DNA from: a virus
Strand: one strand, 5' to 3'
Length of the DNA stretch: 64,000 nucleotides
IMG/VR virus record: IMGVR_UViG_3300023181_000028
Span: 1 to 64,000 of that record
Shown here: positions 1-64,000 of the stretch, piece after piece
Layout of the letters: the number at the start of each line of letters is the position of its first letter
Numbering within the stretch: the first letter of the stretch is position 1
Program-made: the position numbers and the translations under genes
Notes under the pieces: model-generated
What the model saw: the letters and a program-made list of their open reading frames with translations, nothing else
The model's database searches: none
What the model was told of the DNA's origin: nothing

Positions 1-90
1 TTGCTCAGAGTCCGTTAAATCAAACATGAAGTTTAATACATTCACTTTCTTCTCAATAGAAGATTCTTTTATGGATATTGATTTATTCAT
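1..90 (-). CDS. hypothetical protein, truncated by window edge
   Basis: ATG at 90, open to position 1, same orientation as neighbours. Confidence 0.4.
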   Translation of the reverse strand, partial: MNKSISIKESSIEKKVNVLNFMFDLTDSEQ

Positions 91-183
91 AGTTTGCATT
101 TTACTGACTACGGCTCTCCGTACTCGCTTTGATTTACTTAGCGGTAAAGATTGCCATAGCAGTGGTTAGGAAGAGGTTGCCAT

Positions 184-513
184 TTACTTAGTTTGACCTC
201 TCTGTTTAGCCATTAATTCAAGTCTTTCCTGAAACTTACTTTTATAGGTTTTTCTTTCTTTTCTGTCCTCAATTGCACTCGAAACCGACACCGCAATTAT
301 GCAAAATATTAGCCATGCTATACAGATGAATACAGTCCAAACACTCCACCAATTAAATGGCCTGTCCTTTACGAGGTATAAAATAAATTCAATTAATGCC
401 CATGCCGGACTTAATACAATTCCGATGTATGCTAAAATCATTGATACGCTTAATACTACTATTTTCATTTTTTGTTTATTTTTTATTTGGTTAATACTCA
501 TTTTACACCCCAC
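184..513 (-). CDS. small membrane protein (2 TM)
   Basis: two hydrophobic stretches and a basic C-terminus; true start may be a downstream Met. Confidence 0.7.
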   Translation of the reverse strand: MGCKMSINQIKNKQKMKIVVLSVSMILAYIGIVLSPAWALIEFILYLVKDRPFNWWSVWTVFICIAWLIFCIIAVSVSSAIEDRKERKTYKSKFQERLELMAKQRGQTK

Positions 514-533
514 CGATTAGGGCGGGGAGGGGG

Positions 534-794
534 TTAAAAAACTTCGAAGTTATCTTCAAAGTACTGTTTTGCCACAAGCCATTGATCGTTGTGGTTTTTA
601 GGATTCCTGGCGATCATATCACCAATTTTAGGGCTTCCGTTTTTTAAATCCACATCAGACACGGAAACTTTAAATTCTGTTTCCGTCATTATGTGAGGGT
701 GTTTGTCTTGGTTAAAAGCTGTAATGTCAGCTTCTGTAACCTTTCTCATTTCTGCAATTTGAGACCTTTTGAATTGTTTGAACTCGTTCATCAT
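534..794 (-). CDS. conserved small phage protein (PGDYG-like beta fold)
   Basis: GSPKIGDMIARNPKNHNDQWLVAKQYFEDNFE motif recognised from phage hypotheticals. Confidence 0.7.
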   Translation of the reverse strand: MMNEFKQFKRSQIAEMRKVTEADITAFNQDKHPHIMTETEFKVSVSDVDLKNGSPKIGDMIARNPKNHNDQWLVAKQYFEDNFEVF

Positions 795-819
795 TTCTAT
801 TTTTAAGGGTTATTACTCG

Positions 820-1149
820 TTAATGGGGGTCTACTGATCCCTCTTGTTTTATTGATTTGAATTTGATGTATAGTTCAGCGGTGGTGTAAAATCGTTTATA
901 AGCTCCATCATTATGAGATAATTTATATTTAGCTGTAAAGGACCACGTGTCGCTAAAGTCTCTAATGAGATTATCATCACACCACTCAGCAAACTCACAC
1001 GCATCATTCGGCATAGATTCAGCGGCTCGGAAGCCTTTAGACCATGCGATACGATTGTTCTCTACAAACACAGCGTTACTTGCGTAGTCGCTATCTGGAT
1101 ACGCTACCTTAGCCATCCTTTCCAATTCTTCTTTACTTGTTTTTTCCAT
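820..1149 (-). CDS. hypothetical protein
   Basis: 109 aa ORF in tightly packed minus-strand array. Confidence 0.7.
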   Translation of the reverse strand: MEKTSKEELERMAKVAYPDSDYASNAVFVENNRIAWSKGFRAAESMPNDACEFAEWCDDNLIRDFSDTWSFTAKYKLSHNDGAYKRFYTTAELYIKFKSIKQEGSVDPH

Positions 1150-1399
1150 TGCGTGCTTTTTTACGTTTGTGTCCTTTACGATTGTTTTGTTTGCGGGATT
1201 TATTAAACTTACCCGGTAAATATTCTATTGGTGTTTCATGCCTGGCGCTAAATTTATATGCCTCAACAAATACTTTTGAATCGGCAGATATATCATCAAT
1301 CACCTCCACTTCTAAGCCTTGTTTTTCAATCTGCTTTTTTGCCATAATTGTTTCGGCCGCCAATAGCCCGGCACCGATCATGTAAATTTTCTTTTCCAT
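1133..1399 (-). CDS. hypothetical protein, basic C-terminus
   Basis: 88 aa ORF overlapping next gene. Confidence 0.65.
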   Translation of the reverse strand: MEKKIYMIGAGLLAAETIMAKKQIEKQGLEVEVIDDISADSKVFVEAYKFSARHETPIEYLPGKFNKSRKQNNRKGHKRKKARNGKNK

Positions 1400-1419
1400 T
1401 GCGTTTTATTTTCTGGTGA

Positions 1420-1725
1420 TTAAGCTTTAACTAATTTGTAAGTGCCTGCGAACTGATCCGGATAAACAAGTTCTTTTGCGCCAGACAATTTTTTATGTAT
1501 TACTTCATCAGTGAATAAATCACCTTGCGATGTTTTATAAACATTCACATACATCTCCTCCTGCGTTTCCTCTTTCTTATCGGCGCGGGATTCAGCGCAT
1601 ACTCTACATACTACGCGGCGCTTATGGCCTATAAACTCATTCTTACACTCTCTACATCTATTAGAGTAATTGCCGTTTTCACCTTCGAAGTCGGCTGTCC
1701 AGTTTCTGTCGCTTGTGTTATCCAT
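1420..1725 (-). CDS. hypothetical zinc-finger protein
   Basis: CREC...CRVC. Confidence 0.7.
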   Translation of the reverse strand: MDNTSDRNWTADFEGENGNYSNRCRECKNEFIGHKRRVVCRVCAESRADKKEETQEEMYVNVYKTSQGDLFTDEVIHKKLSGAKELVYPDQFAGTYKLVKA

Positions 1726-1769
1726 TGGCGTTACTTGTTGGGAGGATTGCTTTGTATGGGGTCATAGCT

Positions 1770-1970
1770 TTATTCTGTTTCTAAGATTAAAAAATCAATA
1801 TGCCATTGTTCACCGTCTGGTAAATAAAATAGCTTCCCTCCATCAATATCAGCAACTTCGTTACTCTCAGAAACGTATGCATTTATCATACTTTTAAGAT
1901 CGTCCAAAAGGCTTTTATCTAAGTGACGTTCTGCGTAATCTGTTACGCCTATTAATTTTATCCTACTCAT
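1770..1970 (-). CDS. hypothetical protein
   Basis: 66 aa ORF in array. Confidence 0.6.
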   Translation of the reverse strand: MSRIKLIGVTDYAERHLDKSLLDDLKSMINAYVSESNEVADIDGGKLFYLPDGEQWHIDFLILETE

Positions 1971-2035
1971 CCTATTTGTTTTTAGTGATTAGTTTAATCT
2001 TCGCCTTTACTTCGGCTGGTAGTGGTTTTTTCATG

Positions 2036-2272
2036 TTATAATTTAATTAACTGGATTTTCTTTATTTTATCAATACATCTGGGACAAGTAATATCACCTT
2101 TTTTTAAATGATACTTATTTTCAAACTCACACCCACTATCTCCAATACCATAAGCCTCGCCTTCACAAAAAGTTCTATGCGTTGCTGCCTCATAATCGTC
2201 AAGACACCATACTGTTTTTTTTCTTTTAATCCCATCGTCAGAAGATAGTATTTTAACTAATAAATGTTTCAT
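2036..2272 (-). CDS. hypothetical Cys-rich protein
   Basis: C..FC...CPRC pattern. Confidence 0.7.
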   Translation of the reverse strand: MKHLLVKILSSDDGIKRKKTVWCLDDYEAATHRTFCEGEAYGIGDSGCEFENKYHLKKGDITCPRCIDKIKKIQLIKL

Positions 2273-2274
2273 CC

Positions 2275-2949
2275 TTATTTCTCTTTATTGGTTTGGTGGT
2301 ATTTGGTGAGGGCTGCTCTACACTTGTCAGTTACATCGTATAATAATCGCCGTGTTATTAAATCATGTAAGCTACCTGGAAATCTATCTTTGTGTTCAAC
2401 TGATTCAAGACGCTCTGATAACCCCTCTTCTTCGGCAACTTCAAAACAAGCTACGGTATTATTTAACGCCTCCGCCAACTCATCAGCACTCTGTTTTAAG
2501 GTGGTGTATTTATTTATAGCCTGCTCGATACCGACTTTGTTTGCATCAATAGTACTTGAAAGTAGGTTGCCACATTCGGACAGTTTCGCTTCCAACTCAG
2601 CAATGCGTTTATCCCGCTCGGCTAACTTGGTGGAGGCGTATTCGTCGCAAACTAATTTTACATTCTTCAACAATTTACCCTCTATTGTACCGTGCGTGTA
2701 GTAGTAGTTTGCGAAATGATATTTTAATTCAAAATCAGAATTAAGATTATTTCTGACTAATTCTAAAAAATATTCATTTTGTTCTGTATTGTTTTGCAAT
2801 GCAGGCTTATTAAATATCTCGTTAATCAGCTCAATCATTCTTGAATAGCTTATATCTCCTGAGAGCACCTGCTTTTCAAGATCTCGCATTCTTGATACCG
2901 TTAGCCTTTTATGCTCAGCACTCATTCCTTTGTTTGGTTCTTGGTTCAT
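2275..2949 (-). CDS. hypothetical coiled-coil protein
   Basis: 224 aa with heptad-like KRIAELEAKL segment. Confidence 0.75.
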   Translation of the reverse strand: MNQEPNKGMSAEHKRLTVSRMRDLEKQVLSGDISYSRMIELINEIFNKPALQNNTEQNEYFLELVRNNLNSDFELKYHFANYYYTHGTIEGKLLKNVKLVCDEYASTKLAERDKRIAELEAKLSECGNLLSSTIDANKVGIEQAINKYTTLKQSADELAEALNNTVACFEVAEEEGLSERLESVEHKDRFPGSLHDLITRRLLYDVTDKCRAALTKYHQTNKEK

Positions 2950-3167
2950 GGTTTAGAGATTAATTTGTGTTTACTTTTAAAAGCTTTTATTTTTTCTAAC
3001 AACTTCGCCTTACTTTTTTCTTTATAATCAAGTATTTTTAAAATATCCGGCCCCTGAGAACCCCCTGAATAAGTATCACACATTACAATCCATTCACCAT
3101 CAGATTTAATAATGCGACCTCTAAAATAAAATTGTATTTTTTTGGTTCTTAAAATTATTTTTTCCAT
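2946..3167 (-). CDS. hypothetical protein
   Basis: ATGA overlap with downstream gene. Confidence 0.65.
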   Translation of the reverse strand: MEKIILRTKKIQFYFRGRIIKSDGEWIVMCDTYSGGSQGPDILKILDYKEKSKAKLLEKIKAFKSKHKLISKP

Positions 3168-3172
3168 CCGTC

Positions 3173-3445
3173 TTACTTCTTTAAAATTAATAATACATTT
3201 TCTTTAATGCCATGAGAGGCAAGGCTAAGAAGACATTTTTTACACATGTTTCTTCTTTTAAGTATATCTTCTTTTTTTAAAATCAAATCAGTGCCACCTT
3301 CGAATCCAGATTCAGACAGAGGGTTGTAATTAAACCCTAATTCTCTACCACACAAAGAGTGTACAGTATGTATTTCCTTAGCTACGTGTGTTTTACCTTT
3401 TCCCCACACACTATAATCAGCTATTAAAGTGTAATTTAAGTCCAT
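3173..3445 (-). CDS. hypothetical zinc-binding protein
   Basis: H...LCG...CKKC. Confidence 0.7.
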   Translation of the reverse strand: MDLNYTLIADYSVWGKGKTHVAKEIHTVHSLCGRELGFNYNPLSESGFEGGTDLILKKEDILKRRNMCKKCLLSLASHGIKENVLLILKK

Positions 3446-3633
3446 TCTTGATTTTCGTTAAACTTACCAGTCTTTTTAGAATTAGAAAAAAGTGGTTTTA
3501 ATTTTTCTGCTTCAAATTCAGAAATCGAAATTCTAACACTTTCTTTTTTTGGTTCTTCAATATTTCCAAGTGTTAAAAAATAAGCCTCCCCAAATGTACC
3601 AAGATCTTGTTTATTCATTGAAACTACTATCAT
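3436..3633 (-). CDS. hypothetical protein
   Basis: 65 aa ORF with A-rich upstream region. Confidence 0.65.
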   Translation of the reverse strand: MIVVSMNKQDLGTFGEAYFLTLGNIEEPKKESVRISISEFEAEKLKPLFSNSKKTGKFNENQEWT

Positions 3634-3727
3634 TTTTTTATATTTTAAGTTTATATTTTTATTATCATTAAATTTTCTACACCCTCCGGCACACTTAGCG
3701 CGATCAGTTTAGTGGGGTGTAGTGGGG

Positions 3728-3892
3728 TCATTTTGATTGCTCCTCCAAAAGCTGTAAAACTTTGTCATAAGCAAGTATCTTCCCCCAATAAACACTTTCC
3801 ATTGAAGTGCCTGATGTTTGCTTTTTATATTCAATTTTCGCCTCATTCCTGAGTGCCTTGATTTTTTCGATTGTTGTTTTTTCTGGTGGCAT
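3728..3892 (-). CDS. small hypothetical protein (54 aa, MPPEKTTIEKIKALRNE...), not in ORF track
   Basis: read manually; first ORF after the ECF-like promoter at 3911-3939. Confidence 0.65.
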   Translation of the reverse strand: MPPEKTTIEKIKALRNEAKIEYKKQTSGTSMESVYWGKILAYDKVLQLLEEQSK

Positions 3893-3910
3893 GAGTTATT
3901 ATTTAAACTT

Positions 3911-3939
3911 GTTTACGAATACAATTCATTAAGGTTGCG
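3911..3939 (-). promoter_or_regulatory. ECF-sigma-like promoter CGCAAC-N16-CGTAAAC
   Basis: copy of 12-member motif, intergenic. Confidence 0.75.
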
Positions 3940-4509
3940 TTATTTTGCAATTTTCTTCTTAATCACTGAATTTATAGTTTCGGAGTAGCGCTTAGTGAAC
4001 AATTTAGCAAACGCGTCTATTACTTTAAAATCTGAATTAACAGCCTCCGTCCAATTTTTAGGTTTATCCCAAAGCTCTTTGTATTCCGCGCAAATAGATT
4101 TATAATTCGCCGCGCTTAAATATTCTGGGTGATAAGACAACATAGGATTGATTGTAAACACTTTCTTATCATAATTAGGTAGTAAGTATCCATTTTCAAT
4201 AAGATGCTTAAAATCCTCTCTAATTGATTTTACGTTCCCACTCAATTTTATACTAGGATTATACACAACATTTGCCGCCAAAACAGTTTCTTTAAAACTA
4301 ATTAATAAACGCGTGGAATATACAATCGTATTATCTGATTTAGATTGATATATAAGCCAGCTAAGCAAGGCAAATTCACTAGAAGGTAAATACATAGCGC
4401 AGTTAGTGAAATGCTTTGTAACCACCCTTGTTGTCTTTCCTCCGGTTAATTCCGGGAAATAAGGCAATGACTTAACCTGTGTAGATTCAATAGACTTAGT
4501 GTTAGCCAT
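3940..4509 (-). CDS. putative winged-helix DNA-binding protein (RepL-like)
   Basis: SEFALLSWL...KHLIENGYL...FTINP pattern typical of wHTH RepL-like proteins. Confidence 0.55.
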   Translation of the reverse strand: MANTKSIESTQVKSLPYFPELTGGKTTRVVTKHFTNCAMYLPSSEFALLSWLIYQSKSDNTIVYSTRLLISFKETVLAANVVYNPSIKLSGNVKSIREDFKHLIENGYLLPNYDKKVFTINPMLSYHPEYLSAANYKSICAEYKELWDKPKNWTEAVNSDFKVIDAFAKLFTKRYSETINSVIKKKIAK

Positions 4510-4753
4510 CTATTTCATCCGCCCCTCTGCCGGAATACTTCAATCCATTATTTATAACAAATCCAGATGGATCTATATAAACCTCTCCTTCTTTACACAA
4601 TTCACCATTAACAGTGATTGTCCTTGCACCAGATACATATATTCTATGTGCTAAAAGATAAGCGTCTATTGCCGTGGCAACTTCATCTCCTGTTAATGAT
4701 ACTTCAACTCCTGGGCCATATTCAGATTGACCTCTTCCATATTTTACAGTCAT
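4502..4753 (-). CDS. hypothetical protein
   Basis: 83 aa, overlaps both neighbours. Confidence 0.7.
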   Translation of the reverse strand: MTVKYGRGQSEYGPGVEVSLTGDEVATAIDAYLLAHRIYVSGARTITVNGELCKEGEVYIDPSGFVINNGLKYSGRGADEIDG

Positions 4754-4941
4754 AACTTCTGAAATAAAGCGTTCAACACCTTTAACTCAACCTGTATATT
4801 ATTTATACATTTTGATATTTCCTTTTTTAAATAGGATTTATCCTTCACAGTTTCTTTAACAGTGGTGTTAGGGCTTCTTTTAGCTTTAGCCTCAGTTACA
4901 AATTTGCCAGTCTTAGCTGAACGATTAATTGTTTTTTTCAT
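4750..4941 (-). CDS. small basic protein, RSAKTGxFV family
   Basis: RSAKTGKFVTEAKAKRSPNTTVKE motif. Confidence 0.7.
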   Translation of the reverse strand: MKKTINRSAKTGKFVTEAKAKRSPNTTVKETVKDKSYLKKEISKCINNIQVELKVLNALFQKL

Positions 4942-4952
4942 GGTTATTTATT

Positions 4953-5267
4953 TTAATTATCTTCTAAATTAGGGTTATTTTTAACCTTATCCAGCCATTT
5001 CCAGAAGGGGTCTTCCCTCATAATGATAGGATATTCACAATTAGTTCCGTGTGTAATAGCGTCAGATTTTGACTCTATAATAGCTATTAAAAGCCATTCC
5101 GCTCCCGTGAAATCGCGCGGAGTACCTAAATCATTAGCATCAATACATTTCTGCTTAATCCTTACTAAATCATCAACAATTGACTTCAATTTCCTTTGGC
5201 ATCTGCAAATACCGAAATAATAAGTTAAAATGTTTCCTATTTTATGCCATTCCTTATTATCTACCAT
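4953..5267 (-). CDS. hypothetical protein
   Basis: 104 aa ORF. Confidence 0.7.
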   Translation of the reverse strand: MVDNKEWHKIGNILTYYFGICRCQRKLKSIVDDLVRIKQKCIDANDLGTPRDFTGAEWLLIAIIESKSDAITHGTNCEYPIIMREDPFWKWLDKVKNNPNLEDN

Positions 5268-5564
5268 CTATACAGTTTGTAATTGTTCTTCTTTAATTTG
5301 TTCTTTAATATTCTCAAGTACATCCGCCGCGAATGTATCATCCAACTTTCGAAATTTTTCAGAATTAAACCTATACCTTTCTCCAACGATATTCGTTTGA
5401 TTAAAACCTACAAGGTAAACAGATCTATTATTAGGCATTCCGTCGCAAATATAAATTTCACCCTTAATAGGAAAAACTGTACCTGTCGGCGCGGATATTC
5501 CGGAAATCATACATTTGCCTAAAAATGCCTCAATACAAACCACGCGATCTCCCTGCTTAAACAT
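5268..5564 (-). CDS. hypothetical protein (SH3-like FKxGDRVVC start)
   Basis: MFKQGDRVVCI...GEIY. Confidence 0.7.
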   Translation of the reverse strand: MFKQGDRVVCIEAFLGKCMISGISAPTGTVFPIKGEIYICDGMPNNRSVYLVGFNQTNIVGERYRFNSEKFRKLDDTFAADVLENIKEQIKEEQLQTV

Positions 5565-5570
5565 AATCTT

Positions 5571-5852
5571 TTAAATTTTAGTATATTTTCGTTTAAACTG
5601 AGATACCACCATATCTCTCTCCCACCTACTTAACTTGCTTTTCTTTTCAAGAATTAATTTATATTCCTCGACTAAATTAACCTGTGGCATAGGACGGGAA
5701 TAATTACTTCCACCTATTCCTGACATAGCCATCATCATAGATGCCATCATAAGCATTTTAGGAGTCCGGCGGCTAGTGGGATGTTCTATTTCAGAATACC
5801 TCTCTCCATTAATTTCAAATACCCCATCATCTATTAAAGTTATACCTTCCAT
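5571..5852 (-). CDS. hypothetical protein
   Basis: first ORF after promoter-like motif at 5868-5897. Confidence 0.7.
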   Translation of the reverse strand: MEGITLIDDGVFEINGERYSEIEHPTSRRTPKMLMMASMMMAMSGIGGSNYSRPMPQVNLVEEYKLILEKKSKLSRWERDMVVSQFKRKYTKI

Positions 5853-5867
5853 AATATTTTTTCTTAT

Positions 5868-5897
5868 TTATACCCTATCTACTATGTAAAGGTTGCA
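5868..5897 (-). promoter_or_regulatory. ECF-like promoter variant TGCAAC-N17-GGTATAA
   Basis: perfect TGCAACCTT; -10 deviates from CGT. Confidence 0.55.
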
Positions 5898-5901
5898 AAA
5901 A

Positions 5902-6474
5902 TTATTCTTTAGCCCTTAATTTATCTCTCCACGCATTATTTACCCGCTGGTTGACCTTATTAAGATCCTTTAAATACATCATTTTATTACTAATCCGGCG
6001 CTTCTTTTCAACTTCTGGCGGAATAATAGACTTATGTTTCTTAGGCTTGTTTTTAGATTTATTATGAGGCTTACGCTCTTTTGGGTTCTTTTTAGTTCTA
6101 CCCTTTTTATCCTTAGCATAAGGATTATATACTTTTAATTGAATATTGTAAAACGGACTTAGCTTATTAATTTCCCTTTGTTCCAAATCATATAGCCTAC
6201 TCCGGTCAAATCCGGCCATATATTCTAAATGACGCTCAAAAACAAAATTATCTAATCCATGTAAGTCGAAATCAGCTTGAAGTTTATAATTGGAATGCTT
6301 TTTATGACTCAGGGCTAGTTTATGGCAATCAAACCTTCTTTCAAAATTGCCAGTGCTTCCAATGTAAATGTTATTGTTAACCACGCACCGAATAATGTAA
6401 ATCCCTGATCTGTATCCGATATATTTCTTCTTCAATATCTTTCCAAGCAATCTATCGTAAACTACATCAGCCAT
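5902..6474 (-). CDS. GIY-YIG endonuclease (homing-type) with basic tail
   Basis: SGIYIIRC...IYIGST, R..H, LEQ..I, YN motifs. Confidence 0.9.
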   Translation of the reverse strand: MADVVYDRLLGKILKKKYIGYRSGIYIIRCVVNNNIYIGSTGNFERRFDCHKLALSHKKHSNYKLQADFDLHGLDNFVFERHLEYMAGFDRSRLYDLEQREINKLSPFYNIQLKVYNPYAKDKKGRTKKNPKERKPHNKSKNKPKKHKSIIPPEVEKKRRISNKMMYLKDLNKVNQRVNNAWRDKLRAKE

Positions 6475-6523
6475 AGGATAATTAATAAGGTGGGGTAAAA
6501 TGATTCAAAAAGTGAACATTGTG

Positions 6524-7252
6524 TTAAAATCTATATTTATTGCAGCTTACAGCCATTACATAACCATTATGATAGTAAGAGTTTGGAATATCTTCCAGCA
6601 ACACTTTTACCTGATTCATGTTAGACGTTTTGATTATTTCTTTTCTGCCGTTAACGCAGAGAATAGAATTACTTTTCTTTAATTCTTTGATTCTATTATG
6701 TGCGGAACCAACGCTGCACCCTAACATGGATGCTATTTTACTCATAGATATGCTCATTAAGTCTTTTTCACCAGGTAACTTGTCTACATCTATATTCTTT
6801 CTTTTAACTGTCCTCTGAGCAGCTTTATATGAATTTAGATTTTGTGGGGTATGAAGGTCAAGGCTTAACTGCTTGTATCTATTAAATTGATTTTGCTTAT
6901 TCTTGAGAACTAGCAATTGAAGATCTTTGAATATTTGTTTTATACTATCAGCTATCTCAAACTTAACTATCACCTTTTTCTTATTGTGGTCAAACTTATT
7001 CAGCTTAACGAATAATAAATTCTTGCCGTGCATTTTACACCACCCGCTATTCAGAAATGATTTAATGTACTTACGGACGGCAGAAAGGCTTAGTCCAGAT
7101 TTTTCAGCTAATGATTTTTGGGTGTAATTGAAAACACAGGAATTAGAATAAAAAGACTTTAAATACAAAAACGCTGATAAATCTTTTAATCTTCCGCTTT
7201 TAGCGATAGCAATGAGATTTATTTTATTAATGTCTAAAGACCGATTATTCAC
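6524..7252 (-). CDS. two-HTH DNA-binding protein (replication-initiator/regulator-like)
   Basis: YTQKSLAEKSGLSLSAVRKYIK and ISMSKIASMLGCSVGSAHNRIKEL; GTG start. Confidence 0.75.
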   Translation of the reverse strand: MNNRSLDINKINLIAIAKSGRLKDLSAFLYLKSFYSNSCVFNYTQKSLAEKSGLSLSAVRKYIKSFLNSGWCKMHGKNLLFVKLNKFDHNKKKVIVKFEIADSIKQIFKDLQLLVLKNKQNQFNRYKQLSLDLHTPQNLNSYKAAQRTVKRKNIDVDKLPGEKDLMSISMSKIASMLGCSVGSAHNRIKELKKSNSILCVNGRKEIIKTSNMNQVKVLLEDIPNSYYHNGYVMAVSCNKYRF

Positions 7253-7258
7253 TTTCTA

Positions 7259-7311
7259 TTACAATTTTTGTAAGGATTTGTGATTTTTTGATTCTATTAC
7301 AGATTTTGTAA
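7259..7311. promoter_or_regulatory. paired palindromes TTACA-N5-TGTAA (7259-7273, 7297-7311), 38 bp period, locus 1
   Basis: same geometry at three other loci. Confidence 0.85.
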
Positions 7312-7312
7312 T

Positions 7313-7442
7313 AAAAAAGAAACCCTCACCTTTTGTTTTCTCTGTGTTCAGCAAAGAAGTGCTTGGTGAGGGTATTTAAAATGGCTAGAGGCCGGATATT
7401 AAATGTCTTACTTAACTTACTTTGCTGAACGGGATAAAATTA
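7313..7442 (-). promoter_or_regulatory. -7-like element (7435-7442) plus leader with competing antiterminator and terminator stems
   Basis: GTTCAGCAAAG/CTTTGCTGAAC 11-bp IR interleaved with ACCCTCACC/GGTGAGGGT 9-bp IR followed by T-run. Confidence 0.65.
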
Positions 7443-7481
7443 CTACATCCTTTCATTCTGTGCAAATATTATTTTGTTAAA

Positions 7482-7883
7482 TTATTTAATCTTCTGATTA
7501 TAATTTCCAATACACCTGCATCCGCCGAAGTTTACGCTATACCCATTACCTAAACTATCGTTTAAAAACAGGCTAAACTTATTCTCCTGAACTATATACC
7601 CATTGCCATACAATACCATTCCAGGATTGTAATACACGCTCAAATCATCTCCCGCCTTACAATTGAAAGATAAATCTGTGATAGCCGCGCCAACCTTATT
7701 AGCCTTAACCACCCCATTTAACTTAATAATCAATGTATCTCCCGCTGAATTAGAACTTCGATTAGGATAGATATACGCTGAGTATTTGTGTTCTTTAATC
7801 ACCACGGGCGGATTCACCGACGGAGTTAATGGTTCTTTCTTACAAGCCACTAACATTAACGATAGTATTATTATTTTTTTCAT
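7482..7883 (-). CDS. lipoprotein
   Basis: start reassigned to 7883: MKKIIILSLMLVA-C-KKE lipobox. Confidence 0.75.
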   Translation of the reverse strand: MKKIIILSLMLVACKKEPLTPSVNPPVVIKEHKYSAYIYPNRSSNSAGDTLIIKLNGVVKANKVGAAITDLSFNCKAGDDLSVYYNPGMVLYGNGYIVQENKFSLFLNDSLGNGYSVNFGGCRCIGNYNQKIK

Positions 7884-7887
7884 GTTG

Positions 7888-8199
7888 TTAAATAGTGTAT
7901 TTCCACCTTTTTTTATGTTTGTTTTCCCTCTTAACAGGTATTGTATAACTAACTCCAATTACAAATCCACCTACAGCAGCACCCCATATTGTACTAAATG
8001 GGTCTTTAGGAGTGAAAATAGACACTGAGCATCCAAGAGCAGTGGAGCAGATAGTTCCCATTATAGGATGATCTGTTTGTTTTCTGAATATTAATCCTGA
8101 TGTTACCGTCACGCCGCACCCGAAGTAATTGAATAGTTTGCCTTGGGGGAACTGCGCGGATAATCTTAAACATATCAGCATTAACACAGCCGTTCTCAT
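7888..8199 (-). CDS. membrane protein
   Basis: signal-like N-terminus and Gly-rich hydrophobic segments. Confidence 0.65.
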   Translation of the reverse strand: MRTAVLMLICLRLSAQFPQGKLFNYFGCGVTVTSGLIFRKQTDHPIMGTICSTALGCSVSIFTPKDPFSTIWGAAVGGFVIGVSYTIPVKRENKHKKRWKYTI

Positions 8200-8339
8200 C
8201 CGTAAATAACTCTTAGGTAAGCTAAATAAAGCTCCAAATTGAAATGACCGGGCTTACAATCATTATTATCACTTTCCCAGAACCTTTTTGCTACATCTAT
8301 ATTAAATGGATGTTGTGTGGGTTGTAAATTAGTGTCCAT
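8196..8339 (-). CDS. small hypothetical protein (47 aa, MDTNLQPTQHPF...), not in ORF track
   Basis: read manually; ATGA overlap with next gene; follows ECF-like promoter. Confidence 0.65.
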   Translation of the reverse strand: MDTNLQPTQHPFNIDVAKRFWESDNNDCKPGHFNLELYLAYLRVIYG

Positions 8340-8366
8340 AGCTTGATTTTATTGGTTTATAAGAGG

Positions 8367-8395
8367 TTTTACGAAAAACATATATAAAGGTTGCA
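8367..8395 (-). promoter_or_regulatory. ECF-like promoter TGCAAC-N16-CGTAAAA
   Basis: motif copy at head of leftward arm. Confidence 0.8.
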
Positions 8396-8615
8396 TTTAT
8401 TATTCAAATAGGCTTAAATACAGGGTTTATGTCATTAAACAGGGTAAAAGATTATGCCATTATTTTTATTATACAATTCTATTGCTTTTATCGGGGCCAT
8501 TCGGCGGAACAAGAAATAAATTATGCTCTATTATCATTGGGGCTATTTCAGGGTTAAAACGTATAAAATCAATTCAAATTTATTATTGAAGGTAGTAAAA
8601 TAGTAGTTAAAGATG

Positions 8616-8623
8616 TATATTTG
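8616..8623 (+). promoter_or_regulatory. Bacteroidota sigmaA -7 element TATATTTG
   Basis: matches TAnnTTTG. Confidence 0.6.
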
Positions 8624-8627
8624 CATT

Positions 8628-8712
8628 CAACAGAGACTTAGTCATGCTCGATCTCAGTTATGTTTTGTTGGTTCAAACAGGATAAATCCCGGCTAAATAC
8701 TGGGATTTTTTC
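8628..8712 (+). ncRNA. candidate ~85-nt small RNA
   Basis: bounded by -7 element and intrinsic terminator AAATCCCGG..CTGGGATTTTTT (8684-8711); 5' hairpin CAACA/TGTTG. Confidence 0.55.
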
Positions 8713-8717
8713 TTTTA

Positions 8718-8747
8718 TGCAACCTTTTGCAACTTCCGCGCGTATAA
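8718..8747 (+). promoter_or_regulatory. ECF-like promoter TGCAAC-N17-CGTATAA
   Basis: motif copy at head of rightward arm. Confidence 0.8.
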
Positions 8748-8772
8748 CTATTAACTTTTAAAACATAAAATT

Positions 8773-9522
8773 ATGCAGAAGAAAAAACAGGTTATAATGC
8801 TGCCTACAGATAAAGCAAGTAATATTTTATTATATCCTAAAGAGTTTAAAATAAACTACAGCAAAGTTCCTTGTTTTGGATTTGAAGAACAGATGTTAGC
8901 TCAACATCTATACATTCTATCAGATGAAGAAATAAAAGAAGATGATTGGTTTATTGAATGCATAGATAATGGTAGTGTAAATGCACCACATTATAGTATT
9001 AATAAGATGATTAATCCTAAATATTCAATTGAAGAAGAAACTTATTCAGCAATTGGAATAAATGGAGATGAACATACTTGTGGATATCACAATACTAAAA
9101 AAATAATAGCAACTACTAATTCTGAATTATTAGAACATTCTTTAACAAGAGAAATAAATGGATTTAGTGGTCATATTCCCCTGCCTAGAATATCTCAAGA
9201 CTTCATTGAAGCTTATATTAAATCATATAATGAAGGTAATGTGATTAAAGATGTAATGGTAGAGTACAAAGAAATAGTAGATGAAGTAGGAAGAGATAAA
9301 TTATCTAGCGGCGGAACGATAGGAAGATATTCGGTTAAAAAGAATCTTAAAATCAGATCTGATAACACTATTATAATCAATAGGGTTAAAGAAAAGAAAT
9401 ATACAGCAGATCAAATGAAAGAATTTGCCATAGCCTGTTGTTATGCTTCTCAAATTGATGGCGATCACAAATCAACTTTAGACATTGTGAATAACGCCTT
9501 CGATAAAAATTATCCTGAATAA
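8773..9522 (+). CDS. conserved Bacteroidota-phage hypothetical protein
   Basis: QHLYILSDEEIKEDDW...KKIIATT...LPRISQDFIEAY motifs. Confidence 0.8.
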   Translation: MQKKKQVIMLPTDKASNILLYPKEFKINYSKVPCFGFEEQMLAQHLYILSDEEIKEDDWFIECIDNGSVNAPHYSINKMINPKYSIEEETYSAIGINGDEHTCGYHNTKKIIATTNSELLEHSLTREINGFSGHIPLPRISQDFIEAYIKSYNEGNVIKDVMVEYKEIVDEVGRDKLSSGGTIGRYSVKKNLKIRSDNTIIINRVKEKKYTADQMKEFAIACCYASQIDGDHKSTLDIVNNAFDKNYPE

Positions 9523-9543
9523 TTAATTATAAAATCAATAAAA

Positions 9544-9729
9544 ATGGAAAAATACCTGTTACCCTTGTTTATTTATTACTTCTTTGCGTTATTAATAATT
9601 TCGGATGACAAAACTATTGATCGTGCGGCGAAAAAAGTATCTCATGCTGTTGATACTTCCGTATCGGATTACGCGGAGAATAACCTAATATCTGCTACAA
9701 TTAAACAATACAAAAACTATAAACCATGA
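9544..9729 (+). CDS. small membrane-anchored protein
   Basis: N-terminal hydrophobic helix. Confidence 0.6.
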   Translation: MEKYLLPLFIYYFFALLIISDDKTIDRAAKKVSHAVDTSVSDYAENNLISATIKQYKNYKP

Positions 9730-9866
9730 AAACTTATACAAAAGACGAAGTGATTAAATTAATCTATGCTTATGAAAACTATTTAATGGGAAGTATCGGA
9801 AGAGATGGTTATTATAATGGAATAGACTTCGTAGAAGAATTTCTTAAAGAAAACCCTATTAAATAA
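9726..9866 (+). CDS. small hypothetical protein (46 aa, MKTYTKDEVIKLI...), not in ORF track
   Basis: read manually; ATGA overlap. Confidence 0.65.
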   Translation: MKTYTKDEVIKLIYAYENYLMGSIGRDGYYNGIDFVEEFLKENPIK

Positions 9867-9881
9867 TAATTTGCAAATAAA

Positions 9882-9911
9882 TGCAACCTTATTACCTTTA
9901 CATTCGTTAAA
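9882..9911 (+). promoter_or_regulatory. ECF-like promoter TGCAAC-N17-CGTTAAA
   Basis: motif copy. Confidence 0.8.
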
Positions 9912-9936
9912 CATACAAGTTCTTTAAAAACATTTA

Positions 9937-10290
9937 ATATTGCTTCGGTGGCCTAAATATAGGTAAAGTGTTGTGAGGCTAGCGCACGAGCAAGCAAAGG
10001 GAATGTAAAGTCCCGGCCCACCGAACGCAATATGATATTTCTTGCTTGAAGATAAACAATAGAGCAGTACGATACTTCCTTTAAGTGGGAAATACGCTGT
10101 ACATCTATAATCTATATCCAATAGATGTTGTTTATTGTAGAGATAATACTTTATGTAGTGGAGCCTTGGCAAGTACTCAGAAATGAGGAGATGTGAAGCT
10201 ACATATTGTCGGATTATTCCTTTGGAAATGGGACAAGAGATAAGAGCATTAGTACCGCAACCTTTTTAAGGCGTAGAAGCGGGCTAATGT
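9937..10290 (+). ncRNA. candidate multi-domain structured RNA or long structured leader
   Basis: five consecutive closed stem domains in a region with no sense ORF, directly after a promoter. Confidence 0.65.
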
Positions 10291-10311
10291 TTCTTTTAAA
10301 ACTTAAAAATT

Positions 10312-10524
10312 ATGCAAACAGTAAAATATCATTTTAGTTTCTCCACGCAAAGCAAGGAGCCTATCACTGAGTCTCAGTTTATACGACTTATCAAATATCA
10401 AAAGAACTTAGACACTCTATTGATAAATGACTCAACTATATCTCAACAAAAAAGGCTTGCATTATGGGCGGAAAGTCAAAGAACAATTAAATTCTTAAGA
10501 AACTATGGGACTTATAACGGATAA
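10312..10524 (+). CDS. hypothetical protein
   Basis: 70 aa ORF with A-rich upstream region. Confidence 0.65.
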   Translation: MQTVKYHFSFSTQSKEPITESQFIRLIKYQKNLDTLLINDSTISQQKRLALWAESQRTIKFLRNYGTYNG

Positions 10525-10651
10525 ACCTTACAGAAGGTTAAACAGGGAAACCGGACTATTTGAATGGGTGTATCCTGAGCCAACTCAATACGATCAGAAA
10601 GACGTTCTTAAGCCTATTAAGATAGTTAAACCTAAAAGAAGGAAGAGATGA
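10505..10651 (+). CDS. small hypothetical protein (48 aa, MGLITDKPYRRLNRE...), not in ORF track
   Basis: read manually; fills gap; ATGA overlap with 10648. Confidence 0.6.
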   Translation: MGLITDKPYRRLNRETGLFEWVYPEPTQYDQKDVLKPIKIVKPKRRKR

Positions 10652-11061
10652 GTGTTTATGAGCAACGTATTGCCGCGCAACTCTATCATTTTTATGAGAG
10701 GTATAAAGAATACGAAGACCCTCTAAGCAGGTATCATTCACACTTGCATCTAGACCTCGTATTCGACCATTTAAAGGAGAGAAATAAGGAAATAGTGTTA
10801 GAGGGAGATATTAAAGATAAGTTGTGGAAAATGGCTATAATTGAATGTAAGGAACAACACGTCTCGTGGATGAAAGCATTAAAAGATAAGAGACTGGCTC
10901 AAACCGCAAAGGAATTATTAACGGCGGAAAAAATAAGATTTTTCAAGACATACATCACTAGATACTTCCTTTTAGAGAAACTAAAGGATGGTATATGGGT
11001 TCAGGTTACAGACGATGAAACAGGTAAAAAGGTTAGCTTATTAAGTTTTGTAGGGAAATGA
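10648..11061 (+). CDS. hypothetical protein
   Basis: 137 aa, coupled to helicase start. Confidence 0.75.
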   Translation: MSVYEQRIAAQLYHFYERYKEYEDPLSRYHSHLHLDLVFDHLKERNKEIVLEGDIKDKLWKMAIIECKEQHVSWMKALKDKRLAQTAKELLTAEKIRFFKTYITRYFLLEKLKDGIWVQVTDDETGKKVSLLSFVGK

Positions 11062-12617
11062 AAGAACTCCGCGCATACCAATCCGAATGTATAAATACGG
11101 TTCAAAATGAACTAATTTCCGGCATTTCATCTCAATTGATCGTCATGAGTATGGGGCTAGGAAAGACTTTCACTGCCGTTAAGATGACAGAACAGCTTGG
11201 ATTTAAAAGTGTATTATGGGTAACGGATGATGAGCGCCTGCTTGAGCAATCTGCATTAGCGTTCGCTTATGATAAGTTTGAACCTGAATTAGTGGAGAAA
11301 ATAGCTAAGAACGGCCTGCTTAATTACATAAGATCCGGCGGAACGTTCAATGGGTATAAAATGGGGGTTATCAAAGCAGACTTGTTTAAGCCTGATGGCG
11401 ATGTAGTTTTTTGTTCCGCGCAAACATTATGGCGGAGATTAGATAAGTTAGATCCTTACAAATACGACTGTCTCATAATAGATGAATGCCACCTCTTCGG
11501 AGCCAATACATTTTTTAAAGGTATTTCACACTTCCACCCTAAACTGAGGCTAGGATTAACCGGAACTCCATTTAGGAAAGACGGCATGATGCTATCTGAT
11601 ATATTCCAAAAGATTGTATTTGAATACAATATGTTAGAGGGTATTAAATCAGGGTACTTGTGTGAACTAGATGCAATCAGGATTAAGACAAATTGCTCAT
11701 TGGACGGAGTGCATACGCTGGCAGGTGACTTTAACGAAAAAGAACTATCTGATGAATTGAACACTTTGGCGCGTAACAACTTAATCGCTCAGTCTTATAT
11801 TAAGTACTGTAAGGGTCGCCAAGCCATCGGATTTGGAATTGATATACAACATTGCATTGATCTTGCAGAAGCCTTTAGACAGCACGGAATTAGCGCAATA
11901 GCCATATCCAGCGACGAGGAAAGAACCGGAGATAAGAATATTGGAATTAAACAATATAGAGAAGGGATAATTGAGGTTATATTCAGTGTTAATCTATTAA
12001 GTAAAGGATTTGACCATCCCGATACCGGATGCACAATAGCGGCAGCCCCAACTAAATCAATAGTAAGATATTTACAAGGGCCAGGAGGAAGAGGAAGTCG
12101 ATTGAAGTCCGCGGAATACGTTTCTAAATTTGGACAAAATTGTATAATTTTAGACGTGGTGGATAATACCACTAAACACAACCTTATTAATGCTTGGGAA
12201 TTAGACAAACAAAAGCCAGTTGAAGAAAGAACTTTTATAAGTCAGGATAAGAAAGATAAATTACTAGCCGTTCGAAATGCTACAAAAATATCCCACGAAA
12301 GAAAAGAGGATGAAATTGTTAAACTTTTGCAGATACCTAGACTCAAACTATCTAAGTTCTACACAATGTCTGATGATGCCACGCCCGCTCAAATAGAAGC
12401 GATCAAAAAATTTGGATATACTGATGAAGTTCATTACACAAAGTTTATGATAACCGAGATATTTGCAGCGCAGCCAGTTACACCATCTCAATGGGGATGG
12501 CTAAAATATAAGGGATATGATGTGTCGGGTAAAGTGATAACGCGCGGAGAGTTTGAAGCGGCAAGAAGAGAAGTGGAAAGAAAAGAAGAAAAGAGAAACC
12601 TTAATAAGAAATTTTAG
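11058..12617 (+). CDS. SF2 DExH-box helicase
   Basis: LRAYQ, MGLGKT, DECH, TGT, GFDHP, Q..GGRGSR motifs. Confidence 0.92.
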   Translation: MKELRAYQSECINTVQNELISGISSQLIVMSMGLGKTFTAVKMTEQLGFKSVLWVTDDERLLEQSALAFAYDKFEPELVEKIAKNGLLNYIRSGGTFNGYKMGVIKADLFKPDGDVVFCSAQTLWRRLDKLDPYKYDCLIIDECHLFGANTFFKGISHFHPKLRLGLTGTPFRKDGMMLSDIFQKIVFEYNMLEGIKSGYLCELDAIRIKTNCSLDGVHTLAGDFNEKELSDELNTLARNNLIAQSYIKYCKGRQAIGFGIDIQHCIDLAEAFRQHGISAIAISSDEERTGDKNIGIKQYREGIIEVIFSVNLLSKGFDHPDTGCTIAAAPTKSIVRYLQGPGGRGSRLKSAEYVSKFGQNCIILDVVDNTTKHNLINAWELDKQKPVEERTFISQDKKDKLLAVRNATKISHERKEDEIVKLLQIPRLKLSKFYTMSDDATPAQIEAIKKFGYTDEVHYTKFMITEIFAAQPVTPSQWGWLKYKGYDVSGKVITRGEFEAARREVERKEEKRNLNKKF

Positions 12618-12629
12618 TAAAACCAATAT

Positions 12630-13214
12630 ATGAAAGAAATAAAAGGATCTATATCCTACACATTACAAATCTCTGATTCCGGCGAATGGACAGTTACATA
12701 CGGAACAGAAGGTCAATCAGAAGAGGATTCTGTGCATAATGACATAGCTTCTCTTGTGATTGCTCAGAATGTTATGGAGCAATGCGCCGCCACTATGAAA
12801 CTTAATAAAGAATCATTAAAGGGCAGAGATAAGAAATACATGACCCAAAAGCTAGATAAGGTGATTGATGGTAGGTTTGGATTAAAACTTATCGCGGATT
12901 ACCTGATTGATTGCTATGAAGGCTATATGGAGTTCTTATCTAAGAAAGCGTCGGACAAAGAAGCTAATCCTAAAGCAGAACAAGTTACAATGACTGAGGA
13001 AGAAATTAAAATGGCTAAAGAAACCCATGACAGGCTCACTAACGAATTAGTTAAAGGAGTGTTGGATAAATATCCAGATCACGTAAATTCATATAAAGAA
13101 GGGCAAACAGGACTGCTGGGGATGTTCGTTGGAGAGGCTATGAAGGCATCGAAAGGTAAAATAGATCCAAAATATCTAAATAACATTGTTAAAAATCAAT
13201 TAGATGGATTATAG
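12630..13214 (+). CDS. protein with C-terminal GatB/YqeY-like domain
   Basis: VLDKYPDHVNSYKEGQTGLLGMFVGEAMKASKGKIDPK resembles the GatB C-terminal tail. Confidence 0.8.
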   Translation: MKEIKGSISYTLQISDSGEWTVTYGTEGQSEEDSVHNDIASLVIAQNVMEQCAATMKLNKESLKGRDKKYMTQKLDKVIDGRFGLKLIADYLIDCYEGYMEFLSKKASDKEANPKAEQVTMTEEEIKMAKETHDRLTNELVKGVLDKYPDHVNSYKEGQTGLLGMFVGEAMKASKGKIDPKYLNNIVKNQLDGL

Positions 13215-13386
13215 TGAGTTTATAGGTGCGGCATTGGCGGAACCTCTAGGGGATGGAATGTGGAATGTATATGCTAATGGTTTTGTAAAGATTAGTGATT
13301 GTTCCGGCGACACAGAGTTTGAAGCCAAAGAAGACGCTTGGAGATACATACAAAGACTTAAAGATAAAATAGATGAAAAAGATTAA
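13204..13386 (+). CDS. hypothetical protein
   Basis: 60 aa, overlaps neighbours. Confidence 0.65.
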   Translation: MDYSEFIGAALAEPLGDGMWNVYANGFVKISDCSGDTEFEAKEDAWRYIQRLKDKIDEKD

Positions 13387-13729
13387 ATTAGAAGAGCAAT
13401 TCCAATTAGGAGATCAGGTGTATCTCTACACTAAAAACGATGAAGGTAAGCCTATTATTAAATCAGTGGCATCCTCAAATGTAAAGAAAGAGAAAGAAAA
13501 GAAGGCTTTTGTGCCACCCACCCTGGCGGATGTAATTGTATTCTTTAATAAGAATGGGTACGATAATGAACTTGCTAAAAAGTTTTTTAACGGCTACGAT
13601 GTAGCTGAATGGAAAGACAGCAATGGCAGACAAATACATAATTGGCAACAGAAAGCCCACCAAGTTTGGTTTAGAGATACTAACAAACTACCCGTTAAAG
13701 AGAAACAAGAGTCTAAATTCATGTTTTAA
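13373..13729 (+). CDS. replisome-organiser C-terminal-like protein (putative helicase loader/partner)
   Basis: FVPPTLADV...AKKFFNGY...WKD..G..I.NWQ motif, directly upstream of DnaB. Confidence 0.7.
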   Translation: MKKIKLEEQFQLGDQVYLYTKNDEGKPIIKSVASSNVKKEKEKKAFVPPTLADVIVFFNKNGYDNELAKKFFNGYDVAEWKDSNGRQIHNWQQKAHQVWFRDTNKLPVKEKQESKFMF

Positions 13730-13731
13730 CC

Positions 13732-15144
13732 ATGCAAGAAGCACATAGTCTGGATATGCAGACAAAACTATTGGGGGTGTACATGGGTAATCCCGATGCA
13801 TTCTCTCATGTAGAAAACTTATTCAAATCAAACATCTTCACCACAACTATCTATAAACACTGTTTTAAGATCATTACAGCGTATCATGCCAAGAATATAA
13901 AGTCTGATATGAATATTATCTTAAACGCTCTTATAAAGGCTGGAATAGATAAAAAAGAGGCTGCTATGTCAGTGTCTAAGTTAGATGTTTACACCCACCT
14001 ATCCGCCGGACAAATAGCTGAATATGTTACATCCCTATTTGAAGAAGCCCTTACAAATGATCTTGTTCCCTTTATCGAGAATGTTGCCTCCACTACAAAC
14101 CCACAGAATGTATTTGAGAAGATAGGGGAGTTGAAGGATAAGATTAATCGCGTGGAGTTGACGGTTAATAACGTTAGCAAGGAAGTGAGTATTAAGACTC
14201 AGTTTAAAGAGGCGGTTAACAGAATTAAGAATTTAAAGACGGGTAAAATAGAACAAGCTGGATTTAGCTGGGGTATACCCTCTTTAGACAAAAAAACTCT
14301 TGGAATAGTTCAGGGGATCAACATTGTCGCGGCATCAAAAGGCGGTGGAAAATCCTCAATTTTGATAAATATTATCGTGGAGAACGTTGTAAAAAAACAA
14401 CTTCCTATGTTATTTTTCTCTATGGAGATGACTGCAATTGAAGTGCTAACAAATGTGATCGCTAACGTGCGTAGGATTAATTCTAAAGCACTTAGAACCG
14501 GACAAGTTGACGAGAATGACTTAATTGATATTGAAGCCATAGAGGGCAGATTAAATGAATCTTTTGTCATTGACCCCACCGGCGGAATAACCCACCAATA
14601 TTTTAAAGCGAAAGCAAGGGCGTTTAGAAAGGCTAATAATATACCAGATAATGAAACTATATTAGTGGCACTAGATTATTTGGGACTTATGAAAAATACA
14701 CCGGACGAGGCCAAGATGACTAAGGAAGAGAAGATAGAGCAAATATGCACCGAATTAATGTGTAGCTGCAAGGATGAAAATATCGCTTTAGTTAAACTTG
14801 CTCAATTCGGAAGAGAACTAGACAGGCGCGGTAATGATAGCTACGCAGTTAAAAACGATTCGGATAAACTAAGAGCTTTACGTCCTAAAATGAGCGATCT
14901 TAAGGGTTCCTCTGCAATTGAAAGTAATGCGGTTACTATTCTTTTACTATACAGACCTAGTTATTATGGGATATTAGAGTCGGACGGGAAAGACTTTCGC
15001 GGACTTTGCGAGATAAACATAGCAAAAGGACGGTACGTGAATCCTGAGCCTGTATATGTGAAATTCAAAGGAGAATATTCTTTATTTCAGGATATTGAAG
15101 AGAGTGAATCGGCAATACAATCAACAGAAGAACCTCCCTTTTAA
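13732..15144 (+). CDS. dnaB: DnaB-like replicative helicase
   Basis: ASKGGGKS, FSMEM, LDYLGL, LAQFGR, PKMSDLKGSSAIE, IAKGR. Confidence 0.95.
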   Translation: MQEAHSLDMQTKLLGVYMGNPDAFSHVENLFKSNIFTTTIYKHCFKIITAYHAKNIKSDMNIILNALIKAGIDKKEAAMSVSKLDVYTHLSAGQIAEYVTSLFEEALTNDLVPFIENVASTTNPQNVFEKIGELKDKINRVELTVNNVSKEVSIKTQFKEAVNRIKNLKTGKIEQAGFSWGIPSLDKKTLGIVQGINIVAASKGGGKSSILINIIVENVVKKQLPMLFFSMEMTAIEVLTNVIANVRRINSKALRTGQVDENDLIDIEAIEGRLNESFVIDPTGGITHQYFKAKARAFRKANNIPDNETILVALDYLGLMKNTPDEAKMTKEEKIEQICTELMCSCKDENIALVKLAQFGRELDRRGNDSYAVKNDSDKLRALRPKMSDLKGSSAIESNAVTILLLYRPSYYGILESDGKDFRGLCEINIAKGRYVNPEPVYVKFKGEYSLFQDIEESESAIQSTEEPPF

Positions 15145-15160
15145 AATAATTGCAAAATAA

Positions 15161-15189
15161 TGCAACCTTATTCTTTTTATCACGTTTAA
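15161..15189 (+). promoter_or_regulatory. ECF-like promoter TGCAAC-N16-CGTTTAA
   Basis: motif copy, intergenic. Confidence 0.8.
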
Positions 15190-15207
15190 CTTATAAAATA
15201 ACCAACT

Positions 15208-15681
15208 ATGTTTAAAATATACAAACACAAACAAACCGGAAAAGCTATTAGGGCTATTCAAGTGACAAATGACTTCACTATAAACAAAGCATTCTCAGAA
15301 TTAGACCTTACAGGGCATAAGTTTAATATAGGTGACTATGTTATTGAGAATCCTAAGATGTCTCCCGGCAGAACCATATCTATTATGACTGCCGAGGAAT
15401 TTGAGGCTAATTATCAGGAAATGGATAGCAAAGAAGCCTCTGAATTATTAAGCGGCGGATGTTCACCTGTATTAACTTATAAAGTTGAGAATAGCAGACA
15501 GATTGCAGAGATCAGATATAACACTGAATCTAAAACTCTGGAAGTGGACTTTAAAACCGGAAAGACTTATGAGTACTACGAAGTGCCTAAGGATGTGTTT
15601 GAGGGTGTGAGACTAGCTGAGTCTGCTGGCAAGTTCTTTAATTCAAATATTAAATCAAACTTTCAATACAAACAAATCTAA
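15208..15681 (+). CDS. PGDYG-like domain fused to KTSC domain
   Basis: N-term IGDYVI...EEFEANY; C-term SRQIAEIRY...LEVDFKTGKTYEYYEVP...AESAGKFFNSNIK. Confidence 0.85.
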   Translation: MFKIYKHKQTGKAIRAIQVTNDFTINKAFSELDLTGHKFNIGDYVIENPKMSPGRTISIMTAEEFEANYQEMDSKEASELLSGGCSPVLTYKVENSRQIAEIRYNTESKTLEVDFKTGKTYEYYEVPKDVFEGVRLAESAGKFFNSNIKSNFQYKQI

Positions 15682-15692
15682 AACCATAAACT

Positions 15693-16508
15693 ATGTTCAA
15701 TTTATTTAAGAAACTTAACCCCGCTAAGACAGAAACTATCTCAACTCCAATTTCAGGAATCGAATCGGCAATACCTTCATATCCAAAAGATGTGATTCAG
15801 ATTCACCATGAATTTAATACTGCCGCCGACTCTCTTATTGTAGAGGCAAATGTTATTATTTCAGAAGCCGCAACTAAAGATGTTAAAAAAGTAAGCAGAT
15901 TAGAGGCTTTAGGATTCAAACAGGCTGGACAAGTGACAGAATTAAAGCCTTTGATTCAAAAAGCAGAATTAAGTAAAGAGCAATTAGAATTATTGGCTTA
16001 TTATCGCAGAGAATATCCATTCAATAAATTCATTACAGAAGATCAGGTTAAAAACATTTGCCATAAATGGAACTTGGTTTGCGGAGAAGTTAACAGATTT
16101 AAAGGATTTGTTCCTGAAAAGAACCTTAAAGAAATTGAGAATTTTGTTATAAAAAATAATGATTCGGACGTTTATTTATACGCCTTTGGATCGCAGTTTT
16201 ATACTGAATCCGAATGTATTGAATTAGGCTATTGGGAAAGAAATTTTGATGAATACACTTCTTATAAAAAAGACCCTCAAAACACAAAAAGTACCAGATT
16301 TCAAATAAAATCTTCTACTCTTCAAATTTGCGCTCCTGTAAAAGATATGGATATAAGAGGATTAGAACTTGTAGAAGGGTATAAACTTCAAAAGAAACAT
16401 ATACCTGATCCGGTAGTACTTCAACCTGTGAAAGGCGGTTATCTTATCCTTACGGCTTGGGGTGACGAGGCAAGTGATGAAAATGTTGTTAACTCTATAA
16501 ACAATTAA
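15693..16508 (+). CDS. conserved phage hypothetical protein
   Basis: C-terminal PDPVVLQPVKGGYLILTAWGDE motif. Confidence 0.8.
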   Translation: MFNLFKKLNPAKTETISTPISGIESAIPSYPKDVIQIHHEFNTAADSLIVEANVIISEAATKDVKKVSRLEALGFKQAGQVTELKPLIQKAELSKEQLELLAYYRREYPFNKFITEDQVKNICHKWNLVCGEVNRFKGFVPEKNLKEIENFVIKNNDSDVYLYAFGSQFYTESECIELGYWERNFDEYTSYKKDPQNTKSTRFQIKSSTLQICAPVKDMDIRGLELVEGYKLQKKHIPDPVVLQPVKGGYLILTAWGDEASDENVVNSINN

Positions 16509-16510
16509 TC

Positions 16511-17518
16511 ATGAACCAAGAATTAATAACATCTAATCCAAAGTTGGCAAAAGACCTTGCTATTGTCACTGAATTAAAAACTCAATTAGACGAAGCCGCA
16601 AGCCAATTAAGCCTCATTAAGGTGGTGGACACAGGTACACTATCAGTGGCACAACAAAACATCTCTAAAGCCACGCAATTAGTGAATTTTGTGGAAGAGA
16701 AACGTGTGATTATTAAGGAGCCTTACTTATCCGCCGGAAAACTTGTAGACAAAACTTGTAAAGACTTAGTGGAAGAACTTGTTAAGTCTATCGCAGGAGC
16801 CAAGAAACAGATATTAGAATGGGAAGCTGCCCGAAAAGCAGAAGAAGCCGCTAAACAAGCAGAGATTGATCGTGTTGCCGCCGAAGAGAAAGCTAAACTA
16901 CAAGCAGAAGCAGATCGTAAACAAGCCATTCAAGACTACATCACAGATGTAATGGTACCAAAGCTTATTAAAATGACTGAGCAATGCACAACTGTGGAAC
17001 TCTGCGAAAAGGCTTTGAATAACATCAATGCTAATTTCAAACCAAAAGAATATTTTGAACACCTGGCGGATCATGCTTATGATATCAAAGACAGATATGT
17101 TGAGATTATTAAGTCCAAAAAAACTCAATTAGAGAGCGCTGACACACTTTCTGACTCAGAGAAGGAATTAGCCAAGCAGAAGCAGGAAATGGCCGAGGAG
17201 AAGGCTAGAATGGCGGAGAGAGAAGCTAAAGTTAAAGCCGCTGAGGACAAGATCAAATTAGAGAACGAACAGAAGCAAAAAGATTTAGAAGCGGAAGAGG
17301 CTAAGAGATTAGCAGAACAAATGTCTTCCCTGAATAAGACTAAAGGCATTCGTTACAATTGGGGATTTGAATTAGCGGATATTAAGAAGGTTCCGGCGGA
17401 ATGGTTAACTATTGATGAAGCTAAAGTTAAATCCTATATCAAAGAGAATAAGGATAGCCTTAAAGAGGGAGTTGTCAACGGAGTTAAATTTATTAAAACA
17501 CCATCAGTGACAGCGTAA
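16511..17518 (+). CDS. long coiled-coil protein (Gp157/Gam-like recombination-module protein)
   Basis: coiled coil with C-terminal W.FE..D..KVP.EWL.IDE.KV...GVKF. Confidence 0.65.
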   Translation: MNQELITSNPKLAKDLAIVTELKTQLDEAASQLSLIKVVDTGTLSVAQQNISKATQLVNFVEEKRVIIKEPYLSAGKLVDKTCKDLVEELVKSIAGAKKQILEWEAARKAEEAAKQAEIDRVAAEEKAKLQAEADRKQAIQDYITDVMVPKLIKMTEQCTTVELCEKALNNINANFKPKEYFEHLADHAYDIKDRYVEIIKSKKTQLESADTLSDSEKELAKQKQEMAEEKARMAEREAKVKAAEDKIKLENEQKQKDLEAEEAKRLAEQMSSLNKTKGIRYNWGFELADIKKVPAEWLTIDEAKVKSYIKENKDSLKEGVVNGVKFIKTPSVTA

Positions 17519-17794
17519 ATGCCTAAACGCCTCTTTATACCCCCTGAGTTATTAGCCCTTAATCCTACGCTTGAATTAAAGGAAATAAGGGCTATTATAC
17601 AGGTGATATTTAAGTCTAAAAATAATATCCTCAGGAACTCTACAATAGTGGATATAAAGATTCCGGGAATAGGCAGGATTAAATCTCATGGGAATAAGAA
17701 GAAGAACAATAGTAAAGCATTAACAAAAGACAAGCGGCGAAAACGACTTGAAAGAAGGAAAAAAGAACTAACAATTGAATATTTATTATTTTAA
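17519..17794 (+). CDS. basic HU/IHF-like DNA-binding protein
   Basis: helical N-terminus then DIKIPGIGRI; very basic. Confidence 0.5.
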   Translation: MPKRLFIPPELLALNPTLELKEIRAIIQVIFKSKNNILRNSTIVDIKIPGIGRIKSHGNKKKNNSKALTKDKRRKRLERRKKELTIEYLLF

Positions 17795-17806
17795 AAAACA
17801 ACAAAC

Positions 17807-17992
17807 ATGACAAAACAAGAAGCTATTTCAGCAATTTACAATGGTAATTTAGTGGAATGTACAAAGGAACAGTATCCAGAAATAAGAACCGCTTTACAAG
17901 ATAAAGCAGGAGAAATGGTTGATTCAGGAGACGGATTAAGGGCAATGATGATGTTAGAAGAAGTGAGAAGGTTAGATAAATTATATAACTAA
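17807..17992 (+). CDS. hypothetical protein
   Basis: 61 aa ORF. Confidence 0.65.
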   Translation: MTKQEAISAIYNGNLVECTKEQYPEIRTALQDKAGEMVDSGDGLRAMMMLEEVRRLDKLYN

Positions 17993-17993
17993 C

Positions 17994-18024
17994 TTGCAAA
18001 ATAATACAATGTTGCATATATTTA
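17994..18024 (+). promoter_or_regulatory. sigmaA-type promoter TTGC-N19-TATATTTA
   Basis: -33/-7 geometry of Bacteroidota promoters upstream of SSB-like gene. Confidence 0.6.
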
Positions 18025-18059
18025 CAAACAAATACATAAACCAATAAAACAAAACAATT

Positions 18060-18842
18060 ATGCCAAGAGAAAATCCAAACGGAGATCGTTTACAAAATCC
18101 TGCAAAATTTTTCTACTCGTGGAGTTCCGATGACGGATGCTTCAAGTATTACGACAAGGAAACTAAGAAAAATGTCAGCGTAGAAGTGACAGCTAAGAAG
18201 CCTTTTGTCTTCCTGCCATTAGATGTTCTTTCAACAGTTAAAGGTTACTGCGAAGCGGATAAATCAGGTTATACAGCCAACGAAGTTCGCGATATCACTA
18301 AAGATATTCTAACAGTTAATACGTGGAGTAACGGTAAGTCAAACCTAAAAGCCTCAGGAATCTGGTCTAACATAAAAGATAAAATCAAAGCTGGCGGAGG
18401 TAAATTCTCAGTTAGTATTTACGCGGCAATGAAAAGCTCAGATGGATTTGATATTGTAAACATCCAAATGTACGGAGCCGCGCTTAACGCATGGATTGAC
18501 CATGCCAAAGAGAACAATATTTATGAAAGCGCCATTGCTATTCGTAAAAGTGAAGAGAAGAAGAAAGGAAAGATTGTATGGACTGTGCCAGTATTAGAGA
18601 AGCTAGATGTTACGCAAAAGACTGATGATGCTGCCGGAGAGCTTCAAAAAGAATTAAAGGTGTATCACACAGCCTATTTTGCTAAGAATGCTTCTAGTGT
18701 CCCGCAAACGGCTCAGGAAGAGACTAAATCGGAACCTGCTAAGGAAACTAAGTCAGGTAGATCTTCAAAGAAAGAAGAGCCGGAAGAGGAACAGGCTATG
18801 GATATTGATTTGGGTGAAGATATAGACGAAGTTCCGTGGTAA
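18060..18842 (+). CDS. putative single-stranded DNA-binding protein
   Basis: beta-rich core, flexible linker, acidic tail ending EDIDEVPW. Confidence 0.7.
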   Translation: MPRENPNGDRLQNPAKFFYSWSSDDGCFKYYDKETKKNVSVEVTAKKPFVFLPLDVLSTVKGYCEADKSGYTANEVRDITKDILTVNTWSNGKSNLKASGIWSNIKDKIKAGGGKFSVSIYAAMKSSDGFDIVNIQMYGAALNAWIDHAKENNIYESAIAIRKSEEKKKGKIVWTVPVLEKLDVTQKTDDAAGELQKELKVYHTAYFAKNASSVPQTAQEETKSEPAKETKSGRSSKKEEPEEEQAMDIDLGEDIDEVPW

Positions 18843-18843
18843 T

Positions 18844-19290
18844 ATGAACCTAGACATTAAACATCATGGTAGGATAGTAGACGGCAAAAAGCAGTACTAC
18901 AACCGTGAACTATACATGGATCAGATAGCCGCGCTGAATGGTAAAGAATTTGTAGAGATCATTAAGGAGAAGCACGTTAAGCCCTCCACAGATCAACATG
19001 GATACTATCGCGCGGCTATCCTTATCACTTGCTATAAAACAGAAATGTTTAATTCTCTGGATAATAAAGATTGTGTACACGATGACTACTTCGCCCCTAA
19101 ATTCTTAGGTTATTACAAGCCCGTTACAGTGAGCGGAAGGACAACCGAGCATTTCAAAGTGCGGAGTCTGGCCGATCTGAATAAGGATGAAATGACTGAA
19201 TTTATTAATAGAGTTTTGGCGGAGTGTGAAGAATTGGGAATAAGCTGCCCTCAGCCTGAGGAATATTACCAAAAATATTATCAACGATGA
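18844..19290 (+). CDS. NinB/Orf-like recombination protein
   Basis: STDQHGYY...H...SLADLNKDEMTEFINRV. Confidence 0.7.
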   Translation: MNLDIKHHGRIVDGKKQYYNRELYMDQIAALNGKEFVEIIKEKHVKPSTDQHGYYRAAILITCYKTEMFNSLDNKDCVHDDYFAPKFLGYYKPVTVSGRTTEHFKVRSLADLNKDEMTEFINRVLAECEELGISCPQPEEYYQKYYQR

Positions 19291-19592
19291 AAATAGAAAA
19301 GTACTCATTTAAGCGCCACTATGTAAAGTCTTATAATAAGTGGCAATATAAGGTTGCAAAATTAGCTAAGTTGACATTAAAGGAATCTTTTTATGTAGAA
19401 TTAGATTTCTTTACTAATGGCGATATTAAATGTGGGGACGTTGTAAGATTTGACAACCATTTACAGGCTAGGATAGAAGAGAAGATTGGAGATAAATGTA
19501 AATGCTTCTTTTTTACAGAAATTCCCGTGAATGAATTTGATTACGTATTCAATTCAGTATATGTAATAGCACGAATGTTTAACGAATATTAA
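19287..19592 (+). CDS. hypothetical protein
   Basis: ATGA overlap. Confidence 0.7.
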   Translation: MKIEKYSFKRHYVKSYNKWQYKVAKLAKLTLKESFYVELDFFTNGDIKCGDVVRFDNHLQARIEEKIGDKCKCFFFTEIPVNEFDYVFNSVYVIARMFNEY

Positions 19593-19604
19593 ATCTCAAA
19601 AACT

Positions 19605-19844
19605 ATGGCAATAGTAAAAGACAGTTACACTCACACTGTAACACACAACAAAAAGAAACTGGCAATAACAGTGAATGTTTATGATGAACCATGTCTACGC
19701 AATCAGGTGAATGATTTTCACACCCATGTACATGTGAGTCATTTAGGCAAAACATGGGGAGAATGCTTCCTTCCTGAGCCAGTGGAAAATCCTGAGCAAA
19801 CCGCGCGGGAAACTATTAAAATACTAGACAAAATTAAACTGTGA
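19605..19844 (+). CDS. hypothetical protein
   Basis: 79 aa ORF. Confidence 0.7.
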   Translation: MAIVKDSYTHTVTHNKKKLAITVNVYDEPCLRNQVNDFHTHVHVSHLGKTWGECFLPEPVENPEQTARETIKILDKIKL

Positions 19845-20179
19845 ACTTAACAAAGAACCCTAGATTAAGGGAGAAGATACTTGAGCGTCTTAAAGAACTG
19901 GATTACACCCAAAGCTTTCTTATTAAGGATGCCTCGGAGAGAAACATGGATATTAAGCCTGAGAGACTTTCCCGATATCTAAAGAACAAATCCGGCGGAT
20001 TAACAGAAGATCAATTGTTATGGGTGGCTACAAGACTAGGTATATTCCTTAACATTAACTTTGGAAACTTAGTTGTGGAAGAGGGAGTGGCTAAGTTTGT
20101 TATCCCGCCTTACAATGAATTAGAGATAATTAAAAAATTGAAATTAATATTTCCACCTAAAATTAAAACAGATGATTAA
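19841..20179 (+). CDS. XRE/Cro-like HTH protein
   Basis: RLKELDYTQSFL...IKPERLSRYLK...LTEDQLLWVATRLG. Confidence 0.65.
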   Translation: MNLTKNPRLREKILERLKELDYTQSFLIKDASERNMDIKPERLSRYLKNKSGGLTEDQLLWVATRLGIFLNINFGNLVVEEGVAKFVIPPYNELEIIKKLKLIFPPKIKTDD

Positions 20180-20540
20180 CATTTATGTAGTACTGGCAAT
20201 TCTATTCATCCATTGGATAGCGGATTTTATTTGTCAAAATGATTGGCAGGCTAAGAATAAGAGCAAGCGATTAGACGCTTTGTTATTACATACATTGACG
20301 TATAGCATGATATGGTTTATTCCTTGCGTGGCATACATTTGCGAAAACAAACATAATTTTAGTTATTTCTTTTTCATCCCAATTACATTTGTTTGCCACA
20401 CAATTACCGATTACTTCACAAGTAGATTAAATTCAAAGCTTTGGTCGGAAGGTAAGATTCATTGGTTCTTTGTAAGTGTTGGATTCGATCAAATCCTCCA
20501 CTACGTTCAATTATTATTAACCTATCAATTACTTAAATAA
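20172..20540 (+). CDS. DUF3307-like membrane protein
   Basis: HWIADF..Q, H...Y, H...D, GFDQILH. Confidence 0.85.
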   Translation: MINIYVVLAILFIHWIADFICQNDWQAKNKSKRLDALLLHTLTYSMIWFIPCVAYICENKHNFSYFFFIPITFVCHTITDYFTSRLNSKLWSEGKIHWFFVSVGFDQILHYVQLLLTYQLLK

Positions 20541-20749
20541 TGGGATTTTTTAATTTTGATTCCGACGAGGATAGTGATTTCAGGAAATATTCTGAAAAAT
20601 ATAAAGAGATAACAGGAATTGAATATAGCGGGGATAATATTCACGATCTTAAGCGTCGAATAGAATCTGAAATTGACGGAGGATGGACTTCAATGAGGGA
20701 AGAAGGTAATTTAAATGAACTTTTAAGTAAAATAAAAGACAATGAGTAA
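20540..20749 (+). CDS. hypothetical acidic protein
   Basis: 69 aa, coupled. Confidence 0.65.
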   Translation: MGFFNFDSDEDSDFRKYSEKYKEITGIEYSGDNIHDLKRRIESEIDGGWTSMREEGNLNELLSKIKDNE

Positions 20750-21071
20750 TTTTAGATGGCAGGCATTTAAGTCAACGGTTAAAGCGTGGTTCAATTTTAA
20801 TTTTACGCACTGGATTAATCATTACTATTTAATCAAAGGGAATTTAGAAAGAGAAGATGCGAGGCTTAAAAAAGAAGAACTTGATAAAAAACTAACTGAT
20901 GATAATTTTGCTGCCATTGTAAGGGATTTCTCATTTGAAGATAGCAAAGATCCGAAAATGACAGATTCATATAGGTGGGTTAGAAAAGAAGAAGAGGATG
21001 AAAATAACCACTTCTTTAAATTGTACGGAAAAAGTTATTGGTTTCATGTATTTAAAAGCAAAAAAAGATAA
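20742..21071 (+). CDS. hypothetical protein
   Basis: 109 aa, coupled. Confidence 0.7.
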   Translation: MSNFRWQAFKSTVKAWFNFNFTHWINHYYLIKGNLEREDARLKKEELDKKLTDDNFAAIVRDFSFEDSKDPKMTDSYRWVRKEEEDENNHFFKLYGKSYWFHVFKSKKR

Positions 21072-21658
21072 TGGCGAAGAAACCAAGTAATAATTTCACT
21101 GAGGAGTTTTTTATTCAAAAGGGATTTTTACCTGATGGAAAAGGTGGGTGGAGTAGAGGTCCAATTGCATCCGAATACATACGTGAAAAGAAAGGAGAGT
21201 TAATTGCTAAAGAAAAGGTTATTGAAACTCCCGATTTTACAATTAAACCTGTGACTGAGTGGTGGATCGGCACACAGGTTCCATCAAAAAAGAACTGCCA
21301 GCAATTATTCGTTACAAGAACCAAACTAGGCAAGTATATACCAGGAACAACTACATCACAACGCTATAAAGATTACATTACAGCCACTAAAAACTATTGG
21401 ACTGCGTTCGGCAAGGAATTTAGAAAATCCGTCCTTTTATTAGGCTTAAAAGAGCCGCTTCACGTAGAGTTTACATTCGTAAGGTCAACTCAACAAGTTA
21501 TGGATTACGTGGGGCCTTTAGAGTCCGTACAGGATATTATGCAGGATTATGATTGGATAGACGGGGACGACTACAAGAGATTAAAGCCTTTCTTAGGAGA
21601 TATAGAGGTGGATAATAACAATCCGGGAGTACGTATTAAACTTTTAACCAACAAATAA
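21071..21658 (+). CDS. RusA-like Holliday junction resolvase
   Basis: VPSKKN, MDY...ESVQDIM...WIDGDD, D.NNPGV.I. Confidence 0.75.
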   Translation: MAKKPSNNFTEEFFIQKGFLPDGKGGWSRGPIASEYIREKKGELIAKEKVIETPDFTIKPVTEWWIGTQVPSKKNCQQLFVTRTKLGKYIPGTTTSQRYKDYITATKNYWTAFGKEFRKSVLLLGLKEPLHVEFTFVRSTQQVMDYVGPLESVQDIMQDYDWIDGDDYKRLKPFLGDIEVDNNNPGVRIKLLTNK

Positions 21659-21659
21659 T

Positions 21660-21836
21660 ATGAAAACAATCTATTTTAAAAACGGAACAAGTGTTAAGGT
21701 GCCGCAAGTAATAGTTAATTCTATATTTACCAAAAAAAATCTCGGACAGGCTACAAATGTTTTCGAGTCGTTTAGCGAAGATTCTGTAAATATAGACCTT
21801 GTGATTAATGTAAATGAAATAAGTCACGTTGAGTAA
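21660..21836 (+). CDS. small hypothetical protein (58 aa, MKTIYFKNGTSVKV...), not in ORF track
   Basis: read manually; fills gap; stop overlaps next ATG. Confidence 0.65.
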   Translation: MKTIYFKNGTSVKVPQVIVNSIFTKKNLGQATNVFESFSEDSVNIDLVINVNEISHVE

Positions 21837-22255
21837 TGGGAGAGTTCCGGCCATATCCAAAACAAGGCGCTAAACCAAAGAAAGAACCCAAGCCTCTTAA
21901 AAGAACTGCTATTAAGAAGAAGGTTAAAAGCACCGGAGAAAAATCAGTTTTCGAAGAGGTCCTAGACGATATCCCTTATGACGGGCCGACAAGATGTTTT
22001 GTATGTAATAAGCAGATATCAGTGGTGACGCATCATAATTTTAGCCATATTTTGAGCAAAGGGAAGTATCCATTGTTCCGCCTTAAGCCTGAAAATATTA
22101 AAATTATGTGTTTTAATTTCGTGGCGGTTAACGGAGACCAGGGATGCCATTATAACTATGATTTTAAGCCTCGTAGCGAACTTAAAGAAGAGATGTGGCA
22201 AAAGGTGTTTGAATTAGAGGAACGGCTTAAGAATGAATATAAACAACTAAAATAA
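21836..22255 (+). CDS. NinG/HNH-like nuclease
   Basis: CFVC, SHILSKG, ENI..MC...CH. Confidence 0.75.
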   Translation: MGEFRPYPKQGAKPKKEPKPLKRTAIKKKVKSTGEKSVFEEVLDDIPYDGPTRCFVCNKQISVVTHHNFSHILSKGKYPLFRLKPENIKIMCFNFVAVNGDQGCHYNYDFKPRSELKEEMWQKVFELEERLKNEYKQLK

Positions 22256-22260
22256 CTAAC

Positions 22261-22509
22261 ATGAGAAACAGGACTCCAAGAAAAACAAAAAAGCAATTAG
22301 GTAAAATGTTAATAATTTACGATAGAGCAGTGCTGCCGATTAACTTATCAATGTTAGACGTTCTAAATAGATTTAAAGACCACAAAGTTTTAGAGTGGGA
22401 CTCAAGTGCGGCTGGTAACGTTAGTTGCATGAATATAATGAGTAGGCCAGTAATAATGAATTATAGGAAAGGATTTCAAATAAAAAACAATTCCTTACAA
22501 AATCTGTAA
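22261..22509 (+). CDS. hypothetical protein
   Basis: 82 aa; last codons (LQNL*) are the TTACA palindrome. Confidence 0.6.
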   Translation: MRNRTPRKTKKQLGKMLIIYDRAVLPINLSMLDVLNRFKDHKVLEWDSSAAGNVSCMNIMSRPVIMNYRKGFQIKNNSLQNL

Positions 22510-22547
22510 TAAAACCCACAACCTTTAAATCCTTACAAAAAATGTAT
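22495..22547. promoter_or_regulatory. paired TTACA-N5-TGTAA palindromes (22495-22509; 22533-22547 with one mismatch), locus 2
   Basis: 38 bp period. Confidence 0.8.
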
Positions 22548-22733
22548 AAATCAGAGAAGTTAATAGAGGAGTTGATCTCCGCCGGAATAATAACAGATAA
22601 GCTCTGTGACAAGGTTAAGGCCAGATTAATAATAAGACAAACCCTGATTGAAATACATAATGAGGCAGTACTTGAAACTGTTATGGCTCACAATAAAGCA
22701 ACGTTTGTAGCCCCTCAATATTTAGATAAGTAA
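22542..22733 (+). CDS. hypothetical protein
   Basis: 63 aa ORF. Confidence 0.65.
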   Translation: MYKSEKLIEELISAGIITDKLCDKVKARLIIRQTLIEIHNEAVLETVMAHNKATFVAPQYLDK

Positions 22734-22751
22734 CCAATAAAAACAAATAAT

Positions 22752-22985
22752 ATGTCAAAGAAAAAATGTACAAAATGCGGAAAGGTTCGCCCCGAATACC
22801 AATACAGATGCGATTGTGGCGGGAGCAATTATTCTTTAACTAGCAAGGACAGTTCAAGTTATAGCACTTCATTTGACTATTCAAGTGATAGTAATGGATC
22901 ATCTAATTCTAGCGATAGCAGCAGTAGCTCATTTGATTTCGGTGGCGGCGAAAGCGGCGGCGCTGGATCGGGAGGAGATTTTTAG
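22752..22985 (+). CDS. Zn-ribbon plus Ser/Gly-rich tail protein
   Basis: CTKCG...CDCG then poly-Ser and FGGGESGGAGSGGDF. Confidence 0.75.
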   Translation: MSKKKCTKCGKVRPEYQYRCDCGGSNYSLTSKDSSSYSTSFDYSSDSNGSSNSSDSSSSSFDFGGGESGGAGSGGDF

Positions 22986-23011
22986 TAATTAATAAATAAA
23001 AACAACCATAT

Positions 23012-23467
23012 ATGAGTAAATTTGAATTACCAGCTAATTTCCCTAAAGCAAGAAGGGGTAGCGTTATCCTTAAACAGGTGATACAGGGGACTTCCATCAC
23101 TGACGGAGGTATTATCCTTGCAGATGCCGCCGAGAACGTCCAGCGCCCTAATGTAGGTATTATATACGCCACAGGAGAAGGCGTAGGAGAAGATCTAGCC
23201 CCTGGAATGAAAGTGTATTACAATCAATACGCCAACCTTGAGCTTCATATCAATGGCCGTCCTTATTTCATGATGCATGACGCGGATATCTATTGCATAT
23301 TGGATGATGAGAATCGCGTGGCTAATATCATTAAGCCAAAAGATGAAGTTCGCAGAGGTAAAAAGATCACCCAGCAGGCAGGAATGGTTAAGAGATTAGC
23401 TGTTAAAAGCGCTAACGACAAAGACAAAAGAGAAGAAACCTACAAAAAAATAATCAAGAAGAAATGA
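23012..23467 (+). CDS. groES: GroES/Cpn10-like co-chaperonin
   Basis: TDGGIILAD, GIIYATGEG, PGMKVYY, INGRPYFMMHDADI. Confidence 0.88.
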   Translation: MSKFELPANFPKARRGSVILKQVIQGTSITDGGIILADAAENVQRPNVGIIYATGEGVGEDLAPGMKVYYNQYANLELHINGRPYFMMHDADIYCILDDENRVANIIKPKDEVRRGKKITQQAGMVKRLAVKSANDKDKREETYKKIIKKK

Positions 23468-23796
23468 AAACTATCCAAAATCAAAAGCTAGTGTACATCA
23501 CTAAAGAACCCAACGCTACAATGACGGCTATTGAGGATAAGCACAATGACTCTGATTATTTTAAACTAATAGAAGAGTCTTGTAACAGACCTACTAACCC
23601 TCAAGTGGGATTTACATACGATGACATTAAAAGTATTGACAGGGTTAAAAAGGCTATTAAAGCCGCTAAGAAAGAGGTGATGAGCGTGGAGGATAAAGAC
23701 TTTGAATTTATTAAATCCCGCGTGGAAACTAAATCATGGGTGTCATCATCTATTGAAATAGCAGACTTTGTAGACTACATCAAAGGAATTAAATAA
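23464..23796 (+). CDS. hypothetical protein
   Basis: last gene of rightward arm. Confidence 0.75.
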   Translation: MKTIQNQKLVYITKEPNATMTAIEDKHNDSDYFKLIEESCNRPTNPQVGFTYDDIKSIDRVKKAIKAAKKEVMSVEDKDFEFIKSRVETKSWVSSSIEIADFVDYIKGIK

Positions 23797-23815
23797 CAAT
23801 ACACGCACACAAAGT

Positions 23816-23850
23816 AAAAAGCCTCCCTATTAACTTAAGGAGGCTTTTTT
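23816..23850. terminator. bidirectional intrinsic terminator between converging arms
   Basis: AAAAAGCCTCC...GGAGGCTTTTTT. Confidence 0.9.
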
Positions 23851-23874
23851 AATTAGATTATATAAATTTACATT

Positions 23875-25098
23875 TTAACGAGTTATTTCTTGACCGCCGA
23901 TATACGTAACAGTGCCAGTGCCAGTGGTAGCATATCTTATTCTTACATTAGCACCTCCCGGTATTCCGCCGCCTATCATAGTAGTTTGACCATTAGTAAT
24001 CTGAATAGCCACCGCTAAAGCCACAGAGCTTAAATTACCCGCAGGCTGCAATACAGCAGTCCATGTAGAACCGCCATTAAGACTATATTCTAAATACACT
24101 GTAGCCGTGCTAGATCCTGCCAACAAAGGATTTGACACTGAACAAGTCACATAATAATAAACTGTAGAAAAATTTGGAGATATAGTGAATCCCGTACTAG
24201 AAGTACTTGTAGTTACACCTCTTACAGGATTATTATTTATTGTTGGCTCAGCTAATGAAATAGTAAAATTAGGATAAGTGCCAGATATAGATACACCCTT
24301 TATTCCCGTTAAATTTACAACTTGGTCAGGAGCAGTATTAGTGATAACAGTATTAGTTACATTAATTCCAGTACTCCCACTATAAGATGTAGTTCCGGTT
24401 GGGATAGTCCATGCGCGATTAGCTGATAAATCCTGAGATACTCCATTGATAGTTAAAGACCTCGTTAAAGGCGCTTTAGAGGCAATAGAGGAATTAATAG
24501 AAGCTATTGATGCTGCCGCCCTATCTTTAGACATTAGTCCATTAGCACTACCCGTATCGGCTTTAATAACCATATTAGGCGCAGTTCCAGTCATTATCTC
24601 CCCGTATCCCGCCGAATAATTCATAATGGCAGGTAAGCTAAATGTTCTACTTGCTTGCATATTTTGAGTTATAGCAGTAGTTCCATTCATAATAGTGATA
24701 GTATTCCTTGCATTTGCATACAATGTATCTGATTCAAATTTATGCCAATACACAGGTATATTATTCAAATCAGGAGCGTAAGACAAATCATAATAACTTC
24801 CACTTAATGCTACACTTGCAAGGTTAGGCAGCACATCTATATCAAAACGATAATCTGGTCTTGCGGCAGGGTAAAACACACCAGATCCATCAAATCCTAT
24901 ATTAAATCCAAATGTTTGCATAGTCGGGACGTACCTTGCAGGCTTAAACAGTACCGTGTCGGCCAGTGTTAGATACTGAGCCTTCACCTCTTTAGTTATT
25001 TCACTTGCTAAAATACCACCTCCCACTATTTTTACGGAGTTTTTGGCGGTGAACGAGAGCATTAAAGCTACAATCGGAATGGAGATTATTTTTTTCAT
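23875..25098 (-). CDS. tail-fibre-like protein with N-terminal signal-peptide-like segment
   Basis: SVALSGSYYDL and RSLTINGVSQDLSANRAW fibre motifs; MKKIISIPIVALMLSFTA start. Confidence 0.7.
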   Translation of the reverse strand: MKKIISIPIVALMLSFTAKNSVKIVGGGILASEITKEVKAQYLTLADTVLFKPARYVPTMQTFGFNIGFDGSGVFYPAARPDYRFDIDVLPNLASVALSGSYYDLSYAPDLNNIPVYWHKFESDTLYANARNTITIMNGTTAITQNMQASRTFSLPAIMNYSAGYGEIMTGTAPNMVIKADTGSANGLMSKDRAAASIASINSSIASKAPLTRSLTINGVSQDLSANRAWTIPTGTTSYSGSTGINVTNTVITNTAPDQVVNLTGIKGVSISGTYPNFTISLAEPTINNNPVRGVTTSTSSTGFTISPNFSTVYYYVTCSVSNPLLAGSSTATVYLEYSLNGGSTWTAVLQPAGNLSSVALAVAIQITNGQTTMIGGGIPGGANVRIRYATTGTGTVTYIGGQEITR

Positions 25099-25110
25099 AT
25101 TTTTAGGTTT

Positions 25111-26808
25111 TTATTCTTCTGTAAATTCTATTGATATTGCCATTGTTCCTCCGGCCACAGTTACTCCGTTTAAATTAATAGCTATTGTCTGAGCCACGCC
25201 AGCTAAAATAATTGGCTTCCCTCTTTCTGCTAGGTTAATCTCAAATGGAGGGTATCCAGCAGTTGCGCTTCCAATAGGTACATATACAGCCCTTACATTA
25301 CCAACCGGAGTTCCAAGCGTAGGGTTAGCCGTATAAATAGTTCCAACGGCAGTAGCGGCAGCGTCAGTTGACTCATTAGGTACTAAGGTAGCTGTAGTAG
25401 ACGTTCCGCCAGAATTAGCAGTACTACGCTTAGAGATCAAAACCAAAACTTGTCCAGCGGTTGTTTGAATACCGCTTATAATGATTTTAGTAACTTGTAC
25501 GTTTGTAGAGGCAGAACCAATTAATTGAAATATATCTGTTGCGGAAGCCGCCAGTACTACTGTAAATGATACTGAATATGTCCTTTTGTGTTTTTGTTGA
25601 TCTTTAACAATAGTAGCTCCGTATCTATCCGCGATAGGTATCGTATAACTGCCAGAAGTTCCAAATAGCGTTAGAGTATCATTTCTGTTAAATCCGGCTG
25701 CTAAAATAGTATCCGTGGCTCCTACTGCAGAGTTCCTTGCTTTGGCTAAGTTGGTCGCCCCTGTTCCCGGAACAATTGTACCAATATTACCGATAGTATT
25801 AGTTCCGGTAGGTAGTGCAATCATTCTTGAGATCTCAACTGGCAACAAAGAATTAAAAGATTGCGGCCTTATAGACGTAAGACTAACTTGCTGAGGTACG
25901 TAATTCTCAACATCTATAAATCCAATCGTCCAAGTTGTTGAAGTAGCAGGAGTAGTTGACCCATTTACTGAACGTATTTGAAGGTGCAGTACAACGTTTG
26001 AGTCAGGAATATTCCTTACATTTTGAGACCTTAAAGTTAATTGAACACTTGTTGAAGATGCAGACAATTGATCTGCGTATACAGAAATACCATCTTCAAC
26101 GTTTAATGCTCCAACGTGTCCGGGAGAAGCACTTGTATTAATTGTAGAAGATATGTCGGCTATCGGATATCCATTTCTCTGATTTCCGAATAAATTACTT
26201 GTTGCCGTCGTGCCGTTATATAAAATATGGTGGTAATTCCATCCAAACAAAGAACAGGTTCCCACCCCTACAGTAAATCCAGATACCGTGAAGGTTACAT
26301 CGTTACCAACTACCGAAGCAATTGGATAAGAGCCAGACAAAAAAGTGCCTGTTCCTGCAAAGGATCCTAAGTTTATGGACTGTCCAATGTTTTGGGAAGT
26401 GAATGGATTCGACGGAATAGTAACAGTTATAGCAGTTGAGCTACCTATTGAATAGGCTAATCCGTCACCAATAACATCCACTAACTCTATAAAGAAGTTA
26501 TTATTTGCAATTCTCTGTGATAATATTGTTGCATATCTTAAAGTTATAGCATCTTTCCATGTTGCTGCGGTTCTTATGATCGTTTCCGATCTGGCAGTTG
26601 TTCCAGAAGTTATCACTAATGATCCGGCACTTTGATTTACGGTTTGGCCGGTGCCGTTAATTAGCAAGGTCATATCTGAATGAACCCCATTCGCTATAGT
26701 CCTGTCGAATCCATATCTGGTTTTAAACTGTGGCAGTTGTCTAGTTGGCACATAGTCGTCATTTTCTAACGGAAATGTGTTTTTTTGAGGTATCGGATCG
26801 TATGCCAT
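25111..26808 (-). CDS. tail/receptor-binding structural protein
   Basis: 565 aa, Thr/Gly/Ser-rich beta protein in fibre cluster. Confidence 0.7.
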   Translation of the reverse strand: MAYDPIPQKNTFPLENDDYVPTRQLPQFKTRYGFDRTIANGVHSDMTLLINGTGQTVNQSAGSLVITSGTTARSETIIRTAATWKDAITLRYATILSQRIANNNFFIELVDVIGDGLAYSIGSSTAITVTIPSNPFTSQNIGQSINLGSFAGTGTFLSGSYPIASVVGNDVTFTVSGFTVGVGTCSLFGWNYHHILYNGTTATSNLFGNQRNGYPIADISSTINTSASPGHVGALNVEDGISVYADQLSASSTSVQLTLRSQNVRNIPDSNVVLHLQIRSVNGSTTPATSTTWTIGFIDVENYVPQQVSLTSIRPQSFNSLLPVEISRMIALPTGTNTIGNIGTIVPGTGATNLAKARNSAVGATDTILAAGFNRNDTLTLFGTSGSYTIPIADRYGATIVKDQQKHKRTYSVSFTVVLAASATDIFQLIGSASTNVQVTKIIISGIQTTAGQVLVLISKRSTANSGGTSTTATLVPNESTDAAATAVGTIYTANPTLGTPVGNVRAVYVPIGSATAGYPPFEINLAERGKPIILAGVAQTIAINLNGVTVAGGTMAISIEFTEE

Positions 26809-26812
26809 AATA

Positions 26813-28291
26813 TTATTTTATTAACCAATTAGAATTATTTGAATATACAGTGATTGAGGCGTATAAAGTGCTAACTACTGCGGTTAATCCGCCGTCAATA
26901 GTTTGTGATGACGTTGTATTTACTGTAGGCGTACCGCCGTTGTTTTTAAAAGTGTATTCATTAGTATTACCTACCGCAGTTGGTAGCGTCACAGTTAAAT
27001 TGGCAGTGCATTCATAATAATAATCAGTATTAGCAGCAGAGCCAGCGGCAGTATTTGTGGATATTGTATTAATAGACCTTGAGAATACAGCCACAGGCTG
27101 CCACGACCCCAATCCTACACCATTTGTAGTAAGAACATATCCATTTGATTGAGTTCCATCTACAATCTTGATCTTACCGTTAAGCGTCAACACTTGATTT
27201 AAAGGATTAGCGTCGAATATACCATATAGCAATGATCCCGTTTTATCTCCGGCTGTATTAACCCTATCCTGATTGTTTAAGTAAAATACATTACTATCAG
27301 TAGTGGAATATAATCCAGAATAAGCTCCTAAGAATACATTTCCAGAGCCAGTAGTGTTATTTCCACCTGAAAATATTCCTAACGCAGAGGAAAAGCTTCC
27401 CGTAGAATTTTGAGATAAACTAGCATTGCCCATTGCTGTATTTGAACTTCCTACGTTTTGAGCGTAAAGAGAATAAGCTCCAATGGCAGTATTAAAACTA
27501 GAATTTCCTCCCATTTCCATAGACCTAAGCCCAATAGCCACGTTTTCCGATCCTGTTATGTTAGAAGAGGCTAAAGCAGCCTTCCCAATAGATACGTTAC
27601 CTGTAGCACTAGTCATTGAGAATCCAGAGCCATCCCCAATAGCCACATTATTACCGCCAGAAGTTAAACTACCTAATGCGATATACCCTAAAGCCATATT
27701 AGAGCTTCCTGTAGCGAATTTTAAGGCTCCACTACCCAAAGCAACATTCGCTACCCCGGTGGAATTAGTGATAAGAGCATCAAGCCCTATTGCCACATTT
27801 AATGTACTATTCCCCCCGCCGTTAACAATTAATTGTTGGCTATTGAAATTAATAGTTTGATTTGCTCCTGTATATGGAATATAACCTGCTAATGCTGCGG
27901 ATGTAATATACCCCGCCCCATTAGTTAGTTGATTGTTATTGCTTATTATAGTGGCTAAAGAGCCGTTTCCTAATATATATTGACTTGATGTTCCTTGCCA
28001 AGCGAATGCTAAGGTTCCAGAGGTTGTTACAGGGCCACCGGTTACCGCTAATGCTCCACTTATAGTAGCATTAATACTTGTTACAGTTCCGGTTCCGCCA
28101 CCACCGCCTCCAAAATAGGGTAATGAAGACCACGGATTAACACCGTCACCAAATTTAAGTCCCTTAAGGTCTAATTCATATCCAGGTTCGCCTTGCGCTA
28201 ATATTGGATTCTGAAATAGCCATTGAGCAGAGGTTTTCCTTTTAATCTGAATGACAACATCCTTGAAATTACCATCGTGACCTTTTCCCAT
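26813..28291 (-). CDS. tail fibre with Mtd/hyaluronidase-type N-terminal domain and YadA-like NxAxG repeats
   Basis: W...NPILAQGEPGYE...K.GDG..W..LPY; repeated NVAIG/NTAIG units. Confidence 0.85.
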   Translation of the reverse strand: MGKGHDGNFKDVVIQIKRKTSAQWLFQNPILAQGEPGYELDLKGLKFGDGVNPWSSLPYFGGGGGGTGTVTSINATISGALAVTGGPVTTSGTLAFAWQGTSSQYILGNGSLATIISNNNQLTNGAGYITSAALAGYIPYTGANQTINFNSQQLIVNGGGNSTLNVAIGLDALITNSTGVANVALGSGALKFATGSSNMALGYIALGSLTSGGNNVAIGDGSGFSMTSATGNVSIGKAALASSNITGSENVAIGLRSMEMGGNSSFNTAIGAYSLYAQNVGSSNTAMGNASLSQNSTGSFSSALGIFSGGNNTTGSGNVFLGAYSGLYSTTDSNVFYLNNQDRVNTAGDKTGSLLYGIFDANPLNQVLTLNGKIKIVDGTQSNGYVLTTNGVGLGSWQPVAVFSRSINTISTNTAAGSAANTDYYYECTANLTVTLPTAVGNTNEYTFKNNGGTPTVNTTSSQTIDGGLTAVVSTLYASITVYSNNSNWLIK

Positions 28292-28602
28292 TATGGATTA
28301 CCGTCTATTCCGTTAATAATTATTTCTTCTTCTGGTGGCATAAAGTTAGAATTTATATACCTCTTAATTAATGTAGGTGCAGGACATACATAAATAGGAT
28401 CTATGTTGTTTCCCGATGAGTCAAAGTTGTTATTGTAAAACCTCTCTAAAGCATCAATTTGACCCGTTAAAATGATAAGTTTATTCTCTTTACATCCCAA
28501 CATCTCTCCTCCCTTTTCGAGGGTTATAAACTTAGCAGCCAGCTTTAAAGCAAGTTCCTTTTTATCAGATATATCTTTTAATATTTTATTTGCACTTGTC
28601 AT
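28291..28602 (-). CDS. structural hypothetical protein
   Basis: coupled within tail operon. Confidence 0.7.
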   Translation of the reverse strand: MTSANKILKDISDKKELALKLAAKFITLEKGGEMLGCKENKLIILTGQIDALERFYNNNFDSSGNNIDPIYVCPAPTLIKRYINSNFMPPEEEIIINGIDGNP

Positions 28603-29286
28603 TTAACATCCGCAACCACAGTCGCATAAAGATTTAGCCTTGTTTATAAATAAATTAGCTTTTACATAATCCTCATATTTCACTGCGGATTCAGCAATAG
28701 AAAGATAGGATTGTGATAAGATAGCCTTATTAGCTTCTTTACTATCGCATTCGCAATCAATCTCAACCTTATTGAATATCTCATCCATACAGCATTGAGT
28801 TGCAAGTTTTTGCAATATCATATCCGTAGTACTTAAATCGAACGCGGTGGGAGTTCCACTCACTGAGGTGCTACCCGTAATGTTATAAATAACACCATAA
28901 GCTCCGTCAACTAGCGAAGGAAGATTATAGACCTGAGAAGACCCATACGTATAGCTATTTAACAACATAAAGCCATTTAGAGGGAATGTTGTGGAGTTTA
29001 GCTGAGATAGTATAGTTTGAGCGCCAAGCCCGTTAAAATTGATTGTAGCGGCTGTAATAGTGCCATTAAGAATAGTAAAGGTATATACCGCAGAAACTTG
29101 TAATTGAGTGTAATTAACAGTTAAAACAAGACCTGTAACATCGTTTATTGCCACCCCATTAGGTGATCCATAACCAAAAGGCGCTGAAACAACATTGTAA
29201 GTCGGAGTGATATCAGTAATGTATAAAGTATCGAAAGCATTATTAAGTGCTAAGTCAACTTCTAAGTCTAATTGTGTTACTGGCAT
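28603..29286 (-). CDS. tail hub-like structural protein, paralogue A
   Basis: C-terminal CDCGCGC; similar to 29366-30070. Confidence 0.7.
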   Translation of the reverse strand: MPVTQLDLEVDLALNNAFDTLYITDITPTYNVVSAPFGYGSPNGVAINDVTGLVLTVNYTQLQVSAVYTFTILNGTITAATINFNGLGAQTILSQLNSTTFPLNGFMLLNSYTYGSSQVYNLPSLVDGAYGVIYNITGSTSVSGTPTAFDLSTTDMILQKLATQCCMDEIFNKVEIDCECDSKEANKAILSQSYLSIAESAVKYEDYVKANLFINKAKSLCDCGCGC

Positions 29287-29302
29287 TATGCTGATTTTGG
29301 AA

Positions 29303-29310
29303 TAAATGTA
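29303..29310 (-). promoter_or_regulatory. sigmaA-type -7 element TACATTTA
   Basis: same element precedes most structural transcription units. Confidence 0.6.
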
Positions 29311-29337
29311 CGATTTTTTAAAATACAGACGATTTAA

Positions 29338-29366
29338 CGCAACCTTTATATTTTAATTACGTAGAT
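29338..29366 (+). promoter_or_regulatory. ECF-like promoter CGCAAC-N16-CGTAGAT, antisense to structural gene
   Basis: motif copy with no sense gene downstream. Confidence 0.6.
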
Positions 29367-30070
29367 CAGCACCCACAATTACACGCGCATATAGATTTAG
29401 ATTTTTGTAATAATTGGTTGTATAATGTGTAATCCTCTTTCTCCTCTGCGTATTTAGCTATATCCAAATAAGCCTTAGACCTCATAGTTTCTTTTAATTT
29501 CTTGTCATTACACCCGCAATCAATATCCATGTCATAAAAAGACTTATCTATACATGAACTAGATTCACAGTCTCTTATACAGGTATCGTTGACAGTGTAA
29601 TCAAATATAGTTGGAGTGCCATTATCAGAAGCAGAGCCTCTAATCCTATAAGCCACATTATATTGACCGTCAGTTAAAACCGGAAGTGTAATAGTTGTTA
29701 CAGGAAAAGATGAGATATAAGGCCCAACTGTAATAAATGGATTAGAAGATGTTGGCGGGAATGTCAAACTAGGAAGATAAGAAGCGAGGGTAGGCACATT
29801 TATAGCACCTTGCCCGGCAAAATCAACTGCCATAGCCCCTATAACCCCATTAGTTATTAAAAAAGAGAAAACGGCAGTTATCCCCAAATTAACATAAGTG
29901 ATGGTTATAAACATCATAGTTACATCGTTAACCGCAACTCCATTGGGAACCCCGTAACCTAAAGGATTAGACACAGAATTGTAAAGTCCGGTTTCATCAG
30001 TTACTATTAAATGCTTACAATCGTCACTAACGACAATCTTAGTTTTGAGGTTTATTTGAGTTAAGGCCAT
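29366..30070 (-). CDS. tail hub-like structural protein, paralogue B
   Basis: YN.VS.P.GYG.PNGVA.NDVT shared with paralogue A; ends CACNCGC; -7 element at 30078-30085. Confidence 0.7.
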   Translation of the reverse strand: MALTQINLKTKIVVSDDCKHLIVTDETGLYNSVSNPLGYGVPNGVAVNDVTMMFITITYVNLGITAVFSFLITNGVIGAMAVDFAGQGAINVPTLASYLPSLTFPPTSSNPFITVGPYISSFPVTTITLPVLTDGQYNVAYRIRGSASDNGTPTIFDYTVNDTCIRDCESSSCIDKSFYDMDIDCGCNDKKLKETMRSKAYLDIAKYAEEKEDYTLYNQLLQKSKSICACNCGC

Positions 30071-30093
30071 TTTTTTATAAAGATAAGTGTTTT

Positions 30094-33000
30094 TTAATCT
30101 TCCTCGATAAATTCTATTCCGGCTTTAATAGCTTTTGAGTTAGGCAACGCACTAATAATATCTTTACTTCCCTTTTCAACATCTAATTTCATTACATCTT
30201 CCATTACATTTACGAACTTACTTACAGTGGCTTGCGCGGCAACCGGAGATTTAACAAAGAATTTAATATTATCAATGTCAAAGATGAAGAGTAAGTTAGA
30301 AAGGGCTTGGTCAATAGCATCACCCTTTTTTCTCTTATTTTTATCGTCGTCTCCACCAAGCCTCAAAGCCATAAACGCAGCAACCACCATTAAGCCCTTT
30401 AGATTAGACATAGCGTCTTTATTCTTTGTGAATCCCTCTATTCCGTCCTTTTTAATAGCCTCTTTAAGATCAGTGAAGCCTTGCCCTAAGAACGCTCTAT
30501 AAGTACCTCTATGAGTCACACCATTAGCGTCTATGTATTCTTCGCCCATTCTCTGCTTAAATGCATCTGGAACCCATATTTTGAATTGCCCAACCAATTT
30601 ACCGAACTCTCCGGCTTGGTAATTTCTTTTATCGGCCTCTCCATATTTACCTTGAATATCCGACACTGTTTTAATATTGGCAATCGCGCGGCTTTTAATC
30701 CCCTTCTCGTCAGCACCTTCTTTTAACTTAACCTGTCCAGTACTTTCGTTGTACTCAATACTATTAAAATCCTTATCACTCATTAATCCTAAGAATGCTG
30801 AACCTTGTATGTAATACTCACCACCCCTTGTTAATCCATGCGCTAACATTTCAAACAATTTACCTGCGTATAATTTAGGATTAGAATCAAAATCTAAACT
30901 AACTGCATTGTATTTACGGATAATAGCAGCAGCCTTTTTAGGATTCTGTATTAACCGCTTGGTTCCTTTGTATTGCGCCTCAGCACTTTCTTTTCTTATA
31001 GTATTATAAATACCCATTGCTATATTAAACCCACCTGCGCGATATGCAAACGCCATCACATTCAATGAAGTTAACTTGCGGATTATTCTGAAAAACGTGT
31101 CTAATTCTGGCCCTAACGCTCCAACTTTTTCTTTCTTGAAAATATGAAGATCAGTCCATTGTTTTACCCATTCCGCAACATTCTCTTTCTTTTCATGCTC
31201 CTTAAATCCAACTTGATTTAAATACTCTATAGATTGAATGTAAGGCAATAGTTTGCCGATATGTTCTGTATGTGTGTAGTCATCAATGAATGAATGCGCC
31301 GCCTTGTAGAAGTCCTTAGAATAACCCCTGGACTTATCTCTTGGTTTGTTGAATTTACTTTTTAATCTTCCATCTGTAGATAAATTGTACTCAGCTCCAC
31401 CAGTTAAGGCCAAAGGATTTTCTTTCTCATCTACATTAGTTCCGGTTTTAAGTTGCCTTCTCGCGGCCAATTGATATTTAACCATCTGCAACAAAGCCTT
31501 CATCTTATCCAATGCCCCCTTATTACCCTGTTTGATTAAATCTCTCTCAATCTCCCCATAAGACATTACTTTATTACCGTACTTAATCCTTACATTCTGG
31601 ATGTTATGACCATTACCCAAATAAGCACTGAACGCCTGTAAGATGCCTTCCTCTCTAAACGATTCCGCCACTCCCTTATCCACCTTTAACACTTCATTGT
31701 TAAGTTGATCTTCATCCATGCCCTCAAATTGCTTATTTCTAAGATCGTTGAGACCCAACATAAACTTTAAGAATTTAGTTTGCGCGGGAGTGAAGCTCTT
31801 AGCCTTAGCTTCCTCTAAAGTGTAATAACGCCCGTCAGGATGCTCTACAAATTCAAAGTATTTAACTGAACCTGACATTACAAATTCCTTAGCCTTGTCA
31901 GTGATGCCTAGAGATTTATTTTTCTCCTTTATAACTTCCTTGCCGATATTCTCTAATTCTCCTTTGAGTTTATCGCGCTCTTGTTGCATGTCGAAATAAG
32001 TCTCGTCAAATTGTTTGCTGAAAGATTGTAATTCCGGCTGGTTTTGGGTCATATGACCTAAGTTCTTCATAAGAACATCTTTGGCGGATAAGTCAGTTTT
32101 ATTGGCTTGCTCTTCTACATATCCCTTTAACCCTTCCAGTTCCGTTTTACGTTTAACGAACATCCGGTAGCCTATTTGCTGCTTTAATTGATTTAGTTTA
32201 GGTTCTTTCGCGGCATCTGCAAAATCCCCACTCACCATCAGATTATAAGCCTCTAATAACCGCTCATCCGTCATATCTTCTAACCTACCTTCACTTAATA
32301 TAGAAGACAGCATATCCACATCCTCTTTGTATGCAAACCACTTAGAAGCATCTCTTTTGGCCTCCTTGTCGATGTTAGCCTTAAACACCTTTAATTTCTC
32401 TTTTTGCTCCTCAGTATATTTTTCATCCGCCAAAGCGTCTTTAATAAACTGCAAGTCTTTACGAATCTGCTCTAAAGATCTTCCTAATACATTCTCCCTG
32501 TAAGATTCCAATGACATAGTTAATTTCTTAGCTAGGTCTTTCGCGGACATTTCATCCAATGTTTTAAAAGGCTTTTTCTTAGATAATTGCTCTTGTTTAC
32601 TTTCTCCAACCTTATTCCTTGTATTAACGCCTCCTATTATCTGTTTAGCTAAGCTCTTAGCAACGTTCTTGTCTATTCCGAGTAATTGCTTAAGTCGGTT
32701 AAATATGTAGCTTAAAACGGCTTCAAATTTATTCCTGACTGACTCTTTATCAAAGATCAATGAACCTTCCATTCCTATCGCTTCTGCCAACACTTCCTTA
32801 CCCAACATCTCTTCATTCAGCTCAGGGTATCTTTCCTTAACGTCATCCCATAGCGGAGTATCTTTAAGTTGCTTAATCCCCACTTGAATAACTTTATTGT
32901 TATATCCAATAGCATCAATCATAATGTGACCAGCTTCGTGAATAGGCGTGTCAATACCAGCATAATCAGGATTGATTTCGATAGTGTTGCCTATTAATCT

Positions 33001-36000
33001 TCCGGCGAACTTAGCCCCTTCCTTATACACCACTTTAACCTTTGGAAATGATTTTCTAACCCTCTCCACAACTTTCTGTATCTGACCTTTACGATCACTT
33101 GACTTCTGGAATTGTCCGGTTTCCGAAAACGCCTGTTCCCTTGCTTGTTCTTTCTCTAACTCAGCATTCTCTTCCTCTTCTGTAAGTCCGCGATCAGGAT
33201 TGACATTTTCAAGTAAACTCTGATACAAAGGCATAGTATATCGCTCTGACGTTCCGCCAGTGCCGGATAAAAACTTAATATTGCCCGTTTCTTTTACATC
33301 CTCTACAAAGTCCAATAACTTCTGTAATGTTTTACTATCCTTACCCTTCTCAATTTGTTTTAAGGTTGCGGCGTATTCCCGCGCATCCAATCCTACATCC
33401 GGTCTAAATTCTTGATTGCCTTGAATGCCAATATTAAAGACACCTAACTTCCTAAGTTCTTTATACAAATCTTGGGCAGGCATCTTTAAAAGGTCATTAG
33501 AGCGTCTTATAGCCTTGTTTATTGAAGAGTTGTCATATCCCTCTCCGATTAAAGATTCTCTCTCTAATTCGTTTACAGTGACAGTAGCGGGGGCTTTTCT
33601 AACCTTCTCCTCCACTTTAGTTGTAGTTGGACGTTCTTTTACAGGTTCCGGTTTAACCACAGGAGCTTTTACAGGTTCAACTTTAACTTGTGGCTTTTCA
33701 GGCTGCTTAACACCCTCAATTGGTTTAAGTCCTTGTTGCTGCAAAGCCACCATTCTTTTAATCTCATCCGGCGTATAAGCGCTATTACCCTTCTCTTTCT
33801 CCTTTACCGAAACGATGTATTTCCCCGTAGACTTATTATAAACGTTTAGAATACGTAAATTCTCTGTCTTTCTAGGCTTACCATTAGCGTCAACCTTATC
33901 AGCTTTAATAGTCTGTATCTTAACTGTAACAGGCTCTTTAAACTTAGAATACTCTCTACCATCACTATCAGTAGTTGTTTCTTCGCCGCTAGGAAAATTC
34001 TCCCTCTCCCCTGTATATTCATCTCTCTTAACAGATCTTCCAAACTGAACAAATTGTCCTGTTCCGCCAAGATTTAATTGCCATACCTCATTCTGACCAC
34101 CTTCAATAAAAGCATCCATCTCTCCATTAAGATCAGGATTGGCGTCAAAATAATCATGCAATATCTCTTTTCTTTCTAAAGGCTTCTGTTTGTTAAATTC
34201 AAATGTTCCATTATCATCCTTCTGACCAAACTTAGGAGCATTCTTTCTTCTTTCAGATTTCTCCACTACAGTTTCCGTCGGAGTTTCCACTTCCTCAGTA
34301 GTAGTTTTTGTTCCGCCGTATCTCTTTCCTAAATCCTCGATAGTTGATTCTTCTGCTTTCTTTTCTTCGTTCTTAACAACCTTACCGACAGTATCAGGAG
34401 CAACAGTAGTTTCTTTCTTGACATTCTCTTTTAATATAATAGCATCCAGTTCCTTTTGTAGTCCCTTCACTAATTCTTTCTTGCCAGCCACCTTAGCAGC
34501 CTCAATAGGACTCATTTTTTTAATCTCACTCTCATCTGTAGGGATTTCAGATTTAATTCCCTCTATTGTAAAGGATAGGTCAAAAGACTTCTTTCTTTCT
34601 TCGTCTGTTAAATCCAATCCTTTAGTTTGATCGTGATAAACATTGTAAGCGTCTAACTTAAATTTAGCCCTCTCAGCATCTTCGGGAGTCATTTCATCAT
34701 TAGCCACAGAATTATCAATATCAGCCTTTAAAGCTGTGATTGCCTCAGTTCCCTTCTTTACAGTCTCATACGCATTGTTAGATTGCTTCTCCGCGCGATC
34801 AGCTTTTCTTTTCTGACTCACACCAGCTAATGCGGGGCCACCAGCACCTAAAGCACCAGCCAAAGCACTATTAACATATTCCCCAAATGATTCTAAACTA
34901 AAAGGATCTGTTTTAAACTTCTCCTCTCCACTTATCTTATCATAAATATTCTTAGCAGCATTTAAAGCAAAAGATTGCGCGGCTTCCGTTCCTGCTTCGC
35001 CTGCGATATTACCAGCCAATTGACCTGCAAACGTGCTGTTTAATTTAGTTGCGGCAGTCGTTGTGGCGTTGTACAGACCTTCTAATGACTCCTTTGTTAT
35101 CTTACCCTCACTATCTTTTAATAATCCAGCAGCGAGGCTATTAAACATCTCTTTCTTGCCGTTACGGGCTAGTTGGTTCTTAATGAATATCCCCTCAGTA
35201 CCCCCAACCATTTCTAATAGGGCAGTGGGAATAGTGGCAACCGAAGCAAAAGCATATTTATCCCTTCCTTCTAGTCCAGCTTGTTCAGCAGCAGTTAAGG
35301 CTTCATCGTAATTAACCATGTATGAACCCGCAAATCCATTAGCTAATTTACCTGAGTTAGAAGCTCCCGATAAGAATGAAGCGGCCTTACCACCTTCTGA
35401 GATCAATCCGGCACCTTCTGCGCCCGCTCCTAATGTTCTTGTAGCACCCCCAATACCTTTAGCCCCTACAAGGAAAGAGGTGATAGATTCCATCCCCTGT
35501 AATACAGCACCCTGAATATTGTTTTTAGTAAAGTCATATCGAGAAGGGTCAAAGAAATCACTTATCCCTTTTAATTCTTTAGTGTCGAATATTTGTTCAT
35601 TCTCATATTCGGGAGTTTTGAATTTAAGATAGTCAGCACTATTCTTCATAGTCTGGTACCACGGCAATTCTTCTCCTGTAATGGCTCCGTATGCGATTTG
35701 AGGCAAGTTAGCCACCCCTTCGGCGGCACCTATCACCCCATTCACTAAGTGTTTAGCAGCAGACTTAATAAATCCATCGTCATTAGCACTCTCTTGGCTT
35801 CCCCATATACTTGCAACGTCATAACCTTCTGGCGGACGTTCATTATTAGCAATAGGAACAGGCTTTTGAACACCATTTACATCTTTCATGTAGTATTTGG
35901 TTCCGCCGGATTGTTTAGGATGTTGACCTTGTATAGTTAGTATTGCATCAGATATATCTTCAACAGAGGCTCTACCTTGCTTCTGAGCAATAGCAATATT

Positions 36001-36219
36001 CTTAATGATTTGTTTTTCATCGTCGTTTTTAGTGTCAAGTCTGTCTATGATTTCATCTGCTTCCGCCTCTGATCTAATGCCATTAAGGAATGAATAGTCA
36101 GTGCCGCTTGATCTAGTGTCAGCAACAGCCTTAACAGGTTCATTAGGATTAAAAGCAGGTTTATTAGTGCCGGTGTTCACTGGCTTATTAGGATCAAAAG
36201 GCGGTTTGTTTTCAGGCAT
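30094..36219 (-). CDS. giant virion ejection/cargo protein with zincin-like HExxH motif
   Basis: ~2040 aa; TPIHEAGH...EVLAEAIG; start reassigned to ATG 36219 just after TATATTTG (36223-36230). Confidence 0.8.
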   Translation of the reverse strand: MPENKPPFDPNKPVNTGTNKPAFNPNEPVKAVADTRSSGTDYSFLNGIRSEAEADEIIDRLDTKNDDEKQIIKNIAIAQKQGRASVEDISDAILTIQGQHPKQSGGTKYYMKDVNGVQKPVPIANNERPPEGYDVASIWGSQESANDDGFIKSAAKHLVNGVIGAAEGVANLPQIAYGAITGEELPWYQTMKNSADYLKFKTPEYENEQIFDTKELKGISDFFDPSRYDFTKNNIQGAVLQGMESITSFLVGAKGIGGATRTLGAGAEGAGLISEGGKAASFLSGASNSGKLANGFAGSYMVNYDEALTAAEQAGLEGRDKYAFASVATIPTALLEMVGGTEGIFIKNQLARNGKKEMFNSLAAGLLKDSEGKITKESLEGLYNATTTAATKLNSTFAGQLAGNIAGEAGTEAAQSFALNAAKNIYDKISGEEKFKTDPFSLESFGEYVNSALAGALGAGGPALAGVSQKRKADRAEKQSNNAYETVKKGTEAITALKADIDNSVANDEMTPEDAERAKFKLDAYNVYHDQTKGLDLTDEERKKSFDLSFTIEGIKSEIPTDESEIKKMSPIEAAKVAGKKELVKGLQKELDAIILKENVKKETTVAPDTVGKVVKNEEKKAEESTIEDLGKRYGGTKTTTEEVETPTETVVEKSERRKNAPKFGQKDDNGTFEFNKQKPLERKEILHDYFDANPDLNGEMDAFIEGGQNEVWQLNLGGTGQFVQFGRSVKRDEYTGERENFPSGEETTTDSDGREYSKFKEPVTVKIQTIKADKVDANGKPRKTENLRILNVYNKSTGKYIVSVKEKEKGNSAYTPDEIKRMVALQQQGLKPIEGVKQPEKPQVKVEPVKAPVVKPEPVKERPTTTKVEEKVRKAPATVTVNELERESLIGEGYDNSSINKAIRRSNDLLKMPAQDLYKELRKLGVFNIGIQGNQEFRPDVGLDAREYAATLKQIEKGKDSKTLQKLLDFVEDVKETGNIKFLSGTGGTSERYTMPLYQSLLENVNPDRGLTEEEENAELEKEQAREQAFSETGQFQKSSDRKGQIQKVVERVRKSFPKVKVVYKEGAKFAGRLIGNTIEINPDYAGIDTPIHEAGHIMIDAIGYNNKVIQVGIKQLKDTPLWDDVKERYPELNEEMLGKEVLAEAIGMEGSLIFDKESVRNKFEAVLSYIFNRLKQLLGIDKNVAKSLAKQIIGGVNTRNKVGESKQEQLSKKKPFKTLDEMSAKDLAKKLTMSLESYRENVLGRSLEQIRKDLQFIKDALADEKYTEEQKEKLKVFKANIDKEAKRDASKWFAYKEDVDMLSSILSEGRLEDMTDERLLEAYNLMVSGDFADAAKEPKLNQLKQQIGYRMFVKRKTELEGLKGYVEEQANKTDLSAKDVLMKNLGHMTQNQPELQSFSKQFDETYFDMQQERDKLKGELENIGKEVIKEKNKSLGITDKAKEFVMSGSVKYFEFVEHPDGRYYTLEEAKAKSFTPAQTKFLKFMLGLNDLRNKQFEGMDEDQLNNEVLKVDKGVAESFREEGILQAFSAYLGNGHNIQNVRIKYGNKVMSYGEIERDLIKQGNKGALDKMKALLQMVKYQLAARRQLKTGTNVDEKENPLALTGGAEYNLSTDGRLKSKFNKPRDKSRGYSKDFYKAAHSFIDDYTHTEHIGKLLPYIQSIEYLNQVGFKEHEKKENVAEWVKQWTDLHIFKKEKVGALGPELDTFFRIIRKLTSLNVMAFAYRAGGFNIAMGIYNTIRKESAEAQYKGTKRLIQNPKKAAAIIRKYNAVSLDFDSNPKLYAGKLFEMLAHGLTRGGEYYIQGSAFLGLMSDKDFNSIEYNESTGQVKLKEGADEKGIKSRAIANIKTVSDIQGKYGEADKRNYQAGEFGKLVGQFKIWVPDAFKQRMGEEYIDANGVTHRGTYRAFLGQGFTDLKEAIKKDGIEGFTKNKDAMSNLKGLMVVAAFMALRLGGDDDKNKRKKGDAIDQALSNLLFIFDIDNIKFFVKSPVAAQATVSKFVNVMEDVMKLDVEKGSKDIISALPNSKAIKAGIEFIEED

Positions 36220-36266
36220 ACGCAAATATAGCTAATATTGATGTATTTAAATTATTTGCATTTATT

Positions 36267-36295
36267 TGCAACCTTATTAGATTTGTATCGTTAAA
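36267..36295 (+). promoter_or_regulatory. ECF-like promoter TGCAAC-N16-CGTTAAA
   Basis: heads inverted accessory island. Confidence 0.8.
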
Positions 36296-36303
36296 GAGGG
36301 TTA

Positions 36304-36483
36304 ATGACAAGAAAACAAAAATACTACGAATCACTAAACAAGGTTTCAGAAAGTGCGTGGATGAAAGGAGTTCAATACGCTCTTTCGGTGGCAGTAAATC
36401 ATTATAACGTGCCGGAAAGTGTAAGAGAGGGAATTATGCAATTAATTGAAATAGAAAAAAATGAAAAGAGAAATAAAGTTTAG
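36304..36483 (+). CDS. small hypothetical protein (59 aa, MTRKQKYYESL...), not in ORF track
   Basis: read manually; ATG 8 nt after -10 element. Confidence 0.65.
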   Translation: MTRKQKYYESLNKVSESAWMKGVQYALSVAVNHYNVPESVREGIMQLIEIEKNEKRNKV

Positions 36484-36838
36484 AGGCTTAGCATTGCCAT
36501 CAGGAAATTGGGTATTCGGAAGTTTAATTACAGGTAATTACCCCACATTTGAAGGTTCCACTCAAATATACAATGGCGGTGGATTTACGATAGTTGACCC
36601 TAAAACAGTTGGGCAATTTACTGGCAAAGTAGTGAATGGAAAGGATTTATACGAAGACGACATCATTACATGGGAAGAAGAGGACGATGACTATCCTTTA
36701 GCGTGGATTGAATGGGAGCCGGAAGATGGTAAGTTTTGGGTTGAATCTGATGCCCAATGGGGAGGATATTTAAGTGAATTTGAAAACATTAAAGTAGTTG
36801 GAAATATTCATCAACATAAAGGTATGTTAGCGCCATGA
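36461..36838 (+). CDS. YopX-family protein
   Basis: MKREIKFRG...TVGQFTG...LYEDDI...VVGNIHQ. Confidence 0.9.
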   Translation: MKREIKFRGLALPSGNWVFGSLITGNYPTFEGSTQIYNGGGFTIVDPKTVGQFTGKVVNGKDLYEDDIITWEEEDDDYPLAWIEWEPEDGKFWVESDAQWGGYLSEFENIKVVGNIHQHKGMLAP

Positions 36839-37185
36839 AAGATATATTTATACCATTCGAACTAGCTTTATGGGCAAGAGATTTAGGATTTGACGAGCCT
36901 TGCGTTGGCAAATACTCAGGAGGATCTAAAGAACTCAAAGTAGGCGTGATTAATCAGCAAATGGCTACATGGTTATTGGCCCCAACATATCAACAAATAC
37001 TAGATTGGCTAAGAGAACAACATAGTATATTTATTAGTCATTCCCATGCTTCGTGGGGAGAAGATTGGTTTTATTCAGTTGGTAACGGAAACGTAAAATT
37101 ACTTGTCACAGACATTAAAGATTATTACGAAGCATTTGATTCATGTTTAATTAAAGTATTTAAAATAATAGACAAAAATGACTAA
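36835..37185 (+). CDS. conserved Bacteroidota-phage hypothetical protein
   Basis: FELA...LGFDEPC...APTYQQ..DWLRE.H.I. Confidence 0.8.
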   Translation: MKDIFIPFELALWARDLGFDEPCVGKYSGGSKELKVGVINQQMATWLLAPTYQQILDWLREQHSIFISHSHASWGEDWFYSVGNGNVKLLVTDIKDYYEAFDSCLIKVFKIIDKND

Positions 37186-37894
37186 AGAGAAAATAGAATC
37201 AGTTTGCCGCGCAGTTGAAATATATATTCAATCTAGCGCCTATTACAAAGAATGTATTATCGGAGGAAACTTTTCAGGCAGGTTTAATGAGTTTTTAACT
37301 CAAGAAATTTGTAATCAAATAGTTAGGCAACATGAAAAGTTATTAAGCCAACTAAAAGCATCAGAATACGAAAATGGACATTTGTCTGGCAAAGTTTCTG
37401 ATTTAGTAAGGTACATATCTGACCTTGATGAAGACTTTAAAAAAGAAGACGCGCGGAATAACGAACTCACTGATAAGGTGGCGGAATTAGAGTTAGGTAT
37501 AGGCATATTGGAAGATAATTTAGATGCAGCTCAGGAGAAGATTTCGGAATATGAAGAAGCGATAGGGTTAAAATCTAAGCATATTCAACAATATCACGAT
37601 TCTTTGTTAAATAAAGATATCGAAATTCGTAAATGGCGAGAATTAGTTGAAAATATGAAATCAAACCACGCTAAAGAAACTGATAGTATTAGAGGGGATC
37701 ATTGCGATTATTTAAAAAAGGTATTGGGAGAGATGCAAATCATTAAGGGTTACAATCAGAATTTAATAAATGAATTAAGGCGTTGCAGAACACATATGCT
37801 TGAAGCTGGATTTCATTCTCAGTCAGCGCCTATAACCGCGTTAGATCAAACAATACGTCAAAACACAATTGAATTAGGAGAACTTAGAGATTAA
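37178..37894 (+). CDS. coiled-coil hypothetical protein
   Basis: 238 aa heptad-rich. Confidence 0.75.
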   Translation: MTKEKIESVCRAVEIYIQSSAYYKECIIGGNFSGRFNEFLTQEICNQIVRQHEKLLSQLKASEYENGHLSGKVSDLVRYISDLDEDFKKEDARNNELTDKVAELELGIGILEDNLDAAQEKISEYEEAIGLKSKHIQQYHDSLLNKDIEIRKWRELVENMKSNHAKETDSIRGDHCDYLKKVLGEMQIIKGYNQNLINELRRCRTHMLEAGFHSQSAPITALDQTIRQNTIELGELRD

Positions 37895-37909
37895 TAAAAT
37901 AAAGGCTAA

Positions 37910-39316
37910 CTACTCGTACTTGCCAGTTTTCGGATTCCAAGTGTATTGATAACCATTCTGAGTTACAGTAGTGGGTCTATCTCCGCCACCCTCTTGAGGA
38001 GCATCAGCCATTAATTTAGATTTAGCAATATGGGCTTGTTGATTAAAAGCACCCGCATAACTTGAGTTCAATTCCACAGGCATAAAGCTCTTAACCTTAA
38101 CCATTTTTACATCTTCTCCCTTGCCATTAGCCTGTGTAATCAATTCAGCATTCTTATTCCATTCCGGTACAATCTCTTCTCCCTGAAAAGGATTCCAATT
38201 GCCATCATCGTATATCCCTTTCTCCTTAGCCACCTCTAAAGGAAGATAAGTGTAAGTTTCTACAAGTTTCTGTCTGCGTCCGCCAGCCTCTACATATTTA
38301 TGTCCGCCAGTGTAATAAATCCTATTACCTGTTATATCCAAAGGATTTTGACCCTTATTATCATAAATAATAGCTTTAGGTTTAGAGCCATAAGTTTGTT
38401 CTAAGAACTCAGGGCTAACCACACCTTCCTGGCGGTTAACAAAAGCGTCCTGATAAGCATTACTTGGATTTGCAATACCACTTGATTCTAATTTATTCTT
38501 ATACCCGGCAACTGTTAACGCATCACTTAATCCATAATCCCCAAAATCTCTCTTCTTAGGCACGTGAGCATTAATACCCTGTTCAATGTATGTCAATGGG
38601 TCTAAACCTTGTTTACGGGCTTCTATATCAATTTGGCGCTTATTCTGAGAATACATTTGCGTGGCAACCGCGCGTAATGACGTTGGGTCTGCAAATTCTT
38701 CATAAGCATTCCTTCCTCCCTTAATAGGTTTAGTCTTTAAATCCTTAAAGCTATTTCCTGTTTCCTGAAAAGCCTTGTTTATATCAATGAAGTCTCTAGG
38801 TTTCTGATATACAAACGCCTGTTTACCTTGTAACTTAGCAGCCTCTTCACCAGCTTGATTACCATATTTGAGATAATTTTGCCATTGGCCTTGCAAATCA
38901 TTGTAGGCTTGTGTATCATGTTGCTGAGGGTTCTTTGCAACTTCCGCCAAATCCTGTAAATAAGATTTATATGCACTATCAGAAGCAAGTCCTCTCAATA
39001 ATGTAGGATTGTCTTTAAGCGAACGTTTAAGTTCATTCAATTGCATTCTCTTGTCCACGTTAGTAGCCCAATCAGGATTCTCGCGGACAAATGAACCTAT
39101 CTTTTTAATAGTCGATTGAGATTCTAATTTTACAAGAGGATTATCATGCCCATTTATAGCATTCTGATAGTTAAGATCATCAGAGAAAAGTCGTGCTTTC
39201 TGGGCGGCCATAGCTTTTGCTCTAGCATCAGCTTGCTCATTATAACGAGCATCATTTATTTTCTGATCGAACTGTAAGTCAACTGCAAGTCCATTTATTG
39301 TACCAATCTCTGCCAT
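37910..39316 (-). CDS. putative virion ejection/cargo protein
   Basis: 468 aa; position between tail stabiliser and giant protein. Confidence 0.7.
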   Translation of the reverse strand: MAEIGTINGLAVDLQFDQKINDARYNEQADARAKAMAAQKARLFSDDLNYQNAINGHDNPLVKLESQSTIKKIGSFVRENPDWATNVDKRMQLNELKRSLKDNPTLLRGLASDSAYKSYLQDLAEVAKNPQQHDTQAYNDLQGQWQNYLKYGNQAGEEAAKLQGKQAFVYQKPRDFIDINKAFQETGNSFKDLKTKPIKGGRNAYEEFADPTSLRAVATQMYSQNKRQIDIEARKQGLDPLTYIEQGINAHVPKKRDFGDYGLSDALTVAGYKNKLESSGIANPSNAYQDAFVNRQEGVVSPEFLEQTYGSKPKAIIYDNKGQNPLDITGNRIYYTGGHKYVEAGGRRQKLVETYTYLPLEVAKEKGIYDDGNWNPFQGEEIVPEWNKNAELITQANGKGEDVKMVKVKSFMPVELNSSYAGAFNQQAHIAKSKLMADAPQEGGGDRPTTVTQNGYQYTWNPKTGKYE

Positions 39317-41295
39317 TAAATACCGTTTAAATAAGAGTTATCAATGTTAGTTCTGTTTGCAATAGCCCTTTTCTCAGCTTCGTATCGGCCAGCTCCAACT
39401 AAGTTGCTTAAACCTGTCCCGACCAAGTTAGCCCCTGCTTGCTGTGATTGTTGCCATCCTGTTAGTTTATCATTGAAGAGTCTACGAGACAGATCAACTT
39501 TCTGCAATCTTAGATTATCCGCGCTAGCAGCAATATTATCAGCCTCTCTTTGCTTCTGTAACTGTAATTGTCTGTTTGCCACAGAACTTGCTAAACCTCT
39601 TCCAAATGAATCATTTAAAGCGCTACGTTCCATGCCATAAGCATTCGCCGCGCTACCTCCACTATAATTCCTTGCTCCAAACCTTTGCGAAGCTGTGACA
39701 TTAGCATTGTTGTTATTAATCACCGCCTGTTCTTCCGGTGTAAATCCATAAGAAGCCCTTTGATAAGCATTTGCAGCACGATTATCTGCGTTGTTTAATG
39801 ATATTTGATAGTTAGGGTCAATTGAATCAACAGGTCTATCTCCTGCCTTTCTAAGGTAGTTTAAGCCTATTCCTGTTTGTAATAATGGAACTCCGTAATT
39901 TAACGCTGTAGATAATCCACTTCCAATAGCTGAATAGTTAGGTGTAGTTGAAGGGGTGGTTTCCGCCAATCTCGTGGCTAGTTCAGCTTCATAAGGGGCT
40001 AAATTAGCAGCGTCATCAATAGCACTATCTCCTTTTGTCACTGCCGCCGAAACCCCCTTAGCTAATCCGCTTGTAGGCGCTGTGATTGCATTGTCAATAT
40101 CCTGATTAGCCATTGTCTCTGCTAAGCTCTCAGAAGCATTACTTGATTTACTTATAGGCACCTTGCTACTTAATGAATTGCTTAATCCTTTTCCTGTTAC
40201 AGATGTAGTGGAAGTTTTAGGGATCTCAATACCTAATTTTTTAGCTAAATCTTGTTGGTATTTCTCAGGGCTTGAGCGATCAATTGTTCCTGTCTTGTAA
40301 GTTGCATCCAGAGAATCAATCTTCCCTTTTGTATATTTTAATATTGCTTCATTCTTAGCTTTGTTAGCAGGATCTTTATCCGCCAAAGCCTTATTTCTTA
40401 AAGCATATAAAGATTCAACCTTTGATAGGTATTCCTCTGTTTTGCCGTCTTTAATATTTTTAGTGTCAGGCTTCTCTACTCCCCCGCCTTTAGCATATCC
40501 TTTAACCTTACCTCCCTTGTTCATATAACCTCTAAGGTCATTCTGGGCATCCGGCGACAAGTCATCTAAATCTATTCCATTAGCTTCAATCTCCTCCACT
40601 TCCTCAGGAGTGAATAAATGTTCCCCATTTGAAAGTTTAACAGCAATGGCTTTGTCTTGGTTTAAATCAGCTTTACTATTCTCATCTTCACCTAACACTT
40701 CTTTACGAATAACCTCTGCCACCTTAGCGTTTTTCTTAGGTACAATATGCGAACCCTCTTTAACCTTAGCCTTAATACTATCAGATGTACCCGTTCCTTT
40801 ACCGACAACTTTACCTCCCTTGCTATATGAATTTCTACTTGCTAATTGATTAGCTAAATTACTATTGAATAATGTAGAGTTCTTAGCGTTTATTTCAGCC
40901 AGATTCTCTTCCTCATTTAATGTATTAATATCACTATTAGATTTATCAGCGTCCCTAAAGCCTTTAATAGCGCCTAGTGTTCCGCCAGCCAATAACCCTA
41001 TTCCACCACCTATCAATGTCCCAACTCCCGGCACCACTGAACCAATAGTTGCTCCTAATGAAGCGCCTTTGCCAGCAGCTTTTAATCCGCCGGATAGCGC
41101 AGCTTTGTTAGCGTCAATCATTCCGGCATCGTTAGGATTGTTTGTAGCGTCGATAAGAGAACCTGCGCCTGTAGCAAGTGCAGATCCGGCAGCAATAGAA
41201 GGGGAGTATGTATTTAACTTAGGGTCAATATACCCTCCATTGGCATATCCTTTAACTTTCTTAACTAAACCTGATTTCTTTTTAGGATTCTTCAT
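39316..41295 (-). CDS. putative virion ejection/pilot protein
   Basis: YANGG/YSKGG/YAKGG repeats, GKGTGTSDSI, LSNGE, Gly-zipper TM segment; -7 element at 41316-41323. Confidence 0.75.
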   Translation of the reverse strand: MKNPKKKSGLVKKVKGYANGGYIDPKLNTYSPSIAAGSALATGAGSLIDATNNPNDAGMIDANKAALSGGLKAAGKGASLGATIGSVVPGVGTLIGGGIGLLAGGTLGAIKGFRDADKSNSDINTLNEEENLAEINAKNSTLFNSNLANQLASRNSYSKGGKVVGKGTGTSDSIKAKVKEGSHIVPKKNAKVAEVIRKEVLGEDENSKADLNQDKAIAVKLSNGEHLFTPEEVEEIEANGIDLDDLSPDAQNDLRGYMNKGGKVKGYAKGGGVEKPDTKNIKDGKTEEYLSKVESLYALRNKALADKDPANKAKNEAILKYTKGKIDSLDATYKTGTIDRSSPEKYQQDLAKKLGIEIPKTSTTSVTGKGLSNSLSSKVPISKSSNASESLAETMANQDIDNAITAPTSGLAKGVSAAVTKGDSAIDDAANLAPYEAELATRLAETTPSTTPNYSAIGSGLSTALNYGVPLLQTGIGLNYLRKAGDRPVDSIDPNYQISLNNADNRAANAYQRASYGFTPEEQAVINNNNANVTASQRFGARNYSGGSAANAYGMERSALNDSFGRGLASSVANRQLQLQKQREADNIAASADNLRLQKVDLSRRLFNDKLTGWQQSQQAGANLVGTGLSNLVGAGRYEAEKRAIANRTNIDNSYLNGI

Positions 41296-41357
41296 TCGTA
41301 ATGAATTGATAATCTCAAAAGTAAGGATTTTTTCAATCTCTTGCTATTAAAGATTTA

Positions 41358-41410
41358 TTACAGATTTTGTAAGGAAATGCAATGGTTGTAAATTATTACA
41401 ATAATTGTAA
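41358..41410. promoter_or_regulatory. paired TTACA-N5-TGTAA palindromes (41358-41372, 41396-41410), locus 3
   Basis: 38 bp period; ends 8 bp upstream of ECF-like -35. Confidence 0.85.
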
Positions 41411-41418
41411 TAGAATAT

Positions 41419-41447
41419 TGCAACCTTTTATAATTAGCTTCGTTAAA
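41419..41447 (+). promoter_or_regulatory. ECF-like promoter TGCAAC-N16-CGTTAAA
   Basis: heads inverted 3-gene island. Confidence 0.8.
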
Positions 41448-41457
41448 GTACATAATT

Positions 41458-42201
41458 ATGATATTAATAGGTTCAAAAGCAATTAAACACCATTACCCTG
41501 AGTTTCCAAGAGAACCTAAGGATATAGATTACATAGTTAACACTAATAGTAATCTAAAAAGCGGCAACGGGATAGAGTATCTTCAAAATCCAATAATATA
41601 TAACAGATACAAGCCTTTTACTAATACCATTGTGTCTAAAGACGATTTAGCCACTATAAAAGCATCTCACCTTTTTTGGGATATAAAATGGGAAAAGCAC
41701 ATGTTTGATCTACAATTCTTACTTAAAAATGATTGCGAGATAAACGAAGAGTTGTTTTTTAAATTATACGAATACTGGAACGGTTTTCACAGCAAAAACA
41801 AAAGGAGTGACCTTAAAATGTCTAAAGAAGACTTTTTTACCAACAAAATAAATTACAGCCAGAATCAACATGACGACCTCCACAAAATAATAAATCCTAA
41901 TCCGGTTTATGAGATGTGTCTTTTGGACGGAAAGGAAGTTGAATTAGATGAAAATAAATTTAATTCTTTGTCACATGAAAATAAGTTGGAATTTGTAAGA
42001 GAAGAAGTTATGGTAATGGCATACGAAAGATATTCTGAATTAGGATACAAAATAGCTTATTCTAAAATGCTTAAAAAATTCATTATTAGTCACGCACCGT
42101 TGTTTTCTTTAATATTCATTTTAGAGAATTTCATTGAACTACATAAACCAAAATACAACTATATAAAACAAATAAACAATGGACTACAAAAAAATCAATG
42201 A
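41458..42201 (+). CDS. nucleotidyltransferase-like protein (Pol-beta superfamily GS...DxD)
   Basis: LIGSKA...PKDIDYI, IEY, IKASH...KH..D; helical C-terminal domain with HDDLH. Confidence 0.7.
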   Translation: MILIGSKAIKHHYPEFPREPKDIDYIVNTNSNLKSGNGIEYLQNPIIYNRYKPFTNTIVSKDDLATIKASHLFWDIKWEKHMFDLQFLLKNDCEINEELFFKLYEYWNGFHSKNKRSDLKMSKEDFFTNKINYSQNQHDDLHKIINPNPVYEMCLLDGKEVELDENKFNSLSHENKLEFVREEVMVMAYERYSELGYKIAYSKMLKKFIISHAPLFSLIFILENFIELHKPKYNYIKQINNGLQKNQ

Positions 42202-42421
42202 GGCGTTGAGAGATATTTCCGCAATTAGAAACAAAAAAGCCGTTGAAACGGTTAAAACAGATGAAGATACGACCGACGAGGTTTATCCATCAGAAATTGA
42301 AGATGTTTTTATCAAACTAACAGTGACAACAGATTCATATGGCGATAATGAAAAAATAACATCTATTCAATTTGTTTCGCCTGTTACAAAAAACATTACT
42401 AATTACGAACCAATAAAATAA
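42179..42421 (+). CDS. small acidic protein, paralogue 1
   Basis: VFIKLTVTTDSYGD...VSPVTKNITNYE. Confidence 0.75.
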   Translation: MDYKKINEALRDISAIRNKKAVETVKTDEDTTDEVYPSEIEDVFIKLTVTTDSYGDNEKITSIQFVSPVTKNITNYEPIK

Positions 42422-42426
42422 AAACA

Positions 42427-42726
42427 ATGGAAAAGCTTACGGGAGAACAAATTATTGAAATTTTAAAAAAATCAGACATTGAGTTAAAAGAATTTGCTTA
42501 TGGAGATTTTGATTCAAATGCTTTGGGATTAGGTGAATGGGAAGAGGTAGATCAAAAGGGGGGAGAGGGAGAAGGCGAAAGCTGGCACTCCGTTAAACAT
42601 TTTAAAGATCATGATGTATATCTACGAATAGATGGACATTACACCTCTTACGACGGAACAGATTTTTACGGTTCTGAAATCGAAGAAGTTAAGCCGAAGC
42701 AAAAAACAATCACAGTATATGAATAA
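42427..42726 (+). CDS. small acidic protein, paralogue 2
   Basis: GGEGEGE...VYLRIDGHYTSYDG...VKPKQKTITVYE. Confidence 0.8.
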   Translation: MEKLTGEQIIEILKKSDIELKEFAYGDFDSNALGLGEWEEVDQKGGEGEGESWHSVKHFKDHDVYLRIDGHYTSYDGTDFYGSEIEEVKPKQKTITVYE

Positions 42727-42732
42727 GAATAT

Positions 42733-42756
42733 AGGCGGCTAACAACCGCCTTTTTT
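42733..42756 (+). terminator. intrinsic terminator closing the island
   Basis: AGGCGG-loop-CCGCCTTTTTT. Confidence 0.85.
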
Positions 42757-42758
42757 CA

Positions 42759-45700
42759 TTACCTCTTACTCTCAAAGAAGCTAGTCACTAATCTTAAAAT
42801 CTTAACACCTCTACTCACAACGCGCGGATCAGTATTCCAGTTTTTCTTGCGGAATGTCATAAGTAGATAAGAATTAGTTATACGACCTGCTCTTGATAAA
42901 GGGAGGTTACTTGTTATCTTATCGTATATCTTGCGGTAAAACCTGCTTGTAGACCTTATATTAACATCCTGAGCGGTTTGATCTTCCGCCTCAATATACA
43001 AGTCAGTGATATTCTCCATATTACCCTCCTGCTCTATATTTAATACAGAGAAAGGGTTTTGACTTCTTGGATTAACTACAAACTGCAATAGATTATTAAT
43101 AACCTGACCAAACACACTATTATACAAATAATCAGGTGCCACCGCTTGTCCTAACAATCTTGGCTGGTTATCCACCCACAATTCATTAGTTTGATTGATC
43201 TTAGCCCAATAAATAGAGCCTGGATAACCAGGAACTTCATCCCCAACTCCCGGATATGAAGCGATATCAACTTCCGCAATACAGATATACTCAGCATTCA
43301 TATAAGGAACTACATCTCCAACCTCAAACAGAGTGCCGTTCATTCCGGTTCCGTAGTACTTAACCTTATTCTTAGGATTGTTCGCATGAATTACAATTTG
43401 ATTATGGTTCCAACTTATCGCCGGAGTTTTATCGTAAAACCCTATAAATTGCTTGTCAGTGTGACTGTATCCAATAGTGAAGTCTTTGTTGTATTTTACT
43501 GTAACGCCTCTCTGAATGAACTTAAAAGTTAAATAAGTCATTTTAAACTTAGGATCATACACTCCACAAACACCCACTCCAATTAATGGCCTATCACTAT
43601 ACTTAGTAAACATAGGATCATTCAATAGATTATTAGAGATAGCCGAAGTATTGCCTATAACCTCTAAAAAAGCCTCGTTAAAGAATCCTTCTAATCCTTC
43701 TACCTTGCTTATCTCAGACACACCTTCGCCTAAACTAAGGGTAACTACAGCCTTTCTGCGCATATCAAACCACGCCCAGCCATATTCAGTGGCAGTTAAT
43801 CCCCATTGGTGCTGATTACCATAATAAGATGTTACAGGATCAAATCTTTCCACTACTCCTCCGGTTCCTAATGAGGTTTCTGCCCCATCTAAACCACTTA
43901 TCAATTGTCTTTCTAAAATAGGAATTAAGTCAATTGCAGAATTTTGCCATACAAACGTTCTACCATCCTTAGTCCTTAAATTATTAATCTCTCCACCATG
44001 CCCGTCAGTATCTTTCCTATCGTTAATAAGAAACGTTCTGAATGAATTAATAAGTTCGCCCGGAAACTTCTCTCCGCCAAACCTAATTCTATATCTGAAT
44101 GTGTTAGATGTTGAATAGTTTAAAGGAAGTGCCGGATAAGCCACGAAGTTACCATCACTTGAATATCCCTGATTATATTGAAAACCTTCTAATTGACTAC
44201 TTGTTCCTAGCTTATAGTAAATCCCATTGCCCGGAGTCGGATTAGAATGCATGAAATCAGGAGCAATCTTTCTTTTTGGAACACCTGTCCTTAAAGCGTA
44301 GTTAGCATTTGATTGACAAGGGAACTTAATACCCCATGAATAAGAACCCGTAGGGCTTCCATCAATAGGTTTTACAGCAGCATCATCATATAATGCGTAT
44401 CCATAATCCACTAACTGAGTGAAGCAATCTCCTCCAAATACCTCTACGTCATTAAATACATAGTTGCCACCAGACAATGTATCAGCTAATACAGCAGGTG
44501 TTATAGGTTGAAAATGTCCTGTTGAAATATAATTAGTGGTGGATAAAGCCGCCTCCGAATTACCTCCGTATTGGTTAGTTTTAGTATTAATAATGTTAAC
44601 CATCATTTTTCTCACTCCTGAGTTAGGAATAGAAGCATAGGTAGTGGCAACGTTATAGTCTAATAAAGTATCATCTGTAAGCTCTAAAATAGCTCTTAAT
44701 CCTCCGACTCCCACAGTATTTAAAGGAAGTGTATTAGTAGTATTAGGAACTCCGCTAAAGCATTCAGTATCTATATTTACAGCATTACCCGTATCAGTTA
44801 CATTTTGATAATAAATAGTTGTATTTGAGAATTGAGCAAGGTTAGCCTTCTCCGCTACATCAAACTTACTTTTAATAACTTCTGTTTGAGGCTCTGCCCC
44901 AGCATATCCTAATGTATCAAAATACTTAGTTTCAAACTCATTACTAGCAGGAGTGACAGATTTTAAATACCCAGCATCACCTAATTGGTTTTGAGCTTGA
45001 TCGCGCGGTCCAACCCAATAAGCCTCTTCAATAGACAACGAACCATCCGAAATACCATCTCCAAAATTAGTTATAGGGAAGTCAACTAAGTTGTCAGGGC
45101 AAATGAATGAATAAAACTTAGCCCTACTCCCCGGCGAATTGTCTTTACTTAACTTATGAACAGAGGCAGGTTGAATAACTGTATATCCAGATACTGTAGC
45201 ATAAGAATCAGTGGTTTGAAATAATAACCCTTGAGTTAATATCTTAGGATCTCTTTCCGCTCTCACAATACTAAACCCTGATATTTGCGCGGCAATCTCT
45301 GGTGAAATAGTGATACCGCTAAATCTAACTCCCGTCTGTAATGTATACAGAACATTTCCATCATTATCAGCTTCTATTAAAGTTGGCCCGCCATTACCTA
45401 AAAAAGGAACTGAATTACCATAAGCAGTTTCAATATCCGCTAAATGTCTTACGTAAAAAGGATTTCCCTTTAAATCATAAAACAATATTCCATATCTATA
45501 TTTATCACCCTCCCATATACCCTTTACATGGTGAGCAACTGTAGGATCTTTATAATCCCAATATCCCGAACTTAACAATAAAGCATCAGGGCGTGGAGTA
45601 CCACCTGTAGTAGTATATTTATTCCTACTTGCACATGGCCCTATGGTGCTTCCTAATGGAATGGTTACAGTGAAAACACCTGGAACCCCCACAAACACAT

Positions 45701-47195
45701 CTCCCGCATTATAATTATTTCCATTGTAGAATACAGGCCCATTTGAATCATTTGTAACTAACCAATGACTATATGGAGGAATTGCATTAGGCCCCGTAGG
45801 ATTATTAAATGGATCATAGTCTAAAGGAACATATGTCATCACATTTGAACAACTTGGCCCTGCCGCCCAATTATTATCTCTGTGCGCGGGAATAGGGTAG
45901 TCAAACTGTTCAATAGTTACACTTGACTTATCAAAAGCAAACTCTCCTCTTTCTGTAATGTTTCCAATAAGAATATAGTTCTTATTAGTGGTCATTGTTT
46001 TACAGGTCAAAATACTTGCAGGGAATAGCGTTAACTCATTTAAAGTTAAAGTACCTAAGTTTATATTACTTGAATGCTCAAATTGCATAGAAGCACTTGT
46101 AATGGCTTCATCTAAAATAATAGCTAGGTTTCTTGGAACATCCACTAATTGATCGAACTCCGCAACTGCAATCTGTATTCTTTGAAAGTTTAAATCTATA
46201 TTGTTAACAACAAGCACAACACTCTTACCGCTGTTAACTAAGGATGTAGGTGTTCCGCCACCAACGTCATTAAAATAGTCGTTAGAATCACCTAACCTTA
46301 CAGGAACCGGAAAACTACCATAAGACCATGATGTATAAATACCCTCAGTTGGATTACCCAGCCTGTAGAAGTACATTTTATTGCCGCAATACAAACTACC
46401 CGTTCCGTATTGACCAAAATAAATATTACCTAAACTCCTTGAGGGAGTAAAACTTAATAACTGATAAGCTACGTAGCGAATAACCTTTGGAGTGGGAGCT
46501 GTACCTGTAACAGATGTGTAATTAGCATTTACAGCAGTGAATACATTGCCTACAATCGTTCCGGCGACACTTGGCCCATACTGAACCCCATTATGCGTTA
46601 TAACACCCTCTAATACCATGTATTGAGTTCCGGTTATTAATCCACCACTAGCTATATAGGTAGTGTAAATAGGGTTGCCAATGTCAATAACACGCGGTTC
46701 ATTCAAATCGTCAGTCCAATACACCCTTTGAATGTCATCGTTCTCCTGAAAAGCAAAGCCTTCTATTTGTTGGAGTTTAGTAAACTTGAGATCAGAACTG
46801 TGATATAAAGGAACATAACCGTCGTTGTTATTGCCTGCCACTATAACCGGAGCAACACCTTCTCCATAAGGTTGGTAATTAATTAATCCAATCTCCCCAT
46901 ATCCGCCAGCTTCACTTTCGCTATTCGTGGAAAACACTACTAATTTATCAGGGAATGAAATAAAGCCTATTGGCATAGGGGGCAAATCAAATGTAGTTGA
47001 AGTACCACCGTATCGGATATTAATAACAAACGTCCTTACATTACCTAAACAGTCTTTAATCACATAGTTATTACCATCCTGAGATAATAAACTACAATTA
47101 ACACAATGTCTGTATGTACCATCAGGCTGATAAAGGACATTGTAGTCCTTAGTCATACCCTTATTAAATGTGTTTACGTGTGATTGCATTACCAA
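42759..47195 (-). CDS. tail stabilisation/muzzle protein (P22 gp10-like, crAss-type)
   Basis: NTFNKGMTKD start, VYWTD..NEPR, YRYGILFYD.KG, FGGDCF, YGNQHQW. Confidence 0.88.
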   Translation of the reverse strand: MVMQSHVNTFNKGMTKDYNVLYQPDGTYRHCVNCSLLSQDGNNYVIKDCLGNVRTFVINIRYGGTSTTFDLPPMPIGFISFPDKLVVFSTNSESEAGGYGEIGLINYQPYGEGVAPVIVAGNNNDGYVPLYHSSDLKFTKLQQIEGFAFQENDDIQRVYWTDDLNEPRVIDIGNPIYTTYIASGGLITGTQYMVLEGVITHNGVQYGPSVAGTIVGNVFTAVNANYTSVTGTAPTPKVIRYVAYQLLSFTPSRSLGNIYFGQYGTGSLYCGNKMYFYRLGNPTEGIYTSWSYGSFPVPVRLGDSNDYFNDVGGGTPTSLVNSGKSVVLVVNNIDLNFQRIQIAVAEFDQLVDVPRNLAIILDEAITSASMQFEHSSNINLGTLTLNELTLFPASILTCKTMTTNKNYILIGNITERGEFAFDKSSVTIEQFDYPIPAHRDNNWAAGPSCSNVMTYVPLDYDPFNNPTGPNAIPPYSHWLVTNDSNGPVFYNGNNYNAGDVFVGVPGVFTVTIPLGSTIGPCASRNKYTTTGGTPRPDALLLSSGYWDYKDPTVAHHVKGIWEGDKYRYGILFYDLKGNPFYVRHLADIETAYGNSVPFLGNGGPTLIEADNDGNVLYTLQTGVRFSGITISPEIAAQISGFSIVRAERDPKILTQGLLFQTTDSYATVSGYTVIQPASVHKLSKDNSPGSRAKFYSFICPDNLVDFPITNFGDGISDGSLSIEEAYWVGPRDQAQNQLGDAGYLKSVTPASNEFETKYFDTLGYAGAEPQTEVIKSKFDVAEKANLAQFSNTTIYYQNVTDTGNAVNIDTECFSGVPNTTNTLPLNTVGVGGLRAILELTDDTLLDYNVATTYASIPNSGVRKMMVNIINTKTNQYGGNSEAALSTTNYISTGHFQPITPAVLADTLSGGNYVFNDVEVFGGDCFTQLVDYGYALYDDAAVKPIDGSPTGSYSWGIKFPCQSNANYALRTGVPKRKIAPDFMHSNPTPGNGIYYKLGTSSQLEGFQYNQGYSSDGNFVAYPALPLNYSTSNTFRYRIRFGGEKFPGELINSFRTFLINDRKDTDGHGGEINNLRTKDGRTFVWQNSAIDLIPILERQLISGLDGAETSLGTGGVVERFDPVTSYYGNQHQWGLTATEYGWAWFDMRRKAVVTLSLGEGVSEISKVEGLEGFFNEAFLEVIGNTSAISNNLLNDPMFTKYSDRPLIGVGVCGVYDPKFKMTYLTFKFIQRGVTVKYNKDFTIGYSHTDKQFIGFYDKTPAISWNHNQIVIHANNPKNKVKYYGTGMNGTLFEVGDVVPYMNAEYICIAEVDIASYPGVGDEVPGYPGSIYWAKINQTNELWVDNQPRLLGQAVAPDYLYNSVFGQVINNLLQFVVNPRSQNPFSVLNIEQEGNMENITDLYIEAEDQTAQDVNIRSTSRFYRKIYDKITSNLPLSRAGRITNSYLLMTFRKKNWNTDPRVVSRGVKILRLVTSFFESKR

Positions 47196-47923
47196 GTAGA
47201 ATTATCTAGTGTAGTGTGCATTCCGGCACTTAATGAAATCCCTATGTAGGGATTGTGTAGTATGCCATAAACAATCTCTTGTCTATCAACATCACTTATC
47301 TGAGAGTCTAAAGCGCGGGCATGAGAACATTCCCTGTGCCATTCTTCTCTGGCCATATTCATCTTACCGTATTCCAAGCTATTCATTCCCTTCATACGGT
47401 AAAAATACCTCCAAATAATAAACTCCGTTATAGCCTGAACGTGATTCTCTCCCACAAGGTAAAACCCTTCGCAATCTGTTTCCTGTGCTAAATATTTGAT
47501 TGTTATCGCGCGGCTTGTACAATTATGGTCGAACACTAATTTATTGTTCTGAATAGTGTAATTAAGGCTTCCATTAAAGTTACCATCTCCGCCAACATCC
47601 ACAATCAAGAATGTAGGAATCTCGAATGTAGACGTAGTATTTATCCACGAGCAAGCTCTATCCATCAAAGCATCACAATGACACCCATGATCGCCATTAA
47701 CAGCCAACTGAATATGAATAGCCTCACTAGGCAAACAAGCAATGCCGTGTTCGATATTTAGAACAGCAATCTTAGGCACATACTGAGCTTTGCTTCCAAT
47801 CTCCTTTTCAGCCATTGTAGCCCATCTTGTAAATAAAGGGATTAACTTGTCATGATCTATACCAAGTCTGTCCATTGCGTCTACAATAGGGTTCTTTATG
47901 GATATAAGTTTGTTAATTGACAT
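47189..47923 (-). CDS. tail tubular/ring protein (crAss-type)
   Basis: synteny upstream of stabiliser; YTIQNNKL...ITIKYLA..TD.EG. Confidence 0.7.
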   Translation of the reverse strand: MSINKLISIKNPIVDAMDRLGIDHDKLIPLFTRWATMAEKEIGSKAQYVPKIAVLNIEHGIACLPSEAIHIQLAVNGDHGCHCDALMDRACSWINTTSTFEIPTFLIVDVGGDGNFNGSLNYTIQNNKLVFDHNCTSRAITIKYLAQETDCEGFYLVGENHVQAITEFIIWRYFYRMKGMNSLEYGKMNMAREEWHRECSHARALDSQISDVDRQEIVYGILHNPYIGISLSAGMHTTLDNSTW

Positions 47924-48371
47924 TCTCTATTCTATAATATGTATAAGTATTCTTTAATTCTTCGTGTACCCTGTGAGACATTTTCCTATCCGGCTGAAAC
48001 ACTAATTTACCCTTGTAATTCTTATCCTCCAACACAATCTTGTACTTAACATCCGGTCTACCTTCAAACTTTACAGCCTTCTTAATCTTTCCGGCTTTAG
48101 TTATGTTTCTTCCCGCCACTAGCAATCCAAAAGTTTTAGCATCCTCCACAATCTTCGTCCCAACTATCTCAAGACTAAAATTACTATCTACCTGCACCTT
48201 CCCCATTTTTAACAAGGGCTTAGTCAACCCATACTCCACATACTCCCTTAATATCTTATCAACGTCACTAAGCTTAATAGTCTTTTTAAACCTAGCCCTC
48301 ATCATTTTCTTAGCCCTACGCCTCAATACAGGCATATTAAAGGGCTTTGCTTGCGTCATCTTTGCTGTCAT
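47913..48371 (-). CDS. IHF/HU-like basic protein of the tail module
   Basis: basic; crAss-like phages carry IHF-like genes at this position. Confidence 0.6.
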   Translation of the reverse strand: MTAKMTQAKPFNMPVLRRRAKKMMRARFKKTIKLSDVDKILREYVEYGLTKPLLKMGKVQVDSNFSLEIVGTKIVEDAKTFGLLVAGRNITKAGKIKKAVKFEGRPDVKYKIVLEDKNYKGKLVFQPDRKMSHRVHEELKNTYTYYRIENVN

Positions 48372-49167
48372 TCCTAATGTCCGCTACTTGCTGCCTTTCA
48401 ATATTAAATTCCTTCGTTAGTATTTCTAATTCAATCTGTCTCATCATCTCTCCACCAGCAGGATAAGGATCAGTGTCCTTATAAGCTACAAACTGAGAAT
48501 ATAAATAAACGCTTCCCGAACCCTGATAAGTAGTGTCGGTTACAGCAGTGAACGATGTACATGGTTCTAACACTACCCCTTCATAAACTATCTGATTTCC
48601 TAAAACATAATACTTGATTCCTGGAACTAAAGTTGTAACGGGAGCAGAATTAATTAAAAATCCTTCCGCCGGATCTAACAATATGCCTATAAACCTTAGT
48701 TTCTCTACAACCCTATCCACATAGATAGTTGTATTAACCCTTGCGTACTTAGCAAATAGTTTATTAGTATGACCTTCGGGAGTATATCTCCACTGAGACA
48801 TTCTACTTGGGTAATATGTTGTTTTACCACATAAAGATATAAGGCTATAAACACCTAAATCCAAGTTACCGTCTTTACTCTGTAATGTTATAGTTTGAGG
48901 GATAGTGGACTTGGATATATCCCAGCAGCATGATTGATCTACTGTATCTCCCGATGTAACCCTATGAAATGTTAAATGAGTTCCTTCTGATAGCCAAGCA
49001 AAGTCTATAACGCCTGTACGTGCGTATTGAGCGATAATAAACTCTGCCCTAACCTGATTGTATTTGTATAACAGCCAGTCGTCATCAAGCCTCGAATCAT
49101 CAGTTATGCCGAAACGGGCAAGGATGTTCTTTAAGCTATCAATTGCATTTTTGGCTGTTTGTGGCAT
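48337..49167 (-). CDS. ring/adaptor structural protein (crAss-type)
   Basis: TDDSRLDD.W....NQVRA; C-terminal D.YP...NDSKD; -7 element at 49172-49179. Confidence 0.75.
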   Translation of the reverse strand: MPQTAKNAIDSLKNILARFGITDDSRLDDDWLLYKYNQVRAEFIIAQYARTGVIDFAWLSEGTHLTFHRVTSGDTVDQSCCWDISKSTIPQTITLQSKDGNLDLGVYSLISLCGKTTYYPSRMSQWRYTPEGHTNKLFAKYARVNTTIYVDRVVEKLRFIGILLDPAEGFLINSAPVTTLVPGIKYYVLGNQIVYEGVVLEPCTSFTAVTDTTYQGSGSVYLYSQFVAYKDTDPYPAGGEMMRQIELEILTKEFNIERQQVADIRNDSKDDASKAL

Positions 49168-49183
49168 AAAGCAAATATACTAC

Positions 49184-49594
49184 TTAATGTATTAGGATAA
49201 TCAGGCCGGATAATATTAATGTAGTGCAGCCAAATATTAACGTGGTAGACTTGAAGTTCTTTAACTTCTTTTCCTGCTTGTTGTATTTAATTACAAGTTC
49301 ATCATTAGCCTCTTTACGCGCGGCAATCTCATCATTCTTAACCTTCAATATAGACTCGTGTTTATCGTAACTGTCCGCCATCTTCAATATAATGCGATTT
49401 AAGCCTTTTATCTTATCAGCCTTTAATGTAGTATCAATTCTCAGGAATTGCGCGTCACGTTGCTCAAAAAGCAGGTAATCAATGCGCTCAACTGACATAC
49501 ATATAATGGAATCATTTTCCTGTGCCTTTAAAGAGACTGTCGATGTAACGAATACGAGAAGCGGTAGTAAAATTCTTAAACTGTTTTTTAGCAT
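49184..49594 (-). CDS. spanin-like component (signal peptide, coiled coil, C-terminal TM)
   Basis: overlaps upstream gene; downstream of endolysin and holin. Confidence 0.6.
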   Translation of the reverse strand: MLKNSLRILLPLLVFVTSTVSLKAQENDSIICMSVERIDYLLFEQRDAQFLRIDTTLKADKIKGLNRIILKMADSYDKHESILKVKNDEIAARKEANDELVIKYNKQEKKLKNFKSTTLIFGCTTLILSGLIILIH

Positions 49595-49838
49595 CTGAGA
49601 GATTTTTAAAGTTAATTTTAGATAATGAGTCTGTATGACGAAGGTATTGTTTAAATACTAATATAGAGTCATTATTACCCTTTATAATCATATTAAGACT
49701 ATCCTCCCTGCGTAGATAAGCACTATTGTCAAATGTTTTTTCAACGGGAGGTTTTACAGTGCATGATTTTAATCCCCATCCTATTCCGCCGAATAAGACC
49801 GCAATAGCGCATATAATATAAAGATCTCTTTTACTCAT
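49512..49838 (-). CDS. spanin-like component (N-terminal TM, coiled coil)
   Basis: start reassigned to ATG 49838 after TACATTTA (49844-49851). Confidence 0.6.
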   Translation of the reverse strand: MSKRDLYIICAIAVLFGGIGWGLKSCTVKPPVEKTFDNSAYLRREDSLNMIIKGNNDSILVFKQYLRHTDSLSKINFKNLSDAKKQFKNFTTASRIRYIDSLFKGTGK

Positions 49839-49859
49839 AACGGTAAATGTAAAAATAAA

Positions 49860-49888
49860 TGAAACCTTTTGCAAATAATTGCGTAATA
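49860..49888 (+). promoter_or_regulatory. ECF-like promoter TGAAAC-N16-CGTAATA
   Basis: motif variant heading a single inverted gene. Confidence 0.75.
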
Positions 49889-49905
49889 ATACAAAACTTA
49901 AAAAC

Positions 49906-50313
49906 ATGGAAACAAAAACATTAGAAGATTTCAGGGCAAACATTCAAGAGTTTGCGGACAAATTCAATTTACATTATAACGAAGAAGGTGAATGCGGATT
50001 CGGTCGAGAATGTGTAGGATTGTCTAAAAACAATAATTACGTGGAATATAATCCGACAAGTAGTCAGAATTACGAAAACATCCCTGAATTTTACGACGAA
50101 AGACTTTTAGATATAGTGCCAGAAGATGCGTATCATAAACATGATTGTTTAGCTGTTTTAGGACGTGGAGAAAACGCTATTCGTCAATTATCCGAATGGG
50201 TAGATAAACTAAAAGAATTAAATTGCACGGTTGAATCTTTTGACACTGGAAACACTGGCATTCAAGCTATTCTTTCTGGAACTATTAGATACGCAGTTAA
50301 GATTAACGATTAA
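49906..50313 (+). CDS. hypothetical protein (inverted accessory gene in lysis cassette)
   Basis: EGECGFGRECVG, AYHKHDCLAVLGRG; start reassigned to ATG 49906. Confidence 0.8.
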   Translation: METKTLEDFRANIQEFADKFNLHYNEEGECGFGRECVGLSKNNNYVEYNPTSSQNYENIPEFYDERLLDIVPEDAYHKHDCLAVLGRGENAIRQLSEWVDKLKELNCTVESFDTGNTGIQAILSGTIRYAVKIND

Positions 50314-50594
50314 TCCTTCTTATCAGGCGAATTAAGGGTGGCACCGTCTACATTTTCAATGTTATCCACTTGAATGTTAGCCTTGTCATCCTTATTTCTT
50401 TTAGAGCTTACAAAATAATATCCTAAAGCCAGCATAGCCATAGCATTACTATTCTGTAATATAATAGTGGTGTTAGTCTCAGTAGTGCGTACCTGACGCA
50501 ATAAAACTAATATATTAACAGTGCCGTCTAATAGGATTATAAGCAGCCCTATAATGGCTGTAATAGTCATATTTTCCTTTAGCCACGCTTTCAT
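50310..50594 (-). CDS. holin-like 2-TM protein
   Basis: two TM segments, GYYF.SS motif, adjacent to endolysin. Confidence 0.7.
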   Translation of the reverse strand: MKAWLKENMTITAIIGLLIILLDGTVNILVLLRQVRTTETNTTIILQNSNAMAMLALGYYFVSSKRNKDDKANIQVDNIENVDGATLNSPDKKD

Positions 50595-51178
50595 TACACC
50601 CTCTTGTTTAAATCTACATTAGTAGTGATACCATTAACAAGTCCTTTCTGCGTGTATTGCCACAAAACAGGTTTAACCCATCCTTTAGGAATTTTATAAC
50701 TATCTGAATAAGCCGCCACCCATAAAGGCACATTACCCAAATCGTGGTTCGCAGGTAAGTTCTCATTCAGAAACGGAGTGTAAGAATAAATCCAATAGTC
50801 GCTCACCCCATTAGCCTCCATCTCTTTAAAAAATGACTTAATCCACAATAGCACCTTATCTTTTGGCAACTTAGAAGCATTAGTCTCTAAATCCAATACA
50901 TAAGGCATCTCAGGATTAAAATTCTTAGTGATGCTCAGAAAGTACTTAGCTTCCGTTTTAGCGTCATTAACTACGTCAACGGCATTCAGACTAGCAAAAT
51001 GATAGAACCCTATCTTAAATCCAACCTTTTTGGCCTCCACTGCATTAAAAGTCATGTTAGCGTCCTTAAATCCAACACCCTCACTTGCTTTAATATAAAC
51101 ACCCTCTATTGCAGGTACATTACTTTTAACTGTCTTCCAGTCAATCTTCTTTTGCCATTTACTTACATCTATTATCAT
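50594..51178 (-). CDS. GH25 muramidase endolysin
   Basis: IDVSKWQ, IKASEG, GFYHF, LDLE, LWVAAY, LWQYT, VDLN. Confidence 0.95.
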   Translation of the reverse strand: MIIDVSKWQKKIDWKTVKSNVPAIEGVYIKASEGVGFKDANMTFNAVEAKKVGFKIGFYHFASLNAVDVVNDAKTEAKYFLSITKNFNPEMPYVLDLETNASKLPKDKVLLWIKSFFKEMEANGVSDYWIYSYTPFLNENLPANHDLGNVPLWVAAYSDSYKIPKGWVKPVLWQYTQKGLVNGITTNVDLNKRV

Positions 51179-51615
51179 TGTGGTGGGCTTTTAGTGATTT
51201 TAATTTTAGGCACGTATTTTAATGTGTCCGGCCAGTTTCTCTTACTTACTGTATCAGTTTTGATATCTATGTGATCCTCCAACTTGGGAGAAGCAAGTAT
51301 AACTATTCTTTTAATCTTTTTTTTATTCTCAGCCTTTTTAGGCATCTTTAAAGCGCTAAAATCCCTTTTTTGTAGTTCGATAAGCGCCGGATTTGAAGAG
51401 TCGTTTATGTGGTAGTTATTCAGGAATGTGGGGGCTAATTCCACAGAATATTCATTCATTATTTCCCCATATAAATTATTCTTCAGGTCTAAACTATGCA
51501 CGGCAAACCAAGCCCCGAACATCTCAAATATTACAAATGATAATAATATTAAAGATTTTGCCGTCTTTAAAAAGTCTAATATACCATCTAAAATATTAAT
51601 GGTTATGGCTTTCAT
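51175..51615 (-). CDS. membrane-anchored hypothetical protein
   Basis: one TM near N-terminus, lysis region. Confidence 0.6.
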   Translation of the reverse strand: MKAITINILDGILDFLKTAKSLILLSFVIFEMFGAWFAVHSLDLKNNLYGEIMNEYSVELAPTFLNNYHINDSSNPALIELQKRDFSALKMPKKAENKKKIKRIVILASPKLEDHIDIKTDTVSKRNWPDTLKYVPKIKITKSPPQ

Positions 51616-51808
51616 ATTGCTTCATTAATAAATTCACATTCACTTTAAGCTCCGCAATGGTTATTTTAATATCTGTCATAGCCTCCGCGTTTGTTGCCCA
51701 ATCCTTATTATAAGCAAAAAAGCAGCCAACGATAAGAGTTATAACACTGAGGTATTCTTTTATATAGTCCCAAAATGTTTTAGGCTCTGGCTTCTTTGCT
51801 GCTGTCAC
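51596..51808 (-). CDS. small TM plus coiled-coil protein (holin/antiholin-like)
   Basis: TM followed by heptads. Confidence 0.6.
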   Translation of the reverse strand: MTAAKKPEPKTFWDYIKEYLSVITLIVGCFFAYNKDWATNAEAMTDIKITIAELKVNVNLLMKQYESHNH

Positions 51809-52193
51809 TTATATTTGGATAAAGTTTATAAATCAAAACAAATATTGTAAATACAAATATAACCTTATCTACAATACCAAAACTGTATACATTAGCATAA
51901 GTTCTTTCCCACGCATCTGTCAAAATCAAATTACACGGAACCGTTAATATCGCTCCCACAAATCTATGTCCAAAGTAAGCACAAAGCAAACTACACACAC
52001 TAACAAATGCTGCGGTAATTAAAGATAATATCCTTTTTTCCAACCTATAACCATCTTGCCAGCAATAAATATCATCACACATAGTAGGGTATTTCATTCT
52101 CACGTATGTGTCTTTATACATAAACCAATAAGTTGCAAGAATTACCAAGCAACTTATTAGCGTAATGTACATTATTTTAATCCTCTTACTCAC
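51780..52193 (-). CDS. multi-TM membrane protein
   Basis: about four hydrophobic segments; GTG start. Confidence 0.7.
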   Translation of the reverse strand: MSKRIKIMYITLISCLVILATYWFMYKDTYVRMKYPTMCDDIYCWQDGYRLEKRILSLITAAFVSVCSLLCAYFGHRFVGAILTVPCNLILTDAWERTYANVYSFGIVDKVIFVFTIFVLIYKLYPNISDSSKEARA

Positions 52194-52384
52194 TAGTGAG
52201 GTTTTGGTGGACGTGGAGGTAAATCTTCATTCCATGTTTCCACAACAGCGTCAATTCGCCTTGCAATAGCCTCAGCAATAGACTCATTATACGGAAAGTC
52301 AAATGTTCCAGTACTGTCATATTCAGTTTTTATAGCCGCAATCTCGGCTTGAAGCGCTGAATCTAAATCATTAATTTTACTCAT
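52193..52384 (-). CDS. small hypothetical protein
   Basis: 63 aa ending LPPRPPKPH. Confidence 0.65.
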   Translation of the reverse strand: MSKINDLDSALQAEIAAIKTEYDSTGTFDFPYNESIAEAIARRIDAVVETWNEDLPPRPPKPH

Positions 52385-52411
52385 AGTTTATTTATTTTTT
52401 ATTGTTTATAA

Positions 52412-53323
52412 TTAAAAGCTTGATTTTACATATTTATAAATATCCGCGTCTGGCTGTGCTGTATTTGCATCTAATCCGCCAATGGTCATAAATTCATCAA
52501 GCGTATTCACTACCATGCCACTAGCATGCCTCCTACGTGGACTGTAAGGCGCTTTAAGCCAATTGCGACCAAAGTCACCTGAATAATAAAGTCCATCCGT
52601 GACGTTAGCCACCTGATACCAAATTAATCCAGCCCATACAATTCCGGTAGAAAATAATCCTCCCATATTTGTTGGAAGCGTGGCAACCTCAGTCCAGCTT
52701 ACACCAGAATTAATACTTTCAATTACCTTGTAATTTAAAACCTCGCCATCATTATAAAGCCCTCCGGCAATATAAATAAAGCGAGTAGAACTTATTGCAT
52801 AAAATACCCCAGCAGAAGACGTAACTAATGGTAAATTACCCATATCCGTAACTACACCTGCCGCTGTTATTCTATAAAGTTTTAATAAAGCGGTAGCGCC
52901 AACCCCATTTGGTTGAGTTTGACCGCCTGCAATGTAAAAATTTGTACCGTCAAATCCCCTACCAGCTACATAAACACCTGGTATATCTAAAGCGGCAGTT
53001 ATTAAAGTCCATGTGTTAGCGATGTAATCGTACTCATACATATCCACAGCACTATCTCCACCTACCACGTACCCCTTGTTCCCTATAACTCCACTTGTAA
53101 ACCAATGTCTTCCTGTGCCGGGAAATGACGCTACAGAAGTCCATGCGCCAACTCCATTGTTTGTATTTTTATAACAATTTGTAATATAAGTTGTGCCATT
53201 CCATCCCATCACCTTAACTAAGGTTCCATCTGGGAATAGCCATACGGCATGACTGTCAGTCTTTATAAAACCAGCATCCGCAGTAACTAATGTTTGTTGA
53301 AATTTATAAGGTGTTCTTGCCAT
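52412..53323 (-). CDS. Kelch-repeat beta-propeller structural protein
   Basis: repeated YVVGG/YIAGG...Y...W units. Confidence 0.85.
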   Translation of the reverse strand: MARTPYKFQQTLVTADAGFIKTDSHAVWLFPDGTLVKVMGWNGTTYITNCYKNTNNGVGAWTSVASFPGTGRHWFTSGVIGNKGYVVGGDSAVDMYEYDYIANTWTLITAALDIPGVYVAGRGFDGTNFYIAGGQTQPNGVGATALLKLYRITAAGVVTDMGNLPLVTSSAGVFYAISSTRFIYIAGGLYNDGEVLNYKVIESINSGVSWTEVATLPTNMGGLFSTGIVWAGLIWYQVANVTDGLYYSGDFGRNWLKAPYSPRRRHASGMVVNTLDEFMTIGGLDANTAQPDADIYKYVKSSF

Positions 53324-53325
53324 AA

Positions 53326-54231
53326 TTACGCGGGTGAATAAAATCTAAGTCTAACAATTCCATCCGCTCCATCTCCTCCGTTGCCACCAGTTCCACTTCC
53401 AGGCGCGCCACCACCGCCGCCACCACTTCCCGGAGAACTTCCGTTACCTCCGTTAGCAGCGCCAACAGCTCCATTTCCACCACCACCATCACCACCTAAA
53501 CCTGGAATCCTACCAACGTAACATCCACCGCCGCCACCAGCAGCATCTTTAGTTCCTGTGATTAATGACAGCGTTCCGTCACCACCTTTACCTGTTATAG
53601 CCCCATCACCACCAACTTCAAATGTACTTCCGCCCCCGCCTCCGCGATAAGGTTCATTATTATTTATTGACTGACCTCCGTTATTATCTGCACCTATACC
53701 TCCCGGACTTGGAGCGCCAGCTTGACCACCACCTCCACCTCCGTTACCACCATTGCCTGCCGCTAAAGAGTCAATACCAACACCTCCATAGCCACCACCC
53801 TCTGATGTTATTCCGTTAAAATAAGAATCACCACCCTTTGTACCTACAGTTGGAGCAGAAACACCTTGAATGCCAGCTATTCCACCTACACCCTTAGCCC
53901 CTACAAATATTGCATAAGGCATTGCTAGTGGCCTAAATGTACCAGACTTCCATTGTCCTGCACCACCGCCGCCAGAAGCAGCTCCATTTCCAGTTCCGCC
54001 GCCTCCACCTCCGCCTCCCGGAACAACTTCATAATAAACATCACCATCCGAACTATCAGGAACGAATGTAAAGTCTATTTGATAAGTTGTAGCAAGAGGA
54101 AATATTATTTCTTTATAATTACCATCCTGAGTAACAGTTCCGTCAGTCCCAAATTGCATGAATTGAGAACCTGAGCCACCTATTAAGTTTCTTCTAAAAA
54201 ACGGGGATTTGGCTATACCTTTTCCGGGCAT
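53326..54231 (-). CDS. glycine-rich tail/virion protein
   Basis: GGGGGGG runs, ends G.DGIVRLRF. Confidence 0.85.
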   Translation of the reverse strand: MPGKGIAKSPFFRRNLIGGSGSQFMQFGTDGTVTQDGNYKEIIFPLATTYQIDFTFVPDSSDGDVYYEVVPGGGGGGGGTGNGAASGGGGAGQWKSGTFRPLAMPYAIFVGAKGVGGIAGIQGVSAPTVGTKGGDSYFNGITSEGGGYGGVGIDSLAAGNGGNGGGGGGQAGAPSPGGIGADNNGGQSINNNEPYRGGGGGSTFEVGGDGAITGKGGDGTLSLITGTKDAAGGGGGCYVGRIPGLGGDGGGGNGAVGAANGGNGSSPGSGGGGGGAPGSGTGGNGGDGADGIVRLRFYSPA

Positions 54232-54232
54232 A

Positions 54233-54556
54233 TTATGAGTACGCTAGAATTGAACCTGACGCTAAAGTAATAGCTGTTATAGTATAACCATTAGGAACTA
54301 TTAAAAGATCCACTGTGTTTAATGTAAGGCCGGAAATATTAAACTCAGTTAAAAAATTAACAGTCGTTCCGCTTGCATTAGTTCCCGACAGAAGAGATAT
54401 CACGGTAGCCTCTCTTGGCTGTATAGACGACACGCTTAACCCCGTTCTTGCGTTAGTATCAGCGTAAACCTTAGTTCCGCCATTTGCGCCCATTTTGTTT
54501 AAATTCGGATTGTTAAGTATCGCGTGTAAAAGCGCACTAAAATATTTATATTCCAT
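54233..54556 (-). CDS. small structural protein
   Basis: ends TAITLASGSILAY; -7 element at 54572-54579. Confidence 0.7.
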   Translation of the reverse strand: MEYKYFSALLHAILNNPNLNKMGANGGTKVYADTNARTGLSVSSIQPREATVISLLSGTNASGTTVNFLTEFNISGLTLNTVDLLIVPNGYTITAITLASGSILAYS

Positions 54557-54580
54557 TGAATGTAATTTTGATAAAAGTAC

Positions 54581-54610
54581 AAAAAAAAAGGAGAACTTTC
54601 GCTCTCCCTT
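54581..54610 (-). terminator. intrinsic terminator
   Basis: GGAGA stem followed by T-run on minus strand. Confidence 0.7.
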
Positions 54611-54614
54611 AAAT

Positions 54615-55058
54615 TTAAGATTTAATCTCGAAGCCTATAGTTAAGACCCCGTTTAAAGCGTTCGTCGCATGAGTGTTGACAATCACAATGTCGAAAGTAG
54701 TAGCAGTTCTATTCTTCACAATTACAGAAGGAACACCATTAGTTAAAATAGTTCCTGCGTAATCCGTAATATAAGCCTCCACATTTGCAGTAGCAGATGT
54801 AGAAGAGTTAGTTACAGTGAATGTAGAGGCCGCTAAACCTGCCGTAGTTGCATTGAAAGTAGTAATTAACCCTTTGGTGCCATTTAAGGTTACGCCCGTT
54901 GTAAGGGAGGTTAATTGAGTTGCTGTATTGGTTGCCACAATAAGCATAGTTTGACTTACAATAGTAACGTCATTAGGCAATATGCCCGGAGCAACGTTCC
55001 CTATTCTAGCAAGTCTTTGTAAAACGTATCTAACGTTATCTTTTAATGTTAATACCAT
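54615..55058 (-). CDS. head fibre/decoration-like protein
   Basis: TQLTSLTTGVTLNG..G.IT...FTVTNS beta motif. Confidence 0.7.
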   Translation of the reverse strand: MVLTLKDNVRYVLQRLARIGNVAPGILPNDVTIVSQTMLIVATNTATQLTSLTTGVTLNGTKGLITTFNATTAGLAASTFTVTNSSTSATANVEAYITDYAGTILTNGVPSVIVKNRTATTFDIVIVNTHATNALNGVLTIGFEIKS

Positions 55059-55071
55059 AATATTTAGGTTT

Positions 55072-55095
55072 AAAAGGGGGCTTTTTACACCCCCT
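55072..55095 (-). terminator. intrinsic terminator
   Basis: AGGGGG...CCCCCTTTT. Confidence 0.75.
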
Positions 55096-55105
55096 AAATT
55101 AATAA

Positions 55106-56713
55106 TTAGTCAATTACTGTATCAGATCCAACAGACCAGAACTCAGTGATATTCGGAACCGCAGCAACACTATTTAAGTTAGTGTACTGGAAGAAAGGAA
55201 TAAGCACAGTACCAGCAGCAAACACTAAAGGCACAGTAGTTCCTACAGAGTAGATAGGGTAAGATACGTTGTTCACAAACGCTGTTACAGTACCATCAAT
55301 GGCAACCTCTACGCGGAAGTCATAAACAACCGTAGTGAGTAAGTTAACCGCAGAAGTAGTAGTTACAGAAGCGGCAGAAACCAATGAACCGTAAGTTGCA
55401 ATCGCAGTTCCAGCAGCGCCAGTTCCAATAGTAGCAAGTTTACCGTATGTTCCAAAAGCTGCTTGGTGAGCCTCTTTACTTCTGAATCCAACCATGAACA
55501 CAATGTTCGCAGGAGTTGTAAAAGATGCCTTAGCGTTAACCGTAGCAGGAGTTTTACCAACAATGAATTGCTGACTGTTATTCGTGCTTAAAGAAGGAGT
55601 ATAAGCAGCACCCTCAGTTGCAGTTGCATCTTGCTCAAACAAGAAACCTGTAGCGGAGTTAGCACCTGTAACGATAGTTTGAGTTCCAATGTTAAAGTGA
55701 TTCAACATTCCATAAGGAGTAAGGAACTTGTTAGCAACACCAGCAGTTGTAGCAGGAGCCGCGCCAAGTAAACCTTGCTCTACGAAATCTTGGTCAAACC
55801 ATTGTTGAACTAAAGAAGCGTCCATGTAACAAGTTTGAACCATCAATTTACGAAGTTCACGCTCAGCAGTTAAGAAACCAGCTAAGTTAGTTGTAGATGA
55901 TCCAGTACCATTATCCACAGCGATTGCAGATTCACGAGGAACATATACATACTGACCTGATAGATTTGCACCAACGATCTCTTTTAAAGAGTTGATAACG
56001 AAAATATCATAATTCTGACCAGCGGTAGCATAAGTCTTAGGATTAGTTGCAGTTCCAAAAGGAGCATCTAAATTACCTTGAATTAAGTTACCATACATAT
56101 AGTCGATAACCGGAGCTTGTTGCGCCAATTTAGCACCTACACCACTTGAAGTCTGACCCGCAGTTGTTACAGTGAAATTACTTCTTGTGAAACCTGATTG
56201 ATCTGGATTAGCCACAGTGATTACAGTACTAGCGAATTTCTCGTTAGTCATTGTCTGTGATTTCTCTGGATAGTAATCAGTGTTATCTGTTACTGTGAAA
56301 CCATTACCACTTCCTAAAGAAACGGCAGTAACGCGATTCACACCACTCTCTAAGTTGATTTTAGCAACTAAACCAGCGTGGATAGCCTCACGTTGCTGAG
56401 CAACCGTACCGTAAATGTTTACGTTAGAATTGGTTTGAAATGTGTAACGTCTAAGGTTTTCCTGATAACCATCTCTAGTACGGTTAGGATCACCAATTGC
56501 TACTGTATAATTTGTTAAACCGGTTGGCGTATAAGCCGTGTTACCTACTGTTACTACTTGAGCCACAGCGGCGCGATACTTGATTTGAACGATTCCGGTT
56601 ACATTCTTTTTAAGAATTTCCTTCAAACCTGTGATGTTAATTTTTCCACCACTGCACTGCACATCCGCATTTGAGGATGTTTTCAACAGTACTGATTCTC
56701 TTACTGATTTCAT
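55106..56713 (-). CDS. auxiliary capsid/major structural protein
   Basis: 535 aa, own promoter-like element (56745-56752) and terminator, downstream of MCP. Confidence 0.7.
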   Translation of the reverse strand: MKSVRESVLLKTSSNADVQCSGGKINITGLKEILKKNVTGIVQIKYRAAVAQVVTVGNTAYTPTGLTNYTVAIGDPNRTRDGYQENLRRYTFQTNSNVNIYGTVAQQREAIHAGLVAKINLESGVNRVTAVSLGSGNGFTVTDNTDYYPEKSQTMTNEKFASTVITVANPDQSGFTRSNFTVTTAGQTSSGVGAKLAQQAPVIDYMYGNLIQGNLDAPFGTATNPKTYATAGQNYDIFVINSLKEIVGANLSGQYVYVPRESAIAVDNGTGSSTTNLAGFLTAERELRKLMVQTCYMDASLVQQWFDQDFVEQGLLGAAPATTAGVANKFLTPYGMLNHFNIGTQTIVTGANSATGFLFEQDATATEGAAYTPSLSTNNSQQFIVGKTPATVNAKASFTTPANIVFMVGFRSKEAHQAAFGTYGKLATIGTGAAGTAIATYGSLVSAASVTTTSAVNLLTTVVYDFRVEVAIDGTVTAFVNNVSYPIYSVGTTVPLVFAAGTVLIPFFQYTNLNSVAAVPNITEFWSVGSDTVID

Positions 56714-56819
56714 TTTTTAATTTAGTTTAAATTGTTTATATGCGTAAATGTCGGATTAATTCAAATACAAAACACATTTTAACAATTAAAATGAAACCTT
56801 TTTGGAATTATAGAGCCAT

Positions 56820-57641
56820 TTAACTCCTCTCAACTTCTGAATCGACTGCCTGAGCCGCCGGATAATTACTTGTTACTAATAACATAATCCTAGAAGCTGC
56901 TTTACATATCTCATCGTGAACCTTCTCGGGTAAATCCACTGGCGATGTATTACTAGCCAAGATAACCTGACCAGAAGTTAAATCTGCCGTACCTGCCGTA
57001 AATTGATCCCCTATTTGATAAGTGTTAGTATTCTCTACACTTACTTCCACCGCAATATAATCATCCCCCGGAGTCAATACGCCCGTACCTTCGTCTATTA
57101 ATTGATCTTCTGAGCCTACACTAAAGTCCACAGGAGTTCTTAGGTACGTTAGTTTGGCAGTTGTGAATGTTCCGCCAACACCCCTATGAATTGTAAGCCC
57201 TGTAGCATCTTCATTATAATACGTTTTAAGATTGGTTGGATGCTTAAAGCTATCTTTTAATAACGGCCCAAGTTCATTGAATGTAATGGGTCTACTGTAA
57301 TCCCAGAACGCGTCTATAAGCGTGTCTAATTGAACAAAAGCATAATAATCAGGCGGAAAGTTAATATGGCTTGGAGTGGACGAATAATACCTATTAGCCC
57401 TAACTGTACCGTTAGTTATAGAGGGAGTTGCCACTGCTATCAAAGTGAATAGATCGTCGCGAATTTGTTGAATCCATTGGAAGTTCTCAGGATTACGCTG
57501 CTTCTCATCTCCGACCTTTTCATCTATATAATTATGTATAGCGTCATTCACAGCCTTATTGTAATCTGAGAAGAAGAAGCGGGCGTTACGTGACACATCT
57601 AAATAAAAATCTATTCTGGCAAGGGTCTGTAGTGCATTCAT
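56820..57641 (-). CDS. head-tail adaptor/ring protein (crAss-type)
   Basis: Q.IRDDL..L, FP.DY, LTYLR.P, DLPE.VH.EI. Confidence 0.8.
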   Translation of the reverse strand: MNALQTLARIDFYLDVSRNARFFFSDYNKAVNDAIHNYIDEKVGDEKQRNPENFQWIQQIRDDLFTLIAVATPSITNGTVRANRYYSSTPSHINFPPDYYAFVQLDTLIDAFWDYSRPITFNELGPLLKDSFKHPTNLKTYYNEDATGLTIHRGVGGTFTTAKLTYLRTPVDFSVGSEDQLIDEGTGVLTPGDDYIAVEVSVENTNTYQIGDQFTAGTADLTSGQVILASNTSPVDLPEKVHDEICKAASRIMLLVTSNYPAAQAVDSEVERS

Positions 57642-57658
57642 CTGTAAGTTGTTTCCAC

Positions 57659-57829
57659 AAATATACTAAATAAAAAAGCCGCCCATTAAAAGCGGCTCCA
57701 AATGATCTTTTGCCATTTAAACATTCCTTACACGTCTGCAAGGCGATAATCGTAATCCCGATTCTCTCTGATGCGCTGGTCAAGTGGAAGCGTAGAGTTG
57801 CTGCGGTAAATATACTAAATAAAAAAGCC
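57659..57829. repeat. 22-bp direct repeat AAATATACTAAATAAAAAAGCC (57659-57680, 57808-57829)
   Basis: on minus strand each copy is a terminator tail fused to a TATATTT(G/A) promoter element. Confidence 0.9.
57672..57802 (-). ncRNA. candidate ~130-nt structured small RNA (cassette 2)
   Basis: -7 element 57807-57814; terminator 57672-57696; internal hairpins. Confidence 0.65.
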
Positions 57830-57964
57830 TCCGGTTAAAGAGGCTTAGTAAAGTGTTCAGTCTTCACTTCGTAAACGTTTTATAGGTTTTATTTTAATCT
57901 CGGCGAACGTTAACCACTTTTAACCGAAAAGGATTGAGTTTTAAATCTATTACAAATATTGTAA
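57821..57964 (-). ncRNA. candidate ~145-nt small RNA (cassette 1)
   Basis: -7 element 57970-57977; terminator 57821-57846; no ATG inside. Confidence 0.6.
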
Positions 57965-58002
57965 TGAAACAAATATAATTAAAATCCTTACAAATTCTGT
58001 AA
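57950..58002. promoter_or_regulatory. paired TTACA-N5-TGTAA palindromes (57950-57964, 57988-58002), locus 4
   Basis: 38 bp period; brackets the -7 element of sRNA cassette 1. Confidence 0.85.
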
Positions 58003-58422
58003 TACTTTCTCGTCAGATAGTTTCTTAAACTTAGCATACAGCACCTCTATATCAGACTTATTCTTCTCTCCCCTCTTGTATGCTAGAACGTTTTTCACAT
58101 CCGAGATAGAAAGGCACGGTTTGTTTTCTAATACATATTGTTCAGCTAAGGGACGGGCGGAATAGAACTTCGGAATAGGATAATAAGTATTCGCTGTGGC
58201 TTGCGTAATTCTCCAATCTAATCCTACACACCACACTTCACTACCAGACTTAACCTCAACCCCATCAATAGATATAAATACCACCTCTATTTTAGGAATC
58301 TCCACCCAATCTGTGGCACCTTCAATAATAAGCTTAGGAATAGGATTTCCATTCACTTCGTAATTATTCTCGTCTATCTCCGTGGCTAATAAACTTAACT
58401 TCTTGTTTTCGTATTGTTTCAT
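57988..58422 (-). CDS. hypothetical protein
   Basis: 144 aa; ends LQNL* inside the palindrome. Confidence 0.75.
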   Translation of the reverse strand: MKQYENKKLSLLATEIDENNYEVNGNPIPKLIIEGATDWVEIPKIEVVFISIDGVEVKSGSEVWCVGLDWRITQATANTYYPIPKFYSARPLAEQYVLENKPCLSISDVKNVLAYKRGEKNKSDIEVLYAKFKKLSDEKVLQNL

Positions 58423-58424
58423 GG

Positions 58425-58856
58425 TTATTTTATAATTAATAATTCTGGATTTTGGTAAATATTACCAGCAACAAAATCAATAAGTCCGTAATCATAAAGA
58501 TCGTATTTTTGTTCATCACCTATTTCAGTAACAACCCACTTGCCATCTTCATTGTCCCACGAAACAACACTTTTAATGGTATAATGAATAGCTTCCGGCC
58601 CGTAACCCTCTGAGTCACTGCCGCACAAAATATCCCCTTCATAAATTTGGACATCATCATTAATTTCCATTCCGGTGTATTGCATTAAAAACAATTCATC
58701 CCTATCTATTCCAATGTAACCAGTCTCTTTTGGCGGTATCATTTTACCATTAACATCTTCATAAATTATCACCCTTAACGGCGTTACGCCAACACCGTAA
58801 TACATTTCTTTTTCGTCGGCATCCCACGCTCTGAATTTAATTTCTCTTGTTTTCAT
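58425..58856 (-). CDS. YopX-family protein
   Basis: REIKFRAWD...LMQYTG...IYEGDIL...GNIYQNPELL. Confidence 0.92.
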   Translation of the reverse strand: MKTREIKFRAWDADEKEMYYGVGVTPLRVIIYEDVNGKMIPPKETGYIGIDRDELFLMQYTGMEINDDVQIYEGDILCGSDSEGYGPEAIHYTIKSVVSWDNEDGKWVVTEIGDEQKYDLYDYGLIDFVAGNIYQNPELLIIK

Positions 58857-58862
58857 ACCCTC

Positions 58863-58891
58863 TTAAACGCAAACAATCTCACAAGGTTGCA
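58863..58891 (-). promoter_or_regulatory. ECF-like promoter TGCAAC-N16-CGTTTAA
   Basis: directly after a terminator; ATG 6 nt after -10. Confidence 0.8.
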
Positions 58892-58892
58892 T

Positions 58893-58918
58893 AAAAAAAG
58901 GGAAACTTTCACCTCCCT
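58893..58918 (-). terminator. intrinsic terminator
   Basis: AGGGA stem plus T-run. Confidence 0.65.
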
Positions 58919-58940
58919 CTTAAATAATCAAATATAAGTA

Positions 58941-60050
58941 TTATCCCTCAAATTCAGGATTCACTTCTCGCACCTTTTCTTTTAAGCGTTCTAAGTCCTT
59001 AATCATGTGTATGCCCTTAATATTTAAACGCTTGCCCTCAGTCACCCAGATTAACCTCTCTTCCGCATCCTCAACTATATTAACAGCAGCAGCTTTCTTT
59101 AAAGCCTCTTCCTTAGCCATTAATTCAGCTTCTAAACGCGCAATCCTAGCATCCTTATCATCACCAACAAACGCAGTGTGCTTAACCGGAGTTCTTGTCA
59201 TAGACTTATCAGTGTCAGCGTCAACCTTCTTAGTCAACAAATCAATAGTCTGACAAACCTGTGGATACTCTTTTAAATAATCCACTGCCATAACCTCATT
59301 TGCTCCCAAAGGCTGTCCATTGTAATTCCATCCATTAACAACATCCATAGCGATAACACCCGCAGCAACACCTCTTTTAAAGATAGTTAATTCCTTACGT
59401 GTTGGACTATCATAAATAGCCATAAACGCTTTAGAATCATTCTCTGCCCTTTTAATCACCTCTGCTTGTAATGTTACATCTGAGTTAGCTTCCGGCGGAA
59501 TACCCAAATTCCTAGCCATATCATGTAAAGCCTCTCCAAATAACGCCTCAGCAATATCAATAGCCTTACGTTTCTGAACCCTTCCAGATAAAAATACCTG
59601 AGCTTCTCTCTCTTCATCTTTCACCTTATACAAAGGTTTACCCCTCAAATTAGGACTTCCTTCCACGAACAAACTGTTTTTAATCACAGCCCATTTTCTT
59701 GCCTGATCTGCATCTGCTAAATCAAACACTTCATTCTCATCTAGAATAATCTTTTGGAATTTAATTTTTTTAGTTTCAGGGTCTATTCCGATTGGAATCC
59801 CCCAAACAACTCCCATTTTCCTGTCAATAACAATCTCAAAGAACATTTTAGTTCTATGTCTGTCACCACTTCTCATTGGAGTTAATATGATCTTACCCGT
59901 CCTAGAGCAAAGATCTGGATTGTCTAAGTTTGCAATCCTTGTCTCATTACCTGCGCCATCTTTATATAGCTTGTAATGTACACCTTCTTGATACAGGTCA
60001 TCCCCTGCCGCTGTTTTGTTACCTGATGTGAAAAAATTATTTATTTGCAT
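58941..60050 (-). CDS. conserved crAss-like protein downstream of major capsid gene
   Basis: 369 aa; synteny with crAss capsid module. Confidence 0.7.
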   Translation of the reverse strand: MQINNFFTSGNKTAAGDDLYQEGVHYKLYKDGAGNETRIANLDNPDLCSRTGKIILTPMRSGDRHRTKMFFEIVIDRKMGVVWGIPIGIDPETKKIKFQKIILDENEVFDLADADQARKWAVIKNSLFVEGSPNLRGKPLYKVKDEEREAQVFLSGRVQKRKAIDIAEALFGEALHDMARNLGIPPEANSDVTLQAEVIKRAENDSKAFMAIYDSPTRKELTIFKRGVAAGVIAMDVVNGWNYNGQPLGANEVMAVDYLKEYPQVCQTIDLLTKKVDADTDKSMTRTPVKHTAFVGDDKDARIARLEAELMAKEEALKKAAAVNIVEDAEERLIWVTEGKRLNIKGIHMIKDLERLKEKVREVNPEFEG

Positions 60051-60074
60051 CTCGCTAATTTTTTAATTATTAAT

Positions 60075-60104
60075 AAAAAAAGGGGGCAGGGTTAGCCACC
60101 CCCT
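60075..60104 (-). terminator. intrinsic terminator after major capsid gene
   Basis: AGGGGG...CCCCCTTTTTTT. Confidence 0.8.
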
Positions 60105-60113
60105 ATACTATGA

Positions 60114-61607
60114 TTAAGATTTATAGATAATACCGCACTCTTGAGTGTTGTAAATAACCATTAAATCTTCTTTTAACATTGCGTATTTCATTACGTCTTC
60201 CTCTGAAATCATTGTTTCATTGGCACCGGTCATACCGTTAAACTTAGCTGTTACACTTGCACGGTTTAATCCGTTTGCTTCTTTAGCAAGGATTTCCATG
60301 TTCATGTTAGAACCAGAACCTAAATTCATAATGAATAAGGTAGAGCTTAACAATAGTTTTCCGTCAGCACCTCTCTCAGGGAACGCAGCTTCGTCATCAA
60401 ACAACGGGTGTTTAACAAGGATCATTGTGTTACCATTGATGTTGAATTTACCGAAGTTGTATCCGGCATCCACGATTGCACCACCAGCTTGTCCATTTTG
60501 AGTTACATTAGTAACGATTTGGATGTTTTGATTACCAAGTAAGTTAATCAGTTTCTTTTGACCATTTGCATAGCCATCAGTACCGGTAATACCTACCCAT
60601 GTGAATCCTGACACCTTATCGCCTTTTTTCTCAAGTTGACCCATCATGTCAGCGATATCGTCTTCTGTCCACTCTCCGTTTAAGCCTGAACCGTATGCTA
60701 CGTTACCGCCAGCAACTTGCTCTTCCCAGCCGTCACCTTGAACGATCTCAAGACCTGTTTCAGTATCAATTAAGTTTGAACTTGCACGGATAGTACCATC
60801 AGCATTTTTCATACTTGATACACCAAACAACTTGTTACGCTCGTCTTCCATTACGAAAGTAGCTTGCGCTTGCGCTAATTCTTGATACATCCAACCTTTA
60901 GAGAAAGCTCCACCTTCACCTTCGTAGTTATACCAAAGTACATTTGAAGCAGCTCCACCGGTGATACCAACAGTTTTACGTTGAATAGTCATGTGGTTAA
61001 CAAACTTACTAGGCGCAGCCGAACGACCGTAACCACGAAGTGATTTCTCTCCATATGAAGTGTAAACTCCAAAGCAGGTTTTAGTTCCTTGTTGTGGCGC
61101 TACGTGAGTTGCATAGCTAAACAAATCACCAGATGGAGATTGGAAGCTATATAAGTAACCCGCAGAAGGGGAACCTGTAGGGAAAGCCATTACACGAGCG
61201 ATAAAACGACCTGTGTAGAAAGCAACGTTCATTCCCGGTACTAAGTGCTTATCGCGCATTAACAACTGGAAAGAACCGTCAGGCTGAGTAGCACCAACTT
61301 GTTTAATGATCTCAGATGCTTTCTCAATACGACCCATAACGTCAAATTGATAAGCGTTTGCTCCGATACCTTTACCTTTAGTTGTTACTTGAGGAATTTT
61401 AGTACGCTCAGGGTTAACGATACCATAAGGTGTTACCGCGCCGGATACTAAGATTGTAGTTAAAGCTCTACGATTCGCATACTCTAACATGTTTCGGATT
61501 GCAGGCTTATTGGCCTGATTTTTCATAAGGTCATTGTTAGTAACACAAGTGTCTTCCGAAAATACACCTTGATTAATACTAATTCTACCTGCGTGTGATG
61601 ATGGCAT
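60114..61607 (-). CDS. major capsid protein (crAss-like HK97 fold)
   Basis: 497 aa; YGEKS..G, NHMTIQRK...ITG, GDGW.EQ, TG..G, HPLFDD; follows portal and scaffold. Confidence 0.88.
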   Translation of the reverse strand: MPSSHAGRISINQGVFSEDTCVTNNDLMKNQANKPAIRNMLEYANRRALTTILVSGAVTPYGIVNPERTKIPQVTTKGKGIGANAYQFDVMGRIEKASEIIKQVGATQPDGSFQLLMRDKHLVPGMNVAFYTGRFIARVMAFPTGSPSAGYLYSFQSPSGDLFSYATHVAPQQGTKTCFGVYTSYGEKSLRGYGRSAAPSKFVNHMTIQRKTVGITGGAASNVLWYNYEGEGGAFSKGWMYQELAQAQATFVMEDERNKLFGVSSMKNADGTIRASSNLIDTETGLEIVQGDGWEEQVAGGNVAYGSGLNGEWTEDDIADMMGQLEKKGDKVSGFTWVGITGTDGYANGQKKLINLLGNQNIQIVTNVTQNGQAGGAIVDAGYNFGKFNINGNTMILVKHPLFDDEAAFPERGADGKLLLSSTLFIMNLGSGSNMNMEILAKEANGLNRASVTAKFNGMTGANETMISEEDVMKYAMLKEDLMVIYNTQECGIIYKS

Positions 61608-61632
61608 AATTTTTAGTTTTTAAGATTTTAGT

Positions 61633-62802
61633 TTAATTGCCAAATTCTTTGTCTAATGCTGTCCAATTATCAGTTTCTGTGTTTGTTGGTTGTTTTGATC
61701 CACCTCCTGCGGTTTTCACCGTAGGGATGTTTAAAAGTTTATTAGTGTGATCCGCTTTCGCTTTCTCAGAAACCTTGTTCTTGATATGCGCGACAGCTTT
61801 TGCCTCTAACTCCCTTTTCACTATATACTCCGCTCTACTGCTTGCACTCGACAATTCCTTATCATACACGCCATTGGTGTATTTAGTGATAAGTGCATCC
61901 ATGACTTTTTTCGGTATCTTCACTCCCGCAATCTCTTGGATCTTACCAAGCTCATTGATAGTTTCGGTACGTTCTAATGCCTTTTTTTCATCGGCTGCCT
62001 TTTGTTTTTGTGCTGTGTATTTCTGGATTATATTAGTATGCTCTAAGGCCATAGCCTCTTTTTGATTATTTAGTTCAACGCGAATCTTAGCCGCGCTATG
62101 GTCAATCTTTCCGCTCTCAATAAGGTCTTCAATCTCCTTATCAATCATTTCATTAGTCCAATTAGGAATAGTGGCTAATTCAGCTCTCACTAACTCCACA
62201 TCGTCTAATTTAAGATAACCTTCAATTTCTTTAGTGGGTTCTAATAGTAAATGATCTGGAACTCCAAGTTCTTTCATTTCTAAAGCAGCCGCCACTTTAG
62301 GATCAAGATTAGCGAAATAAGTTTCTTTGCTTACCTGCGCTTGCTTCTCAGCTTCTGCTTTAGTGATATAAACCTCTTTAAAGGCTTCCGCAGTGTCTTC
62401 CTTAATGTCCGCGCCTAATTTCTGAGCAATGGCTTTAAATGAGTTCTCTGGATATACAATGGGAGCATCTGACTCTTCATCTAATGTTAATTCATCAGCA
62501 GTAGCCGCCAATTTAGCAGCCTCAATTTCTTCTTTTGTAGATGTTTCAGGTAAGTTTAAAGCCTTAGCTTCTTCTGCCAAAGCAGCTTTATTGGTTTCCT
62601 CTAATGCTAAAGCATCAGCAACGGCTTTTTCTGTTTCGGCTGTTTTCTCGGCAACCTGCTCAGGAGTTTCATCAACATCCTTAGTAATAACTTCTTCTTG
62701 TTTCTCTTCCTGTTTTGGTGTAGCATCCCCAAATTCTTGAGATGAGGTCAATGCGTCCCAATTAGCTTCAACCGTCTCGGTCGATTTATTTGTTTCTGAC
62801 AT
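61633..62802 (-). CDS. scaffold-like acidic protein
   Basis: acidic helical protein between portal and MCP; -7 element at 62829-62836. Confidence 0.75.
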   Translation of the reverse strand: MSETNKSTETVEANWDALTSSQEFGDATPKQEEKQEEVITKDVDETPEQVAEKTAETEKAVADALALEETNKAALAEEAKALNLPETSTKEEIEAAKLAATADELTLDEESDAPIVYPENSFKAIAQKLGADIKEDTAEAFKEVYITKAEAEKQAQVSKETYFANLDPKVAAALEMKELGVPDHLLLEPTKEIEGYLKLDDVELVRAELATIPNWTNEMIDKEIEDLIESGKIDHSAAKIRVELNNQKEAMALEHTNIIQKYTAQKQKAADEKKALERTETINELGKIQEIAGVKIPKKVMDALITKYTNGVYDKELSSASSRAEYIVKRELEAKAVAHIKNKVSEKAKADHTNKLLNIPTVKTAGGGSKQPTNTETDNWTALDKEFGN

Positions 62803-62856
62803 GGTTAATAATTTTAATAGTTATTGCGTAAATGTACAATTTTTTAACATTCAAAA

Positions 62857-62885
62857 TGCAACCTTATTAAAATTTCAACGTAGCT
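62857..62885 (+). promoter_or_regulatory. ECF-like promoter TGCAAC-N16-CGTAGCT, antisense to portal gene
   Basis: motif copy back-to-back with scaffold/MCP promoter. Confidence 0.6.
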
Positions 62886-64000
62886 AAACCAAATCAGTGT
62901 TATTTATAATGTCATTTTCAGTCTGTAAAGACGTTAAATGCATATCGTTATTTGCCTTGTTATTGTCCACTTGCATCTGAACCTGACCCTTTAATACAAT
63001 CTCTTCTTTCGCAGAATTTTGAATATCCTCACGATTTTCATTGGCAATCTGAATCTGAGTTTGAAGGTTAGCTTCGTTCATTTGAGCCTGCGCTTGGTTA
63101 TTAGCCTCGTTTTGTTGCTGAATAACTTTTTGCATCTCAACCCAGCTGTTCTCTAATTTATTCTTCATCTCCGCCACAGTGGTGGATAAAAGAACATTTA
63201 AAGCATCCATTGGTCTGATATCCTTAGCATTTAAAGAAAACTCCATCATTCTCTTAATGTCCTGCTTGATTTCCATATAATGTCCGCCATCTTCCACGTG
63301 AACACCATAATCCCTATATCCAATATCTTTAGTTAATTGCAAGTATTTTAACTTACTAGCCCCTAAAATATGTTCTCCCTTCTCTAATTTGTAAAACGCC
63401 CAAGATATAGCAGAACTATCTACAATCCCCTTCATAACCCTTGTAACAAAGCCATTCATCCCATAAAACAGGGATTCGGTGATTATCCGCGAATTAGCAA
63501 TGTCATTCTGAGCATTAGTAGCCGTTGAACTCGCGGCAGTATTACCCTCTCTACCCTCATTAATACCTGTGATCTGACTCAAAGTATTAATAATATCCTG
63601 CTTCATAGCAAGTAAAAACTGAAACGATTGACTTAAACCTAAATCAAGTTCCTTAAACATATTCTGAGGATCTAAGTTCCTTTGACTTGTATTTCCGGCA
63701 GCACTCGAATCATATTCATAAAATTGATCGTTATGAATATTGTACATCACTTCCTTAACAGTTTTATTAATTGGCTGTCCCGCGCGATCATACGTAAACA
63801 CCTTACCTTTTGCCCTTGCAAGCTCTTTTAATATTTGATACATACATATATCAAACATATTATCAAAGTTCTCTATAATCTCCTGTAATGACACTGTAAT
63901 GCCATTAACCCTACCGTGTATATAACCATAATAAGAACTACTCATTATATGAGCGGGCTTGTCAACACTTCTCTTCTGGAAGTAAGTCCTACGCATATTT
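62884..64000 (-). CDS. portal protein, C-terminal part (truncated by window)
   Basis: LARAKGK, ELDLGLS, ITGINEGREG....TAT, Q-rich C-terminus. Confidence 0.88.
   Translation of the reverse strand, partial: NMRRTYFQKRSVDKPAHIMSSSYYGYIHGRVNGITVSLQEIIENFDNMFDICMYQILKELARAKGKVFTYDRAGQPINKTVKEVMYNIHNDQFYEYDSSAAGNTSQRNLDPQNMFKELDLGLSQSFQFLLAMKQDIINTLSQITGINEGREGNTAASSTATNAQNDIANSRIITESLFYGMNGFVTRVMKGIVDSSAISWAFYKLEKGEHILGASKLKYLQLTKDIGYRDYGVHVEDGGHYMEIKQDIKRMMEFSLNAKDIRPMDALNVLLSTTVAEMKNKLENSWVEMQKVIQQQNEANNQAQAQMNEANLQTQIQIANENREDIQNSAKEEIVLKGQVQMQVDNNKANNDMHLTSLQTENDIINNTDLV

Follow-up and report, generated by a model that had tools for sequence, protein, structure and literature searches.

The consensus sequence of the Bacillus subtilis sigmaW promoter is TGAAAC-N16-CGTA, and the primary-sigma -7 box of Bacteroidota is TAnnTTTG. 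In Flavobacterium psychrophilum the TSS-mapped promoters of SigECF (SM6) have the form [GA][TC]AAC-N16-CGT[ATC]T (PMC9723704 supplement). Among phages, phiEco32 has its own sigma factor (gp36, together with gp79) for middle and late (virion) genes; its promoter carries AATGTA at -11.5, and gp36 is described as only 'a distant homolog' (PMC12276001). The early genes of crAss-like phages are transcribed by a virion polymerase, and the early transcripts of the crAss-like phage phi14:2 have no common upstream motif (bioRxiv 10.1101/2020.03.07.982082).

Here we describe one conserved motif, very probably an ECF-type promoter, that is found before nearly all non-virion genes in an 80-kb soil phage and at least 30 relatives. 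The phage record (IMGVR_UViG_3300023181_000028) is 80,011 bp long, of which the first 64 kb make up the window. The TerL protein is nearest to those of crAss-like phages, Shine-Dalgarno-like 4-mers were found upstream of 3-7% of the genes only, the upstream regions are A-rich, and the giant protein of one relative is filed under uncultured Flavobacterium. Together these features point to Bacteroidota as the probable host of the phage family.

The phage motif shares with the F. psychrophilum SigECF promoters the [GA][TC]AAC -35 element, the 16 nt to CGT, the CGT[AT]T-type -10 element and the A/T-rich surroundings, and the phylum is that of the inferred phage host. The F. psychrophilum -35 element is loose (GTAAC, ACAAC, ACAAT), whereas that of the phage is the near-invariant 9-mer TGCAACCTT, and the regulon comprises T9SS and envelope genes compared to 14 units in 80 kb for the phage. 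The consensus form of the B. subtilis sigmaW promoters is also shared, and a pattern search of genome contigs yielded several Paenibacillus/Bacillus sites. However, B. subtilis belongs to another phylum, while the phage has Bacteroidota-type translation signals and -7 boxes. The phage resembles phiEco32 in its lytic podovirus-sized genome (~77-80 kb) and in having an alternative-sigma promoter class with copies throughout the genome, but no sigma gene was found in it and its virion genes are without the ECF-type motif. Common to phi14:2 and the present phage are a distant TerL kinship, a replication block with SNF2 and DnaB and a Bacteroidota host, probable in the present case. In phi14:2 the host polymerase transcribes the middle and late genes from primary-sigma-like promoters, and it would do so here too. 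The present family differs in that no gp66 homologue was recognisable and in that a sharp ECF-type motif precedes its non-virion genes.

Distribution of the bipartite motif

The sequence YGMAACCTT was found 17 times in the window compared to 2.24 +/- 1.6 times in shuffles (shuffle maximum 7). The bipartite motif, TG[C/A]AACCTT-N13/14-[C/G]GT[AT][AT]A, has 15 copies in the record, one per transcription unit. Intergenic DNA makes up 8.7% of the record, though 14 of the 15 copies are located there (binomial p=2e-14). An equal frequency within genes, which the sequence-only reading had named as contrary evidence, was therefore not found. All 12 sites listed in that reading were recovered at the same coordinates and strands, and its gap of 16-17 nt to the CGT box, counted from TGCAAC, agrees with the 13 or 14 nt that follow the 9-mer. 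The -10 block has the form CGT[AT][AT]A; the GGTATA variant was confirmed at 5897 (minus), where a GGT variant had been noted, and was also found at 74162 (minus) and 74894 (plus). The distance from the end of the -10 block to the start codon is 8-30 nt, strictly in sense orientation. Core copies at 10256 (plus), 19358 (minus), 33370 (minus), 36348 (minus, spacer 11) and 56792 (plus) have no correctly spaced -10 block and seem to be chance occurrences or non-promoter copies. The cut-off for PWM scores was 16 bits.

On the minus strand, the intergenic promoter CGCAACCTT-N13-CGTAAA at 3912..3939 (25.1 bits) heads the small genes from 3892 down to 184, with an ATG 20 nt past the end of the -10 block. 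The GGTATA variant (N14) at 5869..5897 (28.9 bits) heads the genes from 5852 down to 3940, including one for a 189-aa wHTH protein with a RepL-like fold, and TGCAACCTT-N13-CGTAAA at 8368..8395 (29.7 bits) heads the genes from 8339 down to 5902, which encode small ORFs, a double-wHTH protein and a GIY-YIG nuclease. Divergent from the latter, the plus-strand promoter at 8718..8746 (N14, CGTATA; 30.0 bits) heads a 249-aa gene (8773-9522) and two small ORFs. The plus-strand promoter at 9882..9910 (N14, CGTTAA; 30.5 bits) is followed by ~400 nt without a convincing ORF and then by the replication genes for an SNF2 helicase, a YqeY-domain protein and DnaB. This untranslated stretch had a folding z of -2.74 and matched no Rfam family. 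Directly past DnaB, the promoter at 15161..15188 (plus; N13, CGTTTA; 31.4 bits) heads 15208-23796, and its position is kept in the relatives G001 (59485, plus) and G003 (16661, plus).

Within the virion block, the promoter at 36267..36294 (plus; N13, CGTTAA; 30.1 bits) heads the plus-strand island 36304-37894, which encodes a YopX-like protein and others and has a predicted leader of ~3 nt. The promoter at 41419..41446 (plus; N13, CGTTAA; 31.3 bits) heads the island 41458-42726 (DUF7275/DUF7277 protein), and the equivalent island carries the motif in G001, G002 and G003 too. A single gene, 49906-50313, is headed by TGAAACCTT-N13-CGTAAT at 49860..49887 (plus; 25.1 bits), which overlaps an opposite-strand TACATTTA box at 49844-49851. 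The promoter at 58864..58891 (minus; N13, CGTTTA; 30.4 bits) is preceded by a terminator-like hairpin and heads two accessory genes (58856 down to 57988) that also sit within the virion block; one of them has a relative in the G001 early region. Further motif sites were found outside the window at 72935 (minus), 74162 (minus) and 74894 (plus).

The claim that the motif heads accessory and replication units held for replication, recombination and accessory units and for small cassettes within the virion block. It did not hold at two antisense plus-strand sites with no ORF after either. The site at 29338..29365 (N13, CGTAGA; 20.0 bits) points toward a 234-aa gene, back-to-back with a minus-strand TACATTTA box at 29303-29310. 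The other, at 62857..62884 (N13, CGTAGC), is below the PWM cut-off and points toward the 3' end of the portal gene, back-to-back with a minus-strand TACATTTA box at 62829-62836.

Three syntenic relatives (35-60% protein identity) were found to have 8, 8, and 11 motif sites, some of them at orthologous positions. A further 29 TerL-related contig fragments (361 kb) contained 20 motif sites compared to 0 for a control pattern. Across the 60 distinct sites from the phage and its relatives both boxes were conserved while the spacer sequence was free.

SigmaA-type boxes of the virion genes

The nine TAnnTTT[GA] boxes reported from the sequence alone were all present, on the minus strand and 3-26 nt 5' of start codons. 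The sequence TACATTTA lies 16 nt from the ATG of a 227-aa virion-block gene (29303..29310), 5 nt from the ATG at 49838 (49844..49851) and 26 nt from a 389-aa gene (62829..62836). TATATTTG lies 3 nt from the start of the 2041-aa polyvalent virion protein (36223..36230), 4 nt from a 276-aa gene, where a leaderless mRNA is predicted (49172..49179), and 16 nt from a 273-aa gene (57658..57665). The others are TATCTTTA at 30078..30085, 7 nt from the ATG of the 234-aa gene, TACTTTTG at 41316..41323, 20 nt from a 659-aa gene, and TACTTTTA at 54572..54579, past a terminator-like hairpin and 15 nt from a 107-aa gene.

A TAnnTTT[GA] box was found upstream of 9 of the 14 virion-unit starts compared to 6 of the 32 other starts (p=0.005). 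This bears out in part the proposed split of promoter types, with such boxes at virion genes, but the remainder is not exclusively ECF-type, as the sigmaA-type boxes TACCTTTG and TAACTTTG were found upstream of small early-like genes at 75.4-77 kb. A conventional cascade, from sigmaA-dependent immediate-early through ECF-type middle to activated sigmaA-type late transcription, may apply in place of the reversed order that the sequence-only reading proposed; no RNA runs containing this DNA were found. At four places an ECF-type -35 element and the predicted start of an opposite-strand late-type promoter lie 21-50 bp apart, so that two holoenzymes would compete at these places. Such competition fits two temporally separate programmes.

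Comparison with host ECF promoters

The ECF-promoter anatomy proposed for the motif was supported, as its AAC-N16/17-CGT geometry equals that of the TSS-mapped F. psychrophilum SigECF promoters (PMC9723704). The sequence caTGCAACCnTTT-N-CGTCTA was found upstream of five orthologous Flavobacterium-like ECF sigma/anti-sigma operons. The self-promoters of Bacteroidota ECF operons (L307-L309, L327, L328, L354, L359) share the TGCAACC[TCA]TT core, the 13-14 nt spacer and the CGT -10 element; these continue with CTA, CTT or ATT, compared to TAA, AAA, TTA, ATA or the GGTATA variant in the phage, and the genomes compared may not be hosts.

The exact pattern is rare in 401 Bacteroidota genomes (0-5 per genome, roughly control level), and the ECF regulons found in Bacteroidota genomes were small. 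Among 40 exact matches from these genomes, taken in listing order rather than at random, ~13 were intergenic and 2 of these immediately preceded an ECF sigma gene (p=0.002). In the same two genomes another four intergenic matches were located 16-33 nt before genes for signal-peptide proteins. At >=14 bits the phage-derived PWM had matches in 7 of the 49 windows that precede ECF genes and in 10 of the 2155 background windows (p=3e-8); with orthologs counted once, the former number was 3 of 45 (p=0.002). After the spacer the host sites read CGT[CA]T[TA], whereas the phage prefers CGT[TA][AT]A or [GAT]GTATA; the sampled sigmas may thus not include the cognate one.

Search for a phage-encoded reader

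The window was confirmed to be without a recognisable sigma gene. Profiles of Sigma70_r2, r4_2, Sigma70_ECF and TIGR02937 matched only two HTH stretches in the 80-kb record. A Bacteroidota ECF HMM run with --max against six-frame ORFs of four genomes gave a best E of 0.0025, for the HTH of an HNH endonuclease, and when 182 phage protein families were compared with ECF sigmas by hhalign, the only matches were 25-residue HTH stretches. The 29 related fragments had no ECF gene. The four genomes have no sigma-size non-virion protein in common; the non-virion proteins found in all of them are small (82-151 aa) or GroES-, nuclease-, recombination partner- or TerS-like. No T7-like RNA polymerase was detectable in the phages, and no conserved DxDxD, as in the crAss-type virion polymerase, in the large virion proteins. 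Sequence methods can miss strongly diverged phage sigmas, and the majority of the early proteins are without annotation.

The proposal that an alternative sigma reads the motif had left a choice between a host stress ECF and a phage sigma encoded outside the window. The latter was not detectable in the other 16 kb or in three whole relatives, while the former is viable, as ECF sigma genes of the host group are themselves preceded by this core.

Discussion

The motif is very probably a promoter of the ECF type (group IV sigma), in which TGCAAC forms the -35 and CGT the -10 element. Identical core and spacing before host ECF operons and envelope-protein genes, together with the lack of a recognisable phage sigma or RNA polymerase, make a host ECF sigma the likeliest reader. 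Provided that the motif is a promoter, we infer that it is probably read by host RNA polymerase with a host ECF sigma available during infection. A point against a host ECF sigma as the reader is that such factors are normally sequestered by anti-sigmas, and no means by which the phage would release one was identified.

It is rather unlikely that the promoter is read instead by a phage sigma too diverged to recognise. This sigma would be made from the sigmaA-type boxes at 75-77 kb, which could be an immediate-early class, and the motif would be a conventional middle class. Diverged phage sigmas are exemplified by phiEco32 gp36, T4 gp55 and SPO1 gp28. Phage sigmas are often barely detectable (PMC12276001), most early proteins here belong to no family, and a 242-aa double-HTH protein has an Atlas look-alike cluster (rank 24) annotated Sigma70_r4_2/Sigma70_ECF, a lead only. 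However, that protein is present in G000 and G001 only, four sigma HMMs, the custom ECF HMM and hhalign were all without a match in four genomes and 29 fragments, and the shared non-virion proteins are of the small or GroES-, nuclease-, recombination partner- or TerS-like kinds. Host ECF promoters have the identical -35 core; a phage sigma would therefore need a host-like region 4, which should be detectable.

We find it improbable that TGCAACCTT is the site of a phage DNA-binding protein recruiting the host primary-sigma holoenzyme. A conserved 118-aa wHTH protein (79615-79971) with a small partner would be one candidate, much as MotA acts with AsiA; all four phages have conserved wHTH proteins, and the 9-mer is located at about -35, where T4 MotA acts. 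Against this, the downstream block [C/G]GTwwAA is unlike the sigmaA -7 box TAnnTTTG, the entire geometry is that of mapped ECF promoters, and the motif has promoter context in host genomes without the phage.

It is very doubtful that the motif is the promoter of an RNA polymerase of the phage, whether this enters with the virion, as in crAss-like phages and N4, or is synthesised early. The TerL kinship to phages whose virion polymerase transcribes early genes and the presence of giant virion proteins (2041 and 1476 aa) would favour it, but no large protein has a conserved DFDxD or DxDxD, family members of the 2041-aa protein have polyvalent-protein effector rather than polymerase domains, a T7-like polymerase is lacking, phi14:2 early transcripts share no upstream motif, and two boxes separated by a spacer whose length is fixed but whose sequence is free are the signature of a sigma factor. 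Although RepL-like and DnaA-C-like DNA-binding proteins are encoded, it is hardly conceivable that the motif is a replication, packaging or recombination site or an RNA-level leader element, given its strict sense orientation at a fixed short distance to start codons, its single two-box copy per transcription unit and the equal architecture before host genes.

On balance we slightly favor the complete reading, in which ECF-type promoters of non-virion units are served by a host ECF sigma. These promoters would drive the modules for replication and recombination, the small genes of early-like type and moron-like cassettes inserted in the virion block, and the virion genes would use primary-sigma -7 boxes, TAnnTTT[GA], instead. 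A crAss-related family of Bacteroidota phages would thereby borrow a host stress sigma that becomes available in infection.

Genome organization and inferred host

The record of 80,011 bp, whose first 64 kb form the window, was rated complete by CheckV and has a GC content of 37%. Small genes are located on the minus strand at 184-8339, followed by a plus-strand replication block at 8773-23796 (SNF2-type helicase, YqeY-domain protein, DnaB, and GroES-like protein). The virion and packaging block occupies the minus strand at 23875-67294 (tail-fibre-like proteins, virion proteins of 2041 and 1476 aa, portal, and TerL) and is interrupted by three short plus-strand islands at 36304-37894, 41458-42726, and 49906-50313. 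Recombination genes (exonuclease, DnaA-C HTH protein, J-domain protein, and Dda-like helicase) continue on the minus strand up to 74144, and small genes are found on the plus strand at 74931-79637.

By TerL, crAss-like phages were nearest, with an identity of only ~25%. A 24-kb stretch had zero Megablast matches in the phage collection, DnaB used as a single-protein query recovered no relative in viral contigs, Rfam found nothing over the whole window, and PDB sequence searches with seven phage proteins yielded nothing relevant. The stretch was present in two leaf-litter metagenome DNA runs only, and no RNA run was listed as containing it. Relatives were found by scanning viral contigs with the promoter-like motif treated in the next section, which gave three near-complete, syntenic records (G001, G002, and G003) with a protein identity of 35-60% to the phage (G000), and then by TerL alignment, which gave 29 fragments. 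Shine-Dalgarno-like 4-mers precede just 3-7% of the genes in all four phages, and the 20 nt preceding starts contain 46-49% A. Together with the presence of TAnnTTTG boxes, this points to a member of the Bacteroidota as host. One protein related to the giant virion protein is classified under uncultured Flavobacterium.

The genes for two proteins of 227 and 234 aa are tandem paralogs (28603-29286 and 29366-30070, minus strand), of which each relative has one copy. The proteins appear beta-rich, as judged by composition alone, and have Cys-rich C-termini (CDCGCGC and CACNCGC).

A two-box motif is conserved in intergenic DNA

The 9-mer YGMAACCTT occurs in 17 copies in the window, compared to 2.24 +/- 1.6 in shuffled sequences. 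The 12 sites listed by the sequence-only reading were all found to be present, with 13 or 14 nt separating the 9-mer from CGT[AT], or from GGT at 5897-. In the whole record the bipartite pattern TG[C/A]AACCTT-N13/14-[C/G]GT[AT][AT]A has 15 copies, 14 of them in the intergenic DNA that makes up 8.7% of the genome (p=2e-14, binomial); the motif is thus not as frequent within genes as upstream of them. Three further strong sites lie past the window (72935-, 74162-, and 74894+). A sense-strand start codon follows the end of the -10 block by 8-30 nt at 10 of the 12 strict-pattern sites. Of the 12 sites in the sequence-only reading, two, 29338+ and 62857+, head no gene: they are without a downstream plus-strand ORF and are aimed at the 3' termini of the genes for the 234-aa protein and the portal, respectively.

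In five copies of the 9-mer (10256+, 19358-, 33370-, 36348-, and 56792+) no second box stands at the proper distance, and these copies probably arose by chance. The copy at 36348- was ruled out as a promoter by its 11-nt spacer.

A position weight matrix (PWM) built from the sites identified 14, 8, 8, and 11 sites in G000 to G003, respectively, and 33 of these 41 were intergenic (p=1e-27). An orthologous site is located directly 3' of DnaB in three phages (G000 15161, G001 59485, and G003 16661). The accessory island beside the 1476-aa gene carries a site in all four; in G000 the island is inverted, promoter included. The 29 TerL-related fragments, 361 kb altogether, contained 20 sites and none for a control pattern consisting of the same boxes read backwards. 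It is very probable that the motif is genuine and serves the whole family as a regulatory signal with the anatomy of an ECF promoter.

The consensus from 60 distinct sites is A/T-rich, T-G-[C/A]-A-A-C-C-T-T-(T), N12/13, C(67%)-G-T-W-W-A-A(90%). AAC was fixed by the search pattern. A dC precedes GT at 67% of the sites, the others being [GAT]GTATA, and the dA at the seventh -10 position, found at 90%, was not forced by the search pattern. The spacer after the 9-mer is 13 nt at 34 sites and 14 nt at 26, with no conservation of spacer sequence. Two boxes at a set distance with a free spacer are the hallmark of sigma-factor recognition.

Several sites in G000 have a TTGCAAA-like element (aaTTGCAAAataaTGCAACC) 5-7 nt 5' of the -35 box (3895-3925, 9860-9882, 15145-15161, and 36250-36267). 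Since only 8 of the 60 family sites have one, it is no general promoter part. The ECF-type promoter at 9882 is followed by ~400 nt without a convincing ORF (9911-10311, plus strand; fold z=-2.74, no Rfam match), which precede the replication genes and may represent either a long leader with structure or a non-coding RNA. Homing-endonuclease genes are found in early regions, of the GIY-YIG type in G000 (5902-6474, minus strand) and of the HNH type with a C-terminal HTH in G002 (13795-14505, plus strand), each with an ECF-type site directly downstream. Outside the window, two divergent GGTATA-type sites flank a 786-bp G/T-rich non-coding stretch (G000 74145-74930; L003:12145-12930). The relatives have similar G/T-rich spacers at the equivalent site (TGCAACCTTtggatggtgtgtggAGTATA), and the stretch is a candidate origin or genome end.

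Likeness to mapped ECF promoters

In the transcription start site atlas of Flavobacterium psychrophilum, the SigECF class (SM6) is defined by a conserved CGT box, and five SM6 promoters in the supplement read [GA][TC]AA[CT]-N16-CGT[ATC]T (PMC9723704). The geometry equals that of the phage motif, which reads AAC-N16/17-CGT[AT]. If the 61-nt strings of the supplement span -50 to +10, the T of CGT would lie at -10 in SM6. Applied to the phage sites, this rule predicts near-leaderless transcripts, with leaders of 1-6 nt, at 36267+, 41419+, 58891-, 72935-, 74162-, and 74894+. Promoters of both classes lie so near to start codons that many transcripts are predicted to have no leader, or one of 1-6 nt. 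Such short leaders are predicted at 36223-36230, 49172-49179, 49844-49851, and 30078-30085 for the late-type box TAnnTTT[GA], and at 36267-36310, 41419-41460, and 58856-58891 for the ECF type. Sigma appropriation of the T4 MotA/AsiA type, in which a -30 activator box is combined with a primary-sigma -10 element, does not match the phage motif, as its [C/G]GTwwAA is unlike TAnnTTTG.

Neither a sigma factor nor a polymerase was found in the phages

The sequence-only reading saw no sigma factor in the window and allowed for one encoded outside it. The first observation was confirmed with the Pfam and NCBIfam sigma models: Sigma70_r2, Sigma70_r4_2, Sigma70_ECF, and TIGR02937 left the whole record blank save for a 242-aa protein, in which two HTH stretches matched weakly. 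The second possibility found no support, as sequence methods detected no sigma in the rest of the record, in G001-G003, or in the 29 fragments, which contained zero ECF genes. Thirty-six Bacteroidota ECF sigmas were used to build an HMM. Searched without filters against every six-frame ORF in the four genomes, it gave as its best match (E = 0.0025) the HTH of the HNH endonuclease of G002. Alignment of 182 phage protein families to the ECF alignment by hhalign gave 25-residue HTH matches only.

Two candidates were rejected. The 242-aa protein, which matched Sigma70_r4_2 weakly, is a tandem winged-helix protein (Pfam, PDB sequences, and ESM Atlas) present only in G000 and G001, i.e., in two of the four phages, and a '93%' hhalign match in G002 is the HNH endonuclease with its HTH.

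No sigma-size candidate is common to all four phages. The non-virion proteins that they share are small (82-151 aa) or resemble GroES, nucleases, recombination partners, or TerS. Because the common proteins are small or otherwise assigned, a phage-encoded sigma of ordinary size common to the family is unlikely. The main rival explanation of the motif is that a cryptic, very diverged phage sigma reads it. The sigma gp36 of phiEco32 is a caution here, since a very diverged phage sigma can evade sequence detection (PMC12276001). We regard this explanation as rather improbable.

Transcription by a phage polymerase found no support either: no T7-like polymerase was found in the phages, PHROG and Pfam gave no polymerase matches, and a conserved DxDxD was absent from the families of the 2041-, 1476-, 659-, and 468-aa proteins. 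The 2041-aa protein (30094-36219, minus strand) belongs to a family of >140 giant proteins on contigs of 70-80 kb. Some members contain ParB, His_Phos, LPD, ART-PolyVal, or Kinase-PolyVal domains, which argues that the family consists of injected 'polyvalent' proteins and not of polymerases. The protein carries an HEAGH zincin-like motif near residue 1094; in G001 and in G002, two separate genes encode its counterpart.

Several Bacteroidota ECF genes carry the same -35 core

ECF sigmas usually regulate their own genes through the promoter motif that they read. ECF sigma genes were collected from one Mucilaginibacter and one Flavobacterium genome, and several of them have [TG]G[CT]AAC-N16/17-CGT upstream. 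One Flavobacterium ECF sigma gene is followed by a membrane anti-sigma-like gene. This sigma gene and its orthologs in four other genomes all (5/5) have caTGCAACC[ACT]TTT-N-CGTCTA upstream, and paralogs have GCAACC, GTAACC, or CCAACC followed by TTTT in the same place. With the phage PWM, a score of >=14 bits was reached by 7 of the 49 windows taken from DNA preceding ECF genes, compared to 10 of 2155 background windows (p=3e-8); with orthologs counted once this became 3 of 45 (p=0.002).

The exact pattern TGCAACCTT-N13/14-CGT was counted in 401 Bacteroidota genomes and found 0-5 times per genome, near control, so that a large host regulon was not visible by this count. Among the first 40 matches listed, ~27 were inside long ORFs and are due to chance, and ~13 were intergenic. 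Two of the latter are followed by an ECF sigma gene, at distances of 2 and 28 nt (p=0.002), and the same two genomes have four more of these 40 matches 16-33 nt before genes for signal-peptide proteins (two paralogs of 421/424 aa, one TonB-receptor-like, and one of 260 aa). These two genomes thus appear to have a genuine small ECF regulon with exactly the phage -35 core and spacing. Comparison with Bacteroidota ECF motifs, as proposed in the sequence-only reading, therefore showed recurrence of the phage -35 core and spacing upstream of host ECF genes and a difference in the -10 box: after CGT the host sequences have C/A-T-T/A, whereas the phage prefers T/A-A/T-A, making the match close and inexact.

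Matches listed from a motif scan of genome contigs were mostly due to chance, and their downstream ORFs were not sigma genes. In a Flavobacterium sp. MAG, a 287-aa sigma70-family gene (L278, G007:C37:11893-12570) has TGTAACTTTT-N-CGTAAAA upstream, scoring 20 bits with the phage PWM. By its size it is a putative Bacteroidota primary sigma.

Two promoter classes and their arrangement

Unit starts were defined as gene starts after a gap of at least 30 nt and were searched for boxes 3-32 nt from the start. TAnnTTT[GA] boxes were found at 9 of 14 virion-block starts and at 6 of 32 starts elsewhere (p=0.005), and 7 of 12 copies of TATATTTG are intergenic. A sigma70-type promoter scan gave 30 matches against 28.7 expected, which is chance level. 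Among the minus-strand units of the virion block a single one is headed by the ECF-type motif, namely the accessory cassette of two genes at 58891-, one of which is related to a gene of the G001 early region. The proposed partition between ECF-type sites and TAnnTTT[GA] boxes is therefore real; it is not clean, as boxes also precede small genes. Thus, in the region of 75.4-77 kb small genes have TACCTTTG and TAACTTTG boxes before them, and TATATTTG occurs as a box at ~8590+. The ECF-type sites 72935- and 74162- lie upstream of the terminase genes, and a TAAATTTG box is all that intervenes.

At four places the ECF-type -35 box is located 21-50 bp upstream of a predicted late-type start on the opposite strand (29338 with 29303, 36267 with 36223, 49860 with 49844, and 62857 with 62829). 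Two holoenzymes could not bind together at such overlapping divergent sites, which agrees with programmes that exclude one another and perhaps with control of the portal gene by antisense transcripts. The regions 29287-29365 and 62803-62883 appear to be copies of one cassette, in both of which a minus-strand TACATTTA late-type box stands back-to-back with a plus-strand ECF-type site serving no gene. These gene-less sites may act by promoter occlusion or may yield RNA antisense to the genes for the portal and the 234-aa protein.

TTACA-N5-TGTAA palindromes adjoin primary-sigma-type boxes and lie between divergent promoters (7259-7320, 41355-41410, and 57945-57975). They look like operators of one of the conserved wHTH proteins (that of 118 aa, 79615-79971, or the RepL-like one of 189 aa, 3940-4509). 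Three TATATTT[GA] boxes precede a 273-aa gene (57642-57987, minus strand), and each of the first two is followed by a terminator-like hairpin; they may give small transcripts or serve as attenuators.

Discussion

If the motif is a promoter, a host ECF sigma is its most likely reader, a reading that we hold with some confidence. To our knowledge, the sigma is supplied by the phage in sigma-switching phages (phiEco32, SPO1, and T4). The present family differs from the phiEco32 gp36, SPO1 gp28, and T4 gp55 type in that sequence methods found no phage sigma, and in that the virion-block starts, save that of the cassette at 58891-, lack the motif, whereas the alternative promoter in those phages serves the middle and late (virion) genes. 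In the crAss-like phage phi14:2, a virion polymerase transcribes early genes, and the host polymerase uses primary-sigma-like promoters for middle and late genes (bioRxiv 10.1101/2020.03.07.982082). The virion RNA polymerase of crAss-like phages is a giant protein with the catalytic motif DFDxD; the G000 family has no recognizable counterpart, and the ECF-type class may fill the place of that polymerase.

We tentatively propose, as a possibility that we rate below even, a crAss-related phage family without virion polymerase or sigma gene whose programme is started by a hijacked host envelope-stress ECF sigma. The host sigma would be released from its anti-sigma by the infection or by a factor that the phage injects, for example the polyvalent protein with the zincin motif. 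The freed sigma would fire ~14 phage promoters that copy its self-promoter; at the overlapping divergent sites it would also keep late promoters of the primary-sigma type in check and drive antisense transcription into the portal gene. Next, the genes of the virion would be transcribed with the housekeeping sigma, which is the 'inverted' order of the sequence-only reading. A conventional cascade, with primary-sigma immediate-early genes, ECF-type middle genes, and activated primary-sigma-type late genes, fits the sequence as well as this inverted order.

Full-text literature searches brought up no account of a lytic phage family in which the main class of non-virion promoters copies the self-promoter of a host ECF sigma. 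They likewise brought up neither promoters of this class in Bacteroidota phages nor a lytic phage that depends on a host ECF sigma; this absence is weak evidence. If host ECF sigma is indeed the reader, a host stress alarm would serve as the ignition key of the phage, and envelope-stress signalling would be tied to phage susceptibility in Bacteroidota. Genetic work in Bacteroidota would likewise gain a compact and orthogonal set of promoters, and a substitute for the virion polymerase in crAss-related phages would be revealed.

Follow-up and report, generated by a model that had tools for sequence, protein, structure and literature searches.

The window analyzed here is a 64,000-nt stretch of a crAss-like phage genome that contains four bipartite sites, denoted L1 to L4, each consisting of two TTACA-N5-TGTAA palindromes. 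The sites, the elements next to them, and two genes for winged-helix proteins, one of them beyond the window, are as follows:

6524..7252, minus strand: gene for a 242-aa protein with two winged-helix domains, the first gene after L1 in a leftward block
7259..7311, no strand: bipartite site L1, both palindromes exact, spacer of 23 bp
7312..7372, minus strand: terminator-like hairpin CCCTCACC / GGTGAGGG with a long loop, followed by a T-run, as read from the sequence
22495..22547, no strand: bipartite site L2, second palindrome with one mismatch, within a rightward operon
41316-41323, minus strand: TACTTTTG box, 34 nt from L3
41358..41410, no strand: bipartite site L3, between the divergent genes 39316-41295(-) and 41458-42201(+)
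41419..41445, plus strand: TGCAACC-N16-CGTTA motif of ECF-sigma-like promoter shape, adjoining L3
57675..57846, minus strand: two terminator-like hairpins (57825-57846 and 57675-57699), each followed by ATTTAG-TATATTT
57950..58002, no strand: bipartite site L4, with the stop codon of ORF 57988-58422(-) inside one palindrome
57970..57977, minus strand: perfect TATATTTG box of the Bacteroidota -7 type, in the L4 spacer
79615-79971 of the genome, minus strand, beyond the window: gene for a 115-aa winged-helix protein, the last ORF of the leftward block that begins at L1

A pattern search of the window recovered all four pairs at the positions given in the initial annotation, with the same 38-bp offset (corresponding to the 23-bp inner spacer) in 4 of 4. 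Seven palindromes are exact (7259, 7297, 22495, 41358, 41396, 57950, and 57988), and the eighth, at 22533, ends in TGTAT, exactly as described. The estimate of less than one chance single site per window was borne out as well: the expectation from shuffling is 0.12 +/- 0.33 exact copies, and none of 100 shuffles reached seven. The LQNL* ending shared by ORFs 22261-22509(+) and 57988-58422(-) indeed lies within a palindrome in both cases and results from the site overlap. The flanks, noted earlier as conserved, proved to be part of an extended half-site, a-W-T-T-Y-M-TTACA-R-A, with a stronger signal toward the inside than toward the outside of each palindrome. Within the half-site, C4 and A5 are conserved at 98%, the central bases are variable, and no compensatory changes or covariation between the palindrome arms were detected in the aligned half-sites, as expected for base readout from duplex DNA.

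The full genome comprises 80,011 bp with a terminal overlap of about 139 bp, and encompasses two further pairs beyond the window (74433/74471 and 77742/77780), so that the offset is identical in 6 of 6 pairs. Many unpaired copies had been named beforehand as grounds for abandoning the idea of a paired site; no unpaired exact TTACA-N5-TGTAA occurs in the 80,011 bp. The same arrangement is found in related phages, where the present genome is denoted G000. The relative G001 carries seven pairs, although no more than 2.4 kb of its DNA can be aligned and identity among core proteins is 23-57%. The relatives split into those that keep TTACA-N5-TGTAA and those with TTACA-N4-TGTAA at the same 23-bp spacer, namely G015 (6 sites), G030 (6), G032 (7), and G033 (at least 7); the N4 variant was also found in G006, G004, L023, and L082. 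Altogether, the 23-bp spacer is present in 36 of 38 curated sites, so its maintenance in related phages, on which the initial proposal depended, was confirmed at this level of protein divergence. In the search for the N4 variant, with up to three mismatches allowed, the reversed pattern gave a single match compared with 63 raw matches for the real one. The spacers themselves, described as unrelated, are so in general but not at orthologous sites, which are alike, for example the 74433 site and its G032 counterpart. Half-site conservation without covariation, a free center, and the retained spacer length thus support the earlier suggestion of a fixed-geometry, two-dyad, protein-type site. Orthologous positions can keep the site while N5 changes to N4, as in L2 compared with the site at 4876 in G006, where the flanking genes are identical in kind, and before the two-winged-helix gene (G000 compared with G030, G032, and L082). 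Because the palindrome type switches in concert at orthologous places, all sites of one genome appear to track a single trans-acting factor. Across prokaryote genomes totaling 596 Gb, matches to the exact N5 bipartite pattern were limited to eight singletons, which argues against a host regulon. Six or seven copies per genome, located between genes, are a feature of this crAss-like phage and its distant relatives.

The four contexts reported for the window sites (the 6524-7252 leader, a mid-operon position, the motif at 41419, and the box at 57970-57977) all hold. On the minus strand, L1 is flanked by the terminator-like hairpin directly upstream and by the GTG start (7252) of the two-winged-helix gene, and the same terminator-site-start order was found in relatives. 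Both L1 and the 74433 site adjoin long non-coding AT-rich stretches. In L2, the first palindrome holds the stop codon of ORF 22261-22509 and the second one the ATG of ORF 22542-22733, upstream of a GroES-like gene (23012-23467). L3 ends 9 nt upstream of the TGCAACC-N16-CGTTA motif and, being located between outward-facing putative promoters, would be transcribed by neither. In L4, the TATATTTG box lies 5 nt before the downstream palindrome, and between L4 and gene 56820-57641 the two hairpins delimit a pair of short non-coding units.

Where promoters are recognizable, the site overlaps them or sits just downstream: TTGACA-16-TATAAT ends 8 nt before the 74433 site, TTGTAA-16-TATAAT lies inside the G032 orthologue of that site, and TGCAACC-N16-CGTTA ends about 11 nt upstream of bipartite sites in G015, G030, and G032. 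As far as these sequence motifs indicate, such positions fit repression. The location of L3 in an untranscribed gap between divergent motifs, along with that of the G001 site at 8899 at a convergent gene junction, argues for action on DNA. At L1, G001 39671, and the two-winged-helix leaders of G030 and L082, the site follows a terminator and abuts a start codon with no recognizable promoter; in these places, the site itself may provide promoter function. Relatives have a canonical promoter in place of the G001 39671 site.

The most likely binder would be the 115-aa protein encoded at 79615-79971(-). Its family is represented in 5 of 5 large site-bearing genomes (G000, G015, G030, G032, and G033) and in 0 of 2 complete site-less relatives (G025 and G031), a count that comes from seven genomes, several of them from related samples; G013 has a weak match (E 9e-8) yet no sites. 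In G000, G015, G030, and G032, an L1-type site precedes the gene on the same strand. AF2 modeling yielded a winged helix (pLDDT 81), and the protein is predicted to form a homodimer, with a score of 0.69 compared with 0.02 for the best of three controls, agreement of at least 96% of contacts between runs, and partner pLDDT of at least 87. Of proteins with solved structures, 20 of 30 one-chain pairs and 1 of 23 single chains attained this mark, counts that apply only roughly here because our own alignment was used. No curated family was assigned: the fold matches are generic, and all Pfam matches are sub-threshold, to DnaD_N (10 of 19 family members, best E 3.5e-4), MarR, Phage_rep_O, and Penicillinase_R (3 of 19, E 0.094 at best). 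The best PDB sequence match of the family profile, the BlaI DNA-binding domain, is weak (E 0.03-0.04).

On balance, we favor, with a modest degree of confidence, the interpretation that a winged-helix regulator encoded by the phage, for which the 115-aa protein is the candidate, uses the paired palindromes as operators in double-stranded DNA, and that these operators make up an autoregulated regulon. One dimer would occupy each palindrome, and hence two dimers each site. We infer that the regulator binds these sites, that the sign of regulation is repression, and that cooperation between the two dimers bridges the 23-bp spacer. In the present genome, the regulator would have six binding sites and act mainly as a repressor or roadblock on the leftward regulatory block, the rightward early operon (sites 74433 and 77742), the GroES-like cassette, the accessory cassette at 41.4 kb, and the small non-coding unit at 57.9 kb. 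Because its gene belongs to the leftward block starting at L1, the circuit would be autoregulated if that block, judged from the ORF layout, is a single transcription unit. The dyad centers are 37-38 bp apart, about 3.5 helical turns, which would put the dimers on roughly opposite faces of the helix. Against operators of this kind, this distance is out of helical phase for simple dimer-dimer contact, and going from N5 to N4 alters the phase of the half-sites by about 34 degrees, an unusual change between orthologous dimers.

The initial annotation had proposed the two-winged-helix protein 6524-7252 as the best binder. We consider it the second-best candidate, or else a co-regulated target. A four-headed dimer that fills four half-sites and represses its own gene along with the other sites is rather unlikely, even though the model of the protein (pLDDT 81) shows winged-helix domains at residues 10-100 and 170-241, linked by a long helix, so that four heads would match four half-sites. 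In four lineages (G000, G030/G029, G032, and L082; proteins 43-55% identical), the site is located 4-9 nt before the start of this gene, with a terminator-like hairpin upstream at least in G000, G030, and L082. The expected co-occurrence of sites and gene accordingly stands in G000, G030, G032, and L082 but breaks down elsewhere: the family was not found in G015 (91% complete, 6 sites), where the syntenic slot holds only a GIY-YIG gene, or in G033 (94% complete, at least 7 sites), whereas the complete genome G031 encodes it and has no sites. Moreover, the palindromes are alike, whereas the two domains differ in sequence, and the 31-residue helix probably could not span dyad centers about 125 A apart without strong DNA bending.

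Readings that dispense with such a regulator are less likely still. Promoters or promoter-proximal signals for a phage-specific machine, such as a virion RNA polymerase (ORF 30094-36225) reading extruded hairpins as in phage N4, are unlikely. This possibility would account for the terminator-site-start order without a host-type promoter at L1, G001 39671, and L023, and a loop change from N5 to N4 at constant spacer would pose no difficulty for hairpins. We also count in favor of this possibility that the phi14:2 virion polymerase has a preference for denatured DNA and no known early promoter motif (bioRxiv 10.1101/2020.03.07.982082). However, the hairpins are weak (-2.7 to -8.3 kcal/mol for 71 nt, z-scores -0.9 to -3.0), and their stems never covary; sites are also found downstream of strong host-type promoters, at the convergent junction, and after the capsid gene ahead of its terminator; and relatives with the same polymerase lack the motif, which instead tracks the small DNA-binding protein. 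Replication-initiator binding sites, origins, or origin-like loading sites, with both winged-helix proteins as DnaD-, lambda-O-, or RepL-like initiators, appear quite improbable. The DnaD_N and Phage_rep_O matches of the small family, the weak matches of 6524-7252 to RepL and HTH_36, and the AT-rich surroundings of L1 and the 74433 site point in this direction, but every family match is below curated cut-offs, adjacent iteron clusters or AT-rich unwinding elements are not the rule at any site, and six or seven dispersed sites, many wedged between stop and start codons in operons, are unlike known phage origins.

An element that acts in RNA, as two small leader or intercistronic hairpins controlling translation, stability, or antitermination downstream, seems very improbable. 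In about half of the sites, the start codon is 0-7 nt from the downstream palindrome, and the coding-strand central bases are mostly A-rich (10 vs 3 in G000 and G001), but this bias follows the general strand skew. Furthermore, neither of the promoter-like motifs beside L3 appears to transcribe it, and the genes on both sides of G001 8899 converge; each stem comprises five A/T-rich pairs without compensatory change, the common TTACA..TGTGA form of G032 produces a C-A mismatch on the two-winged-helix leader strand, and an Rfam search found nothing. Finally, genome-architecture, packaging, or ejection marks at regular intervals are scarcely credible. The matS/parS-like role proposed at the outset relied on even spacing, and the four window sites are unusually even (gap CV 0.09, a value that 0.9% of random placements attain). 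Once all six sites are counted, the gaps around the circle become 15.2, 18.9, 16.6, 16.5, 3.3, and 9.4 kb, with a CV of 0.40, and 3% of random placements are equally or more even; in four relatives, the gaps range from 1.4 to 24 kb with CVs of 0.55-0.83, indicating that even spacing is no property of the system. The sites follow gene boundaries and orthologous genes rather than distance. Judged from the sequence comparisons, they are most likely docking places for a small phage DNA-binding protein that turns gene groups off, rather than architecture markers.

Operators of a phage-encoded regulator, as favored here, can be compared with several known systems. The middle promoters of phi14:2 and crAss-like phages are conserved intergenic motifs just before start codons, tripartite, directional, and used by the host polymerase (Drobysheva et al., bioRxiv 10.1101/2020.03.07.982082). 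One arm of the palindromes described here is similar to TTTGTA, the core of the -10/-7 block of those promoters, but canonical TAnnTTTG promoters are present at other places in this genome, and no -10 hexamer is enriched at a fixed place in the site spacers. BlaI, MecI, and CopY are dimeric winged-helix repressors with TACANNTGTA operators, often two dyads per control region, and the half dyad of Bacillus licheniformis OP1 ends in TTACAT (PMC1935004, PMC7253601). The half-site core, (T)TACA / TGTA(A), is shared, whereas the present half-sites are 4-5 bp apart, not 2, and the 115-aa protein has no sensor or protease partner; its resemblance to this family is a lead that falls short of membership.

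The stoperators of Cluster A mycobacteriophages, bound by the L5 gp71 repressor, are many dispersed copies of one short site in tiny intergenic gaps, often overlapping stop or start codons, through which one phage repressor probably both turns promoters off and halts elongation. They are asymmetric 13-bp single sites in one orientation relative to transcription and serve lysogenic immunity. The sites of the present phage are likewise dispersed in very short gaps, often over stop or start codons, but they are palindromic, always paired with a 23-bp spacer, and number only six or seven per genome; no integrase was seen in the annotated parts of this crAss-like phage. In the KorA/KorB regulon of IncP plasmids, single palindromic operators are scattered, some over promoters and others distant, the regulator genes are themselves operator-controlled, and KorB, a member of the ParB family, has a second role in partition. 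Common to both systems are palindromic operators spread over the whole element, some at promoters and others farther away, and a regulator encoded by the element, the gene of which would itself be under operator control, but here the element is a phage, the palindromes are paired, and no ParB-like protein or partition role is indicated. The OL and OR regions of lambda follow an early shut-off logic, with palindromic operators for the small dimeric repressors Cro and CI over early promoters, arranged as two clusters of three at the immunity region, and a regulator gene beside its own operators. Palindromic operators at early promoters and a putative regulator gene near them are shared with lambda, as the early shut-off logic would be, whereas the present phages carry six to seven identical two-dyad units spread across all genome modules.

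Seven exact copies of the palindrome TTACA-N5-TGTAA are present in the 64-kb window compared to 0.12 expected, and an eighth copy (22533) carries one mismatch. These form four pairs at the positions originally claimed, and both ORFs said to end in LQNL* at a site indeed do so, within a palindrome. A scan of the full genome record (G000; 80,011 bp, with a terminal overlap of ~139 bp), of which the window covers the first 64 kb, added two pairs with the same offset and found no unpaired exact copy. The DNA originates from a leaf-litter metagenome; public sequencing runs matching it comprised two leaf-litter DNA runs, one of them probably the source sample, and no RNA run. The phage is crAss-like: ORF 42759-47195 encodes a Crassvirus muzzle protein (E = 1.5e-85). 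Among cultured phages, the Flavobacterium FpV4 type is nearest by capsid (25% identity).

Paired sites and candidate regulator genes of the genome (starts of the two palindromes of each pair, 38 bp apart in every case)
7259/7297: paired site L1
22495/22533: paired site L2
41358/41396: paired site L3
57950/57988: paired site L4
74433/74471: paired site beyond the window
77742/77780: paired site beyond the window
6524-7252, minus strand: two-winged-helix protein, 242 aa, first gene after L1
79615-79971, minus strand: small winged-helix protein, 115 aa, beyond the window

Just two IMG/VR contigs besides G000 matched the exact bipartite N5 pattern. The relative G001 (54 kb, 71% complete), for which DNA is alignable with G000 over 2.4 kb only and shared proteins are 23-57% identical, carries seven pairs, with a 23-bp spacer in six and a 24-bp spacer in one. 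On the first scan for the N5 pattern, 26 capsid relatives appeared to be motif-free; this apparent absence is explained by a second dyad type, as revealed by the G029/G030 homologue of gene 6524-7252, which shows the same arrangement with TTACA-N4-TGTAA and a 23-bp spacer. Rescanning the relatives for N4 or N5 dyads with few mismatches allowed identified six sites each in G015 and G030, seven in the complete genome G032, at least seven in G033, and single sites in the genomes or contigs G006, G007, and G004 and the DNA stretches L023 and L082; almost no matches came from the reversed-pattern controls. The degenerate N4 bipartite pattern matched ~15 IMG/VR contigs, and no paired palindromes of another kind emerged when the site-less relatives G013, G025, G031, G021, and G010 were searched generically. 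The N5 bipartite pattern occurred as eight singletons in unrelated taxa across 596 Gb of prokaryote genomes, that is, at chance level, which excludes a host regulon. Over-representation and retention at orthologous places in relatives are the behavior expected of an operator set.

Two dense clusters of these palindromes were also observed. Near the contig end of G033 (70347-71250; L118:10347-11250), paired and single TTACA-N4-TGTAA copies crowd within 900 bp, the pairs elsewhere being isolated. The 89-kb phage G002 (IMGVR_UViG_3300028920_000005; L013:5700-5900) contains four TTACA-N5-TGTAA copies in 120 bp, with offsets of 32, 38, and 33, a fifth copy 1.1 kb off, and a second repeat family beside the cluster. 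In appearance, this is a classical cluster of operators or iterons that shares the half-site. The surrounding 15 kb examined contained no homologue of either candidate protein, and we take the cluster to be an independent set of operators.

The geometry proposed for G000 is kept in the relatives: the inner spacer is 23 bp in 36 of the 38 curated sites, with N4 and N5 dyads alike, so that the edge-to-edge distance is constant and the dyad centers lie 37 or 38 bp apart according to dyad type. The logo of 152 half-sites reads a-W-T-T-Y-M-TTACA-R-A, with the flank stronger on the inner side and conservation of 95% at T1, 86% at A3, and 98% at both C4 and A5. The palindrome center is W-rich and variable, and compensatory changes are absent from these half-sites. 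An inverted pair of half-sites separated by about one helical turn, with conserved bases and a free center, is typical of the operator of a dimeric regulator. As single strands, the palindromes form hairpins with weak folding; the stems do not vary and thus show no covariation. Rfam and tRNA scans at and near the sites gave no match, and no tRNA was called for a T-arm-like stretch after G015 2109.

Sites occupy orthologous positions in several genomes. The site before the two-winged-helix gene (G000, G030, G032, and L082) ends 4-9 nt ahead of the start codon, and a terminator-like hairpin lies upstream of it in at least G000, G030, and L082. In the GroES-like region, L2 corresponds to G006 4876, with the same neighbor genes, and also matches G001 5924 and G015 68150. 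Sites after the muzzle gene (G015 48898, G030 1116, and G032 11624) each lie ~11 nt past a TGCAACC-N16-CGTTA motif, and L3 lies 9 nt upstream of this motif in G000. The 74433 site, which heads the rightward early region, corresponds to G032 43540, with a partly conserved spacer, and to G030 30902. Before the homologues of gene 56820-57641, relatives have a terminator and a canonical TAnnTTTG promoter, G001 has a terminator and a site abutting the ATG, and G000 has L4 and two short terminator/promoter units. At orthologous places, the dyads are N5 in G000 and G001 and N4 elsewhere, even though the G000 capsid is 70% and 63% identical to those of N4 genomes vs 54% to that of G001; hence, all sites of one genome change together. 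Such a concerted change is predicted for a trans-acting reader, unlike independent insertions of a mobile repeat.

Several features adjoining these sites merit mention. The 82-aa ORF 22261-22509 (plus strand) matches an interior part of portal genes in relatives (G015 23605-23745, G006, G007, and G013), and its free-standing 73-aa homologue in G001 (48974-49195, minus strand) likewise ends inside a palindrome; the ORF looks like a detached portal fragment travelling with its site. An ORF upstream of L1 (7482-7884, minus strand) opens with a signal resembling that of lipoproteins (MKKIIILSLMLVACKK) and may encode a superinfection-exclusion or surface protein. The tandem units at 57675-57950 (minus strand), each a terminator-like hairpin followed by ATTTAG-TATATTT, form ~130-nt ORF-free stretches between L4 and gene 56820-57641, compared to a single such junction in relatives; they may represent small RNAs and gave no match in Rfam.

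L3 is located between divergent promoter-like motifs and, by position, would be transcribed from neither, and G001 8899 lies at the junction of two converging gene blocks. Together with base conservation in the absence of covariation, these positions point to sites that are read as duplex DNA rather than as RNA. Where promoters are recognizable, they are overlapped or directly followed by sites, a placement that would suit a repressor: a perfect TTGACA-16-TATAAT (74397-74424, plus strand; L081:10397-10424) ends 8 nt before the 74433 site, its G032 43540 orthologue contains TTGTAA-16-TATAAT, the L4 spacer carries the TATATTTG promoter box, and the TGCAACC...CGTTA motif stands just upstream of the site in three relatives (G015 48898, G030 1116, and G032 11624). 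Most of the remaining sites have no recognizable promoter within 110 nt, and several terminator-site-start arrangements lack a visible one. This point, the chief difficulty, keeps alive a reading in which the sites themselves are promoters. In its most novel form, the crAss-type virion RNA polymerase of this clade would find its long-sought promoter signal in the paired palindromes, presented as two small extruded hairpins fixed 23 nt apart; the small winged-helix protein would then co-evolve as a factor for specificity or shut-off and would not be the primary reader. We regard this form as improbable. A built-in promoter is not a general feature of the site: for a sigma-70-type promoter in every site (TTGTAA as -35, with the -10 fixed in the spacer), the frequency of TAnnnT does not exceed that expected from composition by a rough estimate, and for a canonical TAnnTTTG box in every spacer, a perfect match exists in L4 only.

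The TTGACA-16-TATAAT promoter heads ~760 bp without a long ORF, and such a consensus would be surprising in a host restricted to -33/-7 promoters of the Bacteroidota type. A second dispersed motif with the shape of an ECF-sigma promoter, TGCAACCTT-N15/16-CGT(T/A)A, precedes several gene blocks (window 8395, minus; 9882, 36267, and 41419, plus) and is also found in G015, G030, and G032; the analysis revealed no gene for a sigma factor. Five TTGCA-N6-TGCAA palindromes (window 9871, 15150, 28800, and 36256; genome 65252) were detected as well, those at 9871 and 36256 directly adjoining the TGCAACC motif.

The even spacing noted for the four window sites did not extend further. Circular gaps between the six G000 sites are 15.2, 18.9, 16.6, 16.5, 3.3, and 9.4 kb (CV 0.40; 3% of random placements are as even), and gap CVs of the relatives are 0.83 (G001), 0.55 (G015), and 0.70 (G030). 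With regularity failing in the whole genome and in relatives, the suggested matS/parS-like role in genome architecture loses its sole support.

Two phage proteins are candidate readers of the sites. The two-winged-helix protein, initially proposed as the best candidate binder, has a site at the start of its gene every time in G000, G030, G032, and L082; its family, however, is absent from the site-bearing G015, where a GIY-YIG gene occupies the syntenic slot, and G033, and is present in the complete site-less genome G031. The claim is favored by position and disfavored by distribution. Its structure model (pLDDT 81) retrieved only generic winged-helix matches in Foldseek PDB and wider fold searches, which are neutral as to family; its closest homologue is P0002 (81%), and no match was found among cultured-phage records.

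The small winged-helix protein (115-118 aa across the family), unrelated to the former in profile comparison, fits better in distribution, being encoded in all five large site-bearing genomes (G000, G015, G030, G032, and G033) and in neither of the two complete site-less ones (G025 and G031), a small sample. Across these seven genomes, the sites thus co-occur with a candidate DNA-binding protein, as do operator sets. The gene lies downstream of an L1-type site on the same strand in G000, G015, G030, and G032, and in G000 the minus-strand block headed by L1 ends with it as the final ORF. The model is a winged helix (pLDDT 81), for which Foldseek PDB search likewise gave generic winged-helix matches only, neutral as to family. 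Homodimer prediction scored 0.69, compared to 0.02 for the best of three controls, passing a mark that, among solved proteins, 20 of 30 pairs of one chain and 1 of 23 single chains attain (own alignment, counts approximate); at least 96% of contacts agree between runs, partner pLDDT is at least 87, and the predicted interface involves the N- and C-terminal strands. In the recognition-helix region, G000 and the 64% homologue P0023 carry SFNTGIFRLEK, and the N4 genomes read carry FSTSLFR (G015, G030, and G032) or FGTSLHR (G033), a suggestive parallel with dyad type in which the N5 side is one genome. Further homologues (P0017-P0022) lie on contigs of 17-82 kb. The G015 copy (P0012; 4161-4511) has an NCBI entry under a Melioribacteraceae MAG, a hint that these phages may infect Ignavibacteriota and not Bacteroidota.

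On balance, we lean towards a conserved system of paired putative operators for a phage-encoded winged-helix regulator that would be autoregulated and probably repressive. Autoregulation would follow from the location of the candidate regulator gene at the end of the L1-headed block, if the block, as read from ORF layout, is one transcription unit. To our knowledge, the timing of expression in crAss-like phages is largely obscure, with only host-type middle promoters described and no regulator-operator circuit. The present analysis supplies, for each genome, a conserved set of 6-7 putative regulatory sites, together with two candidate regulators (the small winged-helix protein and, second, the two-winged-helix protein), a geometry rule (a fixed 23-bp spacer with N4 or N5 dyads), and a natural experiment in the lineages with the N5 to N4 switch at orthologous sites. 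Purified proteins and short DNA fragments would suffice to test these predictions, with no need for phage culture. If this is a true genome-wide repressor, it could bear on the persistence of such phages without lysogeny, here in an uncultured leaf-litter virus.

In sequence comparison with PDB, the small winged-helix protein is best matched by the DNA-binding domain of BlaI (E = 0.03-0.04; 1p6r, E = 0.037), and Pfam PF03965 (Penicillinase_R) was matched below threshold, with a best E value of 0.094 and by 3 of 19 family members. The sequence bound by BlaI/MecI/CopY proteins is TACANNTGTA, with TTACAT at the end of one Bacillus half-dyad (PMC1935004, PMC7253601). The half-site core of their TACA-N2-TGTA operators is common to the phage sites, whereas the phage half-sites are N4 or N5 apart (PMC1935004). 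The likeness of the half-sites is striking, but because family thresholds are missed and half-site separation differs, we consider it a lead only.

GIY-YIG endonuclease-like genes are found in or beside a site-headed regulatory gene block in three genomes (window 5902-6474, minus strand, by Pfam match; G015 2520-2987 and G001 51269-52162, by homology or motif). We set aside the idea that the sites are targets of such endonucleases, given that palindromic, multi-copy, intergenic sites are unlike homing targets.

The stoperators of mycobacteriophages are asymmetric and share a single orientation relative to transcription. The phage sites, in contrast, are palindromic, and their GGAWWT flank is oriented with gene direction at some sites and against it at others. 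The logic of the paired sites nevertheless appears similar to that of dispersed stoperators and of the Kor regulon of IncP plasmids, from both of which they are set apart by the obligate two-dyad unit, the fixed 23-bp spacer, and the lineage-wide N4/N5 switch.

Follow-up and report, generated by a model that had tools for sequence, protein, structure and literature searches.

A candidate structured leader RNA ahead of the replication operon of an uncultured leaf-litter phage

Control of phage replication genes by structured leaders is known for a few model phages, e.g. T4, and to our knowledge it is almost unexplored in the phages of the Bacteroidota. A catalogue built from IMG/VR holds 10,006 candidates, including many cis-regulatory RNAs upstream of phage genes, 12 of which precede gp32-like genes (PMC10690425). 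The pseudoknot of T4 gene 32, the gene 43 operator of T4 and RB69 and these catalogued candidates all lie in the 5' leaders of DNA-replication genes in phages, are structured and could set expression; the T4/RB69 operators are tens of nucleotides long and bind the very protein that they regulate. A layout of promoter, folded RNA, hairpin with U-tract and long operon is found in HK022 put, in attenuators and in riboswitch leaders. By analogy, RNA II/RNA I of ColE1 also represents a long multi-hairpin RNA beside replication functions. The incompatibility loops of the ColE1 type differ between strains, as one hairpin does in the element described here.

The window, i.e. the whole stretch of 64,000 nt that was analysed, covers most of the 80-kb genome of an uncultured phage from leaf litter. 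The phage helicase resembles the helicases of Flavobacterium/Bacteroidota phages. The closest helicases overall, P0002 to P0011, are 60-73% identical to it, with P0002 at 73% and P0003 at 68-69%; their contigs are mostly Logan-only. A noncoding stretch of 397 nt (9915-10311) separates a phage promoter from the helicase/replication operon, for which stretch a preliminary description had proposed an undescribed large non-coding RNA of five back-to-back closed domains (D1 to D5, 9937-10290). In outline that proposal is supported: the stretch is noncoding, starts a few bases past a recurrent phage promoter motif, has no Rfam family, and has a counterpart in a covarying RNA of related phages that starts with the same 5' motif; the attached readings as a tRNA mimic, a decoy or a sigma decoy are unsupported. 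We tentatively favour, with slightly less than even confidence, a 5' leader that is noncoding and structured and some 380 nt long, which would be transcribed on the + strand from the promoter at 9883 into the replication operon. The element is probably related, though strongly diverged, to the undescribed helicase-leader RNA of the related phages, and its role is probably cis-regulatory. Compared with the T4/RB69 operators it is far longer and without sequence relation; unlike HK022 put, attenuators and riboswitches it matches no Rfam family, and D5, its terminator-like hairpin, is non-canonical; and in contrast to ColE1 there is neither an antisense promoter of either phage type opposite D2 nor an origin signature. 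The features are:

9872..9912, + strand: predicted promoter, with upstream TTTGCAAATAAA, -35-like box GCAACCTT (9883-9890), 14-nt spacer and -10-like box CGTTAAAC (9905-9912)
9917..9933, + strand: 5' motif AAGTTCTTTAAAAACATT, which would lie at the 5' end of the RNA or close to it
9937..10033, + strand: D1, with a multi-branch interior closed by a stem of 15 bp (7 + 8 bp and a single bulged C)
10036..10044, + strand: predicted 5' arm of a long-range helix, partner 10234-10242, pair probability 0.92
10052..10135, + strand: D2, basal stem ATAAACA/TGTTTAT (probability 0.91) around two hairpins
10152..10205, + strand: D3, a hairpin with a CUCA-GAAA-UGAG tip, pair probabilities 0.80-0.98
10234..10242, + strand: predicted 3' arm of the long-range helix, overlapping the 3' arm of the claimed D4
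10244..10298, + strand: D5, a branched hairpin GCATTAG..CCGC / GCGG..CTAATG, then TTTCTTTT
10294..10304, + strand: predicted 3' arm of a clamp with 9917-9929 (pair probability ~0.77), 8-18 nt before the first start codon
10312..10524, + strand: first ORF of the operon, 70 aa (ORF map)
11058-12617, + strand: SNF2/ResIII-type helicase (Pfam)
12630-13214: GatB_Yqey-domain protein (Pfam)
15208-15681: KTSC protein (Pfam), preceded by a further promoter copy at 15162

The ECF-like promoter, earlier placed at 9882, is confirmed as a motif (GCAACCTT-N14-CGTTAAAC, 9883-9912), with the AAC in the -35 element and the CGT in the -10 element that mark promoters of the ECF-sigma type. In the form G[CT]AACC[TA]T-N12-15-CGT it has 10 copies in the 80-kb genome, with spacers of 13-14 nt (GCAACCTT-N13/14-CGT); eight of these directly head genes on the same strand and two (29339 and 62858) point into minus-strand genes. 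The same motif, in the form GTAACCTT-N13-CGT, is present in five relatives (L084, L085, L088, L089 and L163). When the region was compared by blastn and nhmmer with about 160 loci, only the promoter was matched, over 45 nt at 78%, by the promoters of L085-L089. Judging from the motif, the copy at 9883 would be an active promoter. The noncoding stretch lies about 7 nt past its -10 box, and whereas at six other copies with a same-strand gene the distance from CGT to the start codon is about 25-45 nt, it is about 400 nt for the copy at 9883.

According to the ORF map a credible ORF is absent from 9915-10311, and the stretch is among the approximately five gaps of at least 180 nt without ATG-ORFs of at least 40 aa in the 80-kb genome. 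The sole long ORF across it (82 aa, minus strand) is frame-shifted by the D2 allele of the sister strain L162, which is 59 nt longer. The ORF map, this frame shift and the gap survey bear out the noncoding status that had been assigned to 9937-10290. The GC content is 0.40 (D1: 0.485) and thus higher than on either side, with 0.30 over 467 nt of upstream sequence and 0.36 over 489 nt of downstream sequence. The stretch might nevertheless encode one or more very small proteins, e.g. from a 23-codon hydrophobic ORF at 10125-10196 (MLFIVEIILYVV...) or a 43-aa TTG ORF at 10206-10337, but we hold this to be highly improbable: a small frame that includes hydrophobic residues is indeed open, and the leader of L085, behind the same type of promoter, has a 42-aa ORF with a hydrophobic tail, but AT-rich DNA is expected to contain frames of this length by chance, L162 is identical across the frame, and most of the 397 nt would lie outside such ORFs. 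The operon itself consists of three small ORFs, the SNF2/ResIII-type helicase, the GatB_Yqey-domain protein and a DnaB-type helicase, with overlapping starts (ORF map, Pfam).

The stems listed in the preliminary description exist where they had been placed (inverted repeats I7, I8, I10 and I13), and the minimum-energy fold yields D1, D2, D3 and D5. The proposal had been staked on a fold more stable than shuffled controls, and this was found: against dinucleotide shuffles 9937-10290 has a z of -2.70 on the + strand (0 of 100 shuffles as stable), and the full 9915-10311 has a z of -2.85 on that strand. On the - strand 9937-10290 reaches -3.15. The z values per domain, which are biased downward because the boundaries were picked post hoc at stem ends, are:

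D1: -2.9 on the + strand, -4.0 on the - strand
D2: -2.0 on the + strand, -2.8 on the - strand
D3: -1.6 on the + strand, -0.6 on the - strand
D4: -0.1 on the + strand, -1.8 on the - strand
D5: -1.9 on both the + strand and the - strand

Only D1 and D2 clearly beat the shuffled controls, D1 being more stable than all but one of 200 shuffles, and D3 to D5 are individually not significant. In the partition function high pair probabilities are found for D1 (0.98 and 0.89 for the stem, 0.98 for the inner GGGA/UCCC hairpin), the long-range helix, the base of D2, D3 and D5 (0.91-0.99). The D4 pairing (TTGTC/GACAA) has a probability of 0.03, and the long-range helix, which encloses D2, D3 and a small hairpin in both the minimum-energy and the centroid folds, is preferred; five closed domains in a row are therefore not the best thermodynamic model. 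Of the architecture first proposed, D1, D2, D3 and D5 were reproduced, and D4 gives way to the long-range helix.

Both strands fold equally well, and folding is uninformative on the strand that is used. The same observation, together with main stems of D1 and D2 that are pure Watson-Crick, would suit an element that acts as DNA, in which the inverted repeats are protein-binding or cruciform sites of an origin or regulatory region, possibly a transcription-activated R-loop origin. The helicase and DnaB genes adjoin it and the cumulative GC skew turns near 8100-8300, but the skew minimum and a set of divergent promoters lie about 1.5 kb upstream (8200-8770), 9860-10320 contains no direct-repeat families (iterons) and no AT-rich unwinding stretch, the region being GC-enriched, and a 15-bp stem around 66 nt with inner hairpins is atypical for a protein site. 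The G-U pairs and compensatory changes in the RNA of the related phages fit RNA as well, and we consider a DNA-level element quite unlikely.

This RNA, defined in the present analysis, is found directly before the helicase gene in three relatives (L082:3545-3990, L182:2503-2950 and L083:3747-3960) with helicases that are 48-49% identical to that of the window. It is 210-440 nt long and ends 35-250 nt before the helicase ATG (L082, L083). Among its 63 predicted pairs in the three sequences, 14 change on both sides, and 96% of the cells are paired, against 36-43% with the partners slid. Five columns keep G-U pairs, which favours an RNA on the + strand. The structure is thus supported by compensatory changes, and it is undescribed, without a match in Rfam 15 and the GenBank phages. 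With 14 compensated pairs within 210 nt, it is the more solid by-product of this work.

The link between the window and this RNA is formed by the 5' motif and the position. The 17-mer AGTTCTTTAAAAACATT is matched at 17 of 17 positions in L182 and at 16 of 17 in L082 (one A/G change), in each case at the start of the structured leader, and AATATTGC is common to the window and L083; in the 80-kb genome GTTCTTTAAAA occurs only once. In the window AGUUCUUUAAAA (9918-9929) is followed by AUUGC, which opens the first stem as in the RNA of the relatives, and the outer pairs of D1 (AUUGC/GCAAU) are common to stem P1 of the L083 RNA. The motif lies just past a promoter in all of them, the lengths are similar (260-440 nt in the relatives), and the order of the parts agrees too: a promoter at 9883, a leader to 10311 and an operon with the helicase at 11058. 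The core of the RNA is absent from the window, i.e. helices P2-P6, the invariant loops GGUUGAGGCU, AGCGUAGAAUAGCAUUAAU and UAGGUGCUACAC and a CCGUAA loop. Model R2, built from the RNA of the relatives, had no match in the window with default cmsearch filters; with the filters off the only local match was the 5' motif (11.3 bits, E 0.005), and the overall sequence similarity is at chance level. The promoters also differ, that of the relatives being Bacteroidota housekeeping-like (TTTG-N20-TAACTTTG) and that of the window GCAACCTT-CGT, and in the window three small ORFs separate the leader from the helicase, whereas in the relatives the RNA directly precedes it. A similarity of the 3' end to L082 (GCGTAGAAGCGG…) was set aside, since 14 of 17 matches are about what chance gives for such sizes and the pairing partners differ. 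A conserved 5'-3' clamp was rejected too: the one predicted in the window has a predicted analogue in L082, whereas the prediction for L083 is not robust.

Homologues of the element itself were found in one place only. A metagenome scan recovered L162, a near-identical strain that carries the only other copy, and L163-L165, without the element; L163 and L165, with helicases 58-62% identical, have no such gap. No homologue of the region was found by blastn in the GenBank phages, nor by BLAST and model R1 (D1 alone) in the whole records of five related phages and 16 loci. Exact-pattern scans of the viral collection with pieces of D1 and D3 gave chance matches only, in GC-rich coding DNA, and a scan with the 5' motif gave more than 120 chance matches and no new member. 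In the genome collection, helicase patterns found nothing and an 18-mer of the relatives' RNA gave chance matches only, one of them inside a Mucilaginibacter response-regulator gene. This lack of homologues of the element body, and a pre-helicase area that differs among all the relatives, being occupied by tRNA genes, by small ORFs or by other leaders, would also be expected of a long 5' UTR or recombination scar without specific function, in which chance hairpins and an ordinary terminator sit at a mosaic junction of variable gene content. Folding is in line with such a scar in so far as D3 to D5 are not significant and the 100-nt windows of the region are no outliers genome-wide: in a scan of all such windows for the composition-corrected energy residual from a regression, the D1 window (residual -2.4) falls outside the 20 best on the + strand. 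We nonetheless rate a scar as unlikely. Phage genomes are tightly packed and the stretch is one of very few gaps; it is enriched in GC, not decayed toward AT; D1 stands out against its own shuffles; and the unique 5' motif is shared, at the same position, with an RNA that is supported by covariation.

D5 has a folding energy of -12 to -14 kcal/mol, with an A/U-rich stem, a 20-nt branched loop and the tail TTTCTTTT. It was not called by the terminator scan because the loop is too large, and the T-rich tail of a terminator that was called, at 8684-8708 (TTTCTTTTAT), is nearly identical to its tail. From these properties D5 is possibly an intrinsic terminator or attenuator of a non-canonical kind. 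No other copy of the promoter motif is found on the + strand between D5 and 15162, and the replication operon therefore seems to depend on read-through.

Such read-through does not agree with a stand-alone RNA of about 380 nt that would run from the 9883 promoter to the U-tract of D5 and act in trans, as a decoy or sponge for a host or phage target, with D2 as its swappable specificity module. A unit with a promoter and a terminator-like 3' end but no ORF does look self-contained, and the D2 cassette is wholly exchanged between two otherwise identical strains; the RNA of the relatives, however, abuts the start codon of the helicase as a leader would, neither D2 allele is complementary to the genome beyond chance, and no known decoy family was matched. 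A trans-acting RNA thus appears rather improbable.

The exchange concerns the interior of D2 (10059-10115), which behaves as a replaceable cassette: both L162 and sequencing run X2 have, in place of its 57 nt, an unrelated sequence of 116 nt with an 11-bp inverted repeat of its own. The swap sits within an otherwise identical block of 1.7 kb, D1 included. The basal stem is kept in both alleles, and the allele of L162 folds too (z -2.8). Outside D2 the two copies of the element are identical and show no covarying pairs. This identity is no sign of selection, since coding DNA too has blocks of 580-680 nt without a difference. The stretch was found in two DNA sequencing runs, from the source sample and with the L162-type allele, and no RNA run was among those listed. 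The cassette was also considered as a repeated mobile element or an antisense guide, and both were rejected as neither a copy nor a complement is found in the genome or the loci. A diversity-generating retroelement (DGR) at the patch 9408-9475 was likewise rejected; the changes there are ordinary transitions.

For the structured 5' leader that we favour, the order from 5' to 3' would be a single-stranded AGUUCUUUAAAA, the closing stem of D1, a multi-branch domain closed by the long-range helix, which would carry D3 together with the peripheral hairpin D2, the latter freely replaceable, and finally the D5 hairpin with its U-tract. Such a leader could set the expression level of the operon in either of two ways: by conditional termination at D5, or by pairing between the 5' motif and the start region of the first ORF, which would thereby be hidden. 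Translation in Bacteroidota starts without Shine-Dalgarno pairing and needs unstructured start regions. A factor of the phage or of the host, bound to the folded part, might govern either switch. If the element and the RNA of the relatives belong to one family, they would make it possible to test whether a phage replication module is under RNA-based control, and the naturally swapped hairpin could reveal the dispensable parts. A wider and very doubtful extension is that in one group of soil phages of the Bacteroidota the replication operon begins with a leader RNA that is modular, evolves fast and keeps only the short 5' motif and the overall architecture, the swapped D2 being a specificity determinant, e.g. 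in replication incompatibility, superinfection exclusion or the evasion of a host defence that targets RNA.

Finally, the more specific functions and partners earlier suggested for the RNA found little in their favour. Rfam 15 gave no matches at the gathering threshold in the whole window and in 64001-80011, and at E up to 10 only chance matches to models of eukaryotic lncRNAs, miRNAs and snoRNAs (9700-10500). The tRNA mimic was not borne out: ARAGORN found no tRNA genes in the window and the remaining 16 kb, and the Rfam tRNA model (RF00005) had no match in 9700-10500 even at E up to 10. Like a tRNA, D1 forms a closed domain with several branches, but its closing stem is 15 bp long, two of its arms are 14 nt apart, and a T-loop is absent. 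Nothing at all was found that would point to an array of processed modules or to decoys for anticodon nucleases, and a retron msr-msd RNA was rejected for want of a reverse transcriptase (PF00078 was empty in the 80-kb genome and matched the control genomes). The promoter boxes with a collapsed spacer reported inside D5 are present (GCAACCTT - 7 nt - CGTAG), but with 7 nt this copy breaks the spacing rule; the octamer is expected in 354 nt by chance at about 0.004 (our own estimate from base composition), and being the sole basis for a sigma decoy it leaves that suggestion unsupported. The GatB_Yqey-domain and KTSC proteins are both encoded downstream, as had been noted, and their sole link to the RNA as partners is this position, at a distance of 2.3 kb and 4.9 kb within one gene block. 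As a separate observation, real tRNA genes do occur upstream of the helicase operons of L085, L088 and L089, where they are located before the promoter and outside the leader.

The stretch that separates the promoter at 9883 from the replication operon (9915-10311, + strand) is a genuine noncoding feature. Credible reading frames are absent from the stop at 9866 to the ATG at 10312, and the sole long frame in the element (82 aa, TTG start, minus strand, 9924-10172) is broken in a sister strain by a domain interior that is 59 nt longer. The source record, an 80,011-bp IMG/VR virus rated 100% complete (the window covers 1-64000), contains about five stretches of at least 180 nt without an ATG frame of at least 40 aa on either strand, and the element is among them. 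Its GC content, 0.40 overall and 0.485 in its first domain, D1, exceeds that of both flanks (0.30 over 467 nt on the 5' side, 0.36 over 489 nt on the 3' side). A reading as tiny ORFs could appeal to a 23-codon frame within the leader (10125-10196) with a hydrophobic beginning (MLFIVEIILYVV...); this frame is probably due to chance, and we consider such a reading highly improbable. A longer gap without ORFs, at 765 nt the largest in the genome, lies beyond the window (G000 74166-74930, equal to L306:10166-10930), and Rfam and tRNA searches of it gave no match.

Promoter-like motif and operon around the element
3938(-), 8394(-), 8719, 9883, 15162, 29339, 36268, 41420, 58890(-), 62858: copies of GCAACCTT-N13/14-CGT
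3' of the element: first operon genes, three small proteins (70, 48 and 137 aa) whose start and stop codons overlap
11058-12617: SNF2/ResIII-type helicase, operon downstream of the element
12630-13214: GatB_Yqey-domain protein, same operon
13732-15144: DnaB-type helicase, same operon
From 15208: KTSC-domain protein, after the DnaB-type helicase

The motif GCAACCTT-N13/14-CGT(A/T) occurs ten times in the 80-kb genome and is a putative promoter; 8 of the 10 copies directly precede a same-strand gene. A related motif, GTAACCTT-N13-CGT, was found in five loci of related phages (L084, L085, L088, L089 and L163), and the upstream part of the 9883 promoter is common to the L085-L089 promoters (78% over 45 nt). 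At six other copies with a following gene the distance from CGT to the start codon is about 25-45 nt; the 9883 copy is the exception, with some 400 nt between the -10 box and the next start codon. As the + strand holds no further copy of the motif from 9883 to 15162, the replication operon appears to be transcribed through the element. The copies at 29339 and 62858 face the 3' ends of minus-strand genes and may drive antisense transcripts. Elsewhere in the window a GIY-YIG endonuclease gene (5902-6474, minus strand) neighbours the gene of a 242-aa protein (6524-7252, minus strand) that has a pair of winged-helix domains and resembles sigma-70 region 4 in weak matches, a candidate regulator of the GCAACCTT-type promoters. 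L085 (6323-6745), like L086 and L087, has an arrangement that is analogous, not homologous, to the element. Its promoter belongs to this class too and shares 78% identity with the 9883 copy over 45 nt; behind it come a hairpin (about 90 nt, stem about 19 bp), an ORF of 42 aa whose tail is hydrophobic, and another folded region with z -3.0.

Predicted fold of the element (pair probabilities from the partition function)
9937-10033: D1, closing stem 0.89-0.98
10036-10044 / 10234-10242: long-range helix around D2, D3 and a small hairpin, 0.92
10052-10135: D2, basal stem 0.91
10152-10205: D3, 0.80-0.98
10206-10236: D4 of the preliminary description, 0.03
10244-10298: D5, 0.91-0.99
9917-9929 / 10294-10304: 5'-3' clamp, about 0.77

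The preliminary description proposed five closed domains. All the stems it named were located, and the fold is better than that of shuffled sequences (z -2.70 for 9937-10290, z -2.85 for 9915-10311). Taken singly, D1 (z -2.9) and D2 (z -2.0) are distinct from the shuffles, with boundaries chosen at stem ends; D3 (z -1.6), D4 (z -0.1) and D5 (z -1.9) are not. In the prediction D4 is hardly formed, and a long-range helix enclosing D2 and D3 is favoured; the description as five domains is therefore correct in part only. In a genome scan of all 100-nt windows D1 has a composition-corrected residual of -2.4 and is not in the top 20. The minus strand of 9937-10290 folds equally well (z -3.15), as a DNA-level origin or operator region might; no direct repeats were found in the element, and such a region seems distinctly unlikely. 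At the gathering thresholds of Rfam 15 neither the window nor the last 16 kb gave a match, and relaxing E to 10 added nothing but chance matches to eukaryotic models.

The proposed roles fared less well. ARAGORN reports zero tRNA and zero tmRNA in the whole 80-kb genome, and a tRNA mimic or a decoy for anticodon nucleases is unsupported. Between one and nine tRNA genes lie upstream of the helicase-operon promoter in three related loci (L085:575-2467, L088:1985-2056, L089:2992-3144); the phage studied here has zero. D5 does hold promoter boxes (GCAACCTT, 7 nt, then CGTAG), resembling the likewise CGTAG-ended promoters at 29339 and 62858, and the chance of the GCAACCTT octamer within 354 nt is about 0.004 by our base-composition estimate. 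Since the spacer is 7 nt instead of 13-14 nt, these boxes cannot serve as a promoter of the GCAACCTT type; the idea that D5 is a sigma decoy found no support. The GatB_Yqey and KTSC proteins suggested as partners are both genuine, but nothing links either to the RNA.

The phage DNA is present in two leaf-litter metagenome runs; no RNA run was listed as containing it. A near-identical phage is found in L162, a contig from a JGI metagenome, and in X2, the second of the sequencing runs. Over 8740-10463 the window and this sister strain are identical save in two places. Eleven substitutions relative to L162, mostly transitions, lie at 9408-9475 inside a 249-aa ORF; a diversity-generating retroelement was rejected for this patch, as the pattern is that of ordinary, mostly transitional mosaic divergence. 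The genome encodes no reverse transcriptase. In the D2 interior, 57 nt (10059-10115) are swapped for 116 unrelated nt, which include a separate inverted repeat of 11 bp. Both alleles retain the basal stem ATAAACA/TGTTTAT and both fold (z -2.0 in the window, -2.8 in L162); no copy or complement of either was found elsewhere in the genome, in the fetched loci or in GenBank phages. The D2 interior is thus dispensable or exchangeable, like the peripheral hairpins of many structured RNAs. Identity outside D2 is no sign of selection, because the coding DNA of these two mosaic genomes also contains stretches of 580-680 nt without a single difference; it therefore leaves no covariation to be read from the comparison. 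A functionless spacer would agree with the unexceptional rank of D1 in the scan of 100-nt windows; the scarcity of such gaps in the genome and the fold of D1 against shuffles speak for more, and we hold a spacer to be unlikely.

Pre-helicase regions vary among phages with 44-49% identical helicases, and in L163 and L165 (helicases 58-62% identical) the DNA is coding and the gap absent. In L082 (identical to L090), L182 and L083 a noncoding stretch lies immediately 5' of the helicase ATG:

L082:3545-3990, L182:2503-2950, L083:3747-3960: structured RNA of the relatives, directly before the helicase gene

On comparison of the aligned sequences this is a real, undescribed structured RNA. RNAalifold predicts 63 pairs in 210 nt, 14 of them with compensatory changes on both sides, from three sequences of two lineages and with the structure derived from the same sequences. 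Paired cells amount to 96%, against 36-43% with partners slid by 1-3 columns, and double changes to 14 against 2-3 in these controls; 0 of 500 shuffles reach the observed value. Five columns contain G-U pairs, which would be C-A on the opposite strand, and there are invariant loops, e.g. AGCGUAGAAUAGCAUUAAU. The alignment shows no small ORF that is conserved, and neither Rfam nor GenBank phages gave a match. An extra 3' part of about 230 nt is present in L082 and L182 and absent from L083. The promoter before the RNA in L182 and L082, read by eye, is TTTG-N20-TAACTTTG, which we take to be of the Bacteroidota housekeeping type. Just 5' of the RNA, L082:3200-3540 is AT-rich, and CTGATAA(T/A)T and TGTAA/TTACA recur in it; a regulatory or an origin function is conceivable.

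The relatives' RNA begins with (A/G)GUUCUUUAAAA, 1-2 variable bases and AUUGC starting the first stem; the equivalent in the window is AAGUUCUUUAAAAACAUUUAAUAUUGC, starting D1. The 17-mer AGTTCTTTAAAAACATT is shared without change with L182, and AATATTGC plus the closing GCAAT with L083. GTTCTTTAAAA is unique in the 80-kb genome, where it lies 7 nt past the -10 box; across some 1.3 Mb of fetched loci the 11-mer has only two further occurrences, in 2 of 13 related loci that were searched for it. Its rarity and its same functional position behind two promoter types make a chance match unlikely, and suggest that the motif acts in the transcript, not in promoter recognition. R2, the covariance model of the relatives' RNA, did not match the window with default filters; with filters off it aligned the motif alone (11.3 bits, E 0.005). 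Overall local alignment scores stay inside the shuffle range, and other shared 8-mers and a 14/17 similarity near D5 were dismissed as equal to chance expectation. The element is therefore a possible but undemonstrated relative; we give about even chances to its being a strongly diverged form of the same RNA.

The element probably represents an undescribed and rapidly diverging type of structured leader RNA with a putative regulatory function. Read 5' to 3', the predicted parts are a promoter, the 5' motif shared with the relatives, the folded body, a hairpin plus TTTCTTTT and, 13 nt further on, the first ATG; this layout, with no other such promoter for the operon, fits a cis-acting leader. 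The promoter and the terminator-like 3' end might also suit a discrete trans-acting RNA, which we regard as quite unlikely. As a leader, it could use D5 as an attenuator; a tool-called terminator at 8684-8708 has a T-rich tail (TTTCTTTTAT) nearly identical to that of D5. Alternatively, the 5' motif may pair with 10294-10304, 8-18 nt upstream of the start codon. Translation initiation in Bacteroidota relies on an open, A-rich start region, so such pairing would matter there. For L082 the prediction includes a comparable clamp; in L083 the prediction is not robust.

A close cultured phage is absent, as helicases of GenBank phages are all less than 32% identical; a large protein collection holds many relatives of the helicase (48-73% identity), one labelled 'uncultured Flavobacterium sp.'. 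The helicase genes of L164 (376-1626) and L165 (1731-4553; ORF of 940 aa) carry insertions of about 1.25-1.35 kb, and several database homologues of 860-900 aa bear intein or homing-endonuclease Pfam domains. Together these suggest that inteins occur in this helicase family.
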